Assembly (NCBI GenBank): GCA_905178155.1
Contig: CAJINV010000004.1
Location: 2,250,231 to 2,314,230 of the forward strand
Length of the DNA stretch: 64,000 nucleotides
DNA from: Amoebophrya sp. A120
Lineage: Eukaryota > Protista > Dinoflagellata
Reading direction: 5' to 3'
Shown here: piece by piece, positions 1-64,000 of the stretch
Layout: each line of letters opens with the position of its first letter
Numbering within the stretch: the stretch's first letter is position 1
The notes under the pieces: generated by a model
What the model was told of the DNA's origin: nothing
Seen by the model: the letters and a program-made list of their open reading frames with translations, nothing else
Database searches by the model: none
Program-made: the position numbers and the translations under genes

Positions 1-390
1 GCGGTGCTTTTTTTGGTCGGAACGGAGATGGACTACGTGGAGGTCGAAATGGGGTCGGAATTTGTCTTCAACAATCCCATATCAAATGCAAAAATGTCTG
101 GGTCTGGAAGATTGGAACTTGTGATGCATGTTGCGCATCATACAAAAATCTGTGTTGCGTGACTTGCAAAAGGTGCCCATTTCTGGCCATGCTGAGTGGG
201 CATTTCTCATGCAGAACAGGCATCACAGAGGGGCTACAGGTCCTGTGATGCTAGGCCCTGCATTCCAGACTTAGTGCAGGTTAGAGAAACTGCATGAGAA
301 ATATCGGAATCTTCCAGACCCAGACATTTTTGCATTTGATATCCCAACCAAAAGTCCAGTTGCGGCTGCGGGCAGAGCTTCAATGTGTAG
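1..390 (+). CDS. ISCA: Iron-sulfur cluster assembly protein IscA/HesB family, 3' part; exons 1-79 and 347-390
   Basis: Removing 80-346 gives AVLFLVGTEMDYVEVEMGSEFVFNNPNQKSSCGCGQSFNV*, which ends in the IscA C-terminal CGCGxSF motif. Confidence 0.9.
80..341. mobile_element. Family A TIR introner in the IscA gene
   Basis: TIR TATCAAATGCAAAAATGTCTGGGTCTGGAA, with its reverse complement at the right end. DR is TCCCA/TCCCA. Confidence 0.95.
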
Positions 391-829
391 GAGTAGACCT
401 AGACCTACGTGCAGCAGCAGTAGCACGACGAAGACGACTGACTGCTGGGGCCGGACGTTGAGGACAAAGTTGTGTACAACGTTAGTAGTGCGAGCAGGAG
501 GACTCAGCTCCACCCCTTCCGTCGCCCCCGATTACTTACCCGCGGTCGCCGACTTTTATTTACCCGCGGGCTTCGTGTAAGCAAGTAAGTAAGTAAGTAA
601 GTACCTAGTTGTCTTCGGGCAGCGCAGCTACTCAGCCTACTGGAGTTTCATCACCCAAGATGGACCGACATCGCACGACATCGGGAGCACCACGGGAAGG
701 CCGCGTCGCGTGCGTCGTGGGGCGCTTTTCTCCTGCGGGGACAGAGATCCTCGGTTGAGGAGGTGGTGAAGTAGAGAAAATCGGGTGAGCAGGCGACGGC
801 ACTGCACGTGTGTCAGCAGAAGTGTCGGA

Positions 830-1120
830 AGTCCTACACGCTCGGGGTCCAGTACCTCCCTGAAAATGATTTTAGTATCTTGATGCCCCCTTCAGTTCTT
901 CACCCCGCCCACGACGGACCTGCTGGATGGTCACAGCGAGCACGATGTTGACCCTATAAACGTAGGAACAGCGATCGCGATTATATTCATGTTGTAGTAG
1001 ACTGTCTGGTGGTGTGGGCTAGTAGTGCTGCGACAGAAGATGAACAAACGACAAGGATTTAAATTGAATTCTCTTCACCTAATACGGTCACACGAGGACG
1101 ATACGACGCCGACAGTTCAC
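830..1120. repeat. Diverged dispersed repeat, copy 1 (copy 2 at about 6545-6895)
   Basis: Shared blocks CTACACGCTCGGG, GTCACAGCGAGCAC, GTTGACCCTATAA, GAACAGCGATCGCGAT and GGTCACACGAGGACGATAC. Confidence 0.75.
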
Positions 1121-1707
1121 ACAGGACAATACGACTTTCGTTTTGCTTCGCAAAACGAAAAGCGCAGCGATTGATTGCCGTATCGCCTGACCGGTGGCGG
1201 AGTTCATAACGTTCCCCAGTTGTACGGTGGAAGAGGATAAATCTATCGCGATCTAAAGACTATGCTGTTCGCTCGTCTCGCTCTTTTAGCTGCCGTGAGT
1301 GTCGAGTGTGAGATGTCGCGTAGTCGGAACTGTCCCCTGCACGGAGTGAAATTGTGTCCGTAAAAACATGAGGATGATCGTAATTTTGTGTAAAACGATA
1401 GTCACAACAAGACCTTGTTTGCCATCGTTGAAGCCTGCTCCTGAGGGCTTCCGAGAGTCAAAATGTCAAAATCCTTTGTGCGATTTGAACACGACGTTTT
1501 CGATAAAATGAAAATTCCAGATCGAGCATCGACGACGTGATCGTGTCGTTAGATTTCTTTGTTATTTTGTATCGTAACTGTGTTTATTATTACGCGAAGA
1601 GTTGTGACGACTAAGTGCGACTATGGACACACGATTTTGCCAAACAGGTCGCGCAAGTCCCCCAAGAGCATCATCAATCGTGAAAATTTAGGTTTTTATG
1701 TGCGTAA

Positions 1708-1800
1708 CCCTTGGTTGGAGGAAAGCGTAAAGTGACGTCACCCTTGGTCGTTGTAAGAAAACGTAAATTGACGTCACCCTTGGTTGGAGGAAGAGCAAAT
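1708..1800. repeat. Imperfect tandem repeat of about 35 bp, about 2.7 copies
   Basis: The unit CCCTTGGT...CGTAAA(G/T)TGACGTCA is repeated. Confidence 0.7.
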
Positions 1801-1962
1801 TAGTATCCTCTCGGACAGTACGACCACGCCCAGCCCTTCGCTCCTGCAACAGAACGACTGCGACGTGCAGCCTATGTGGTTCCGCAGGTGGCCGTGGCAC
1901 GAGCGGCTGGTTACTGCTTAGTAGGGAGACAACATGAACATAATCTCCACCGCTGCAGCTAA

Positions 1963-2298
1963 TAATATTCCACCCGAGGATGGTCCTCTGTGTGGTCTTC
2001 TCGGCGAGGAGGTCGACACATCTCCTTCTCCTTTTTAGTAGGAAGACAACTACACGGCACACTTCTGTGTCTCCTTAGTAGCCGACACATCTTCGCGGCG
2101 TTACTTAGTAGGAAGACAACTACATCAACACCTCCTTCTCCACCGGTGCAGCTAATCTGGTAACCAAAGCGTGCGCGGTAGGCTTCGCGCTGATTGGGGC
2201 GGTTCGCACGCATTTGGTTACCAATATCGCCCTCCGGGCGCGACCTCAATATTCCACCCGAGGATGGTCCTCTGTGTCTTCTCGGCGAGGAGGTCGAC
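1963..2298. repeat. Local duplications of about 50 bp and about 20 bp
   Basis: AATATTCCACCCGAGGATGGTCCTCTGTGT...CTTCTCGGCGAGGAGGTCGAC occurs at about 1963 and 2248. TAGTAGGAAGACAACTACA occurs twice. Confidence 0.75.
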
Positions 2299-5200
2299 GG
2301 CAACGTTCTTTCCCCGCACTGCCGGGGGCACCAGCTGCACCGCAGTCGTTGTTGCACGGCGCTTCTGTAGTTCACTCCTTCTTTTCTTGTTCCTCGGAAC
2401 TACGCAGAAGGTGCTACTGTTTACCAGAGCGACCACTACTTTCCGGGACGAAGGAAGTACAAGTAGCCGAAGCGACGCGCAGGCCGGCAAGAAAACGACA
2501 ACCACCACGAGGACACACGACGAACACGAAGAGCAGAAGCTGCCAAGAACTCGTGGGCGGCCCACAACAGCCCCGGTGGCCGATGACTTTTTTGACGATG
2601 ATGTTCGTGCAGGCGACGAGAAAAACGTGAAAACTCGTGCGCGTGCAAGTTCTTACACAACTTATCTGCACGGAGATGCCGTCTTCGACATCGAAGAATA
2701 TGCATTGCAAATATGTCTGGGTCTGGAACAATGATGCGAACTTGTCATGCGCATTTCAAATCGCACGAAGAATCTGTCATGCGCGGACAGCAAAAGTGGC
2801 CGACTTTGATGTGTCACCGAAATAAGAGGGGAAGGATCAGGCATTGAGATACCTTCTCAAGACCTGTAATGCCAGGGCCTCCAACATGCGGACATTTTGT
2901 GTCACGGGAAAACAGCATGACAAACTTCTACGGTCTTCCAGACCCACACATATTTGCATTTGATAAAGAAAGCAGGACACCCATCAAGCATGCCGCTACG
3001 CCAGCAGCGTCCGGGCGCGCCGCTCTTGAAGTTGGAGCAGCAGGTACTGGAGGCATAGAAGATGCTTATCAAAGGCAAAAATGTCTGGGTCTGGAAACTT
3101 GTGATGCAAGGAAGGGAATATTCAATATTGAGCACACTGTAATGCGCAGCACCCCAGCATGACAAGTTTTTCCGTGGTTCAGAGTTGCGTACCCCGCATG
3201 AGAAGCTGCGTTTTTGCATGACAGACAAGAGGACCTCTTCGCGGGCACGCAATACAGAGTTTAGAGTCATGCCAGACTAGCATGACAAATCTCGCAATCT
3301 CCCAGACCCAGACATATTTGCAGTTCATAATGCTCCAGGAAGAACAACCTCCGCCGTGGACGAGGAAGGGGAAGATGAGATTCTCGAAAAGCGTGCTGAT
3401 GAAGGTGCCGACGTCCTCACGTCTGAGCACCCGGAACATGATGCGCAGCAAGAAGCGAAGCCGGAGATGATGAAGCAAGAGCGGTCTGCTCTACTTGAGG
3501 GCGAACGTGTAGTTGTTAAAAACACCCAGCATCACCATCCGAATCTCCGGGGCGGTAGACCTGCAAGTAGTGGTAGCAGCTTAGCAACATCGTCAAGGGC
3601 GGAGGTCACATCAAGTTCTATGGTAGCGCTACAAGAGGTAGTAGTGCGGCAGATTGATGAAGAAAAATCTTCTTTCCTGAATTCAACGGCGTCATCAAAA
3701 TCGTCGGCAGAAGGTGAAAAAAGCGATGAACTTTTTAAGTCGTCGGACTTTGTGCAAAAGACTGCTGGATCCGTCGTGAACACCCGCTTGAGCAGCTCCG
3801 GAGAGACGACCAAGATGAAAGCAAAAGAAAAAGAACAGCTACTACACCAAGAAAAACAACAGCAGCGTACAACGGTGCAAGTCGGAGACCTGCTAGGATG
3901 TGTGTGCAGTGCGGGAGGACCTTCGTTCTCTTTGCCCGAGGCCTTCCTCCGCCATAATCCGTGGGCGCGTGTTGAACCGGTTTGCAAGCCGCCGGCCTTC
4001 TGCCCCATATTTGGGCGACCCTACTACGTCCCGTGGAACGCTCCAGTCTCCCTCGTGGACCAGTTTGGCAAAAGCGCAGGGTTATTGAAAGCCGCGAAAG
4101 ATAACAATGGCCTGTTCACGTCGCTCAACAGTCTACTATCACGATATCTCCTCGGACTAGAAGAAGAACCCCCGAGAACGGGCGGCCGCTCGCCTGGTGG
4201 TGTTGAAGCCGCCGCACAATCATCCCCGAGAAATAAAGTAGCAACTACCTGGCGACAACGCGCGCAGGCGCTGGTCGAGGCCGCGCAGTCTCGAATCTTC
4301 TCGACTCCTACAGATGTCGTGGACGGACATGTGGAGCAGTTATTTCGAGAGCTTGATGCGGAGTTCGACGCGGAAGTATCAAATGCAAAAATGTCTGGGT
4401 CTGGAAGGATGCAAGGTTTGTCATGCACGGTTTGCATGACTCCTGATGTCTGCGATGCATGCCCTAGCATCACAGATCTTGTGAGGGCTTTCTGATGGTG
4501 CCTATACCGTATGAGAAATGCCCTCTCGCCGGGGCCAAAACCAGACCTCTTTTGCTGTTCATGCAATACAGATTTTTGGATAATGCAGACGCAGCATGAC
4601 AAGTTGCATTCTTCCAGACCCAGACATTTTTACAGTTGATAGGAAGAGGGGTTAGACGATGGACTCGACGTGGTTGACCCGAGGCTGCTTGAAAACCCCC
4701 CGCCCGGAGCTTTGGTCAGCCCGGTTGCCGCGGTCTTTGACTTGGACGAGGTGGATTCCGACGGGAGGGGAACGGGGCTGCGTGGCCGCTGGGACTCGCC
4801 GACCAACGCGGACCCGTTTCTGCTCCGCTTCACTCCAGACCTCGACGTCCCGCACTCGCACTACAGAATGTCCAGAGTCACGCAGTTCTCGGAGTTGTTC
4901 CCGCACGACGTCTACCAAGTGCAAAAATGTCTGGGTCTGGAAGAATGCAACTTGTGATGCTGCATTTGGATTCCAAGAAAATTTGTATTGCATGAGTACC
5001 AAAGGGAATGCAGTTTTTGCTACGGCGCTGAGAAGACATTTGTCATGCGGAATAGGCACCAAGAAGGCCTCAAAACATCTGTATTGCTAGGGTATGCATC
5101 ACAGACATCATGGCTCATGCAAAACGTGCATGACAAGTGTCAGAATCTTCCAGACCCAGACATTTTTACAGTTGATAACGTCGCACAGCGCACCCCCAGA

Positions 5201-6581
5201 AGATCACCTCCCGCCGCGGAACAAGCGGACCCTGGAAAAGGAAATTTGCATTCCCGTAGAGATAATAAATCGAAGCATCGAAGCATGCTTGACGTATCAT
5301 TTTCAAGTGATATTACGGCATATGGTGACGTTTTTGTGTATTTTTTATTGCAAGGAAAAATCCCCCCGTCCCATATCAAAACGAAATTTCTGATGCTGGA
5401 TTTGTGTACACAGACCAGCTGCAGGAAGGCACTCTTGCGGCCAGATCCCCAGGCTAGGTAGGGGCGTATGAGTCTAGTTCTTCAGCATGGCAGACGGCTC
5501 CCCTTTAAGCCCGCCAGCGTGGCAAATCGCTTCCCTAATGGGGCGGAAGCTTCTGCCCTTGTCGTCTTCCAAGACACACTTGATTTGTGGCCTCAAATCA
5601 GGAGCACAAATTTTCGGAAACATAGGTTTTCAATATGGGGAGGGGGGATTTTCCATTTTGATACTTTTCCAGTATTATTTCCGCATGGGATTTTGCGACT
5701 TCTGCAGATCGAGCTGTCTTCGAGGCGCCGCCACGGCTTCACAACATGTGCTATCCCACGAAAAGAGTGTAGTTTCACTGTAAGGATTTTGCAAGTTGTT
5801 TTGCATGAGAAGTTTGATGTTCTACATGGCGAAGAAAATTTGCCATGCGAGGTTGTTCCTAAGGGAAATAAACACAACTATAGAATCAATTCCCTGTCTT
5901 GCATGTGTAGTAGCACGACAAACACTTCTATAGATGCATTACAAGTTTACCCTGAAGTAACAGTTTTTTCCTGCGATATGTGTGTTGAGTCGTGTATTCT
6001 GTACATGTACGAATACGTGACCGGGGGGGACGCGCCGGAAGACAAGAAAACAGATGATCCTGCCTATCAAAAAGAAAAATCCCCCTCCCCCATATCGAAA
6101 ACGAAATTTGTGATGCAGTATTTGAGTACAGTCTGACTCATGATCAGTATTCTTGATCATGCTTACAGTACACAAATTGTCTTGCTGGAGAGGACTGCAG
6201 ACCCATATCAAGCCTGAGGAGAGAGGCTTTGACTTAGGCGCTTAGCATGAAAAGCGTCCGTGATGTTGGCTCAACAGCATGACAAACCGGCTCCATAATG
6301 GGACGGAAGCTGCTGCCCTTGTCTTCTTGCAACACAAACGTGATTTGTGACCTCAAATCAGTAACACAAATTTTCGAAAGCCTACCTCTTCAATATGGGG
6401 AGGGGGGATTTTTCCTTGCGATACTGCCATGGTGCGCGCGCTCCTCCGGGTACATGGAGCGCTCGTGCGGTACGCCGAAGATCCTGAGTCTCCCGGCGCC
6501 GTCTCCAAAGTGGGGTTTTTTGGCGACCCAGACGCTGTGGCGGCAGTTCTACACGCTCGGGAGCCAGGAGCAGCTCCCTGA
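2171..6581 (+). CDS. Hypothetical multi-exon protein (start and middle exons uncertain)
   Basis: ORFs 2171, 2869, 3356, 4670 and 4988 join in frame when each element plus one DR is removed (DIEE|SRTP, EDA|PGR, AEE|GLD, HDV|AQR, DPA|MVR). Confidence 0.6.
2699..2965. mobile_element. Family A introner
   Basis: Family A TIRs; DR AAGAA/AAGAA. Confidence 0.92.
3067..3329. mobile_element. Family A introner
   Basis: Family A TIRs; DR ATGCT/ATGCT. Confidence 0.92.
4377..4641. mobile_element. Family A introner
   Basis: Family A TIRs; DR GGAAG/GGAAG. Confidence 0.93.
4913..5177. mobile_element. Family A introner
   Basis: Family A TIRs (left end TAC); DR ACGTC/ACGTC. Confidence 0.92.
5346..5663. mobile_element. 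Family C element (TIR TAT-N7-AAAAATCCCCC(C)TCCCCATATC)
   Basis: Family C TIRs; DR TTTTT/CTTTT. AT-rich context, possibly intronic. Confidence 0.85.
6065..6423. mobile_element. Family C introner
   Basis: Family C TIRs; DR CTGCC/CTGCC. Confidence 0.92.
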
Positions 6582-6895
6582 AGTTGATTTTAGGATGATC
6601 TTGGTGTCCTCTTCACCCCCACGACACGCCTGCCGGATAGTAGTCACAGCGAGCACAATGTTGAGGTTGACCCTATAACCGTGGGAACAGCGATCGCGAT
6701 AGTCATGTTGTAGCAGACTGGTGGTGTGTAGCTGTACTACTGCGACACACGATGAATAAACAATTAAAAAAAAAAATGAAAAAAAACTTAAAAAAGTCCA
6801 AAAAAATCAAGATACTTGTAAAAAAAACCCACGACAAGGATTCAGATGCGCTTCAACTAATATGGTCACACGAGGACGATACCCCGCCGACACTT
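6545..6895. repeat. Diverged dispersed repeat, copy 2 (copy 1 at about 830-1120)
   Basis: Same blocks as copy 1, with an A-rich insertion. Confidence 0.75.
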
Positions 6896-7050
6896 CGCGG
6901 ATCTTTCTTATACTAACTGCATGCAAGGATGAGGGGAAAGCGCCCTTGTCACCTATACAGCTTTTCTTTGCTGTTCTTGTGCACGAGATGCAATAGAAAT
7001 ACTTGAATGCAAGGTCCATTTTGATGTATCTCACTGCCCGTCGTTTTCAG

Positions 7051-8126
7051 GCAATGGTCTTCGGTGAGTTTTTTGCTGGGATCATGGTGCAAGCGAAGCA
7101 TCGTTTATTGCGCAGTAACCAGTCTCGGACTAGAGCTGTTGCTAGCATGCTCCTCAGATCAATGAGATCCATGAACTAGGTCACAGAACACCGGTAGGTG
7201 TAGGATGTAAATACAGGGGTCACACTAGTAGGATCACAGGGATCACACACAGGACACCACTAGAGTGGTGAGGATGACACCAATGGAATCATGTGAAACA
7301 TGTACACAGTGCCAGAATGGCTTCTGGTCTTCGGGCCAGTAGCTGTAAGAATCAATTGCCCTGGAACTCCGTAGTACCTACTAGGTAGGTGCTTAGATAG
7401 TAACTCTGTTCTCTATCTTAGGACAGCGTGCTAGTTAGCATGCCTCGTCCCTGACGCTTGACACGTCCACAGAGTTATGAGCCCAAGGAGTTCCCCTATT
7501 GGGAACGGGTAAGCACTACAAGCCACCCCCACCTATCCCTGCATAAGAGTAGGGAATGAGCTCCCCACGAAGTTGTGAAGTTGTGAAGAAATCCCAAGGC
7601 GTTGCTTCTCAAGCTGGTAGGCTTTGACAAAAGGCAATAAAAGGCTACGCCCGGCTCTGACGACCTGGGTTTTCCCAAGGTGTCGAGCCTGGTCGCATCT
7701 TCGTCGTTAAGATGTTGATGAAGGAACCGCCCCCCTCTGCTGATAGATGAAATTCCCGTCCTTATTCGCGATGGGAGCATCGCTTTCCGTTGAATTCCAT
7801 GCAGTGTCTGCATTCGGCCTTACCTGTGCTGGGAGTGTAAGCAATCGGTATAGAAATCTGAACGAATTGAATATGTGACAACCTTCCCCAGCTCGCGATG
7901 TATTTCCGAGCGGTATAGAGTGCGTTTAAGCAAGTAAAGGCAGTCGGCCTAGACTGGGGCCCAGTGGCCGCATTCCTTTGAGTCTGATCCCGGTGGCATA
8001 CTTGGGATCGAAATCGATTGAGATTTTGTAGTAGGCGTAGCGGACAGAGTGGGCGTTATTTTGCCAGCGCAGCAATGGTCTTCGGTGAGTTTTTTGCTGG
8101 GATCAGGGTGCAAGCGAATCATCGTT
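7051..8126. repeat. Pair of about 55-bp direct repeats (about 7051-7105 and 8072-8126) enclosing about 1 kb
   Basis: GCAATGGTCTTCGGTGAGTTTTTTGCTGGGATCA(T/G)GGTGCAAGCGAA(G/T)CATCGTT occurs twice. Confidence 0.8.
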
Positions 8127-8840
8127 GTTTTTACGCTGGATCGAGGGAGATATGTATCATCCTCTGTGTGGGAAACAGCGATCGTCTGTTCTGTCGTAAT
8201 TGTTCTTTCGAGGAGAGAACGAGTCTTTTTTTCTTGATTGTCGTGATGTTTTTTCTTGCACATAAGCAACAAACAGGAAAGAGGACCCATTTTGCAGCGT
8301 CGGTGAGGTTTTTTGGTTTCTTTCTTGTTGTTTTAAAGATAAAAATCATCAATTTCGGTGGTTTCGATGCCACGACGTTGTATAAAAAATCGTCGTCACT
8401 CTGTTCTGGAACATTCAAATTCAGTGAATATAGGTGCAAGTCGTTTTATTTCGAAAACACGCTTGGTTTATTTGCTGCAGTCGTGGCATAGCTCTCTCCT
8501 TCGTACAGTAGCACGGAATGATCGTGGATATCTGATAGTCGTCTGTTGATTCGTTTTATTTCGCGTTTCCTCTTTGCGGTTATGGTTTCTGACAAACAAA
8601 ATTTTCCACCCGTCGTGTAATTGATCCGCGTTTAGACCTCTTCTATTCGTAATACAATAGCCCACGCAGTTACTAGTCAACCTGAGTCACATATTTGCTT
8701 ATGAACACCTGCGCGCCCCGCACGCGCACGCGCAAAGGGAAACTACCAGTAGTACAACTCGTTTACTGAACCCGCAGCATTTATTTGAGAAGTCCTTTGT
8801 CTACCAATCGAAGTGCAGATTTTCGAAAGACATCAAAAAG

Positions 8841-11800
8841 ATGATGCAAGGCCTACTGAAGCCGTACAAGAACGTGGCTGCTATCCTGAGCAGAAACGTC
8901 CCTGCCCCAGAGTCAATGATTGGGTACGTAGCAATAAAAGAAATCCAGAAGCTTTCGGAGTCACGCATGACAAGTTCCTCGCTGCATTGTAGTGCAGTTG
9001 AGCAAGCGCGGCCGCATGACCACAGTGCCGTCCTCTCCTTGTCCTGTTTAGAGCAGCGCTAGTACAACTACACATGCCATCAAAAGTTACGGCTGGAAAT
9101 GTCTACTTTGTCATCATGGGCGGGACGCGCATTGCAAATGTTAATGTTCCTGCAGTGCCAAATCTGCATGACAACCCAACCCTGCTGGGGTGAGAACGTT
9201 TTTGTCCAGGATAGCCGTGGAGAAGCAGCAGCGCGACGCGGCCAACAAGTCCAACGCCTCGGAACTATCAAATGTAAAAATGTCCGGGTCTGGAAGACTG
9301 CCAGGTTTGTGTTGCATATTCTGCATCAGCCACCAAGCATCACAGATTCTTAGAGGGCTTTGTGATGCCGATTCCGCATGAGAGATACCCTCCACACGTG
9401 GCACAAACTGGCCTCGTCTTGCTGGTCATGCATCACAGATTTCTTTAGAATCCACAGACAGCATCACAAGTTGGATCCTTCCAGACCCAGACATTTTTAC
9501 AATCCATAGGAACCTCTCTCGGTCCAATCTGGCATCAGCTCGGATGGCACGCACTCCTCCGCCGGGGCGGCGCACCAGGGTATGACGAACGAAGATTTAA
9601 GTAATTCTGCCCGCTTCCTCCGTATTTGTACTAAATGTATGTTATCCCACAGAAAAAAGCTGGCAGGTCACATTTGTAATGCAAAAATAAATACACAAAG
9701 CAATCTGTATTGCGTATCCGAAGCAGCATGCTATGAGGCCGCCCATGGCAGATTTTTCTGTGTATTTATTTTTGCATTACAAATATGCCCTGCCGGCTTT
9801 TTTCTGTGGGATATATGTTGAAACTCAAATTATATTAACCTCGTTTCCTCAGCCTGCGAGCTGTCTGTTCCATGATCGGCATGGTGACAGAGTATCGAGA
9901 AAAACCGTACATCAACCGCAGTACGCATGGATTGCGAGAACTGTGCCCTGTTTGGAATCATGGCATCCTATGGCGTCACTGATTCAACATGCAGCTAGTG
10001 TTAGAAGATAAGGCGATGGGAATATGGTGAAAATTATACTTCTTGTTTACTCATTCTGCATCTTCACTTGCGACGAGCTCTTTTACCACTACCAAATAAG
10101 GAGGTTGTTGGACGGGTGGAATCAAGGGGTTTTTTGTGCACGCTGATACATGACAGCAGCAGTACCCAAGCGACGTCGAGCGGGGAGTTGAGTCCGCCTA
10201 TCAAGAAGAGAAATCCCCCCTCGTCCCAATATCGAAAAGGCACGCCTCAGAAAATTTGCAGTGTTGATTTGGGGCCACAAGTGGCCTCTTTCTTGCAAGA
10301 AGGCAACTGCTCTACCGGCTCCGCGGTTTAGGATGCTCCTAGACCGCATTACACAGGCGGTTTGGGATGCCTACGTTAGACCTAGTACAGGGAAGGCGTC
10401 TGCCATGCTATGCGCCTACCCCAAAACATCCGCGCTAAGGCGGTCCAGTACTGCAAGTCACAGTACTGCAAGACACAGCTCCGGATTTGTGTACAATAAA
10501 CCTGCATCACAGATTTCCGCTTTGATAGGGGGAGGGAGGATTGATTTTTCTTCTTGATACCGCCCACGTTGCTGCACATCCGGAAGCCGTTCTGCCAACC
10601 GGTATTACAGTGAAAAATGCCCCCACGACCCCGGAATTTGCAAAAGGTTCTCATGCATAAGGTTTTCAAATGAAGAACTTTTTATTTATGCATAAAAGGA
10701 CTATGACTATGAGCCTCTCTGATGCAGCAGAATCTAGGCACGGAAGGTAGTTGCTGCATCAGAGATCCGCCTGCTCTTGGGCTCCTTTGCAAAACAAATT
10801 TCAGCTATTCAGCATGGCAAATTTGTCATGCTGATATATGCAAGACGGGGAGTGTTTCCATCGGAAGGGTTTGCAATACAAATGCTGCCAGGTAGTGCTG
10901 GGGTGTGGGCATTTTTCATTGTAATAACAGGAGCCGCGGATCAAGGACAGAAAAGAGCGGGAGAAGGCGGAACGTATCAACTACTATAGTGCTGATTTAT
11001 TTGACTTCTCTGTTGGACTTGGAGTTGGTCTAGTATCGCTTGTGCTCCTTCGAACAAACCCAAAAATCCTCTTCCTGACTGTACTCGCCGGCTTGCCAAA
11101 TGTTGCGCGCGGACGAACATCAATTCCCCAGGTGCTATGCCCGTCCCGGTTTCCTCCAGTCCTTCGCTGGCACACAGGACGTTTCTCGGCACCGCCTACC
11201 TGGGCTTCAACAAGAACCACACCGGCGCGCTATCGTATTTAAAAACGTCCCTAACCCATATTTGTATATGCAAATTTGCATGCTGAAAATGTTTCTCATG
11301 CGCAGCCCAATTAGAAGCATTTTCTACCTGCGTTTTGGAATTTGTTATGCGCCAACCAGCATGACCATGACATACTAGATCTGTGATGCTTCTGAGCTAC
11401 CTCAAACAGCAACACACTACGAGTCCGAATTTGTCATGCAAAACAGCCAAAGCGTGTGGTGTGGATTTGTCTAGCCGATTCCCCGTCTTGACTATGGGGT
11501 GGGGACGTTTTTACATGGGATACGCGCCCAACAACCTGCACCCGGTGCAGAACGTGAAGGACAAAGAGGTCCACGTATTGAGAGGAAAAATCCCCCCTCC
11601 CCATATCGAAAAGGTCTGCTTCCGAAAATTTGTGATGCAGACTTGTGACCACAAATGCTGTCTGTCTTGCAAGAGGGCAAACTCAGAGACTCCGCCACGA
11701 TATGCAGACGATTTGTAATGCTGCAAGACCTATAGGGCAGACGTCTTCCATGCTAGGCCCCTACACCAAGAGGCCCGCCCTTAGGCTTGCGATCTGCGTG

Positions 11801-27500: not shown

Positions 27501-30500
27501 GGAAAAATCCCCCCTCCCCATATCGAACAGGAAATCTGTGATGCTGGATTTGCGTACACAAATCAGATCTGTCTTGCAGTAGAGGACTGTACGCAGATCG
27601 CAAGCCTAGATAGGGGCCTTTTGGTGTGGGCGCACAGCATGGCAGACGGCTGCCCTGTAGTCCTTACAGCATTACAAATCGCCTGCATAGCGTTGCAGAG
27701 AGCCTGGATTTGTTCTCTAGCAGGACAGACAGGATTTGTGGTCACAAATCAGCATCGCAAATTTTCTGAGACATACCTTTTCGATATGGGGAGGGGGGAT
27801 TTTTACTGTCAATAGAGATGTTGTTGAAGCAGGGACCACCTACTTGCTCCTACCCGCGAAACTTGCAGCGCTACTGTATTTATTGGTTTCTTTCTCTACT
27901 TGTTCGTGCTGCTGAATTAGATAAAAACTTCATGACCCTAATAGTTTCGTTTTTTACAATGTCGTATACCGAGGCAGAGTAGAGCTGGACCACCAGCCTA
28001 TGTGTTTTGTTGCGAGGAGCTTTCTCCGATGCATTTGCATACCTACTTGCGTTGAGAATTTCGAAAGCACTGTTGAGAATTTCGGAGGAAAGATTTCAAC
28101 CTCTATCAGGCGTGGCGCCGATGTCGCGACCGTACGCGACATCGGAGGTGGACGCAAACATTCCCGCGGTGCAAAATGTGGAGGTAGTTTTAAAAAGTCC
28201 GGACGTAGTGGTTGCAACAGCTGCAGATGAAATCACGGCACAGCAGCATGAAGAAAAGACCTCTACAACGGATGAAAGAAGCAACAACGCAAAGATGAGC
28301 TGTACCGCCGCGAAGAATGACAGGACAAACGGAGAACAAAGAAATGCAGAGGAGGGTTCTGTTTTTGCGCCGCTTTCGACGCCTGACTGCACGAGGAGCC
28401 TGTCATCCGCTGGGCCGAGGAACAAGTCTGCCGCCTTGGAGCCGCGTATCAAATGCAAAAATGACTGGGTCTGGAATGTTGCCGGGTTTGTCATGCATAT
28501 TTTGCATGACCTAGGAAAGGATGTCTGTAATGCACGACCTAGCACCACAGATTCTTAGAGGGTTTCCTGCTGCCTACTCCGCATGACAAATGCCCTCCCC
28601 ACGTAGCAAAAAGCAGACTCCTCTTGCTAGTCATGCAATACAGATATTTTTACAATGCGGCTCAAGGAGGCACATCCGATTGAAAATAGTAGGTGAAGCA
28701 GTGACCGAAGCTTCACAACGCACTTGAAAAACAGAATATAGCAGTTTGCTTGTTTTTGTTCGCGATTGAAAAAACTGAGTTTTGAGAAAATTACGCAAAA
28801 CTGAGAGAAAACGAACTCAGATCCATGTAGAATTCAAAGTTAGCATCACAAGTTCCAACCTTCCAGACCCAGACATTTTTGCAATTCATACCGCGCACCG
28901 CAGATAAGAAACTTTTGACGACCACACCGGAGCTGGGCGGCTTCGAGGACGGATGGACAAATACGAATATTCCTACAACGAAGGAAGACAAAAAACCTAC
29001 CACTGGAGCTGCTGCTCTAGCAGCCTGCTTTGATGTTGTAACTACCGACAACGAGAACGGGAAGGCAGGGAATAAAGACGAGGGAGGGGATAATTCTTCT
29101 GCGCGGGTGGAAAAAGATAAAAGCAAGAAAAAAAAGGACCACGACGTCGTGAGGACCAAAAATCCGCGTGACCTGATGGACAACAAGCGGAGCGGCAGCA
29201 GAGTGTTGTCGCAAAAGTCCGCGAAGCTGGAGCAATTTTTGCAGCAGAAAAAGCAGACGGAGTACGCAAACACCTTCACGAACAGCCCGGTTCTTGTCGA
29301 ACAAGAAGTGATAGAGGAGCGGAAGACCACGAACGACGTTGACGCGATGGGTTCTTTTCGTGCTCCGCTGGTCGGCGTCGGTACTAGCAGCGAGCTGAAA
29401 GAACCACGACCAGGGGCAGGAGCAGCGGCTCCTCTTGAACGGGGAAGAAATTCTACTGTTGCTGAAATCGCAGTTGCAGAAGAACAACACACAGAACAGC
29501 AAGTACCGGTTGAAAAGGAGACTGAAGAAGTTCCAGTACCGGACGATGTCAGCCAGGGCGGAGAAACAGATGGTCTGTCGGTGGGCATCAAATTGTTGCC
29601 CAGCGCGGGAACAAGAACTTCTCCTGCGGTGGATAATGCTAGTGTTGTTGGTTGTATGAAAGCATCTTCCATGTTGACCACTGCTCCGGAGGCTTGCACC
29701 GCTCCGCAAGCTTGCACCCACGTCTCGGAAGCGGATTTCGGAGCGCAGTTTCCGCAAGCTGAGCATGGTTTCAAAAACTCGCCGCCTGGGTGGACAGTCA
29801 CTGCCTCATCTGAAGAGCAAGTTGCTCCTCCTGCGGGTCGTGAGATGACACAAGAAGAACCTCCACCCGAGGACGTCGAAAAGGCGAAGGGGTTCTTAAC
29901 TTCTGGTTCTGCCGACGAGGACCGAAAAAATGACCAAAAAGAAGAGCTCTATTTTTCCCCTTCGCGCACTCCGAACAGCTGCCAGGATCAAAAATCAGAA
30001 AAATCTTCGGACCAAGACCCGAACTTTGCGGATCTGCGGTCGCTTATTCTCGCCGAGGGGGACCGACTCTGCGAGGACATCAGTCGGCAGGTGGAGATGG
30101 CGCTGGTGGAGAAGCATCTGTATCAAGAAGAAAAATCCCCCCTCCCCATATCAAAACGAAGTTTCTGATGCTGGATGTCCGTACACAAATCAGAGCTGTC
30201 TGGCAGTGGAGCATTGCAGGCATATGCCGCGCCTGAGTACGGAGCTTCTGACGTGGACGCTTAGCATCGCAAATGTCTATGCTGTAGCCCAAGCAGCATC
30301 ACAAACCGTCCGCATAATGCGGCAGAGACCGTAGAGTTGCTTCCTTGCAAGACAAAAAAATTTGTGGTCACAAATCAGCATTACAAACTTTCTGAGAAGT
30401 ACGTTTTTGATATGGGGAGGGCGGATTTTTCCCTTTGATAATCTGGTGGGTGTGACCACGTCGCCGTTGATCGAGGAAAATGAAGAGGACGACTCCGTGG

Positions 30501-31210
30501 TGACTGAGGAGGTAGCTGCTGCTGCTGCAGGAACTTCTATAGCGGACTGCAAGAAGAGCCATGATGAAGCTGCAGAGGCAGGGCTTCATGAGCAGAAGCA
30601 GAACCGCGACAGCACGACCCCTGGAGTTGATGGTGCTCTAGTACATGATTTATTACTTCACGAAGAGGAGGAAATGCATCGGAAGCAGGAATCAATAACA
30701 AGTATCTTCCCGCAGTCCGGGCCCTCTTCGATTTCTTCCCTAGGGACCACGGAGGAACAAGTTGGCGCACGAGAAGCTGCCCCAGCTGCGGTGGTGCCGG
30801 AACAACAACTCCAAAAGGTGGATAACGAAAACGCGATTAGTGCACCTACCACTTCCCCTGCTCTTTTGACCTCCTCGGTTGGGAAGATTTCTGGAGATGA
30901 GAAAATTGAAACCGACCACTCGGGGACGACCCTGCCGCAAGATAGTTCATCTCGTGGAGATGATACTTCTGCAGCAGAATTACAAGCACCAGAAGCTCCT
31001 GCGTCACCATCCTCGTCCTGTGTCGCGGTACAACAGAATGTAAGTTATCCTTCTGATGAAACCACGAAGGGAAATAAAAGCGGTAAAAAGAAGAGCAAAA
31101 CTAAGGCCGGAAAAAAGTTTCAGCCCGTGAAAACGAACAAACAGAGCGGAACTGCATCGGGTGGAAGCGTTGGAGATGGTGCGGCCTGCGAGGGTCGGGG
31201 CGGGATTTGA
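24577..31210 (+). CDS. Hypothetical low-complexity multi-exon protein or proteins
   Basis: Long + strand ORFs 24577, 25083, 26155, 28007, 28879 and 30362. In-frame joins across elements (GTL|VQHSQ, EPR|TADK, KHL|VGVT). Confidence 0.55.
27201..27376. mobile_element. Family E introner
   Basis: TIR TATGC(A/G)TTGCAAAAG(T/C)AT; DR ACGCT/ACGCT. Confidence 0.88.
27493..27814. mobile_element. Family C introner
   Basis: Family C TIRs; DR GAGAT/GAGAT. Opposite orientation to 11576-11897. Confidence 0.92.
28447..28890. mobile_element. Family A introner carrying an internal insertion of about 175 bp
   Basis: Family A TIRs; DR CCGCG/CCGCG; extra sequence at 28653-28829. Confidence 0.9.
30121..30440. 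mobile_element. Family C introner
   Basis: Family C TIRs; DR ATCTG/ATCTG. Confidence 0.92.
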
Positions 31211-32299
31211 AGCCCTACGAGCGGGACGGGTGCTGTTTGCATAGGAAGAAAAGACGGGGAAGATCGAGGTAGTGCTCAGGGGTCGTGGTTCACCGCCTGC
31301 GAGGACTCGTCGTGAATTCAGTACTCACATCAGTATTTAAATACACAAACCGCTACGCTAACGAAGATGAGACCTCCTTTTGCACTGTGCCATTCATTAT
31401 GTGGAAGAAAAGTTTCGAAGAAGCCCTGAGTATCTTTTGTATTCGATGGAGTGTCGTGTCTGATTATTCGATCGTCTGAAATGAAAGACAGTTGACGAAA
31501 ATTGGAGAAATATTTTACACGCGACCTCCCGGATATGATCATTTTGCACCCTCTTATTATGAAGCAATAGGTTTTTCCTCTGAAAGCCAAGTGGTTGTAC
31601 TTCATCTTCGACGCCATAATAAAGTAAACAGAGACCACCTCCCATCTACGACTTGAGTTGCAGCCTGTTTTGATAATGTCGAAAAAAATGGAAGAGAAAT
31701 CCGCAAGCGGCCGTGCTTGATATGAGGAAACGTAACTACTTATTTGTATCTTTGTTTGCAGATGATGTTCTACTTAAGTACTTTGAAGAGCAGCGTCGGC
31801 GGTACTGTCGCTAAACACCGGAGATCTCATCTTTGCGGCGAATCAATTTTAAGTGGTGGCGCGTCTTCAAGATCCCTACAACTACGTACAGCTTCCTTCC
31901 GCTTGGCGAGCGTTCGCGTTTTTATTTGCGATAAGATCCGTATCCGAGACTGGATTTTGATTTTGTCGAAGCGACTTCTTTATTTTGCGTTCAAAATTGT
32001 CAGGTCTTTCGTTTCCACCGTTGAAGCAGTATATTGTCGCGTTTCCTTTACCTTTTCGCTGGTTGTCTACTTCCAGCAGTTCACGCATTGCATATAGTTT
32101 TTCCTCGTTCTCGAAGACAGCATGATACACTGATTTTTAGTTTTCGTCATCGCGAAAGCTTTTTGAGTCCTGACTGGTCCTAAATAAGCCACGACCCAGC
32201 TGCTAGTAGTTCTTTTCGCGGCGTGCTGCACAGGTTTTTTTTTTGGAGTTATAAGCAGCGCACTTTCATCAAGTTGTCACAAGCCCAAGATGCGGAATT

Positions 32300-35200
32300 T
32301 TCTTCTCCACACCCTGTGCTCGGTGGGTGGCAGTACGGTTCTTGCGCGGCGAGCAAACAAACCACTGCCGACCGGTATGGGAGTGTCAGGATTGAAATCG
32401 ACAGAGTTGAAATAACTTGTAATGCATAAAATCGATACCAGTTGGAAGCCCAATTTCTAAGCGGCGCATGACAAATTTCGGCACCGTCTAGATCCAGTCT
32501 GTCATGCTGCTTAGATAGGGACAGAAGGCGCCTTTTGTCATGCTACTTCGGCAGCTCTATCGCAGACCCCAAACACGCTGACAGTCGGCCTCACTTGCCA
32601 TCCCTGCAAGAGAGGCACTCCATGCTTTGCAATTTATGCATGAGAAATTATTTCAACTTTGTCGATTTGAATCCTGACACCTCCATGGCCGGCCTGCAAA
32701 CGCCGACGTCAAGCAGTGAAACCAGCACCACGCCAACTAGTGCCTATGAACTGCAAATATGTCTGGGTCTGGAAGGATCCGAACTTGTGATGCGTGTTTC
32801 GGATCCTACAAAGATCTGTGATGCATAAACGTGCAAAAGGTGCCCACTTCTGGCCATGCTGAGAAGGCATTTCTCATGCAGAATACGCATCAACAAGGAG
32901 CTGCAGAACCTGTGATGCTAGGCCCTGCATTCCCGACGTGGGGGAGCTTGGAAAAACTGCATGACAAATCTCGGAGTCTCCCAGACCCAGACATTTTTGC
33001 ATTTGATAGTGCCACCCCGCCAACGAAAGGCGCCGGCGGGTCATCTTCCTCAAAAAGCAAAACGACCGGCGAAGGAGCAGTAGAGCAGCATCGTGATGTG
33101 CTGGAACAACTGCAGCCGGGAGTAGCAGGAACTACAGGTCGTGGGGAAGCCGCACCTGCTCCGTCAGCTTCCTCCCGAAGACACCACGTGGCGAATCCAA
33201 AGCCGATTCGCACACCGTCGCCGGATGAGCGTGGAAGAGGACGGCCGCCAGGAGGAGCGAATAGGGTCGTGAAAGAAGATCATTTTGGAGCCGCTAATTC
33301 CGCAGGAGCCCCTTTGCGGGGACCACTACACCAAGCTACGACGGCTTCGTCCACGACTTCGGGAGAGCAAACCCCGCAACAGCGCGGGAGGCAACGCGGT
33401 TCGGCGGGGAAAGGGTAAATGTAGGATAGTAGGGTTAAAGTGTGTAGAAGAAATATTCTTTCTCCGTTTATTTCATTTTTGCCTGCTAAAGCACTGCTGC
33501 TGGGGCGCGATTCTTTGCGCTTTGCTTCATAAGTTTTTAAATGCCTCAAGACCCCCCGGGGAACAAAATGTTGACGTCAAATAAACAGTTCGGCACCGCA
33601 AGCCGCATGGAACGCGACCCCAAAAGCGCGCACAAGCACGGGTGCAAGTACGTGGACCTCCAGCCCCAAAGCGGGCGGAAATAAAGGCGCAACTACGACT
33701 CGGCCTTTGCTTCAGGAACACGGCGAACCTGGTGACGCGGAGCAATGGCCGTCCCTCGGCGGAGGCTTGCCGCGGCAGCAGCATGCTGCCGGGCCCTCTG
33801 GTGGTCGGAGGTCCCCGGCCAGCAGCAGCACCACGACCAGCGCCGCAAACACGCCAGCAAACCGCGGCCGGGGAAGGACTACCGCGTGGAGTACGGCGGC
33901 GTCAGCAGGCGGAACCGGAAGGTCCTCCACCGCTTATAAAAACAACCACGACGAGCATATTGTAGCTCCGACCACCAAGGAAGAGGAGCACGCGCTGCTC
34001 GAGCAAGCGCAACGCGAGTCCCAGCGCGATTATCTGATGCAGGAGCTGAGGGACTTTAACGCCGCGATAGCCCGAGAACTCGGTGCGGGCCAACAACAGA
34101 GACAACTCCAGCAGCAAGTAGGGGGAATAGCATCAAATGTTAATAATTTGCCGACCGCTTCTTGGGCGGCCTCAAGCCCAGTAGAGCACCACAACGCGGT
34201 GCTCCTTGCGGAGCAGGTCAAAAACGCGTGGACGAGTACACCAACAATGGCCCACCAACAGCAGATGCAGCTCTCGCCGCAGAGTATTGCAACGCAGCCA
34301 CCGCTGTTGCAGCCCAGTCCCCACCACGCGGGATCTTCGTTCCCGGAGCAGTTTGCCGGCATGCTGCAGTCGCCCTCGTTACAGGGGCCCGGAGGAATTA
34401 CATCAACCGGTCATCTCATGGTGCCCTCTCCGGCGGCGCAGGCGCAGGATTTCCAGCAGCAGGGAGGAATCATACAGCAATCCCTTTTGCAGTACGCGGC
34501 CAACAGTGCGGAGACGACACCTCAAAATGCCGGGCGCATGATGAGTGGCGCATCTCCCGCGGGGGCTGGTGCCCAGATGCAGTTCGCACAGAGTCAGCAG
34601 CAAATGGCGGCCGCAGCAGCTGCACAACAGCTTCAGGGCCAACCGCAGCAAAGTTCTTACCAGGTGCAGACCTACGTGGCGAGCCCGGTGGCGGCGGGTA
34701 ACGGGAACATTGTGCCCGTTTTTATGCCCATTGCCGCGATGGAAATGGCAGCGGGCATTTCTAGTACTACAACCATGGGAGTTGTAGACCAGCAGCAGCA
34801 GCAGGATGTGATGTACAACACGCCTCAGCTGCAGCAACAGATGGCACAACAACAACAGCCACTCGCGTCGTCGAACAATGTTAATGTGCAACAGTCCTAC
34901 GAGCATTTGCAGCCTACTTCGCCGCACATGCAGCCGCAACCGGCTATAGGCCCGTACGGAACTACTAGTGGCGCACCGTCAACTCTACTGCCAATGCAGA
35001 TGCAGCTACAACAACTTCCCAGCAGCAGCGCGACGAGCCACGGCGCGATGGGAACTGTGATGCAGCTGGACCAATCCTCGCCCGCGTCAAGCTCGTACGC
35101 GGGCAACACACCGATGCTTTCCATGCAGCCAGACCCGCTGTACGGCGGACCGGTGGATTTTGCGCTGAATGGGGTTGTCATGGGCAGCACCATCCACTCT

Positions 35201-38200
35201 GACTGTACCACGCCTTCCCTGGGACACAAATCGGGCGACAGCTGCGCACTGGGACCACCTTCCGGAGGTGGCGGGCTGGGGTCCGGTCAGGAGCTGCAGG
35301 CCAGTTCATCGGCGAAGGAGAAGACCATTCAGGATATCACTCCCCCCGTAGTGGACCTCGGCAACTACGAGACGGAGCAAGGTTTCATGCTGGGTGATCT
35401 GGAACAACCTCTGTCCCGGTCTTCTGTCCGCTCCAGCGCGGGGATGAATCTGTTGCTGCAAAACAGCGGGGTTGCGGCCGGATTCGCGCCATCTACAGCT
35501 ACAACCGGTGGTGCCGGAACATCAACCTCAAAGCAGATCGCGTCCACCTCTCGGACAAGCAGCAAGCACCAGGTTTTCGATGGAACACCACCAGCAGGCA
35601 GCACTTCAGAGCTCCTGCAAGAAGTAGACCATTCCTCCGGGCAGAACAGCGGGGGGAAACAAACCTCTTCCGGCGGTTCGGTTGCCGCCGTGGACGCGCG
35701 ACTCAGCCAGAATTTGACGTCCAATTTTCAGGTGGACGACGTGGTCCGCACGCTGCGGGAGAACCAGGCGGCGACGACGCAGAAGGAGCGCATGTACAAC
35801 GACCGGGTAGGTACGTTAGAGGAGCAGGAGCAGGCCTTGATCCAGCAAATGCAGAAGCTGCAGCTGGAGAAGGCGGAAGCCATCGCGCAAGCGGACCGGG
35901 CGGCGGCCGTGAACGAGCGGTTTACGGACAAAATCGCCATGCTCATCGACGGCAAGCAGGACGAGGAGGATGCGCAGATCGCACGGCAGCTCGCGGAAGG
36001 AAATCACCAGCATGAGCCTGCTAGTGTGTCTGCAGCTGGCGTTGTTCCTGCAAACGAAACAAATGAGAGCACCACCCTGAATGTTAAAAATCATTCAGAA
36101 ACCAGTCGAACAACAGCTGCGGCGACCGGCATAACCAGCAGTAAAGGTGATGGCAAGAATTATGCCACCGCGTCTTCTACAACTTCTGCGAGCGGAATGA
36201 AAACTAGTGTGGCAGTGGGAGCCCCCACAGCTTCTCCTTCTGCAGTCGGGGAAATAAAAGCGGCAGTAGCTCCGTCTATATCCTCCTCGTCAACATCACA
36301 GAAGAATGCACTAGCGAGAACAATCTCTGCAGCGGTTCATCCCGTTGCTCCCCAGACCGACGTGGCCTTCGATCTGTTGGTAGAGCAGGTCAAGCGCGAG
36401 GAAAAGCGCAACCCGCGCGCTGTCTCCATGTTCCCCGCATTGGGGACGGACCGTCCGATGTGCGTGCAGGGTACATACCACCACGAAATCACCGGGCTAT
36501 TCGAGGAAGGCACGGTACTAAGTACATTAGCCCTACAGTAGTTTTTGTGAAAAATGATAAAGTAAGCAGTTGGATTTTAATATTCTGCATCGTTGGTGAA
36601 AGCCGCCACGACCTGCTGGTCACGAGTATAGCTGCTGCTCCCGCTGCAAATTTCACGTTGCTATTTTAAGTGTAAATTATATATGACATGACGAATGAAG
36701 TACACAACAAGACCAAGATCAAGACCCAGTAAAATAAACATATTGAAACTACAGGTTTGGGTTTTCGTGCAGCTCGCCGAACATCCGTTATTCGGGAGCG
36801 TGAATAGCAGCCGGGAACCGCAATACCATGCGAAGTATGAGGCTTGGCTCGAGGCAGGTATCCAGCAACATCAGCAGGACCTTAGTTCGAGCGTGTTGTA
36901 CTGCCGCTATTTGATGTCCTATAATTTTTTCGAGCGTGTTCATAAATATAAATGTGATGCTGCCCTAGTTCGTTCTGATTCCAGTCGACAAGCACAATGT
37001 ACTTACATCCATAACTGGTCTTGAAATGGTGTATCGTCCACCCGATGGACATGATCATCTATCAGCTCCGTAGTGTGAATATGTAATTACTTAAATTTGT
37101 GAGAAACAACATCAACGACACAACCCAGGCCCGAGCGCGGCGTCGCGCCGAGAGCCGCTCACCGTCGCGCAGTCCGGTGACACGCGGAAGGAGGGCGAGC
37201 TGAAATTCCGGTTCCGGTGGTTCGGCACGGAAGCGGAGGTGAAACTTTCGGAGCAGCTTATCAAATGTAAAAATGTCTGGGTCTGGAAACTTGTGATGCT
37301 GTGTGGCGTATCATGAGGAGGCCACAATTGCTGGCTCAGCATGACAAGTTTCTGAGGAGCTTCTAGGTGTTGCCTATTCTGCATGACAAACTACGTTTCT
37401 GCATGACAGAAAAGTGGGGCTCTTTGGTAATGTGCATGACAGATTTAAGAGTCATGCCAGACAAGCATGACAAACTTGCATTCTTCCAGACCCAGACATT
37501 TTTACACTTGATACAGCTCGTGTGCGCCCGAAACAACCAACTCGCCCTATCAGAAGGAAAAATCCCCCCTCCCCATATCGAAATGGAAATCTGTGATGCA
37601 GGATTTGAGGTACCAAATTGACTTGTCATGCTAGAAGGCCAAGAGCCGCAGTCGTGGTCTCGTTTGCAGGCAATTTGTCATGCTGTTTCCCACTCTCAGC
37701 TGCCTCCTGTCATGCTGAAGATGCAAGGCTCCCCCACGCCACCCAGCACTACAGTCCGCATCTTTTCCCGTGTAGCATGACAAAGCTGATTTGTGACAAC
37801 AAATCTGCATCACAGATTTCAGTTTTGATATGGGGAGGGGGGATTTTTCCTTTTGATACGCCCTGGACGTGGAAGTCACTGCCGACGCGATTGGGCACAG
37901 CGAGCAGACCGCCTCGGCGAGTGGCGTAATTTTAGACTTGATCCAGGAGAAACCGGCGGAGCTGGCGCGAAAAGAGCGGAAGCGGTCTCTCTCTCGCGAC
38001 GCGCGCCGAATCTCGCACCGGTCGGTACCAGCGCGGGACCGACACGGTGCGCAGAACACCGAGATTTCATCCCGCGCGTATGACAGTGCACAACTCCACC
38101 CCCTCCCCCGCATTTGTATAGCATGAGTGGCAATAAGAGCATCAGCAAGAGTGCCGGTTCTGCATGACAATTCTGCACTGGAGTGTAGTGCTATTTGGGC

Positions 38201-41200
38201 TAGTGCCAGAACTTGTCATGCAAACAGCGCCAAGAGGCAAGGGGTGGATTGGATATTTTGCACGACAAACTGTGATCGACGATTACCAGTTGTGTCGCTG
38301 GTCCTGTGCCAGTCGTGGGGCATGTTCGGGTGTTCCGGGCAGTGCTCAGTGCACCCCTCGGACCCCGCACCCCCCCGGGATTTAGTTGCGCAGTCTGTTA
38401 AGCATGACAAATAAGGGGGAGGGGGAGGTGTGCACTGTCATAGCGCGCGCAGACGTAACATGAGAGAGGACCGGTCCCGAGATCCGCCACCGCAAAGAGC
38501 GATGCGCCCTTCAAGGGCGGCCGATGTTGAAACCACAGCTCCGGCTGCTGCTGGCGGTACTAGTACTTCCTCGACGGCCAGGGGCCTACCGCCGCCCGCC
38601 GCGCTGCTCGCGCTCAGCACCGCGGGGGCGGCTGCCGGCACGAGGTACTTATCAATAATTAAAGTACTTACCCACAGACAGTTTCTACGGGCGATTTTTC
38701 TCAACAAGCTGAGAATGGCATATATCAGTTCATTTTTCAGACCGTTCAGAAGAAATTCAGTTCAGAAGAAATTCTTCTTGCAGAAGATAGAGGTCATGAG
38801 ACTCATAGGAAAAAATGAAGAAAATTCGAAAGAGTAAATGAATACTATCGTGCAGGCCCGGCTTTTACCCACCTACCGGGACGAGCACTTCTATCACCAG
38901 CCCGCCGGCACCAGTCGGACCCGGAGCGGTATTAAACTCCTCGGACGGAGAAGAACTTCAGCCACGACGAACTACACCGGTGAAGATTATTCGGACCTTC
39001 GAAGCTACCCTGCAACTCCCCGGCAGTGCGGGCACGGAGACGTTTGAATTTACCGAAGAAGAGATGGAGAGCATGACGGTGAAAGACCTGCGCGACCGAC
39101 TCTCCGCTCGGCTGCGCGGGGAAGTGGTCAGGAGGGGCAGTAGTGACAGCCACGGGGTGGAAACGAGAGTCTACTCGGACAGAATAAAGCAGTCGGCCCT
39201 GAAACGCATGCAGTTTGAGGAGGTTTCGCGGCAGTATAGCAGTAAAATAAATGCTTCGTCGAGTGTGGTAGGTGCAGGCGGGGGCAAGAATGCGAAGAAT
39301 CAACACAATCATTCGCGCACCGTCGACGCAGCAAACGCCGAAGCGGCCGAGGCCTTCCTGGAGCAGTTCCACCATTATGCGCCCAGGGAGGAGGAAGAAT
39401 ACGACAAAGCCATTGCCGCGGGGCGCACTGACGTGCCAAAGCCAAAAATGATTCGGTATGAAAATTTTTACTTTCAAGCAAATTTTCTCGCGTCGTGTGA
39501 GAATTGATTGTGAACCTTTGAGGTTGTAGTTGATACTCTAGTATCAGTACGGATAATCTTCTGTGCTAGAAGTTGCTTCGGAAGTTGTAGTAGATAACGC
39601 TAGATTCGTGAAGAAGAAGAAGAAGAAGAGGCATATCCTGATCATCCTCTTTGGATCACGATTTATTTCTTGCTACATAAATTTAAATACACCAGGCTCG
39701 AGCTTTTGAAGGAACGATGGCAGGACAAGCTGTGGCAGTTTTTCCAGCCTGATCGACTGCACTTGCTGCACGAGAGGTTCGATATCAAATGTAAAAATGT
39801 CTGGGTCTGGAAGGTTGGAGCTTGTGATGCTAACTCTGGACTCTAAAAAAATCTGTATTGCATGATCAGCGAACAGGAGTCTAGTTTGTGCTACACGGGG
39901 CGGGCATTTTTTGTCATGCGGAATCGGCATCAGGAAGCCCTCTAAAAATCTGTGATGCTAGGTCATGCATTACAGACATCCTGGGTCATGCAAAATATGC
40001 ATGACAAACCCAGCAATCTTCCAGACCCAGACATTTTTGCAGTGATAATCGATCCAAACACGCAAAAGCTGGTGAAACACGAAATCAAAAAAACCGCGGA
40101 GATATGGATTGCAAAAATGTCTGGGTCTGGAAGATTGCCAGGTTTGTCATGCAGATTCTGTATGATCCATGACGCCTGTGATGCATTATCTAGCATCACA
40201 GATTTTTAGAGGGCTTCCTAATGCCTATCCCGCATGAGAAATGCCGTCTGCGCGTAAGACAAACTGGACTCCTGTTGCTGGTCATGCAATGCAGATTTCT
40301 TTGGAATCCAAAGACAGCACTACAAGTTCCAACCTTCCAGACCCCGACATTTTTACAGTTGATAGGAGAAGCGACTGCGAGACTTCGTAGCATTTGACAA
40401 GCCACCGGTGGTGGTGAACAAAACCGATGAGGCCGCTGACGAGGGCGACGTCACCACGGAAAAGTTCTTTCTGCAAACCATTTTCGTCGATTGGGGGCGG
40501 TTTCGGCTCAAGCTCGTACCTGCCGACATGACGCCGGAGGTCCGGATATCCTGTGTAAAGTAGACGAGTGCCCACCCAAAATCTTTTTCATGCAAATGTT
40601 GTTCTGCATGTGCCTGAAGTTGTGTTTCTTCTGCGCAGGCCGGTGAGGATAGCCTTTCCCTTTTCTCATGCTAAGTATCTGGGAGCTGGTTGTCACTATG
40701 CTGCAAGAAGCGTCGGGTGAGCGATTCGAAGATGCGGCTGGTGCACTGACGCTAGCTAAACACGATGAGGCTCCTGCGATCCAAATGTTGTCCTGCGGAA
40801 GAGCCAACACATGAGGTTGTTGATTTGCATATTACAGGAAGGTCCCCATCATATTAGGTGAGTCTGGTGCAACAAAGTGGGCGACGTTTTTGCACAGGAT
40901 ACGCTAACCAGTTGAAAAAGCGACGCGAGAGCTTGCTCTGGGGAAAAAACTCTCACATGTCGCACTTCCAGGCCATGCGGATCCTGCAGGAATTCCCCGA
41001 GCTTTTGGTTCCCGATAGTTCATCGTCCACCGGGGTGGAAATTACGGAGGAGAAGTTGGAAGAAAAAGTGAGGGAGCTGAACACCTCGCTGGACCCAGTC
41101 ACAAAGGAGCGGGACGAGAAACGAGTTTTGCTGAAAAAAGCCCTGTCTGACTGGAAAACCGTCTTGCACCCCGGCTACCAGCAGGTGTCCCGGCAGCACA

Positions 41201-43310
41201 GAACTCACAGAACTCCGCAAGTGCAACAACTGCTGGACGCAAAGTACCGACTGCCCAAATCGCTGCACGAGTGGCTGCTGACGACCAATCAGCAAGGGAA
41301 GAAGACCTGGAGCCAACTCGCGCTAAACAACATCTTTTCGGACATCCACGCGACGCAAAAAGTGTTCATGCGACGAGGTGGTGGAGGACAAGCACAGGGG
41401 GCGTCGTCATCTCATAATAGTAGTAATTTTCAGGGCGGTGGTGCAACTAGTAGTTCCTCGGTCGCAGGAGCTGCTGGCTCAATGGGACACCAAGCGGGTG
41501 GTCGCCGGCTGCCCACTGCAGAGCCGGACGAGGAATCCGAGCCGATGGCGACAACAGGAGGGGTTGTTGCCGCGGCGTCTGCGGCACAACAGTCCGCTCC
41601 CCCGTCGGGATCTCACAAGAGGTCCAAGTCTGCGAAGCGGCGCAGTCGGGAACAGAACGCGAAAAGGCGTTCGAAGGAACAGGTATCGCAAAACGCAGAG
41701 GAGGAAAGTAGAAGTGGAAGAAGCGCAATGTCAATTTCATCTGCTCCTTCGACTTCGAGGCAAGAGCCGGATAACAACTCGGAAGAAACCGCCACCCCGG
41801 AGGAGGTTCTTGCCATGGAAGTAGATGAACAAGATGTTGGTGCAAGAACAGACAAAAACCGGACCGGGACTGCCAATGCGCAGCAAAGGGCGTCTCGGCC
41901 GCGCGGAAGGGAACCCGTACGAGCGACAGGAGCAGCTTCGTCCCAACAGCAGCAACTTGTAGCTCCTCCCGTGGAAGTTGTAGATGATGATGCTGACGAC
42001 GACGATAAAAACGACACACCACAGCAACAAGCACACGAAGAACAACTACATCAACCTCGTTCATCCGCCTTGACAGCAGTAGACCAGCTGAGAGCACATT
42101 TGTTCGCGATGTGGCAAAAGGAGAAGCCGGAATCTCTACTCGTAGAAGCGGAGAAGGTACTGCATCCGTGGAGCGAAAAGTTTATGCACTGCAAAAATGT
42201 CTGGGTCTGGAAGGTTGGAAGTTGTCATGCTAAATCTGAATCATGCAAAAATCTGTGCTGCATGATTACCACATGCTGTCCCCTTTTGATCAAGTTCAGA
42301 GGCAGTTTCCCATGCAGGATAGGCATGATAGTTATCTCACGGAATCTGTCATGCTAGGTCCCGCATTCCAGACCTCATGGGTCATGGAAAATCAGCATGA
42401 CAAGTTTACATTCTTCCAGACCCAGACGTATTTGTTTTTCATAGAGCTGGGCGGCCTGCAATACGAGGAGGACGTCGCAGATTGGCAGGAGTGGGTAAGA
42501 GAGGTGCTCTACGAACCCAGGAAACAGAAGGTGAAGCAGGAGAAAAAACAAAAGAAAGGGAGTGCAGCTGCCGCAACTGCAGGAGGAAGTAGTAGCATTG
42601 GCAAGTATCAGGACGACGGTAATAATGTTGATATCCTGTGCAAATAAAGCATGGCACTGGTGTGGAAGGTCGCAACTACTACCCTGAATGTTGACAGTAA
42701 TGTACTTTCCATTATACCGAGGTATGCTTATGCATGGATCAAATTTTGGGCATGGAAATTCTATTTTCTTTCTATCATGATGGAAGAGCCCTTGTCATGC
42801 GAGTTTGCCTTAGTGCGTTGCTTTTGCTTTTGCGATGCATAAACGGCAATGACCAGCAACTCGAAGCGGAAAAAGCCTACTTGAAGGAGGTGCTGAATGT
42901 TGCGTCAAAACTGAAGAAACAGCTGCCGATGCGAAGTAAGTTTCTGATTTCCATATGAGAAAAATTGTCTTATTTTCAACCCGTCTTTCGGGATAAGTTG
43001 CCCCTTTTAATACGTGGCCTTTGTTCCTGTCATCGATTTGATAGATACAGAGCTTTAAAAATATTTTGTGCATGATCTTCTTCCCGTTCATCTTGGAAGG
43101 AAGTTCTTCTCCTGGTGCTCCGAAAAATTGATATAAATCTATCTATCAGGGAGTAGATCGCAAGCCCGCTCGAAATCCCGGGATCGGGGTGTAGGTCCGG
43201 AGCGAGGTGGTCGCAATCCGCGGGAGCCGTCACGAGGTCGCGTGGCGCAGCGAGAAAGAGCAGAAAGACGGCAGATGCAAGAAGAACAAGACGCAGAAGA
43301 TGACGCGGTA
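32300..43310 (+). CDS. Hypothetical very large Q/S/A-rich low-complexity protein or proteins with coiled-coil segments (boundaries uncertain)
   Basis: ORFs 32831, 33707 (944 aa), 37869, 38430, 38980 and 40858 (499 aa). In-frame joins such as EQL|VCAR, LAL|DVEV and SRA|RRRN. Confidence 0.55.
32376..32687. mobile_element. Family I element with an imperfect TIR of about 55 bp
   Basis: TATGGGAGTGTCAGGATTGAAATCGACAGAGTTGAAATAA... is inverted at the right end, which terminates in ATG; DR ACCGG/GCCGG. Confidence 0.82.
32745..33008. mobile_element. Family A introner
   Basis: Family A TIRs; DR GTGCC/GTGCC. Interior similar to 80-341 and 51551-51813. Confidence 0.93.
37259..37513. mobile_element. Family A introner
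   Basis: Family A TIRs; DR CAGCT/CAGCT. Confidence 0.93.
37548..37858. mobile_element. Family C introner
   Basis: Family C TIRs; DR CGCCC/CGCCC. Confidence 0.93.
38079..38442. mobile_element. Family H introner
   Basis: TATGACAGTGCACA...TGTGCACTGTCATA; DR GCGCG/GCGCG. Confidence 0.9.
39783..40047. mobile_element. Family A introner
   Basis: Family A TIRs; DR TTCGA/ATCGA. Confidence 0.9.
40103..40364. mobile_element. Family A introner, inverted relative to 39783-40047
   Basis: Family A TIRs; DR GGAGA/GGAGA. Confidence 0.92.
40547..40901. mobile_element. Degenerate family B element
   Basis: TATCCTGTGTAAA...GACGTTTTTGCACAGGATA. The DR is decayed (CCGGA/CGCTA), but removing the element plus 5 bp keeps the frame. 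Confidence 0.65.
42183..42443. mobile_element. Family A introner, diverged
   Basis: Family A TIRs; DR AAGTT/GAGCT. Confidence 0.82.
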
Positions 43311-45292
43311 TGTTTTTTTCGGTTGGAGTGCAACTCGAAGAACTTTTTGCGCCACATTATGACAAATAAAAAAGATCCTTTTTGTTCCATCAGGAGAAAT
43401 AAAAGCTAAACCGCACAATACTATAAACACAAAGGTTCTCGACGCGGCCGAAGCGCAGGCAGCACAGGAACGCACTGGGACTTTTGCACCGAGGGCGCTC
43501 TTGCAGAAAGTTGGTGGTTGGTTCGGTAACTTAAGAGGTGGCGGAACTGACGACAGTAGTCGAGGAGGAAATCTTCCTGCGCCGTAATTTTGTAGATTAA
43601 GAGTTCCGCGACGAGTGGTTGTTCAGGGTCTTGCTTTTTCAAAATGATCTATAATCATTCTACTGAATTGCAAATCTAGCAGGTTGCGCAGCTGCTGTGA
43701 CGAGCAAACGCGCAGCGATATAGTTACGATAAGATTTTTAAACTTGAAAGCATGCGCATACAAAAATGCACAAGCGTCTTAATACAACTTTTACAACAAT
43801 GAACGAGAGGGATAAAAATGAGAAAGATACTGTAGCTGTAAAGGATACAAGCACAACATCAACAATGAACCGCGCTACTAGAAGATGAACCGCACGGGAT
43901 CATCATCATTCTGCAGTAGTGCTCTGCTTGCTACTCGAGCTGCTGGGCAGAATTTTTAGGAACACTATCACTGCCCTAAATTCAAGGAGCGACGACCAAG
44001 GCGGTGAGCTATGCATATGATAAGTACAACCATAAGTCTGACGAAGGGAAAGAGCCACCTGCTGGCGCCCATGCCTCTTGGGCTCATCATACGACGTCAG
44101 AGGTGAGGTGAGGCCACTTGCATCTTCAGGTAGTTTTTTTTTATCTGCAGGCTTGACTTCTTCTTGTAGAAGACAGTCAGCCAGAGTCTGTTTAAGTACT
44201 AGACTACCTTCGTCAATATTGCTTTTCTACGCACAGCATGTCTTCCATAAACACCTTTTTGGTTTTTCTCCGTTATTTATGTTTTTTGTCTGAGAATTTA
44301 GCAAAGCCCCTGAAGTAGGAAAACAGCACTGGCCACGCGCCAGTTAAGAATAAAGAGGTACGTCAAGAACTGCTCATCATAAAATTATTTGCATCTATTT
44401 TGCGCGCTTGCACGTGCATTGGATTTATGAGGTTTTTAGTACAAAAAATCAGAACACGGTGTAGCTCCATCATTTTTGTTGCGAAGCATGCGAAACGTAT
44501 TTTTCTGTGCTCAAGATAAAGATGAAGATGAACCACTTCATCAACTTTCAGGTTTCACCTTGCGAAAAGAAAATTGCAGACAGATCGTGGTGGCGCCGTT
44601 CTTGCATTTTTGCTACGCAGGGCTTCTACTATGATCCAAAGCAGGAGCAAAGCACCTTTATCAATGTTCCTGTTTCCACTTGGATGGTTTTCATTGCATG
44701 TTTTTCAGTTCAGTCGTACAAGAAATGTGACTTTGATAGTTCTTTTTGTCACAACTCGGTTAACAGATGCAGCGACAAAAGTTCTCGAGCCATTAAATTT
44801 CTATGTCTAGTACTTCTTTGTGTGCCATCAACGACATGTTGAATCGCATCGGTAGTTGTACTCCATCGCGTCTCCGTGTCCGTCCATCTGATCGTGCTTG
44901 TGGTATAATGTTCGTTTTTCGTTCAATTTTGTCGTTCAACTTAACCATTTTCGTCCGCATCGTTTCCGTTTGTCTGTCTTTTTGCAACCTGGTGACCAGG
45001 TGGCTGTCGTCAACAAAGAAATGCCTCGTGCTGTTTTTCATCTTCATCGTGTTTCATCAACATTGAATCTACACGTACACTTCGATAATCAGTTCATTTT
45101 CTACCCCAGTAGTACCACTTACCCGCTTTGAATTCTTTATTTTCTTTACGCCCAATGCCAATATAATTTAAATTTTCTGTGAATTTGACAACCCCGTATC
45201 TGTGATGAAGGCCGCCCATTTATTATTGTACTATTGTTGCGTAGAAATCAGTTCGCATTGGTAGGTTTTGCGTATTGATTGTATTCAGGACG

Positions 45293-48200
45293 ATGCCCGA
45301 GCCCGACGAGGGGGAGGCACAGATGAACATTACAGCCAAGAACCCAACTGAAGGGCAGGGTGACGTGGTCGACCAGGAGATGACAACACCAGGTCCGCAA
45401 GAACACCAGGTCGTCCAAGAGCAGCAGGGCATGGCCTTTGCGAGTCTGCTGCACAGTCAGGATATTTTGCAGCAGGAGGAGGAAGAGAAGTTAATAGCAG
45501 TAGCACGAGCGTCATCGAAGGAAAGAAAGGTAGCAGAAGGCGAGGACGAGCACACGGCTGAGACAGTTGTACGAGAGCCTTCACCGGATGAGGGCCAGCA
45601 GGATGAAAAGCAAAATGCAGGATCTTCCCCGACTTTGATCGACATCGACGTCGGGGCCATGCTGGGCCCGATCTTGGATCACCTCGACGAGGAAGAGAAG
45701 GAGGTGAAGAAGCAGGTGCAGATCGCGGAAGTCGAGGAGGCAAAGACCACCGCGAATACTAGTAAGTCTGGTCGGCTGGCCGGAACAGCAGGCTTGTCCA
45801 TTTTGGGGCGGTGGAAGAAGAAGGTGCGCCAACTGCAGATGGGCATGCGGGTGGCGAAAACCCTGGATGAGCTGCACCAAGCGGTGAGACAGAAAGACCC
45901 CGTGCTTTTGAACCAGATGGCGCCGTTGCAACGGCTGATCACGCAGGGGTCGGAGAAAATGATCACCGAGGTGGCGACCGCGGTGCCGAAGGACGACTTG
46001 TTCCGAAAGAGAGGGGACGAGGATATCAAATGCAAATATGTCTGGGTCTGGAAGATTGGAAGACTTGTCATGCACATTTTGCATAACCCATGATGTCTGT
46101 GATGAATGCGGTAGCATCACAGTTTTTCTGAGGGCCTCCTGATGCCTATACCGCATGAGAAATGCCCACTCGGCGTAGCAAAGACACGACTTCTCTTGCT
46201 GCTTATGCAATACAGATTTTTTTAGAATCCAAGGACAGCATGACAGGTTGCATCCTTCCAGACCCAGACATATTTGCAGTGCATAGAGGAGGTTGAGAAG
46301 CAACTCCTGCTGGACGCGCAAAACGTCGACATCCTGGACGTGCTCCAGGAGGTGGAGATTTCCGACCACCAGAAACAGATGGAGATGATTGACAAGCGGG
46401 GACGGCAGGCCGCGAAGGAGGAGCGGAAGCGGCAACGGCAAGCGAAGTACAAGCAGCAGGCGCAGGATAAAGCACTAAAAGTTTTATTCTTCGACCAGAA
46501 TCACCATCCCTATCAAATGTAAAAATGTCTGGGTCTGGAAACTTGTAATGCTGCGTTGGGAAAAGTGAATGCTCTGTAATGCACGGGCAAGCATGAGACA
46601 TCTCTGCGCTTCTTTGTGTTGCGTTTTTCGCATGACAAACTGCGTTTTTGCATGACAGGCAACAGGGTCTCTTCTTGGACACGCATCACAAGCTTTGTGG
46701 TCCTGCCAGACAAGCATGACAAATCTCGCAATTTTCCAGACCCAGACACTTTTACATTTGATAATCCCTACCGCCGGTCAAAATCCACCGGGACCTCGAA
46801 GTCCTCGTTGGATCTCGGCACGGAGGAAAGTAGGGACTCCTCGGAAGAAAAGATGAGAACAACCGGAGCTTCTCCTGCGCAAGAACAACCGCATCAGTTG
46901 ACGGGGAGCCACCGTGGCACGCACCCAAGCACGACGGACAGCTCGTTTCAGTCCATGCGGAGGAAGTCGAAGGACCTGCTCGCGCAACAGCAGGATTACG
47001 TCGTGAGGCCGCGGAAGAACAGCCGGGACCGGCAGGTTTCGGGGGCGGCGTACCCGGACCCAAGGGAGCCGTTTCCCGTCACCCCCGAGGAGAAGCGGAA
47101 AGCGCGGTTGTGGCGGATTTTCAAGCGGTCGGAAGACGCCAAGGTCTCCGTGGCGAAACACAATTTGCGCGCGAAGCTGCAGAACAAGCCGCCCGCCCCC
47201 GGCGGCGTGGCGGACTTCCGGAAGGGCGCGAAACGCAACCTGCCCTTCCCCCGCGACGCGATCGCGCGGGCGGCACTGACAAACTTAACGTACCAAAACG
47301 AGCTGATATCCAAGAAAAACTCGCTGCAAAACAACCTCGGGAAGGTATCAAACCGAAAAATCCCCCCTCCCCATATCGAAAACGAAATTTGCGATGCTGG
47401 ATTTGAGTACACAAATCGACTTGTAATGCTGGAAGGCCAAGAGCCGCAGTTGTGGCCTCGGGTGCAGGCAATTTGTCATGCTGTTTTCCACTTCCAGTTG
47501 CTCTCTGTCATGCTGAAGGCGCAAGGCTTTCCCACGCCAACCAGCACCACGCTCCGCATGTCTTTCCTTCTAGCATGACAGAGCTGATTTGTCACCACAA
47601 ATCTGCATCACAAATTTCTAGTTTGGGGTGGGGGGATTTTTCATTTTTATAGAAGGTGATTGCGCGGCCGGAGCAGTTCCCGTTCACGTCGGAGGAGCTG
47701 GAGCTGGCCGGGTTATCAAACGTAAAAATGTCTGGGTCTGGAAGAATCCGAACTTGTGATGCTGCATTTGGATTCTAAAAAAATTTTTATTGCATGACCA
47801 GCAAAGGATATGCAATTTTGGCTACGCGGCGAGAGCATTTGTCATGCGGAATACGTATCACGAAGCCCTCAAAAAGTCTGTGATGCTTGGGCATGCATCA
47901 CAGACATCGTGGCCCATGCAAAACGTGCATGACAAGTTTCAGAATCTTCCAGATCCAGACATTTTTACATTTGATACGGGTACGGGGAAAACGAAAACGC
48001 GGAGACGAACCCCTTTCCGGATGTGCTGCACAACATGTCGGGGAGTAATTCCACGATGGGGGGTAATATAGGCGCGCAGCTGGGGTCCTACATGGAGACC
48101 AACTTTGGAGACGAAAATATTACTACCCATTCGGTTGTTCAACATGACCTCGAGAAGATGTTGGAACAGCAGGCACACGCCCACGAAGCAGGTCTGAGCG

Positions 48201-51200
48201 GACCAATGTCCGTCGATTTGGAGCAGTTCCGGGATATTTCCTTGCAGTCCCTGGACCCCTCGGAAATCATGCCGGCTGCTGTTGCGGCCACGGTCACCCA
48301 GCAGGCGGAAAAGCTGCAGGAAACGCTGCGGAAGAAACCGGCAAAGAGGCTGCACAAGGACATGGTGCAGGAGTCGCAGGCGCGGTCGCCTTGGTCGCCA
48401 CTGCCCAAAACGGACGTAGAGGAGATTCTGCTGGAACAACAGAAAGCGAAAGCGAACACGGGCATCAACCTGTACCACCCCCTGGCGAACCCGACGGACC
48501 GCTTTTTGCCCAGCTTTCTCTTCCCCCACCCGGCGGTCCACGGGGACTACGACTTTTTTCACGAAGACTTGCCCTATCTGATTCAGAAGCAGCAGCTATC
48601 CAATCGATGGAGCAAAAGTCGTGCGTTTAAAATGATCGCATGGTCGTATGAATTGCATAGATAAATGATAGGCAAAAACATGAAAATGATCCCTTTTCCT
48701 TTACTTAAAACTCGTTTTAGAATTACATCAACAATAAATAAAAATGCAATTGGTACTAAGTGCGATTATACCGATACATCACGTACTAGTACTTTTGCAA
48801 TGCATAGCAGCACCAGAAGCACGACCTGGAGGACCACGAGTACTTGATTCTGCCCATGGCCCGGTTTGCTAACGAGCCTTTGGTCGGCGAAAACCGGGTG
48901 CGCTTGGTTTTGTCGAAACTGGAAAAATTCCCGATGCTCCGGAAGAACAACGGCATGTCCCTGCTACCCCCACTACACAAGAACATCCCGAAGGCGCCGA
49001 AGAAGAAGCCGAAGATCTTCCCCCCGAAGGGCGTCGCGGATATGTTGAGGAAGCGGAGGGAGAAGCCGCACGTAACCCACCCGCTGGCGATCTACCACGA
49101 CGCGGTCGTGGCGATCGAGGAGCGGTGTAAGGCCATGAAGGAGGAGTGCCGGAACAAGCTGAAGGAAAACCAGCTGCGTTCGCGGCGGATTTGCATCAAG
49201 AACGCGCAGCTGCCGCATTCCCGGCGCCGGCAGGTGTTGAAGCAGATCGCCTGCAAGCGGTCGGAGTTGAAGAAGCGACAGTTTTTGGCCGTGAAGCCCG
49301 TGATCAAAGCTGCCGACCCGCCCCCGAAAAAACCCGGGAAGGCGGGCGGCCGCTGGCGGGCGGGCTTCGCGAAGATCACGGGCAAGATATCCTGAGTAAA
49401 AACGTCCCCATTGTACCAGAGTCAAGATGGGGAATCGGCTAGACAAGTCCACGAGTTTTGGCTGTTTTGCATGACAAATTCGGAGTCGCAGTGTAGTGCT
49501 GTTTGAGGTAGTTCAGTAGCATCACAGATCTAGTGCATCACGCTGATAGGCGCATTACAAATTCTCGAACACGACCAGAAAATGCTTCTCATGTGTCTCC
49601 GCATGACAACCATTTTGAGCATGCCGATTTGCATGACAGCTCTGGGGTCGTGGGGACGTTTTTACACAGGATACAAGATGCCGCCGACGGAGCGGCCGAG
49701 TTCGGGCGGCGGCAAGAAGTCGCTCTTCATGGCCGCCTTCACGGACCGGGCCGACAGCGACGAGGAGCCCATTGAGGACGTGGAAGTAAAACCGGACACG
49801 CGGCTAGAATTGGACAAGCTCGAGTCCGTCGACAGCACGACCGTGACCGCGCTGTTGAGTCCGCGATACGACGGTTCAACCATGAACCAGGTGGTGCGCC
49901 CGGCGGTGACCAGCGGGCCCAAGAACAAGCACGCGTGGCCGCTGCCGGAGGAATCCAACCTGACCGTCACCCCCTCGACGCAATTCTACCGGGACTTGAC
50001 CCTGCAGGGCCCCTGGTACCAGGGGGGCATGTCGCGCGTGATTCAGACCATGCAAAACGAGCAGCCCCAGAACACGAACGCGGGTGTGGATGCGGCGAAT
50101 CTGCTGAAGAAGCAGGACAAGCACCAGCTCCGGGAGTACTCCATCAAAGACACCGCGGACTGGTATCCTGAGTAAAATCGTCCCCACCCCGATCCCAGAG
50201 TTGTGATGCAAATGTGCAATGACAGCAACATTTGTAATGCGCAGTTCCATGAGAGGCATTTCCAATCGTGTTTTGGAATTTGTAATGCCGTAAACAGGAT
50301 GAGAAAATGGCTTTCTAATGCGGCTCCCCTTGCCAACCACCACTACACTGCAGAGCGAAACTTGTCATGCACAGCTCCCAAAACTTGGAGACTTGCGTTG
50401 CTAGATTCCCAACTTGACTATGGGGTGGGGACGTTTTTGCTTGGGATAACTGGCGCATCCTGTTCGACTGTTTCTACCCGAAGGATCGGACGAAAAAGCC
50501 GCGGAAGCACCCGATCCTGATCCGTACGGAGCAGACGACGAACGCGAGGTTGATGTTCTCGGAGACGCTTTCGATGGTGTTGCGGTCTTTGCATTTGCAC
50601 CCACTCGGGGACACGAAGCAGATGCACTTACAGGTAAAGGAGCTGGTGGAGTACCGGGCAAACGCGGCCAGGATGCAGCTGTCGAAGATTTTCAAGAAGG
50701 AAGTGAAGCAGAAACCGACCAAGTGGAACAAAGACACCTTCACCACCACTATGCAGATGTTCCAGCAAACCGAATCGCCCGCGATGTTCGAGCAGGCGCA
50801 ACTGAGCACCGACTGGTACACTGGGCCCCGGGACAAGCAAGCGTCCCTGCCCACGAGCAAGGAGGTCCGGCGGGTGCTGGCGCGGCAACTGGACTACTAC
50901 GTCACGTGCACGGACGAGTTTATCGACGCGTTTCGACAGGATTTTCCGCCGCTGGACGAGGATACCCAGGCCATGCTATGGTGAGCAAAAACGTCCCCAC
51001 CCCAGAGTCAAGATGGCAAATCTGCTTATACAAATCAACCAGCTTTGGCTGTTGCGCATCACAAATTTGGGCTCGCAGAAGTATAGTCGTGTTTAGCTAG
51101 TGAAGCAGCATCACAGCTCTAGCATACCATGCGGATGCGAGCATCACAAATCGCAAAACACCAGCAAGGCCTGCTTCTCATGGGTCTCCGCATGAGAAAC

Positions 51201-54200
51201 ATTTTCAGCATGCAGATTTGCATTACAACTGTGGGTTGGGGACGTTTTTACAAATGATATATGCTGGACATGGGCTTGGAGGAGTACCACCCGAAGTTCT
51301 GCACAGTGGACCACTTTCTCGAGGTGTTCCAGGCGTTGCGCGCGAACCACGGGTTCAGCAACAACGAGCTGGACGGGATCACCTACTGGTTTTTGAAGCA
51401 CCCCTTCTCCGCGGAGTCAGTCCGCCGGTTTTTGCTGCGCTGGGGCTACGCGACGGACTTCGAGGTGCTGTGGGACAGCGCGCGACAGGTGATTCCGGGA
51501 ATCGTGAAGAAGGAGAAGTCAACGAACACAAACAGTACCCAACTACACTCTATCAACTGTAAAAATGTCTGGGTCTGGAAGGATCCGAACTTGTGATGCG
51601 AGTTGCGGATCATACAAAGATCTGTGTTGCATGACTGGCAAAAGGTGCTCACTTCTGGCCATGCTGAGAGGGTATTTCTCATGCAGAATAGGCATCACGA
51701 AGGGGCTGCAGAACCTGTCATGCTAGGCCCCGCATTCCAGACTTGACAGAGCTTGGAAAAACTGCATGACAAATTTCGGAATCTTCCAGACCCAGACATA
51801 TTTGCAATGCATACACTCCGTGTCCCAGTTGTCCCTAGATGCGACGGGGGGCGCGAACAACCAAAGCCAGTTGCGCCAGGGCAAGGGACGGAGGTCTCTC
51901 TCCAAGATGGACAGCGTGGTCAGCAACGTCGACGAAAGCAAATTCAAGCCCTTCGAAAGCGTCGGCGACAGCTCGGCGTACTGTTTATTTTTTATTTGAA
52001 TTTTGTATTTCGTATTCGTACTACTACTATTCTATGAAGTTTTTCTTAAGATGTCAACGTAGTGCACTCCCTTGTTGTGCTGCTCCGTTTACTCATCGGG
52101 TCGGATGGTCTTTCAAGTGCTATACACATCTGGAACTTGTAGCAATGAACACACATCACAGGTCTTCGAACAACGAATCCGCCGAAGAGTGGGAACTGCC
52201 GGCTAACTGCAAGCTGTGCGTTATGCTGAGCAAAAACGTCCCCACCCCAGAGTTGTCATGCAAATCCGCATGCCAAGAAAGTTGCTCATGCGGAGCCCCA
52301 TGAGAAGCATTTTGTAGTCGCGTTTTGGAATTTGTGATGCTAGAATAAGCATGATAAGCTAGATTTGTGATGCTGCTGAAATAGCAAAACAGCACTACAA
52401 TACGAGAACAAACTTGTCATGCCAAACAACCAAAGCTGGTTGTTTGTCTAGCAGATTTCCCATGTTGACTCTGGTGTGGGGACGTTTTTGCACAGGATAT
52501 GCGTCCCCCAGATCGCGTACGTGCTGCAACACCTCATCGCGGCCCAGGAATTGAAGGTCCGGAAGGTTTACGAGGAGTGTGTGAAGGAAGACCAGCGGCA
52601 GCTGCTCGCGAGTGGCAAGTCCGGCCCGGTCGAGGATTTGCCGAGGTTGAGCGATACCCATTTTGACGAGGACTTCCCGCGGTTGCGGTACGCGCCGATT
52701 CCGAGTGAGACCGTTTTGTCCCTGTTGCCGTTCTATCAAATGCAAAAATGTCTAGGTCGAGAAAGTTGGAACTTGTGATGCTGGCCTTACATTCCTGAAA
52801 AATCTGTATTGCATGACCAGCAAAAGACGTGGCGTCTTCTGTCATACAAAAACGCAGTTTCTCTTTTGCAGAAAGCGTATGAGAAATAACCGTTCTGCAA
52901 ACTTGTCATGCTTGGCTGCATTGGGAAGCGCTTTCATCATGAACAGTTCAGCATCACAGATTTCCAGACCCAGACATATTTGCAATGCATACGTTCCCGC
53001 CCTACGTGTCGTTGATGCAGCCCGTGCCCGCGATCTACACGCAGGACGCGCTGCGGAAGTTCGTGCGCCAGGTGATTCAGTCCCACGGCTTCTCCACGTC
53101 GTTCCTGATGCTCGCCCGGAACTGCTTCTACCGGATTGTGGACAAGACGCCCGACCTGATCGACCTGAACGCGCAATTCTACCTACCGGAGGTGTTGGCG
53201 ACGGACGCGGATATCGTCTTCGACAGGTACCACACACGGGAACAGCGCATCAAGCCGGAAGACGGGTCCTTCATTCTGCCGCCGAATAGCCCGCTGCTGC
53301 CGGATGCTGCGGCGAGCGGAACTGTATTAGGAAACAATAGCAACTCAAGTGCGACATCAATATTACATAGCGCGAATCAGGATGACAACATGAATTCTAG
53401 TCCGCTGACGTTGAACCGGGAGCAGACGAGCCTAACGCAGCTGTCCACCATGTCGGCTGCGAGTGTGATGACGACGGGAACGGACGGTAGGCCGAAGAAG
53501 CGGTTTAAGCGCCAGTTGTCTTCCTCCCCCAATAACAATCCGGACCCGACTTTTTGGTCGGACACCTTTCACATTATGGAGCGCAAAAAGTGGGACAACA
53601 AGCACTTCCTCCACCCGCGATTCTTCTCCTGGTGGATCCAGAAGATGGGTTTCAACAGTTGCAGTGTGTACGATCTGACCTTTCTGCAGCGGAGAAAAGA
53701 GCCGTTAGACTTGTACGACTGCCTAGAAATTCTCCGGCCTTTACTGGAAAACGAAAAGTTCATGATCTCTCAACTGTTTGTCCTCTATGTGATCACGCCG
53801 CCCCGACCCCTCCGCACCTACATCTCCGGACCCAAAGAGTTCCCGGAGGCGGACGCGCCGCGCGGGTATTTGTTATTATCTTTCGACGAGGCGCAAGAGA
53901 TGGCGGCGCAGGGCCACGACCCGCACAAGGTCGAGGTGCTGATGGGGCTGCGAGACGACGGGAAATCCCGGGTCGACATGGACGTGTTGTTGCAGATCTT
54001 CTTAACACTCACCGCCTTCCCACGGGACCGGATGGACCAGGAGTGCCTCGAGGACTTCAAGCTCGATTTTGTCAACGCGTCGATCGAATCGACGGTGGAA
54101 GCGGGGGAGAAACAGCACGACGGCGGGGAAAAGATCGCGCTCAACTTTTTCAACGTGGTCAAGATGCTGAACAAGATCCGGATCGCAAGTGCGCTGGACG

Positions 54201-54298
54201 CGGAGAGGGGCATTTTGAAAACGAGAAAGAAAAAAGCGATGAGCAAGGTCAAGGCCATGATGAAAATGGGAATTCTGGGCGGCATGAAATCTTCATGA
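45293..54298 (+). CDS. Large hypothetical protein interrupted by 11 TIR introns and at least one probable GT-AG intron (about 51978-52161)
   Basis: All 11 element+DR removals join adjacent ORFs in frame (DEE|VEK, HP|YRR, GKV|IAR, AGY|GEN, QQH|QKH, GKM|PPT, DW|RIL, AML|DMG, LHS|VSQ, LCV|PQI, PF|PPY). Confidence 0.75.
46024..46285. mobile_element. Family A introner
   Basis: Family A TIRs; DR GAGGA/GAGGA. Confidence 0.93.
46511..46763. mobile_element. Family A introner
   Basis: Family A TIRs; DR ATCCC/ATCCC. Confidence 0.93.
47346..47651. mobile_element. Family C introner
   Basis: Family C TIRs; DR GAAGG/GAAGG, which allows a GT-AG reading at 47345-47655. Confidence 0.9.
47714..47976. mobile_element. 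Family A introner
   Basis: Family A TIRs; DR CGGGT/CGGGT. Opposite orientation to 46024-46285. Confidence 0.93.
48597..48806. mobile_element. Degenerate family E-like introner
   Basis: TATCC...GCAAAAGT at the left and ACTTTTGCAATGCATA at the right; DR GCAGC/GCAGC; frame restored on removal. Confidence 0.75.
49388..49673. mobile_element. Family B introner
   Basis: Family B TIRs; DR CAAGA/CAAGA. Opposite orientation to 52222-52499. Confidence 0.93.
50164..50448. mobile_element. Family B introner
   Basis: Family B TIRs; DR ACTGG/ACTGG. Confidence 0.92.
50977..51259. mobile_element. Family B introner
   Basis: Family B TIRs; DR CATGC/TATGC. Confidence 0.9.
51551..51813. mobile_element. Family A introner
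   Basis: Family A TIRs; DR CACTC/CACTC. Confidence 0.93.
52222..52499. mobile_element. Family B introner
   Basis: Family B TIRs; DR TGCGT/TGCGT. Interior close to the BiP copy at 21284-21562. Confidence 0.93.
52734..52991. mobile_element. Family A introner
   Basis: Family A TIRs (left end diverged); DR CGTTC/CGTTC. Confidence 0.9.
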
Positions 54299-55628
54299 GG
54301 ATTTTTTACTCGATAAAAATCATATTGAAGACACGAGTCGTGATCTCGTTTCTGGGGCATAGTTGTAGCGAATTTTCAGCAGATTATTCGCGCTTTATTC
54401 ACTTTTTTCTACGAATATGTTTATGTTTACTTACTTGTTTTCGCCTCTGTTTCAGTTCCTGTAAAACATTTTCCAACTCCGAAGTGCGAGGAGCGTGCGC
54501 TCCTAGGACAGAGGGCAAGTAAAATAAGTACTACACAGGGTTTGTTGATGTTTATGTGCAACATTCAGTTGAGCAGATTATTCCATGCAGAAACCCGTAT
54601 CAAATCTTTTTGCTGGTGGGTGGAAGCCCCACTTTCACCCACGTTTTTGCCGAATGGCTTCTGCTCCTCCCAAGTTTTATTCCGCTTTCTCGTTGGATGG
54701 GTGTGGAAGATAGATTTTGCGCTGCACCATTGTGAACCTCTTTAAACTCTATTCCGGACGGACCCCGTCGATGCATGCGAGAAGCAAGAAGCGCTGGAAC
54801 AAGATTACTTTTGTTTTCGTCATTTCCAATGGTTAAGTACTCATTCAATCACGCTTGTCCAAAAGCGGCCCGTACTCATTTTTCGGGGTATTCAAATCAT
54901 GAGTTTCTGCCAGCTGACTGTTCCTGTTCCGCGGGTGTCTCGTGCTTGGTAACAGCCAAAAAGTCTCTCTCTTGCCTGAGATAGAAGAAAGATGCAAACC
55001 GACCGGAGCCGCGATGAGAGCAAGGGGAGGAACCAAATTTCCGCATATATTGGCAAGCTTATATATTGTGAAACTGGATGAACAGCGGGGAAAACGAAAA
55101 ACAAAATACTAGCCGAATCGTACCAACAAGATCACAGAAAAGATCGGCCTGGTTTTCTTCTCACGACCGTTCTGCCGCGATTTGTTTCTTCTTATCACAA
55201 CAAGGCGAAAATCAAAATTGACACCGAGAATGACGCACTCGGGCAACGATCGGTTCTTCCACGCGCTGCTGCGGAATGACGCGCATCCACTAACGCTGAA
55301 GCATACCAAAACCGCCCTGCCAACAAACCGACCTTCGACATTTCTTAACGGCGGGTCAAAGGTATCTGTATACGATCTTGCGTTTGTATGTTCGTGCGGA
55401 CCTGCAACTAATCAAAATCTTGCATGCGATCGAGCCACGATGTCCTTATCGTGATCCTGTGTTTCCAATCCAACTCGACAGCGCACACAGCCACCTGCAC
55501 GGGGCCCTGGTTCGGGCGCAGCATTTGTTGACGGCGTCCCGGAAACAAGAACGCCCGCAAGTGGCGAAACTGCGCAGGCCTCCAAGCACTCGATGCTTTC
55601 CGCCCAGAGCGCGGCATGCATTGCCTCG

Positions 55629-55936
55629 TATGGATTGCAAATATGCCTGTGGATCCGGAAAACAAAGTGTAAACTTTTGATGCGTCGTGCGGGGCACACA
55701 AAAATCAGTCCTATTTGGCTATTATACCTGCAGTTGGCGGCCCCTTTGATCTCAATTGGGGAAGAGTTTTCTCATGCAGGATTTGCATTGTCAAGAGCTG
55801 CTCACAGGTGAGTCTGTGATACTAGACCCTGCCTTTCAGACCTCATTCTCGGGCATGGAACACCCGCATGACAATAATCCTAGCGGGAGCACACCGCTTC
55901 GACTTCCAGAGCCAGCAGACGTATTTGCAGTTGATA
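55629..55936. mobile_element. Degenerate family A-like element
   Basis: TATGGATTGCAAATATG...CGTATTTGCAGTTGATA; DR CCTCG/CACCG. Confidence 0.6.
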
Positions 55937-56193
55937 CACCGCGCATGAGCACCATGTCCACCCGGGGGAAGCCACGGTTTGTGCCAGGTAGTAAGTTGTA
56001 CTTGATATACTAAAAGTTGCTATAATGTGGAATTGGTATTGTGCGTTCTCTGCTCCACTCGCTCTCTGTTGCCGCACCGTGTGCACTTGCATGAAAAATG
56101 AGCAATAAGGGTCGTGTCAGGTGGGCAGACTTTTTGTACTTACCGTATGAGAAATGTTTCGTTTCGAGAACAAGATGAAAATCACTCCAAGGT

Positions 56194-56499
56194 TTGCAAA
56201 GCAAGGAACTCCTGAAGATGGAGCACAAAACCCAAGACTTCGAGTACATGCAGAGGAGGCGGGAGGAAAAGCTGCAGGAAATTCAGCGGCTGAAGCAGGA
56301 GCTGCAACGGGCAAAGCAGAAGGAGATGCAGGAGCTGAAATTGCGGTACCAACAGGAGCGGCAGTGGCGGGAACACGTGAAAAGTTTGAAACAGCAGAAG
56401 GACAGCGATGTGCGCAATTTCAGACGGAGCATGCAGAAGGAGGACCAGGAAATGAGGAGGGACGCGGAACTCTTGATGCGTACAGAACAAAAGTTTTAA
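56194..56499 (+). CDS. Last exon of a coiled-coil protein (upstream exons probably at about 55240-55990)
   Basis: Q/E/K/R-rich ORF with coding-like codon usage. Confidence 0.6.
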   Translation: MQSKELLKMEHKTQDFEYMQRRREEKLQEIQRLKQELQRAKQKEMQELKLRYQQERQWREHVKSLKQQKDSDVRNFRRSMQKEDQEMRRDAELLMRTEQKF

Positions 56500-57714
56500 T
56501 CGTCCAGTTTTACGATGATTTTTCATGCATGACGATAACGCGACAAAGAAAATCAGTTACTTCAATGCCAGTGTGGGTCATTTTGCTTTCCAATCGATTT
56601 CCATAATATCCCAGGTGAATTTGAACACGAGCAGGCGAAAGAGGAATGGCAAGTGCGTATGAGAGTGCACAGCTTGTTTCCTCTCCTTCATTTAGCATAC
56701 AAATTTCCATGTCCACTCTCAGCTCTGCTCGGGTGACATCAGCATCAGGAGGTCGCGTATACGAAATGTAGTGCTACAATCGTCCATGATGTGCCACGGA
56801 CTTCCCGTTCAGAGACAGCATCTTCATTTGCGGCCTTGGTGTTCCTGCTGCATCTGCCCTTCGAAAAATGAAGCGCAGTGGGAGCAGGTGTTGTGCACTC
56901 TCATATTGCAGGCTAGTCAACACGCGATCGTGGGCTAGAAGAGCGCGGCTGTTTTAAAGCGGTTTCGAGCTCGAAGTATGTATGGCAGTGGACAACTTCT
57001 TCCTCTTCCCGGCGTTTGTGATGCAAAAGACCGGTTTCGCTTCCAGGTCCAGCGCTTGGCAACGTGAGCATCGAGGAGGAGGGGTTGTTCACTATCATGC
57101 TCTAGGGCCCGCCTTGTTGTGGAGTACCTTCGTGTAAGATTTTTTCTACGAATTGCAATTTTCTGTACCTAAATGAGTTGGATTTATTTCGGAGGATGAA
57201 ACACTCCCAATATCACTGCAGTATGCTGTCATGACCCCATTAGCGGCCGAAGCCGAATGTAAAGACCATGAGATTTTTGTGCACTATTTACGGAATGAGC
57301 AGAAATTGACGTTTCCCTTTGTACGATGGTGGACAAGAAGAGCATCACGTGAATGCGAGGTAGGTGACGACTCTCAAACACAAGAAAAATCAATGCTAGT
57401 GAGAACTGGTGGTGCACATGCCGTCCGCTACAGGCGGCGGTGGGAAGCGCAGAGATTTGAATGATTGGTCATTCTGTTCTTCGCTGTCTGTTCGGGCGAT
57501 TTATTTTCACAAATTTGGATTTTGTCTTTCGGTAAAATGATGATCCCATTGTGTGTTTCTCTTCTGCTTTTGGTAATTGAAGAACGAAGCTTTTGTACTA
57601 TTTTGATGTTTTATATTTATTTCGGATCTTCCTCGAAACCAACAGGTGCAGGTGTCGTCAAAAAATCAATTATAACTTCGTTATACCAATCGTCACAACA
57701 ATCGCCTCGATAAG

Positions 57715-58741
57715 ATGCGGTCAATCGCAATGCGAACCTTCTGTGCGGGCGCTGTTGGGACCGTCCTTGCTGATAACGCGACAACGGCGGACGTGATCAG
57801 AGCCGAAGTCGACTGGGGGGGGGAGCGGCACGGCCGAGAAACGGGGGCTCGGCCCATTGCCGCCGCATGCCTTTCAGAATACCACGGTGAACAACGCGGC
57901 GATCTGCCTTGCAGTGAAAACGCCGCTGCTCCAAGTTTTCGACAAGATGATCGAGCCAGACCTAGCTTCATCCGATCAGCTCGACGCCATGGACTGCGCC
58001 ATCCTTGCGCAGCGGATCAAGCGCGCCGGCCGCGGGGACGCGAACAATGATGGCAACCTTAGCCGGGCCGAGAAGGAAACTTTCTGTGGGAAAGTAGCGC
58101 TGTCAGAAGGTGAGCGCATCGATGGAGGGGTCACGGGATCGTTTCTCGAGTTCAATGGGTGGGGTTTATTCGACAGCTGTCAGCGCTGCATGGGATTTTG
58201 CAAGGCCGACGAGGACACGTTTGAAACGAATCCGGAAAAAGAGGAGAAAAACCAGCAAAAGTCCGCTACGTGGGGAACGATCCAGTACGGAGAGCCGATA
58301 GGTCAACGCGACAGGGCGGTTGTTTGGTTCGGCACCGTCTATTTCAAGACGGGTTTCGGCGACGTCTCCACAGTGGAGTTCACGAACGACTTTCGTCCGG
58401 GAGATATCCTGGTGAACAAAAAGGACATCGTGTCGCATGCCCTGCTCCTCAAGAAAGCAGCGATCATGGATGGAGCAAGAGGATATCATCTATGGGCAGA
58501 CAAGCTCACGATGCCGGCCTTCGCTGAGCTGCGCGGAAAACTACGATTGGTGGCGAGCTTGGGGACGGGGTTGAACAATGCCTGGACTTCCATGAAAGGC
58601 GGAAGCAAAGTGTACAGCAACATCTCGCTCGCGAGAGAACTCCTTGACGAAATGGATAAGTCTATTGAGCATTTTCCGTCCTGGCTCAGAAACCAAGTGA
58701 ATGATTTTGATACCAATCCATCAATTCAGCGCAGGAACTAA
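57715..58741 (+). CDS. Putative secreted EF-hand-like/Cys-rich protein, paralogue of 16518-17866; apparent +1 frameshift at the G9 run 57815-57823
   Basis: N-terminus MRTFCAGAVGTVLADNATTADV, plus DANNDGNLSRAEKETFC and GLFDSC...FCKADE. Confidence 0.6.
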
Positions 58742-59342
58742 TTCAAAAGAACAAGCGGAAAGGGCGCGGCAGGAACTGATTCAAAAGATCAGCGGCAAGC
58801 GCTCGCGCTGGGTGCGTTTACCCAGCCAACGAAGGGAGGTCTGGCACCTCGAAGAAGAAGACCAGGTGCCTCTCACCAGTACCCGATGTTACGCATGTCT
58901 GAGCGTCGCTTTGGTATGCGAACTTCTGAAAGATCCATCAAGACTCGTTCTTTTCTCAATGCGAGACAGACTTTGTTGTTTGAGAGGCTGATCTCCGATC
59001 TGGAAAAATTTTCAAATTGTTTCAACGGTGAACATCTGTTCCGGAAGAAAAAAAACGACGACGTTCTTGTTCAGATCTCGCCTGTTGCTCTGTTTGGAGC
59101 ATACTATTCTTCCGATCCTTTACTAAATGCTTCGTCTTAATACGTTTATTTTTTTACAATCGTGCTGATCCCAAAAAAAATCGCTATTTTTGCAACGGAA
59201 ACGTGCTCCTCCTCCGAATCCGAAATGAGAATAAAACCTCATGTCAACACCAGTTTCCGTAGTCGTGATCCGAATTGCATTTGCTAGACGCAAGTTTAGT
59301 TTTCTGTTCGAAGACTCAAAACCAACCCCACTCTCCTTCAAA

Positions 59343-60630
59343 ATGGCCAATCCGAAGGTTTTCTTTGACATGTCCATCGGCGGCGCCAACGCCGGCCGCA
59401 TCGTCATGGAGCTCCGCAAGGACGTCGTCCCGAAGACCGCCGAGAACTTTCGTGCTTTGTGCACGGGCGAGAAGGGTACAATAGGTTTTTGAGTGTGTGG
59501 AAGGCATGATATTATTCGCAATAAAGTGCATTTGAATCATGTTGTTCGAAGGAGAAAGAGATGCATTGACAACTCTCGTCGAAGATGCACCAAAGATCGT
59601 GAAAAAGAACAAAATAGATCTTGGTTCATCGAATAATATCCGACACGAACAGGTATGGGCAAGTCCGGCAAGCCGCTGCACTTCAAGGGCTCCGCTTTCC
59701 ACCGCGTGATCCCGGACTTCATGTGCCAGGGTGGTGACTTCACCGCGGGCAACGGAACCGGTGGCGAGTCCATCTACGGTGCCAAGTTCGCCGATGAGAA
59801 CTTCCAGTTGAAGCACACTGGACCGGGTACTGGTTTTTTTATGAATTTGTGTTGCGGATTTTGACGAGGGATGCATTTTGTGTTGCAGATTTTGCGTTTA
59901 GCAAATTCTTTTGTGTCATTAGGAAGAGGAACTAACGTATCAATGCGTGATCTAAAATCCCAAATCGAATAAATCCGCAGGTATCCTCTCCATGGCCAAC
60001 GCCGGCCCGAACACGAACGGATCCCATATGGCGTTCTCAACTGTTACATTCTCAACTGTTACATGGATTTGTGATGCAAGAACAGCAAAAGTGAAAGGGG
60101 TCACCTTGCGCGTCTTGCGTGACAGATCTGGCAAAGATTCTCAGCCTGTTTGGCTCTTCGAGAATTTGTCATGCGAAGCAGCTCGATCGTGTCAATTCTG
60201 ATTGTGATTTTGCATGACAAATCATGTAATAGCTCAGAATGTAACATTTGAGAACGCCATATCCCAGTTTTTCCTGTGCACCGTCAAGACCGCCTGGTTG
60301 GACGGAAAGCACTGCGTCTTCGGCTCCGTCGTGGAAGGTACTTATTATATCAGGACTGTGTTGCTATCGTTGTAATTGTATACGAACAATTTAGGGCAGT
60401 GACTTCTGCTTTTGCGAAGTAGAGATACATCATCACGGGATTGTGATAGTACTTAAAAAGTCGCCTTGCACGACCAGCCCTACCGCAATTGAGGTCGTTT
60501 TTTGATTTAACAATTCGCAATGCAAACACACTTTTCAGGTATGGATGTCGTGAAGAAGATCGAGTCCGTCGGCTCCCAGTCCGGAAAGACCGCCAAGCCG
60601 GTTGTGGTCTCCGACTGCGGGCAGTTGTAA
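59343..60630 (+). CDS. CYP: Cyclophilin-type peptidyl-prolyl isomerase; exons 59343-59475, 59653-59826, 59981-60026, 60267-60337 and 60539-60630
   Basis: [33 protein letters not shown] and [32 protein letters not shown]. Three GT-AG introns plus one TIR intron. Confidence 0.97.
60027..60261. mobile_element. Family D introner in the cyclophilin gene
   Basis: TIR TATGGCGTTCTCAA(C/A)TGTTACATTCT, 25/26 match; DR TCCCA/TCCCA. Removal restores NGSQFF. Confidence 0.95.
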
Positions 60631-62017
60631 GCTGTTTGGCATGCATAGCTTCGCATACCAGCGCAAGATGAGCTTGTTACGGTGTAATCATAACAACGGT
60701 GTAGTACTAATCAGGACTAGCTGCCGCCGCGCGCAGGTGGACAGAAAAAATTACGCAAGAACAATATCTCTACGCGGTTTGTATTACATCCTCAAAATCT
60801 TTTTTACTTTTTCAAAAGCGCTCGCCTAAATGACGGCGCAATCGAACAACGTCTCCTCTCGCAAGAGTAGGAGTTCCTTTCTACTTACTTCTTCGAGTGG
60901 CGCTCTTCATCTGCCGGCACTGACGCTGGCTCTCGATCATCAGGGCTGTAGTAGTACCTCAACATACTAGTTTACGGGTCGTGTGTTGTTTTTCTTGGAA
61001 AGCAATCACACAGCCGCGGCTGTATAAGAGGATGTAGTGGTTGGTACCAGGCGCAGGCGTCTAACCTAGAGATTTGCTGTCGAGCACTTTTCGTCACCAA
61101 TTCTACCGTACTGTTTACACTCTCAATGAAAAATGGTCTCGCAGTTATGCCTGTGTATGAATCTAAGACTTGGGAATGACGCTTGTATACAAGGCGTTTG
61201 TAATTTTCGCTTCTCCACAACCCGAAAGGAAATGAACTGTACTGTAAGAATTTTTCGCTCCCCTCGAATAGTTGGCTACGAGTACGATGTGCGTTTTTTT
61301 TCACGGTCGGGAGAAGAAAAGGAACGTTACAACACGTCGATGTAAGAAGTTTCACCGTAACGCTTGGCGATCCATTTTTACGGCTGAAAAAGTAGAAGCA
61401 GTGCAGCAGTGTAGGCTACAGGTGAACAAATTAAACGGGCTTGACAATAAGTACACTGAAGAACTTGGAGCCACTTTCTGACCGAGAGTTCGCTTCTGGA
61501 AAGGAAGTCAGGTTCAAAAAACTGAAAGTGTGGTTTCACCCAAGAAAAGCGCAGCTCGGCAGCATGAAGAGAAAAAGAGGAGAAAGTCGGGGACCGATTC
61601 GTCCGAAGCGGTCACAAGATTTTCATTGGCGGTGACGCTGAAGAAGATGCGTGGTTGTTCAGTAGATAAGGGTCTCTTCGTTGTGGTGCGCTAAATTGTT
61701 TTTTCCTTTTCGACGCGAGCATCTTTTTGCTTATTTCTTCTACCGAAGATTTCAGTGACGAGTGAGGTTTTCTTCAACCTTTTCTTCCCCTTCCGAGTCT
61801 AGTCTGACCGCGCACGACACGTGTTGCAGTGTAGTTGCTTGTGAATTATATTTGTCGTCGTTTTTACCATGTTATTTTCCTTCCCACCTGTGGTAAACAC
61901 ATCCGCAGATCTCAGAGTGGCAAGAGACTGACAAAAAATCTTAGTCAAGAACAAGATCGAGAAGGAAAAATAACAGCATCTCTTCAACCAGACCGACAAA
62001 AAATCCAAAACTTCAAG

Positions 62018-62416
62018 ATGGCGGGCAAGTCGCAGGAGCTGATCAACAAGTTGCTGCAGGCCGAGGATGAGGCCGAGAAGATCATCAAATCGGCCCGTGA
62101 CATGCGGTCCAACAAGCTGAAGGACGTGAAGTCTGCGGCGGAGGAGGAGCTGGCGCCCTTCCGCATGAAGGAGGAGCAGAAGTTTTACGACGAGCAGCGC
62201 GCGGTTGTATCCTGTGCAAAAGTGACGTATTCGTATTGCAATCATGCATTACAAATTTTGTTCTTCAGGTAAATCAGCATTACAAATTTTGTTTCTCATG
62301 CTGAGGAAATTTGTAATGCATTTATACGAGTGCGATACTTTTGCAATTCATAGGTTGCGGCCCAGAACAGCATGTCGATGGATTTGGAAAAGTCCACGGC
62401 GGGGGAAATTGCCGCG
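62018..62416 (+). CDS. ATP6V1G: V-type ATPase subunit G, 5' part (exons 62018-62207 and 62358-62416; 3' end not found)
   Basis: MAGKSQELINKLLQAEDEAEKIIKSARDMRSNKLKDVKSAAEEEL matches the subunit G N-terminal pattern (LLxAExxAxxxVxxAR...RLK). GT donor at 62417. Confidence 0.8.
62208..62352. mobile_element. Short family E introner in the V-ATPase G gene
   Basis: TATCCTGTGCAAAAGT...ACTTTTGCAATTCATA; DR GGTTG/GGTTG; frame restored on removal. Confidence 0.85.
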
Positions 62417-62509
62417 GTATGTTAAAAAAGGAGTGTAAAATGAGGAGGGCGTTCTTGTGATGCAGCGCGAATCTGCGTGCACTGTGTTGTCTATCCGTCT
62501 GAAGTTACA

Positions 62510-62785
62510 TTTGAGTTGCAAAATATTTCGCCTTGGAAAATATTTCGGCTTGCAAAATGTTTCGACTTGCAAAATATTTCGGCTTGCGAAGTATTTCGAC
62601 TTGCAAAATATTTTGAGTTGCGAAATACTTTGAGTGGCGAAATATTTCGACTTGCAAAATATTTTGAGTCGCGAAATAATCCGAGCTGCAAAATATTTTG
62701 AGTTGCGAAATATTTCGACTTGCAAAATACTTCGAGTCGCGAAATATTTTGAATGGCAAAATATTTTGAGTCGCAAAATATTTTC
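62510..62785. repeat. 17-bp minisatellite (approx. AAATATTTCGACTTGCA), about 16 copies
   Basis: Tandem periodicity is visible directly and as repeating KYFAS/QNI peptides in the ORF track. Confidence 0.9.
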
Positions 62786-62792
62786 TATTGGC

Positions 62793-62918
62793 TGGGAATC
62801 AATTGGGCAGAGGGAGTTGGGAATTGGACGATGGGAGTTGGGCGACGGGAGTTTCGAGCTGGGCGATGGGGGTTTGGAACGAATTGGGCGATGGGAGTTG
62901 GGAATTGGGCGATGGGCG
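62793..62918. repeat. G-rich 7/21-bp tandem repeat (GGGAGTTGGGAATTGGGCGAT)n
   Basis: GGG recurs about every 7 nt. Confidence 0.8.
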
Positions 62919-64000
62919 GCGAACGATTTCGCAAATTGCGACAGTTTTGAAAGTTTGAAAATTGCAAAAAAATTGCGGACGCGGACGAAAAAGATTCTTG
63001 TTAGCAGCTGAAAAACGCTCCGCGCTGGAGGCAAAACGGAGGAGAGGACTCTGGTGGGAGGCGAAAAATATTCCTTGTTCGAAAGTTTTGCAAACAGGAG
63101 AAAAGAACTCGGGGGATTTGGGAAAAATGAAAAAAAAGCGGGGCACTTGGCGGAAAAGTTTTCAAAGTTTGGAAAATGGAAAACACAACGCGCGATGGAC
63201 GATTTCGCCACTTTGCAATAATTTTCGCAAGTTGGAAGATTGCAAAAAAACAATTGGCGCGGGCGATTTTCTTTCCCGTTGCAAAATTTTAACTCGCACC
63301 GCTCAGCAATAGGAGTTACAAGGCCGCAACTTATGTCGCGCAGTGGGGGGGTGAACGAGTGGACGGGGGGGAAAGAAAAACGCCAGAGGGGCAAGGGAAA
63401 AAATTTTTGATGCAGGGCGGGGCCAGGCATCTGCGCCGCGTCTTGCTGAAAGAACGAAGGCGGAGCGCCATGGCGCTCGTGGTTCCCGTCGTCGTGCGAG
63501 CGCGAGGGCCCCGCCCGCACTGGGCGCGCGTTTGCGTGGCGGCAAGCCTTAGGCCCAAGCAACAACGCAAAGCGCGGCAGCGGGCGGCCGCCAGTGGACG
63601 GGGGAACAGGCCGCGCCATGCGAGGCGCTGGCGGCAGCGTGACGCCCCGCCCGCGCGTTTGCGGTGTGGCCCGTTCGCGCCGCCTGCCTGTGTGCCCCGC
63701 CCCTGTGCGCCTTGGTGCCCCCCCCGCCCTTCTTCCGCGCGCAGCCTTGCAGAACGAGGGCGCGTTGGGGCCCCTGCCGCGCGCGTGGATGGAGGACGGG
63801 CGCCGGGGCGGGGCGCTCATTGCCCTCCAGGCGCAGGGGCCCACCACCCTCCCCCAGCACCCCCGGACAACAACGGCGCCCCCCGTGTTAGCCCGCAGGC
63901 AATCTGTTGCGCCCCCGCCTGCTTCCCTCGCGCGCACCCTCCAAGACAGAGACGGCGGATGGTGGCGCCCTCTGCCGGCCTCTTCGTGAACAGAGGGAGG

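What the first reader, a model, noticed from the sequence alone, without database searches (positions are those of the whole stretch)
80..62352. About 50 TIR/5-bp-DR elements act as precisely removed non-GT-AG introns, even inside conserved housekeeping genes
Seen: elements run TAT...ATA, have TIRs and a 5-bp DR, and interrupt conserved motifs of IscA (NNP|NQKSSCGCG), BiP (PTKK|SQIFS and ERPM|TKDNH), cyclophilin (NGS|QFF) and V-ATPase G. They introduce in-frame stops (for example at 21291, 60201 and 62272). Removing the element plus one DR restores the protein exactly, and no slide within the DR gives GT-AG or AT-AC in these genes, while normal GT-AG introns occur in the same genes. Established: inverted/direct-repeat introner elements forming non-canonical introns were reported in Amoebophrya (Farhat et al. 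2021, BMC Biology), so the class is known, but to my knowledge the removal and mobilisation machinery is unresolved. Inference: a second excision system operates alongside the U2 spliceosome.
Basis: partly seen in the sequence, partly recalled or inferred. Interest (0 to 1): 0.92.

Follow-up and report, generated by a model that had tools for sequence, protein, structure and literature searches.

The report
Transposon introns with a fixed cut
In a marine parasite of algae, 58 short transposon-like inserts crowd the protein-coding genes of this 64-kb stretch and are missing from the messenger RNA wherever reads cover them; this intron class is already published, but all 12 informative junctions agree on one cut position (one base before the insert, four bases after it) whatever the end letters are, which likely means a modified form of the normal splicing machine removes them.

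Summary
Confirmed, and the class is known. The window's spliced BiP is identical to the Amoebophrya sp. A120 protein, so these are the introner elements of Farhat et al. 2021. I count 58 TAT…ATA elements with a 5-bp duplication; 56 sit in coding exons, 2 are nested. RNA removes element+5 at 19, annotated proteins at 22 more; the DNA run keeps them.

Not found in six paper searches: imperfect duplications fix the cut. All 12 informative junctions share one register, N|TAT…ATA NNNN|, tied to transcript direction and independent of duplication identity or element orientation. This disfavours RT artefacts and DNA excision. Against this: no preference for G+1 or AG (4 of 290).

One correction: the V-ATPase G element can slide to GT-AG. 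No transposase was found. The scan noted similar hairpin introns in two other dinoflagellate genomes (unchecked).

The parts
80..341 (.). Element in IscA-type gene, repeat TCCCA/TCCCA; intron at the mapped register would be 79-345
   Evidence: NNP|NQKSSCGCG restored; gene name from the recalled motif, no RNA test
2699..6423 (.). Seven elements in a 772-aa gene of unknown family: 2699-2965, 3067-3329, 4377-4641, 4913-5177 (starts TAC), 5346-5663, 5752-5978, 6065-6423
   Evidence: all 7 of 7 removed (+5) in library protein P0122; the two imperfect repeats are synonymous, so give no register information
8841..15640 (+). MOB1-domain gene carrying 18 elements and 3 GT-AG introns (10974-11131, 12617-12771, 13738-13925)
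   Evidence: A120 protein P0121, PF03637; element-free parts had about zero depth in X3 and X21
8882..9213 (.). Element, repeat GCTGC/GCCGT; register k<=4
   Evidence: protein reads NVAVE
9266..9508 (.). Element, perfect repeat
9581..10148 (.). Decayed element (TIR 8/25), repeat CAGGG/CATGA; register k=3 or 4; GT donor with non-AG acceptor; holds nested element 9643-9813
   Evidence: exon map of P0121 and printed ends, register read by hand; terminal pairing still predicted
10199..10559 (.). Element, perfect repeat
10603..10926 (.). Element, repeat ACCGG/ACAGG; k>=3; GT-AG at k=4
11231..12537 (.). Elements 11231-11522, 11576-11897 and 11939-12537 (with nested 11957-12215)
12860..13145 (.). Element ending ATT, repeat CTTGT/CCTCT; k not 2 or 3
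13195..14851 (.). Elements 13195-13358 (k>=1), 13410-13661, 13958-14212, 14240-14553 (k>=1), 14595-14851 (k>=3)
14986..15241 (.). Element, perfect repeat
15255..15568 (.). Decayed element (TIR 13/25); the annotated protein reads into it, so it is retained or mis-annotated
18999..22708 (+). BiP/Hsp70 gene: 5 GT-AG introns and 2 elements
   Evidence: Pfam HSP70; spliced product identical to P0004 of Amoebophrya sp. A120
21284..21562 (.). BiP element 1, repeat GAAGT; intron 21283-21566
   Evidence: skip 284 in X3 and in 183+179 reads of X21, 0 in DNA run X1
21643..21898 (.). BiP element 2, repeat GATGA; intron 21642-21902
   Evidence: skip 261 in X3 and in 257+273 reads of X21, 0 in X1
25930..30440 (.). 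Elements 25930-26225 (decayed), 27201-27376, 27493-27814, 28447-28890, 30121-30440
   Evidence: frame restoration only: 739- and 817-aa open frames
32376..40364 (.). Elements 32376-32687 (ends ATG), 32745-33008, 37259-37513, 37548-37858, 38079-38442, 39783-40047, 40103-40364
   Evidence: frame restoration; junctions not seen in a read lay
40547..40901 (.). Element, repeat CCGGA/CGCTA; k=4 or 5
   Evidence: RNA joint 40545>40906, skip 360, 1 base ambiguous
42183..42443 (.). Element, repeat AAGTT/GAGCT; k=4 or 5
   Evidence: RNA joint 42181>42448 in X3 and X5
42632..42841 (.). Decayed element (TIR 11/25), repeat GTTGA/AACGG (1 of 5 alike); k=3 or 4
   Evidence: RNA joint 42629>42845, skip 215 = 210+5
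46024..52991 (.). Eleven elements in one large gene: 46024-46285, 46511-46763, 47346-47651 (GT-AG at k=4), 47714-47976, 48597-48806 (decayed), 49388-49673, 50164-50448, 50977-51259, 51551-51813, 52222-52499, 52734-52991
   Evidence: one RNA contig of X5 spans 45091-54799; 6523 nt expected after removing 11 elements (+5 each) and one 184-nt GT-AG intron, 6523 observed
55629..55936 (.). Element, repeat CCTCG/CACCG; k=3 to 5
   Evidence: RNA joint 55626>55940 in X3 and X5
56658..56905 (.). Element found only through RNA, repeat GTGCG/TTGCA; k=1 to 4
   Evidence: RNA joint 56653>56907 in X3 and X5
60027..60261 (.). Cyclophilin element, repeat TCCCA; intron 60026-60265
   Evidence: RNA joint 60020>60261, skip 240, X3 and X5; Pfam Pro_isomerase
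62208..62352 (.). V-ATPase G element, repeat GGTTG; GT-TT at k=4 but slidable to GT-AG at k=1
   Evidence: no RNA test

Best explanation
These are non-coding elements with terminal inverted repeats and a 5-bp duplication, likely spread by an integrase-type transposase, that are absent from the mature RNA, with the cut at one register (N|TAT…ATA NNNN|) in all 12 informative junctions, and they are likely removed by a modified U2-type spliceosome. Step 1, insertion (inferred): a Ginger/IS3EU-like DDE enzyme binds the ends and a repeated subterminal motif (TTGT[ACG]ATGC) and duplicates 5 bp with little sequence preference. Step 2, removal from RNA (shown): element plus 5 bases, in both element orientations, with the repeat allowed to decay. 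Step 3, register (shown for 12 junctions): the 5' cut lies one base before TAT and the 3' cut four bases after ATA, so exon 1 keeps four bases of the left copy and exon 2 keeps the fifth base of the right copy. Step 4, recognition (inferred): the inverted repeats fold back and bring the ends together, probably with a dedicated adaptor that replaces U1 and AG recognition. TAT is read as +2..+4 of a normal donor and the 3' site is measured from ATA. The system probably began with insertions into NNAG|G sites, which give ordinary GTAT…AG introns in this same register, and the end dinucleotides were freed later.
For: Removal: 10 of 10 non-GT-AG RNA joints displayed equal element+5; an 11-element transcript matches to the base; DNA run X1 shows neither BiP joint and its contigs run from exon into element. 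Register: five RNA joints allow k={4,5},{4,5},{3,4},{3-5},{1-4}; seven protein junctions allow {0-4},{3,4},{3-5},{0,1,4,5},{1-5},{1-5},{3-5}; the only common value is 4 in each set, P about 0.002 under independent random registers. Spliceosomal reading: host GT-AG donors are GTA in 16 of 17 and GTAY in 13 of 17, and position -6 is T in 11 of 17 against 25% background; element donors are NTAY in 58 of 58 and -6 is T in 58 of 58. Two of 58 elements are plain GT-AG at k=4. In related loci the TAC variant fell at the inferred donor end 4 times and at the acceptor end once (with window cases Fisher P=0.08, suggestive only). All 9 predominant A120 motifs in Farhat Table S4 have T at +2, and all 9 A25 motifs start TT where the repeat starts TTA. 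A120 keeps nearly all spliceosomal proteins while U1 snRNA was not detected. Mobility: 186 of 235 repeat-blind TIR pairs have an exact 5-bp duplication, and lengths 3, 4 and 6-9 score 0-5. The motif occurs 116 times in elements and 4 times outside. Families lie in both orientations, 7:5, 3:3, 4:2, 5:2. A120 family 38, with integrase-like homology, is listed with '5-bp TSD, TA/TA termini'.
Against: No sign that G+1 or AG is preferred: 4 of 290 related elements are GT-AG at k=4 (about 8 expected from base composition, my arithmetic), and all four bases occur at +1. A spliceosome indifferent to +1, -2 and -1 has no precedent known to me (recalled). TAT is predicted paired with ATA in most elements, so it would have to be unwound. 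The -6 T may just be a short pyrimidine tract. No lariat, branch point or snRNA dependence was tested. Seven of the 12 junctions come from an annotation of the same genome and are not independent of its RNA data; five come from assembled contigs, which hide minor isoforms. P0121 reads into element 15255. No transposase was found in the 100 longest of 193 open frames of the related loci, and Farhat et al. report none in A120.
Confidence: 0.55

Rival explanations
1. Same elements and same register, but a separate non-spliceosomal RNA cut-and-join activity measures one base and four bases from the ends of the hairpin, working like the nonconventional introns of euglenids.
For: Complete freedom at +1, -2 and -1; strong terminal duplexes in most elements against weak ones in GT-AG introns; no strand-specific internal signal needed. 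Euglena uses a stem-plus-spacer code, N3 CDG…CH'G N5-6, with the longer spacer on the 3' side and proposed non-spliceosomal factors; its introns are released as circles (review passage).
Against: It leaves unexplained why the cut falls on the one of six registers that lines TAT up with canonical GTAY and with the NNAG|G split. Elements with no predicted TAT:ATA pairing (42632, 48597) are still cut at element+5, so the ruler follows the motifs and not the helix end.
Confidence: 0.35
2. The elements are cut out of the DNA of the transcribing (intracellular) stage, like ciliate internal eliminated sequences, and the RNA simply copies the cleaned DNA.
For: TA ends, inverted repeats and strict location in coding exons would suit it. 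DNA of the infecting stage was not tested separately, and contigs drop rare forms.
Against: DNA run X1 holds the elements and not the joined forms (this run may be the source of the assembly, and some joints were not counted). A symmetric DNA enzyme would give k=4 or k=1 on the sense strand depending on orientation; 7 of 12 junctions exclude k=1 and none excludes k=4 (chance (1/2)^7, my arithmetic). Within families the k=1-excluding copies that could be oriented all lay the same way, so the argument rests on random orientation.
Confidence: 0.04
3. The joints are reverse-transcriptase template switches across hairpins flanked by direct repeats, or the loci are pseudogenes with intact copies elsewhere.
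For: Hairpin plus direct repeat is the classic setting for such artefacts (recalled); all RNA evidence here is cDNA.
Against: Joints with 1/5, 2/5 and 3/5 repeat identity are still exactly element+5. Depth inside the BiP elements in X21 is about what the 80-nt exon alone gives (47.8 and 48.1 against about 46, my estimate). RNA contigs match the window exons with 0 other letters. Read-through hits stops, and intron lengths are even modulo 3 (21/18/18).
Confidence: 0.02

Closest known systems
Introner elements / non-canonical introns of Amoebophrya sp. A120 (Farhat et al. 2021, PMC7789003; abstract, sections 10-12 and 16, supplement passages and Tables S4-S6 read; figures not seen)
   Same: Same organism by protein identity; repeats starting TAT + 7 nt + AAA, 3-5-nt direct repeats, about 240 nt, RNA-supported removal, mixed with GT-AG introns.
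   Different: That paper calls the splice sites variable relative to the hairpin and the border unknown and found no family-wide motif beyond the repeat start. Here the duplication is exactly 5 bp, the cut has one register, and a subterminal motif is shared across families.
A120 introner family 38, classed TIR DNA / Ginger (Gozashti et al. 2025, PMC12130899; section 6, passages, 40 of 58 A120 rows of supplement file 8)
   Same: 5-bp duplication and TA/TA termini; integrase-like homology.
   Different: About 810 bp with partial coding remnants; the window's elements are 145-599 bp and non-coding. I could not compare sequences with that family.
IS3EU/GingerRoot and IS481EU DNA transposons (Kojima and Bao 2023, PMC10045372; passages)
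   Same: TA..TA termini (IS3EU/GingerRoot) or TNT..AYA (IS481EU), short inverted repeats, integrase-like DDE enzyme.
   Different: Their duplications are usually 6 bp (IS3EU) or about 4, 15 or 25 bp (IS481EU); here 5 bp, and no transposase is in hand.
Nonconventional introns of Euglena (Nomura et al. 2025, PMC12501133; passages)
   Same: Free end dinucleotides, inverted repeat near both ends, fixed spacers with the longer one at the 3' side; code found from non-slidable introns.
   Different: Spacers are 3 and 5-6 nt around CDG/CH'G; here 1 and 4 nt around TAT/ATA, with the motif coinciding with canonical donor positions +2..+4. Unrelated lineage.
Non-GT/AG introns of the tunicate Fritillaria borealis (Soo et al. 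2026, PMC13326754; passages)
   Same: Transposon-derived non-canonical introns handled by a U2-type spliceosome with altered adaptors (duplicated U2AF, changed m6A).
   Different: Those keep preferred end motifs (AG-AC, AG-AT) and a conserved U1; here no end dinucleotide is preferred and U1 was not detected.

Membership tests
Amoebophrya A120 introner elements (Farhat 2021) | Host is Amoebophrya A120 | tested here: met
   spliced BiP identical to P0004; MOB protein exon 100% to P0121
Amoebophrya A120 introner elements (Farhat 2021) | Inverted repeat starting TAT, 7 looser bases, then at least 3 A | tested here: met
   position counts over 84 ends and 470 ends of related loci (those were selected on TAT)
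Amoebophrya A120 introner elements (Farhat 2021) | 3-5-nt direct repeat at the exon/intron boundary | tested here: met
   37 of 58 perfect 5-bp; 186 of 235 repeat-blind pairs
Amoebophrya A120 introner elements (Farhat 2021) | Removed from mRNA at non-GT-AG sites | tested here: met
   19 of 58 by RNA; 22 more by annotated proteins; 2 nested; 15 untested or, in one case, retained in the annotation
Amoebophrya A120 introner elements (Farhat 2021) | Repeated families | tested here: met
   clusters of 12, 7, 6, 6, 3 and 2 at 66-95% identity, leaving aside one self-nested match; 41 of 57 have a relative over 80% of their length in the loci
U2-type spliceosomal intron | G+1 and terminal AG | tested here: not met
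   2 of 58 in the window and 4 of 290 in related loci are GT-AG at the mapped register
U2-type spliceosomal intron | Donor +2 T, +3 A in canonical register | tested here: met
   58 of 58 elements NTAY; host donors 16 of 17 GTA
U2-type spliceosomal intron | Lariat with 2'-5' branch; dependence on U2/U5/U6 | not testable with these tools
   no back-joint among the rows displayed, but 670 and 12 joints were not shown and the libraries are cDNA
U12-type (minor) intron | RTATCCTT donor with U11/U12 snRNAs | tested here: inconclusive
   consensus recalled; one element family starts TATCCT but most start TATCAA; U11, U12, U4atac and U6atac reported absent in A120
IS3EU/GingerRoot transposons | TA..TA termini | tested here: met
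IS3EU/GingerRoot transposons | 6-bp target duplication | tested here: not met
   0 of 235 pairs have an exact 6-bp match, 186 have 5 bp
IS3EU/GingerRoot or Ginger transposons | Integrase-like DDE transposase in a cognate autonomous element | tested here: inconclusive
   none in 100 of 193 long frames; no whole genome held
Euglena nonconventional intron | N3 CDG…CH'G N5-6 code | tested here: not met
   mapped code is N1 TAT…ATA N4

The most novel reading that the evidence does not exclude
Amoebophrya A120 has a dedicated RNA excision system, separate from the spliceosome's chemistry, that reads only TAT and ATA at a fixed 1-and-4 spacing. It would make any insertion of this transposon clan harmless at any sequence and in either orientation, a host tolerance system that let tens of thousands of elements colonise coding exons.
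Probability: 0.35. Interest if true: 0.9.

Novelty: already known. Interest (0 to 1): 0.6.

Why it matters
How the majority of introns in this parasite are removed is stated as open in the papers read. A fixed register turns that into direct tests: it says where a lariat or circle junction must lie, which bases to mutate, and how to re-annotate tens of thousands of ambiguous junctions. Either outcome is unusual: a spliceosome that ignores G+1 and AG, or a second nuclear splicing chemistry that converged on the euglenid design. It also shows how a transposon can become sequence-blind and orientation-blind as an intron source.

Tried and rejected
No whole genome was held, so nothing genome-wide was done. 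The first read lay aimed at the MOB1 gene, whose element-free parts had about zero depth in X3 and X21; the DNA run flooded the joint table. X22 is a relative of the strain (all of its laid reads ran on unlike the stretch) and X23 laid 0 reads, X21 only 2 reads on the second stretch: no test. A protein search for the gene with element 25930 found nothing, so that decayed element rests on frame only. P0122 gave no register information. Long candidate elements in the loci: L067:476-2934 is a chance pair around a host exon; L042:5001-5972 has no frame over 86 aa. No TIR match in viral contigs, no Rfam match in the window, no integrase or transposase domain in 100 frames. Frame restoration alone cannot separate +5 from +2 or +8 (41, 39 and 33 of 57); the exact value comes from RNA. 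The idea that element 9581 lacks a hairpin was dropped because folding still pairs its ends. Strand calls in the loci are inferred (48 of 51 right on the window); 124 of 156 family-A pairs and 290 of 352 elements passed the filters. Earlier scan notes by place and by sequence were empty.

Full report
Observation. A scan for TA…TA ends found 35 pairs with a perfect 5-bp flanking repeat and at least 16 of 25 complementary bases, against 0 in each of five shuffles. Adding decayed copies by profile, by frame and from RNA gave 58 elements of 145-599 bp, about a quarter of the window. The end consensus is TAT C AAA T G N AAAAA T G T. With approximate gene models, 56 lie in coding exons and 2 inside other elements; none lies in the 43% of element-free DNA that is intergenic or GT-AG intron. 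One claim fails: the V-ATPase G element can slide to GT-AG.

Identity. A BiP exon is 100% identical to a protein named Amoebophrya sp. A120, and the whole spliced product equals it. The end motif matches the A120 introner description in Farhat et al. 2021 (PMC7789003, section 11). The object is therefore already published. Two other Amoebophrya strains use almost only GT-AG introns (PMC12005148, passages).

RNA and DNA. In BiP both elements are skipped by exactly element+5 in RNA contigs (X3) and in raw reads of a different study (X21: 362 and 530 reads, a template-switch library that may stem from few molecules), next to five GT-AG joints; the DNA run shows neither skip and its contigs run from exon into element. 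X3 and X5 are flagged as guessed RNA, but they lack GT-AG introns. In the second lay, 8 of 8 non-canonical joints displayed were element+5 (12 joints not shown), and one 6.5-kb contig matches the removal of 11 elements and one GT-AG intron to the base. Library proteins P0121 and P0122 support 15 and 7 more; P0121 reads into element 15255. IscA and V-ATPase G were outside both lays.

The cut register. Where the two repeat copies differ, the mRNA shows which copy each base came from. Let k be the number of left-copy bases kept. RNA joints allow k={4,5} (40547), {4,5} (42183), {3,4} (42632), {3-5} (55629), {1-4} (56658). P0121 allows {0-4} (8882), {3-5} (10603), {0,1,4,5} (12860), {1-5} (13195), {1-5} (14240), {3-5} (14595) and {3,4} (9581, read by hand). 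Each set alone intersects at k=4; P is about 0.002 for independent random registers. The intron is N TAT…ATA NNNN. The annotation is not independent of this genome's RNA data, and contigs show majority forms only. Farhat et al. describe the border as variable or unknown, yet all nine predominant A120 motifs in their Table S4 have T second. Six searches turned up no paper stating this register. I could not see their figures 3, S19 and S23, did not read Roy et al. 2023, and files 13-14 and 18 of 58 A120 rows of the Gozashti 2025 supplement were not seen.

What the register rules out. Repeats with only 1-3 of 5 bases alike are still cut at element+5, so repeat pairing is not needed; this disfavours template switching. 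Families lie in both orientations and both are spliced (21284 and 49388; 21643 and 46511), while the register follows the transcript direction (7 junctions exclude the mirror value k=1, none excludes k=4); this disfavours a symmetric DNA enzyme. Elements without predicted TAT:ATA pairing (42632, 48597) are cut the same way, so the ruler is anchored on the motifs.

Which machine. The elements give NTAY in the same register. An insertion into NNAG|G gives a perfect GTAT…AG intron at k=4, and two window elements are such. In A25 the repeat starts TTA and the predominant donors start TT, again +2 T, +3 A if the cut is at the repeat start (inference). A120 keeps nearly the full spliceosome but no U1 snRNA was found, and the tunicate Fritillaria shows that adaptor changes can widen splice-site choice. 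Against this, the end dinucleotides show no canonical bias at all, and Euglena offers a stem-plus-spacer system thought to be non-spliceosomal. I put the modified spliceosome at 0.55 and a separate enzyme at 0.35. Neither was tested directly.

Mobility. The same families occur in a metagenome assembly (136 loci, 134 in the script box, 352 elements; best matches 71-97% identical, no orthologous genes to the window). Pairing ends without looking at the flanks gives an exact 5-bp duplication in 186 of 235 and almost never another length, with only a mild GC target bias. The motif TTGT[ACG]ATGC occurs 116 times in 48 of 56 elements and 4 times in 48 kb outside, in both orientations, the first copy often 32-46 bases from an end; I infer a DNA-binding role for a transposase. 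TA termini fit IS3EU/GingerRoot, whose 6-bp duplication does not. Gozashti et al. list A120 family 38, with integrase-like homology, as 5-bp TSD and TA/TA termini, the best lead for the mobiliser. I found no autonomous copy.

Verdict. Real, known class, in the genome where it was described. The added value is a definite splice code and the narrowing of mechanisms, which makes the open question testable. Other papers seen as passages only: PMC9860276, PMC11453091, PMC11282704.

Noticed in passing
window 62418-64000; L013 (- strand, about 3850-3278): The next V-ATPase G intron starts G|TATGTT with the subterminal motif about 38 bases in and runs off the window (over 1.58 kb). It holds a 17-bp x16 tandem array (62509-62783). 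The same array lies in L013 inside an element whose ATA end is present and whose other end was not found. Candidate long family.
   Followed up: partly
whole window: All non-nested elements (56 of 56) are in coding exons (58% GC), none in intergenic DNA or GT-AG introns, which make up 43% of element-free DNA. Either targeting, or loss by imprecise deletion where that is harmless.
   Followed up: partly
window and L001-L134: Element lengths cluster near 150, 210, 260 and 320 bp, steps of roughly 55 bp; unexplained.
   Followed up: no
window 9705-9750 and 11460-11493 (run X22): An RNA run of a related strain holds hundreds of reads with element-like sequence of the same families, so some elements persist in its transcripts or as separate RNAs.
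   Followed up: no
window 10974-11131 and 22275-22509: Two GT-AG introns look like converted elements: one starts G|TATCAAC like an end repeat, the other holds two exact copies of the subterminal motif.
   Followed up: partly
window 8841-15640: A 382-aa MOB1-domain protein is encoded in about 19 exons, some under 30 bases, with 18 elements in 6.8 kb.
   Followed up: yes
window 880-1080, 6620-6900 and 7050-7110, 8070-8130: Non-coding repeats shared between intergenic regions, seen by eye, not TAT…ATA type.
   Followed up: no
window 2264-6578: The 772-aa protein has five relatives at 58-71% identity and no others in the 50%-identity library; a lineage-specific family, and the 345-aa exon tested had no Pfam match.
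   Followed up: partly

Follow-up and report, generated by a model that had tools for sequence, protein, structure and literature searches.

The ends TAT-N7-AAAA that recur across this window (the whole 64,000-nt stretch of DNA analysed) very probably mark introner elements of Amoebophrya A120: inserts with terminal inverted repeats (TIRs), likely mobilized in trans by one transposase, that are spliced out together with one copy of their flanking repeat, likely always as N-TAT...ATA-NNNN. The elements sit in exons and leave the RNA as non-canonical introns, so TAT is probably a splice signal too. The end pattern itself is already published: Farhat et al. 2021 (PMC7789003) describe A120 introner elements with TAT, 7 nt and at least three A, direct repeats of 3-5 nt and hairpins, and give their splice position as variable or unknown. 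The elements of the window agree with that description in organism, end motif, direct repeats, hairpin, non-canonical splicing and size near 240 nt, and combine the defining features of A120 introners (host, inverted repeat, direct repeat, non-GT-AG splicing, repeated and non-coding sequence), but their repeats are uniformly 5 bp and one splice register fits them. An earlier sequence-only reading of this DNA had implied that TAT...ATA ends were new, which does not hold, as the motif is in PMC7789003 and IS3EU/GingerRoot, with 6-bp duplications, also have TA..TA ends. That reading also missed the intron nature of the elements. A120 is a marine parasite.

TAT-N7-AAAA occurs at 85 sites on the two strands, against 7.3 ± 2.3 (maximum 12) in 50 dinucleotide shuffles, bearing out the claim of an end signal shared across families; the six end strings quoted for it are all found in the sequence, and so are both mismatches between arms given for 51551 and 62208. 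Spacers of 3-6 and 9-12 nt between TAT and the A-tract give 4-23 sites, and the 74 sites at a spacer of 8 reflect an A-tract that mostly runs to five. A TAT-independent scan for a perfect direct repeat with complementary arms, from which hits starting in a tandem array (62500-62800) were excluded, returned 36 hits with a 5-bp repeat, 34 beginning TAT and one TAC, and none in the window with a 6-bp repeat. Of 341 motif-free hits that start with TAT, 332 have a 5-bp repeat.

Our curated set comprises 52 elements (104 ends) of 145-444 bp, which fall into three clusters (21, 9 and 8 members) and 14 singles; 46 have relatives in a second assembly. TAT starts 102 of the 104 ends, with AAA at positions 11-13 in 87 and AAAA at 11-14 in 72. 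Per position, the two arms mismatch in 0-1 of 52 elements at positions 1-3, in 11-25 at positions 4-10 and in 1-5 at positions 11-13. The hypervariability earlier assigned to positions 4-7 is thus real but wider, spanning 4-10. Its composition is biased: among the 100 ends of the first 50 elements, 93 have C or G at position 4 and 74 have G at position 9. The 5' and 3' arms are conserved equally (145 oriented elements), so that what the A-tract does at the DNA level is not separable from what it does at the RNA level. Flanking direct repeats are perfect over 5 bp in 36 elements and match at 4/5 in 11, at 3/5 in four and at 2/5 in one, with a composition close to the coding background. We looked for an empty orthologous site at the DNA level and saw none; the term 'target duplication' is therefore supported by the repeat itself, together with protein sequence that is conserved across the BiP sites.

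Table 1. Host gene and elements in the window. Letters A-C denote element types; families E-G are those of the sequence-only reading; fractions give matching bases of the 5-bp flanking repeat; x is the splice register.
Feature	Position	Strand	Remarks
BiP/HSP70 gene, 661 aa	18999..22708	+	coding region: 5 GT-AG introns, 2 introners
Introner B in BiP	21284..21562	.	284 nt skipped, 356 raw RNA reads
Introner A in BiP	21643..21898	.	261 nt skipped, 528 raw RNA reads
Introner B in Mob1	8882..9213	.	repeat 3/5; gene model needs x>=1
Introner A in Mob1	9266..9508	.	removed in gene model
Family F element	9643..9813	.	within longer Mob1-model intron; no intron by itself
Introner C in Mob1	10199..10559	.	
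Introner, family G	10603..10926	.	repeat 4/5; model needs x<=2; GT...AG at x=1
Introner B in Mob1	11231..11522	.	
Introner C in Mob1	11576..11897	.	
Outer B-like element	11939..12537	.	repeat 4/5; type A element nested in left end; outside the 52
Element A nested in 11939-12537	11957..12215	.	perfect repeat
Introner, E-like	13195..13358	.	repeat 4/5; model needs x<=4
Introner A	13410..13661	.	repeat 4/5, synonymous and uninformative
Introner without A-tract	14240..14553	.	repeat 4/5; model needs x<=4
Introner without A-tract	14595..14851	.	repeat 3/5; model needs x<=2
Introner A in Mob1	14986..15241	.	
Element B	15255..15568	.	repeat 4/5; public gene model reads into element
Introner A	80..341	.	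perfect 5-bp repeat
Introner A	2699..2965	.	perfect repeat
Introner A	3067..3329	.	perfect repeat
Introner A	4377..4641	.	perfect repeat
Introner A, left end TAC	4913..5177	.	perfect repeat
Introner C	5346..5663	.	repeat 4/5
Introner, single in window	5752..5978	.	repeat 4/5
Introner C	6065..6423	.	perfect repeat
Introner, family E	27201..27376	.	perfect repeat
Introner C	27493..27814	.	perfect repeat
Introner A, longer copy (444 bp)	28447..28890	.	insert not repeated in loci compared
Introner C	30121..30440	.	perfect repeat
Introner without A-tract, right end ATG	32376..32687	.	repeat 4/5; many relatives in second assembly
Introner A	32745..33008	.	perfect repeat
Introner A	37259..37513	.	transcript contigs skip 260 nt
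Introner C	37548..37858	.	transcript contigs skip 316 nt
Introner without A-tract	38079..38442	.	transcript contigs skip 369 nt
Introner A	39783..40047	.	repeat 4/5; 270 nt skipped; x<=4
Introner A	40103..40364	.	267 nt skipped
Introner B	40547..40901	.	repeat 2/5; 360 nt skipped; x 0 or 1
Introner A	42183..42443	.	repeat 3/5; 266 nt skipped; x 0 or 1
Introner A	46024..46285	.	perfect repeat
Introner A	46511..46763	.	perfect repeat
Introner C	47346..47651	.	GT...AG at x=1
Introner A	47714..47976	.	perfect repeat
Introner, E-like right end	48597..48806	.	neighbouring contig pieces imply 215-nt skip
Introner B	49388..49673	.	perfect repeat
Introner B	50164..50448	.	perfect repeat
Introner B	50977..51259	.	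repeat 4/5
Introner A	51551..51813	.	perfect repeat
Introner B	52222..52499	.	perfect repeat
Introner A	52734..52991	.	perfect repeat
Introner, A-like ends	55629..55936	.	repeat 3/5; 313 nt skipped; x 0, 1 or 2
Introner without A-tract	56658..56905	.	repeat 3/5; 253 nt skipped; x 1, 2, 3 or 4
Introner without A-tract	60027..60261	.	perfect repeat
Introner, E-like	62208..62352	.	immediately follows exon matching V-ATPase subunit G

The element families had been called otherwise unrelated, yet they have an inward-facing internal motif in common, T(G/C)T-N-ATGC, which is present in 49 of the 52 elements, mostly 33-45 nt from the ends, and in 417 of 424 elements of the second assembly, including types without an A-tract. 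Inside elements there are 187 sites in 14,416 nt versus 11 in 49,584 nt outside, and at 22-49 nt from the end 65 of 104 ends carry an inward copy and four an outward one. The A-tract, proposed earlier as the binding site, is absent from both ends of six of the 52 elements, five of which retain the internal motif, making the latter at least an equal candidate. The main text of PMC7789003 does not appear to mention this motif, which may be in its figures; the motif and the single splice register are additions not found in the literature searched. The motif offers a template for finding the autonomous element that is still missing and can serve as a probe in binding assays.

Among the RNA joints listed, all 11 element joints skip the element length plus exactly 5 nt. 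Two come from raw RNA reads of run X21 (356 and 528 reads) and nine from transcript contigs, which also skip GT-AG introns; these joints cover 2 of 18 elements in a first stretch and 9 of 20 in a second, a further 500 and 24 joints lie beyond the listing, and coverage by runs X22 and X23 was close to nil. BiP spliced at its RNA joints equals A120 protein P0009 over 661 of 661 residues, and the Mob1 exon matches only an A120 Mob1 protein (P0121), at 100%. Removing length plus 5 places 26 of the 52 elements in plus-strand open reading frames of at least 300 aa, against 9-12 for plus 3, 4, 6 or 7. Excision between direct repeats in DNA, as with ciliate internal eliminated sequences, would likewise give precise loss of the element and one repeat, the transcribed DNA being already free of elements, but we regard this as very improbable. 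Run X17 contains neither BiP joint and its contigs continue from exons into elements (X17 may itself be the source of the assembly, and rare forms are lost from contigs), five RNA junctions use bases of both repeat copies in keeping with one register, and published work treats the elements as introns with RNA-seq support (PMC7789003).

For removal as introns, GT-AG is possible in any register in just 3 of 52 elements. Copies with unequal repeats constrain the register, and five RNA and five gene-model cases overlap at x=1 alone, that is, N-TAT...ATA-NNNN; these ten informative cases include two lower bounds, one from RNA and one from a gene model. We infer that all elements are probably spliced in this one register; registers differing from intron to intron also fit the ten cases. 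In the element at 10603, the differing repeat base yields GT...AG precisely at x=1. In PMC12130899 (Gozashti et al. 2025), some annotated splice sites are NT donors and others AN acceptors, as in family 2, whereas here one register fits. Unequal-repeat copies turn 'unprecedented splice-site diversity' into a testable register rule; PMC7789003 itself gives neither a splicing rule nor a mobilizing enzyme.

Canonical host introns start with GTA in 12 of 12 cases and GTAT in 8 of 12, and one element intron forms an end-to-end fold (z = -3.2). At the RNA step, TAT would occupy donor positions +2 to +4, resembling host GTAT, paired arms would bring the element ends together, and the 3' cut would fall 4 nt beyond ATA with no need for AG. 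The spliceosome presumably does the cutting. It is unlikely that TAT and the A-tract act chiefly in RNA, as signals to a hairpin-directed endonuclease/ligase pathway without a spliceosome, as suspected for euglenid nonconventional introns. Such a pathway would suit introns that require neither GT nor AG, the strong end-to-end hairpin, the nearly mismatch-free pairing of positions 1-3 and 11-13, and the report in PMC7789003 that U1 snRNA was not detected in A120; however, the inferred register sets TAT where host GTA(T) introns have it, and the same source reports U2, U4, U5, U6 and 83 of 89 spliceosomal proteins as present. Euglenid nonconventional and Fritillaria non-canonical introns (PMC11282704) are alike in bearing TIRs and target-site duplications and in being removed without GT-AG, but their end motifs (CAG/CTG and AG-AC/AG-AT, respectively) and hosts are unlike those of A120 elements.

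At the DNA step, an enzyme would cut at TAT, bind both the A-tract and the T(G/C)T-N-ATGC sites that face inward, and insert the element without preferring particular targets, the stagger being 5 bp. Because the element ends are alike, the insert would function in either orientation, and exon insertion would cost little. The earlier proposal that one enzyme reads the shared end fits non-autonomous TIR elements with a 5-bp duplication, although no such enzyme was found: the check suggested for it, an element enclosing a transposase reading frame, was negative, with neither a transposase nor an autonomous element across the window and 139 loci (889,750 nt, overlaps counted), and PMC7789003 found no transposase in A120 either. 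This shared negative lends something to the idea that copies spread via RNA, by reverse splicing and reverse transcription, with the 5-bp repeat arising from that insertion, and PMC7789003 favours a copy-paste route. We nevertheless consider it improbable, given repeats that are uniformly 5 bp and without splice-site bias, insertions within another element or a longer intron, inward-facing internal repeats at both ends, and the annotation of family 38 as TIR DNA (PMC12130899).

Returning to a DNA transposase, most A120 introner families in PMC12130899 are TIR DNA elements that are non-autonomous and measure 100-350 bp, and for most the superfamily is left blank (58 A120 rows in supplementary file 8). 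Its family 38 (808-810 bp) is annotated as TIR DNA with '5-bp TSD, TA/TA Termini', Ginger-like, with homology to the Copia/Gypsy integrase region. Our best guess, drawn from this literature and about evenly poised, is that the mobilizer is an integrase-like DDE enzyme from the neighbourhood of IS3EU, GingerRoot and Ginger. One rule may then cover tens of thousands of A120 introns (N-TAT...ATA-NNNN, any first base, acceptor fixed by how far it lies from the paired end, without regard to AG), with all families owed to one integrase-like transposase that makes a 5-bp duplication and reads TAT, the A-tract and T(G/C)T-N-ATGC; we hold this combined proposal to be an even call.

IS3EU/GingerRoot (PMC10045372, PMC6839031), which have an integrase-related DDE transposase, resemble the elements in TA..TA termini, TIRs and lack of a base-specific target. 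Their duplication is usually 6 bp, against 5 bp here and zero hits in the 6-bp scan of the window, and GingerRoot has TIRs of 100-150 bp in elements of 3.9-12.9 kb, against 145-444 bp here with no transposase found. Ginger1 and Ginger2 differ in their termini, which are TG..CA, while the ends here are TAT..ATA; their duplications are 4-6 bp (for Ginger2, 4 or 5 in one source and 6 in another), so that the 5 bp seen here agrees with just one of the two sources. IS481EU (PMC10045372), with an integrase-like DDE enzyme, short TIRs and TNT..AYA termini, is similar at its ends but differs in its duplications of about 4, 15 or 25 bp, against 5 bp here, and in its reported restriction to parabasalids.

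The introner elements of this window, inverted-repeat inserts that begin with TAT and end with ATA between 5-bp direct repeats, are introns and are removed from RNA as the element plus 5 nt. Two of them lie within the exons of a BiP/HSP70 gene, where homologs from A25 show uninterrupted sequence, and raw RNA reads from sequencing run X21 skip 284 nt (356 reads) and 261 nt (528 reads) there, in each case element length plus 5. BiP spliced at these joints is identical at 661 of 661 residues to the A120 protein P0009, the closest single-domain relative of the window HSP70, and a 43-residue exon at 14857 has a single protein match, the A120 Mob1 model, at 100%; the host is Amoebophrya sp. A120. 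Contigs from runs X1–X3, which are presumed to derive from RNA and also skip GT-AG introns, contributed nine further joints. All 11 of the element joints listed equal length plus 5; they cover 2 of the 18 elements in one stretch and 9 of the 20 in another. Run X17 showed neither BiP joint, its contigs continuing into the elements, and runs X22 and X23 gave almost no coverage. In silico removal of length plus 5 placed 26 of 52 elements in plus-strand ORFs of at least 300 aa, against 9–12 elements for four other removal offsets. GT-AG boundaries are possible in any register for only 3 of the 52.

Not every copy is an intron of its own: the element at 9643 sits within a longer intron. At 11939–12537 an older B-like element has a type A element (11957), with its own 5-bp repeat, nested in its left end. 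The exons outside both are nevertheless connected in the public Mob1 model, which suggests intron-within-intron removal. The last ~45 residues of that model (P0121) are translated element sequence (15255–15568) that matches element copies in many loci, probably because the annotation is wrong here or the intron is retained.

The position of splicing within the repeats can be expressed as x, the count of bases from the left repeat that fall within the intron; x is concealed by perfect repeats and revealed by unequal ones.

Window positions of the HSP70 exon and of the elements examined for splice register
Feature	Position	x	Evidence
HSP70 exon	20160		Pfam match
Element	40547	0 or 1	RNA junction
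Element	42183	0 or 1	RNA junction
Element	55629	0, 1 or 2	RNA junction
Element	56658	1–4	RNA junction
Element	39783	at most 4	RNA junction
Element	8882	at least 1	Mob1 model
Element	10603	at most 2	Mob1 model
Element	14595	at most 2	Mob1 model
Element	13195	at most 4	Mob1 model
Element	14240	at most 4	Mob1 model
Element	13410	uninformative	Mob1 model

The sole value fitting all ten informative cases, which include just two lower bounds and five cases taken from the gene model, is x = 1, whereby the intron reads N-TAT...ATA-NNNN. The 12 canonical introns observed in RNA at 18999–56999 all begin with GTA (8 of 12 with GTAT) and end with AG, mostly CAG, so that at x = 1 positions +2 to +4 of the donor would come from the element end. 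In the element at 10603, the repeat base that differs gives GT...AG precisely at x = 1. A register that differs from intron to intron is still plausible, and the available text of PMC7789003 describes the splice position as variable or unknown; a register fixed at x = 1 is the reading we favour with reasonable confidence. This rule is an addition of the present analysis. Among 121 oriented perfect-repeat elements of the second assembly, G at +1 (36 of 121) and an acceptor AG (13 of 121) are both at background, indicating that canonical dinucleotides are not selected. Of introns at A25-shared positions, 98.6% are canonical, which speaks against an origin of the GT-AG introns from aged elements. 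The RNA-supported genes and longest excised ORFs at 18999–56999 all lie on the plus strand.

The end signal on which the sequence-only reading was built is real and already known, the end motif of A120 introner elements having been described in PMC7789003. All six end strings it quoted occur in the window, where TAT-N7-AAAA has 85 sites against 7.3 ± 2.3 expected (50 shuffles). A motif-free scan that required no more than complementary arms next to a perfect direct repeat, with tandem-array matches at 62500–62800 excluded, returned 36 matches for a 5-bp repeat (34 TAT, 1 TAC and 1 internal) and none for a 6-bp repeat. A type A pattern retrieved at least 139 loci from a second assembly (all JACKZZ01 contigs; 889,750 nt including overlaps), which may not be the same strain; 332 of 341 motif-free 5-bp matches there begin with TAT, and the end logo matches that of the window.

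Our curated window set comprises 52 elements of 145–444 bp (14,416 bp in total), chosen by hand, and may therefore lack older copies; their flanking repeats are perfect in 36, 4/5 in 11, 3/5 in 4 and 2/5 in 1. Arms mismatch in 0–1 of 52 elements at positions 1–3 and in 1–5 at positions 11–13, consistent with the claim that TAT and the A-tract are held, but the variable stretch, placed at positions 4–7, extends over 4–10 (11–25 of 52). The A-tract is absent from both ends in 6 of 52 elements. An apparent first-position excess of repeat mismatches in the window (8, 3, 4, 2, 3) did not recur in the larger set (6, 6, 4, 7, 4) and was dropped. The marker used to orient type A elements had matches in just 9 of 62, too few for an orientation test.

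Contrary to what had been supposed, the families are not otherwise unrelated: T(G/C)T-N-ATGC is present in 49 of 52 window elements, including 5 of the 6 without an A-tract, with 187 sites in 14,416 nt inside elements versus 11 in 49,584 nt outside. An inward-facing copy starts 22–49 nt from 65 of 104 ends, and an outward copy from 4. In the second-assembly loci the motif occurs in 417 of 424 elements at densities of 14.1 versus 0.38 per kb, its end-nearest copies peak at 33–45 nt, and its orientation in transcripts (268 versus 233) shows no strand bias. Such polarity at both ends is the typical look of subterminal transposase sites, making the motif a candidate for one. It is an addition of this analysis; our literature search found neither a paper on it nor a mention in the main text of PMC7789003. 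Together with the splice register, the motif makes two open questions, the splicing rule and the mobilizing enzyme, directly testable.

The transposon superfamilies compared offered no home for the elements, in line with the sequence-only reading. They share all five features compared with A120 introner elements, whereas IS3EU/GingerRoot (6-bp duplication, against 5 bp here) and IS481EU differ in duplication length and Ginger in its termini, and we therefore file them under no superfamily. In the accessible parts of PMC12130899, most A120 families (58 A120 rows, supplementary file 8) are TIR DNA of unknown superfamily, and family 38 is labelled '5-bp TSD, TA/TA Termini' with integrase-region homology. 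The elements probably work like integrase-related transposons. The 5-bp repeat would be a target duplication, and a single transposase acting in trans would move all families; given the TA ends, the 5-bp stagger and family 38, the chances that this enzyme is integrase-like seem about even. In RNA, the spliceosome would cut the introns, aided by pairing between the arms; for one intron the fold has z = −3.2. Because the 5′ and 3′ arms conserve the A-tract to the same degree, its DNA and RNA roles are not separable.

The available text of PMC7789003 reports neither a transposase nor a U1 snRNA found in A120. Pfam searches of 24 long window ORFs matched only HSP70 and its antisense shadow. The multi-kb, ORF-bearing relatives that had been proposed did not emerge: six long TAT...ATA pairs with perfect repeats in the loci and window included no autonomous element. 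In one (L063 10001–14208), separate elements on either side of a host exon happen to pair. Another (L055:10001–10972) is a genuine copy of greater length whose insert is non-coding; this insert and that of L064:11772–12919 (~700–900 bp) are unrepeated in the loci searched, have no Pfam matches and are possibly captured DNA. Among short ORFs from longer copies, 63 of 91 were searched against Pfam with no transposase match, and integrase motif patterns gave seven isolated six-frame matches, none in an integrase-like context. In viral contigs, two family-A patterns had no matches, and a family-independent pattern had 81 single matches with one weak partner pair in 80 ends, treated as chance. A second kind of TAT-ended element (L137:18126–18889), 764 bp long, whose arms differ and whose interior contains short repeats, lies inside an E-like element (18087–19012).

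Three further features were observed in the window. A tandem array at 62510–62790, with a ~17-bp near-palindromic unit, is unrelated to introner ends; locus L016 carries a copy 73–84% similar, with further similarity downstream, and was rejected as an ortholog of the 62208 site, the tandem array alone aligning. At 9705–9750, ~600 X22 reads match only 45 nt; their flanks are unrelated, and the matching part differs by a single A-to-G change. These reads come either from a relative of the element there, transcribed elsewhere, or from another organism. Finally, a GT-AG intron (22836–22973) lies beyond the BiP stop codon and RNA coverage stays strong to ~24,130, so that either the 3′ region is long and spliced or a second gene lies here.

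Follow-up and report, generated by a model that had tools for sequence, protein, structure and literature searches.

Introner elements of Amoebophrya sp. A120 lie both ways round in genes, and both orientations are missing from transcript-like contigs

The stretch analysed here (the window) is 64,000 nt of contig CAJINV010000004.1 of the dinoflagellate Amoebophrya sp. A120. Its genes are interrupted by inserts which are the published introner elements (IEs) of this organism, a class of non-canonical introns (Farhat et al. 2021, PMC7789003). That paper gives about 29,850 IE copies for A120, RNA-supported and hairpin-forming, with ends that read TAT, then seven variable bases, then at least three A, and with direct repeats of 3-5 nt, as a rule four bases ahead of the 5' end; it found no cognate transposase, and a later paper describes integrase-like ORFs in some A120 elements. 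The inserts in the window likewise have TAT inverted ends and a 3-5-nt direct repeat across the exon-intron boundary, fall into families, and are absent from transcript-like contigs with non-GT-AG ends. A strict scan for TAT…ATA that demanded both end complementarity and a 5-nt repeat on either side yielded 43 candidates in the 64 kb, and five local shuffles yielded 0 each. With looser criteria the number rose to 51, of which three (43062, 56146 and 60343) were left out before clustering, 43062 and 56146 being treated as chance matches. The clusters in the window have 10, 8, 6, 6 and 2 members, and the orientation assignments agree on every edge of each. TAT starts 289 of 294 ends, A occupies positions 11-13 in 99% of 147 family A copies, and families B and C have the same end layout. 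The elements are 145-570 nt long, nested insertions bear their own repeats, and a second public contig set holds 253 elements in 163 loci, up to 94% identical. Being short and non-coding, with terminal inverted repeats and a target duplication of fixed length, A120 IEs are miniature inverted-repeat transposons (MITEs), found both ways round in genes.

Removal was followed in assembled contigs: X3 and X4, transcript-like contigs of one sample whose RNA nature we infer (presumably cDNA-derived, and carrying no efficiencies, strands or intron products), and X1, which is DNA-like. A large gene at 45293..54298 (+) consists of a 1939-aa frame with 11 elements and one GT-AG intron; Pfam gave no match for its last exon. 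All 11 elements have stops in all three frames, and taking them out, with one repeat copy kept each, together with the 184-nt intron leaves a stop-free frame of 5820 nt. X3 record 10 covers 45091-54799 in 6523 nt, as this model requires, and the X3/X4 contigs skip the element plus 5 nt, with a residual of 0, at 11 of 11 elements. They are also without the GT-AG intron (51978..52161, +), which appears as a 184-nt residual in both; a GC-AG intron at 51959-52142 is compatible in length.

Along this gene lie a family A1 element in what we use as reference orientation (46024..46285, +, repeat GAGGA) and a family A2 element, also the reference for its family (46511..46763, +, repeat ATCCC), the second absent from X3/X4 by length and the first by length jointly with it. 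There follow a C2 element with GT-AG at the inferred register (47346..47651, repeat GAAGG), absent from X3/X4, and an A1 element inverted relative to 46024 (47714..47976, -, repeat CGGGT), absent by length jointly with 47346. A decayed element with weak end complementarity and CT..AG at the inferred register (48597..48806, repeat GCAGC) is skipped in X3 and X4 and is spanned intact, with no gaps, by X1 record 6. Three family B elements come next: 49388..49673 (-, opposite to the reference 52222; repeat CAAGA), with a direct X3 boundary at 49382|49674; 50164..50448 (+, repeat ACTGG), with a direct boundary at 50158|50449; and 50977..51259 (-, repeat copies CATGC/TATGC, the first base of the left copy being kept), with a boundary at 50972|51261 in X4 record 12. 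The remaining three are an A1 element (51551..51813, -, repeat CACTC) and the reference B element, inverted relative to 49388 (52222..52499, +, repeat TGCGT), both absent by length, and an A2 element inverted relative to 46511 (52734..52991, -, repeat CGTTC), absent from X3/X4. For 46024, 47714 and 52222 the length arithmetic of the records is exact.

A second gene, at 8.8-15.9 kb, has 13 elements in listed joints and 3 more that fit by length arithmetic. Altogether 27 of 27 modelled elements in the two genes are absent from X3 contigs, each leaving exactly one repeat copy, and the depth is 0 in three bins of this gene that lie wholly inside elements. Most of its elements have differing repeat copies: a B-like element of weakly assigned orientation (8882..9213, -, GCTGC/GCCGT, 3 or 4 left bases kept; joint 8879->9217); a decayed element with a nested one at 9643-9813 (9581..10148, CAGGG/CATGA, 3 or 4 left bases kept; joint 9578->10152); 10603..10926 (ACCGG/ACAGG, 3 to 5 left bases kept, GT-AG if 4; joint 10600->10930); 12860..13145, which ends in ATT rather than ATA (CTTGT/CCTCT, 4 or 5 left bases kept; joint 12858->13150); an A2 element (13410..13661, -, ACAGA/GCAGA), with its removal seen directly in the X3 joint 13405->13663; and a decayed element (14595..14851, AGAAG/AGCAG, 3 to 5 left bases kept; joint 14592->14855). 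The joints at 8882, 9581 and 12860 each have one shared base. An outer element (11939..12537, AGCCG/AGCTG), its 5' end interrupted by a nested A2 element at 11957-12215, keeps 4 or 5 left bases by indirect evidence: bin 12310-12563 has a depth of 0.79, as a restart at 12542 would give, the joint itself not being listed. The last, B-like (15255..15568, +, GGCAG/GACAG, at least 2 left bases kept), follows an A2 element at 14986-15241 across an exon of about 8 nt, with 5 letters between the two sides of joint 14985->15571; it is opposite to 8882 when compared with 6 of 6 family B copies. The gene presumably resembles MOB kinase activators; a Pfam search with two short exons of the gene found no match to that family. 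The raw-read RNA runs X10 and X11 have 0 reads on 8500-16100, and X9 has 166, of which 164 are at 90-95% identity and cover element sequence only; none of the three therefore bears on removal.

Frame evidence extends to elements outside these genes. A BiP/Hsp70 gene (18999..22707, +) has five GT-AG introns and, inside conserved codons, elements at 21284-21562 (B) and 21643-21898 (A2); A120 protein P0007 threads through the whole gene and is 100% identical to its exon, to which an A25 protein is 98% identical. Two adjacent A1 elements, 39783..40047 (-, opposite to the reference 46024; TTCGA/ATCGA) and 40103..40364 (+, inverted relative to 39783; GGAGA), rest on frame evidence only: the frame opens only if both are removed with one repeat copy each, four other options giving stops in all three frames. 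The A1 element 42183..42443 (-, AAGTT/GAGCT) is supported by scan, clustering and a frame that opens on its removal, with no RNA joint. The A2 element 37259..37513 (+, CAGCT), a 95% reverse complement of 13410, was placed by clustering; its frame is a weak test, being open after removal and also with the repeat copies left in. At 39783, 40103 and 37259 the depth is below 1, and none of the three has an observed RNA joint. That frames are restored for both orientations, as previously claimed, is borne out by the 45293-54298 gene and by 39783 with 40103, and weakly by 37259.

The earlier note on this DNA had proposed that removal is independent of orientation, the same family lying both ways within one gene. 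Orientation was scored here as interior identity, forward against reverse-complement, with 35 nt trimmed per end (shuffled background 0.42±0.06, maximum 0.52). The four pairs that the note had named, all at exact element coordinates, are indeed inverted in their interiors, at 0.75-0.95 in reverse-complement against 0.46-0.53 forward: 39783/40103 (0.80 vs. 0.53), 46024/47714 (0.77 vs. 0.52), 49388/52222 (0.75 vs. 0.50) and 13410/37259 (0.95 vs. 0.46). Its family A proved to be two subfamilies with a common end motif and unalignable interiors (46024 of A1 against 46511 of A2: 0.52 and 0.53), each named pair lying within one of them. Among the 27 elements with removal evidence 16 are assignable, with orientations of 2:2 for A1, 1:3 for A2, 3:2 for B, 0:2 for C and one copy of C2. 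A tally of orientation against gene strand, suggested earlier for the whole genome, was replaced by one over 163 loci of one public contig set, loci without RNA support whose coding strand was called by a codon model trained on this window and thus partly circular (on the window's elements the model called 20 of 23 +, 0 -, and left 3 uncalled). The 253 elements there, 132 strand-called and 88 assigned, occur in both orientations with no bias detected: A1 16:24, A2 11:18 and B 2:5, no family departing from 1:1 (p at least 0.26). For three families the absence from transcript-like contigs covers both orientations, and to this extent the independence of removal from orientation holds. The system is not new, since the elements have been published, as have two-way introners of other organisms; the main and supplementary text of PMC7789003, figures 3 and S19-S25 lying outside the search, makes no statement on element orientation or two-way splicing.

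Removal takes the element plus 5 nt at every joint tested, the scans themselves having required the flanking repeat, and the junctions informative for the position of the cut are those where the two repeat copies differ. One register fits seven of seven, with the intron running N|TAT…ATA NNNN along the transcript; it was seen at 6 junctions and indirectly at the seventh (11939). The left-base counts allowed (3-4, 3-4, 3-5, 4-5, 3-5, at least 2 for 15255 and 4-5 for 11939) have only 4 in common, and the mirror value, 1, is allowed by none. PMC7789003 calls the splice position variable, and 9 of the 9 predominant A120 motifs in its Table S4 begin NT. Three joints are exact with only one base shared, so that identity of the repeats is not needed for removal. 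At the inferred register the first and the last two bases of the intron are free: 5' dinucleotides are GT in 11 elements, CT in 10, AT in 5 and TT in 4, and AG ends 6, so that 2 of 30 are GT-AG, 9 have GT without AG and 4 have AG without GT; at any register GT/GC-AG is found in at most 2 of 30. G at +1 (44) and terminal AG (16) are at background level in 132 other copies. TAT stands at +2 to +4 in 30 of 30, largely fixed by the search. GTAY starts 10 of the 12 GT-AG introns vs. 10% of GT sites in the window (p 7e-9), and the cut register thus sets the element's TAT where local GT-AG introns carry GTAY, a consensus that could itself come partly from old elements. The register provides an annotation rule for these genes and predicts to the base where the excised RNA should begin and end, for use in assays of lariats or circles. 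How over 60% of A120 introns are removed without GT-AG or a detected U1 is a question which this analysis narrows; a spliceosome indifferent to +1, -2 and -1 and a second machine would each be of interest to splicing specialists.

The contigs indicate that removal takes place at the RNA level, works in both orientations and does without identical repeats; as to what performs it, we lean somewhat towards a relaxed U2-type spliceosome. The element end would be read as a donor (of the type with U at +4, by the U6 ACAGA box), the end-to-end stem would bring both ends together in place of U1 and AG recognition, and the acceptor would be set by a distance of four bases past the stem. Because both strands have the same ends (the terminal inverted ends give the same ~30 nt on each), an element inserted either way round would then be spliced, with a lariat as the predicted product. 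Removal of the element plus five bases restores the original coding sequence. Orientation independence follows from the symmetry of the ends and is therefore compatible with a spliceosome; the earlier argument that it points away from one fails on this ground, on the position of TAT at GTAY +2 to +4, and on published two-way introners with spliceosomal ends. The proposal that the symmetric stem and the direct repeat are what is recognised survives in part, the symmetric ends being the likely reason for two-way removal and the repeat being dispensable at the three joints with one shared base. A120 has U2, U4, U5, U6 and 83 of 89 spliceosomal proteins, and snRNP27 was undetected (PMC7789003), a loss which, according to PMC10581693, accompanies +4 U donors in yeasts. 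Against the spliceosome stand the undetected U1 snRNA (PMC7789003), the rarity of GT-AG ends, and the fact that the bases usually checked by the catalytic core are under no visible selection. A motif scan found no conserved branch motif in both orientations of elements and no consistent one in GT-AG introns; a fixed branch A at -7 was dropped, the motif being in only some copies. Weak-stem elements have G at +1 more often than the rest (6 of 8 vs. 5 of 22, p 0.028), but repeat position 2 is skewed similarly, and the other contig set did not repeat the result (5 of 18 vs. 39 of 114).

A separate, non-spliceosomal RNA pathway is a less probable but substantial rival. In it a protein would recognise the stem or end motifs and make a staggered cut, a single base ahead of the stem and four bases past it; a ligase would then join the exons, and the element would leave as circular or linear RNA, the route put forward for the nonconventional introns of euglenids. 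Cleavage-ligation enzymes do cut in such a fixed stagger next to a stem. Predicted in-register pairing reaches 3.4 or more expected pairs in 22 of 27 elements vs. 0 of 12 GT-AG introns, both strands fold alike, and the terminal dinucleotides are free. U1 is undetected and the A120 authors expected a distinct mechanism (PMC7789003); in euglenids, introns with inverted ends are released as lariat-free circles (PMC11282704; PMC12501133). This reading is weakened by the coincidence of the register with the local GTAY donor, and by the five elements without predicted in-register pairing, which are removed all the same and all have GT or AG (5 of 5 vs. 9 of 22, p 0.04, post hoc); these have 3 to 15 end-to-end pairs in other registers. 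Across the 147 family A copies, moreover, pairing at stem positions 4, 5 and 7, near the cut, is no greater than in shuffled ends; at positions 10 and 14 it is above them. A second, spliceosome-independent cut-and-join machine that reads the transposon end on either strand, whatever flanks it, is a tentative suggestion; if true, it would be a general anti-transposon splicing pathway that neutralises insertions by the tens of thousands and may have arisen from a domesticated transposase or from an endonuclease paired with a ligase.

Excision at the DNA level by a transposase or recombinase acting on inverted ends and repeats, the transcript coming from an excised template, is very improbable. 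It would suit the transposon anatomy and the precise loss of one repeat copy, and if DNA were cut symmetrically in a stagger, the register on the template strand would likewise have the polarity of the transcript, so that cut polarity is no argument against it. But of the 8 X1 pieces listed none skips an element: each stops within one, at a depth of 21-29-fold, or runs across one that is intact. This speaks against the recombinase-type reaction formerly entertained and against programmed elimination, at least of any but rare forms (contigs drop these, 1679 further joints are not listed, and X1 may be the window's own assembly sample); joints with one shared base argue against use of homology, and the same contigs also lose GT-AG introns. 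Equally implausible is an artefact in which reverse transcriptase skips a hairpin by jumping from one direct repeat to the other, with ribosome bypass or another route in the cell. Hairpins with flanking repeats do cause false introns (PMC4176328), and the RNA data are presumably all cDNA-derived. Yet 11 of 11 elements are missing from one contig, the three bins wholly inside elements are empty, the cuts are exact and agree with one register even at the three joints with one shared base, elements with weak stems are likewise skipped, and conserved BiP and cyclophilin frames need the removal.

Two minor comparisons concern the ends. Repeat mismatches, once thought concentrated at position 1, number 11, 8, 3, 7 and 6 over the five positions (132 copies), and that idea was dropped; conservation of 5' and 3' ends was compared in 85 copies, where variants are too rare to tell an asymmetry.

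The elements do not differ in kind from the A120 IEs of PMC7789003, to which both orientations and one register are added here from a small sample. The introners of Polarella glacialis and Aureococcus anophagefferens (bioRxiv 10.1101/2020.10.14.339549, Aureococcus as cited there) are likewise DNA-transposon-derived introns with target duplications, in either orientation. They need GT/GC/GA and AG ends supplied by element or duplication, whereas A120 ends are unconstrained, and they show an orientation bias where none was detected in A120. In Fritillaria borealis, too, non-GT/AG splice sites are supplied by non-autonomous DNA transposons through their inverted ends (bioRxiv 10.1101/2025.08.15.670264; PMC11282704), and the U2 spliceosome is reported to be necessary for these introns (bioRxiv 10.1101/2025.08.15.670264); orientation is unmentioned in the searched text of that preprint, and unlike A120 the species has preferred AG-AC and AG-AT ends and a conserved U1. 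Euglenid nonconventional introns (PMC11282704; PMC12501133) share inverted ends that pair offset from the cuts, junction repeats, a likely MITE origin and an unknown machinery. Lariat-free circles have been shown for them. Their pairing joins +4 to +6 with -8 to -6, that of A120 +2 to +4 with -7 to -5, and hybrids with one conventional end, rare in euglenids, are common among the A120 elements.

Removal of the elements is independent of their orientation, as the earlier note had proposed: both orientations occur among the 16 of 27 RNA-supported elements to which one could be assigned (A1 2:2, A2 1:3, B 3:2, C 0:2 and C2 one, as copies in each orientation relative to the family reference copy). 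The A1 and A2 families are two subfamilies inside what had been called family A, with an end motif common to both. The four pairs described earlier as inverted are indeed so, their interiors matching far better as reverse complements than in the forward direction: identities are 0.80 vs. 0.53 for 39783/40103, 0.77 vs. 0.52 for 46024/47714 (A1), 0.75 vs. 0.50 for 49388/52222 (B) and 0.95 vs. 0.46 for 13410/37259 (A2), over a shuffled background of 0.42±0.06. Restoration of the frame is also borne out at 39783 and 40103: of five options, only the loss of both elements, each together with a single repeat copy, opens a frame. At these two elements the RNA depth is less than 1, and no RNA joint was seen.

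A pattern scan of metagenome contigs found 163 loci, all in one contig set (prefix JACKZZ01), with 253 elements vs. 1 in the shuffled control. The coding strand could be called for 132 of these and the family for 88 of the 132; the resulting ratios, from DNA contigs alone, are A1 16:24, A2 11:18 and B 2:5, none of which departs from 1:1. According to the accessible parts of the reports concerned, Polarella introners make introns in either orientation (10.1101/2020.10.14.339549), as do those of Aureococcus (as cited there), and a published survey pipeline permits opposite orientation (10.1101/2022.06.06.494994). For the A120 elements, no statement on two-way splicing or lariats was found in the literature searched, which is thin on subscription journals, nor in the available text of PMC7789003 with its supplement, PMC12130899, PMC12005148 and PMC12787238, whose figures may show orientation.

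The window elements share the anatomy of the A120 introner elements, as given in the available text of Farhat et al. 2021 (PMC7789003); the element system is thus already known, and the contribution here lies in exact constraints that can be put to the test. The source is eukaryotic, and every gene examined in the window is on the + strand. A protein named from Amoebophrya sp. A120 matches a BiP exon at 100% identity and a protein from A25 matches it at 98%; threaded through 18999-22707, the A120 protein shows seven interruptions. A scan that required a TAT…ATA segment, complementary ends and a 5-nt repeat on the flanks picked out 43 candidates vs. 0 in five shuffles, and a looser scan of the window gave 51; additional decayed or nested copies were recognised via RNA joints.

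The large gene (45293-54298, + strand) holds 11 elements and one GT-AG intron. Contig 10 of the transcript-like set X3 covers 45091-54799 in 6523 nt, its gaps in this gene each equal to element plus 5 nt with a residual of 0, except for one residual of 184 nt that is compatible with a GT-AG intron; these removals give a stop-free frame of 5820 nt. Elements 48597, 49388, 50164 and 50977 are bounded directly by the listed contig pieces, and the other seven by grouped lengths. In the second gene (8.8-15.9 kb), 13 of the 16 modelled elements are found among the 15 of 18 joints that were listed, and the remaining three are consistent by length and depth. The RNA nature of X3 is the tool's guess, and a further set, X4, comes from the same sample; X3 is RNA-like in being without GT-AG introns and in its depth, which drops to about 1 between genes. 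An exon of about 8 nt (15246-15253) between two elements is retained in the transcript-like contig. Two outer units missing from the X3 contig contain nested elements: 11957-12215, inserted 18 bases into the 5' inverted end of 11939-12537 and carrying its own 5-nt repeat, and 9643-9813 within 9581-10148.

At junctions with mismatched repeat copies, the number of left-copy bases kept in the transcript reads out the register of the cut. RNA joints place it at 3-4 for 8882 and 9581, 3-5 for 10603 and 14595, 4-5 for 12860 and at least 2 for 15255; depth alone gives 4-5 for 11939, and the other mismatched junctions (13195, 13410, 14240 and 50977) give at least 1 each. The sole single value compatible with all mismatched junctions is 4, and element-to-element variation, though possible, is not needed to account for the data. 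The mirror value, 1, is compatible with none of the 7 informative junctions (those from 8882 to 15255 and 11939), where about half would be expected were polarity set by the element; 8882 and 15255 are weakly related, and comparison with family B copies places them in opposite orientations in 6 of 6 cases. A single register of 4 makes the intron N|TAT…ATA NNNN, in agreement with the portion of PMC7789003 available, which places the repeat four bases upstream and has all nine common A120 motifs starting with NT. The joints at 8882, 9581 and 12860 have one shared base only, so repeat identity is not required, and the suggestion that the direct repeat is a basis of recognition is not supported.

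At this register the first dinucleotide of the intron is GT in 11, CT in 10, AT in 5 and TT in 4 of 30; 6 of the 30 end in AG, and 2 are GT-AG. Among 132 other copies, the first base and the AG end are both at background level. Positions +2 to +4 are TAT; one more element, 4913, starts TAC. GTAY begins 10 of the 12 GT-AG introns in the window (four RNA-supported, five by BiP protein threading and three from the cyclophilin frame) vs. 10% of GT sites. In the accessible text of the papers concerned, loss of SNRNP27K accompanies a +4 U donor preference in yeasts (PMC10581693) and snRNP27 is undetected in A120 (PMC7789003).

On folding, 22 of 27 elements are predicted to pair their ends in register, vs. 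0 of 12 GT-AG introns. The five others, with some pairing in other registers, are nonetheless removed, and all five have GT or AG vs. 9 of the 22 (p 0.04, post hoc). Among 147 family A copies, whose kinship limits the reading of both results, stem positions 4, 5 and 7 show no pairing excess over shuffled ends (73 vs. 83, 81 vs. 86 and 44 vs. 53) and positions 10 and 14 pair above them (103 vs. 80 and 111 vs. 83). No common branch motif emerged from a motif scan. The elements carry an 8-nt motif, TGTVATGC or the reverse complement of it, on both strands, with 81 copies in 8.1 kb; the GT-AG introns (2.4 kb) have 2, the exons (11.2 kb) 1 and the intergenic sequence (12.9 kb) 0. The motif copies are candidate transposase or splicing-factor sites.

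The earlier argument from the polarity of spliceosomal introns to a non-spliceosomal mechanism does not follow: polarity comes from the transcript, and symmetric ends suffice for orientation independence whatever the machine. We favour, as somewhat the likeliest account, a relaxed U2 spliceosome, which would recognise the element end as donor, with the acceptor positioned by the end-to-end stem; the non-canonical introners of Fritillaria need the U2 spliceosome, according to the available part of that report (10.1101/2025.08.15.670264). The freedom of the terminal dinucleotides keeps a less probable reading, removal by a separate cut-and-join pathway, plausible; euglenid nonconventional introns are released as circles, in the accessible text of PMC11282704 and PMC12501133. 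Removal acts at the RNA level: in the DNA-like contigs X1, whose depth is flat at about 25-40-fold on unique sequence, 8 of 8 listed pieces run into elements and one spans 48597-48806 intact, and excision from DNA fits poorly and is very improbable. Gaps produced as an artefact of reverse transcriptase are an equally poor fit.

About 160 raw RNA reads (run X9) match window 42193-42269 at 90-95% identity over a short stretch resembling family A1, with foreign sequence on either side of it; this stretch appears to be a truncated element of another locus or strain that is kept in a transcript. A family A1-like element at 28447-28890 is 444 nt long owing to an internal unrelated segment. The cyclophilin gene (59343-60630) has an element at 60027-60261 within a conserved stretch, and at the donor of its third GT-AG intron lies a weak TAT…ATA segment (60343-60448) flanked by GTACT repeats, possibly an old insertion, or else chance. 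The V-ATPase subunit G gene is at 62018-62203, with an element at 62208-62352; inspection by eye showed, within or after this gene (62510-62950), a degenerate array built of units about 20 nt long, with a G-rich 7-nt repeat after it. Also by eye, a sequence of about 280 nt is present twice downstream of genes (860-1140 and 6590-6900), and two distantly similar reading frames, at 16800-17800 and 57700-58740, carry short acidic motifs, possibly EF-hand-like.
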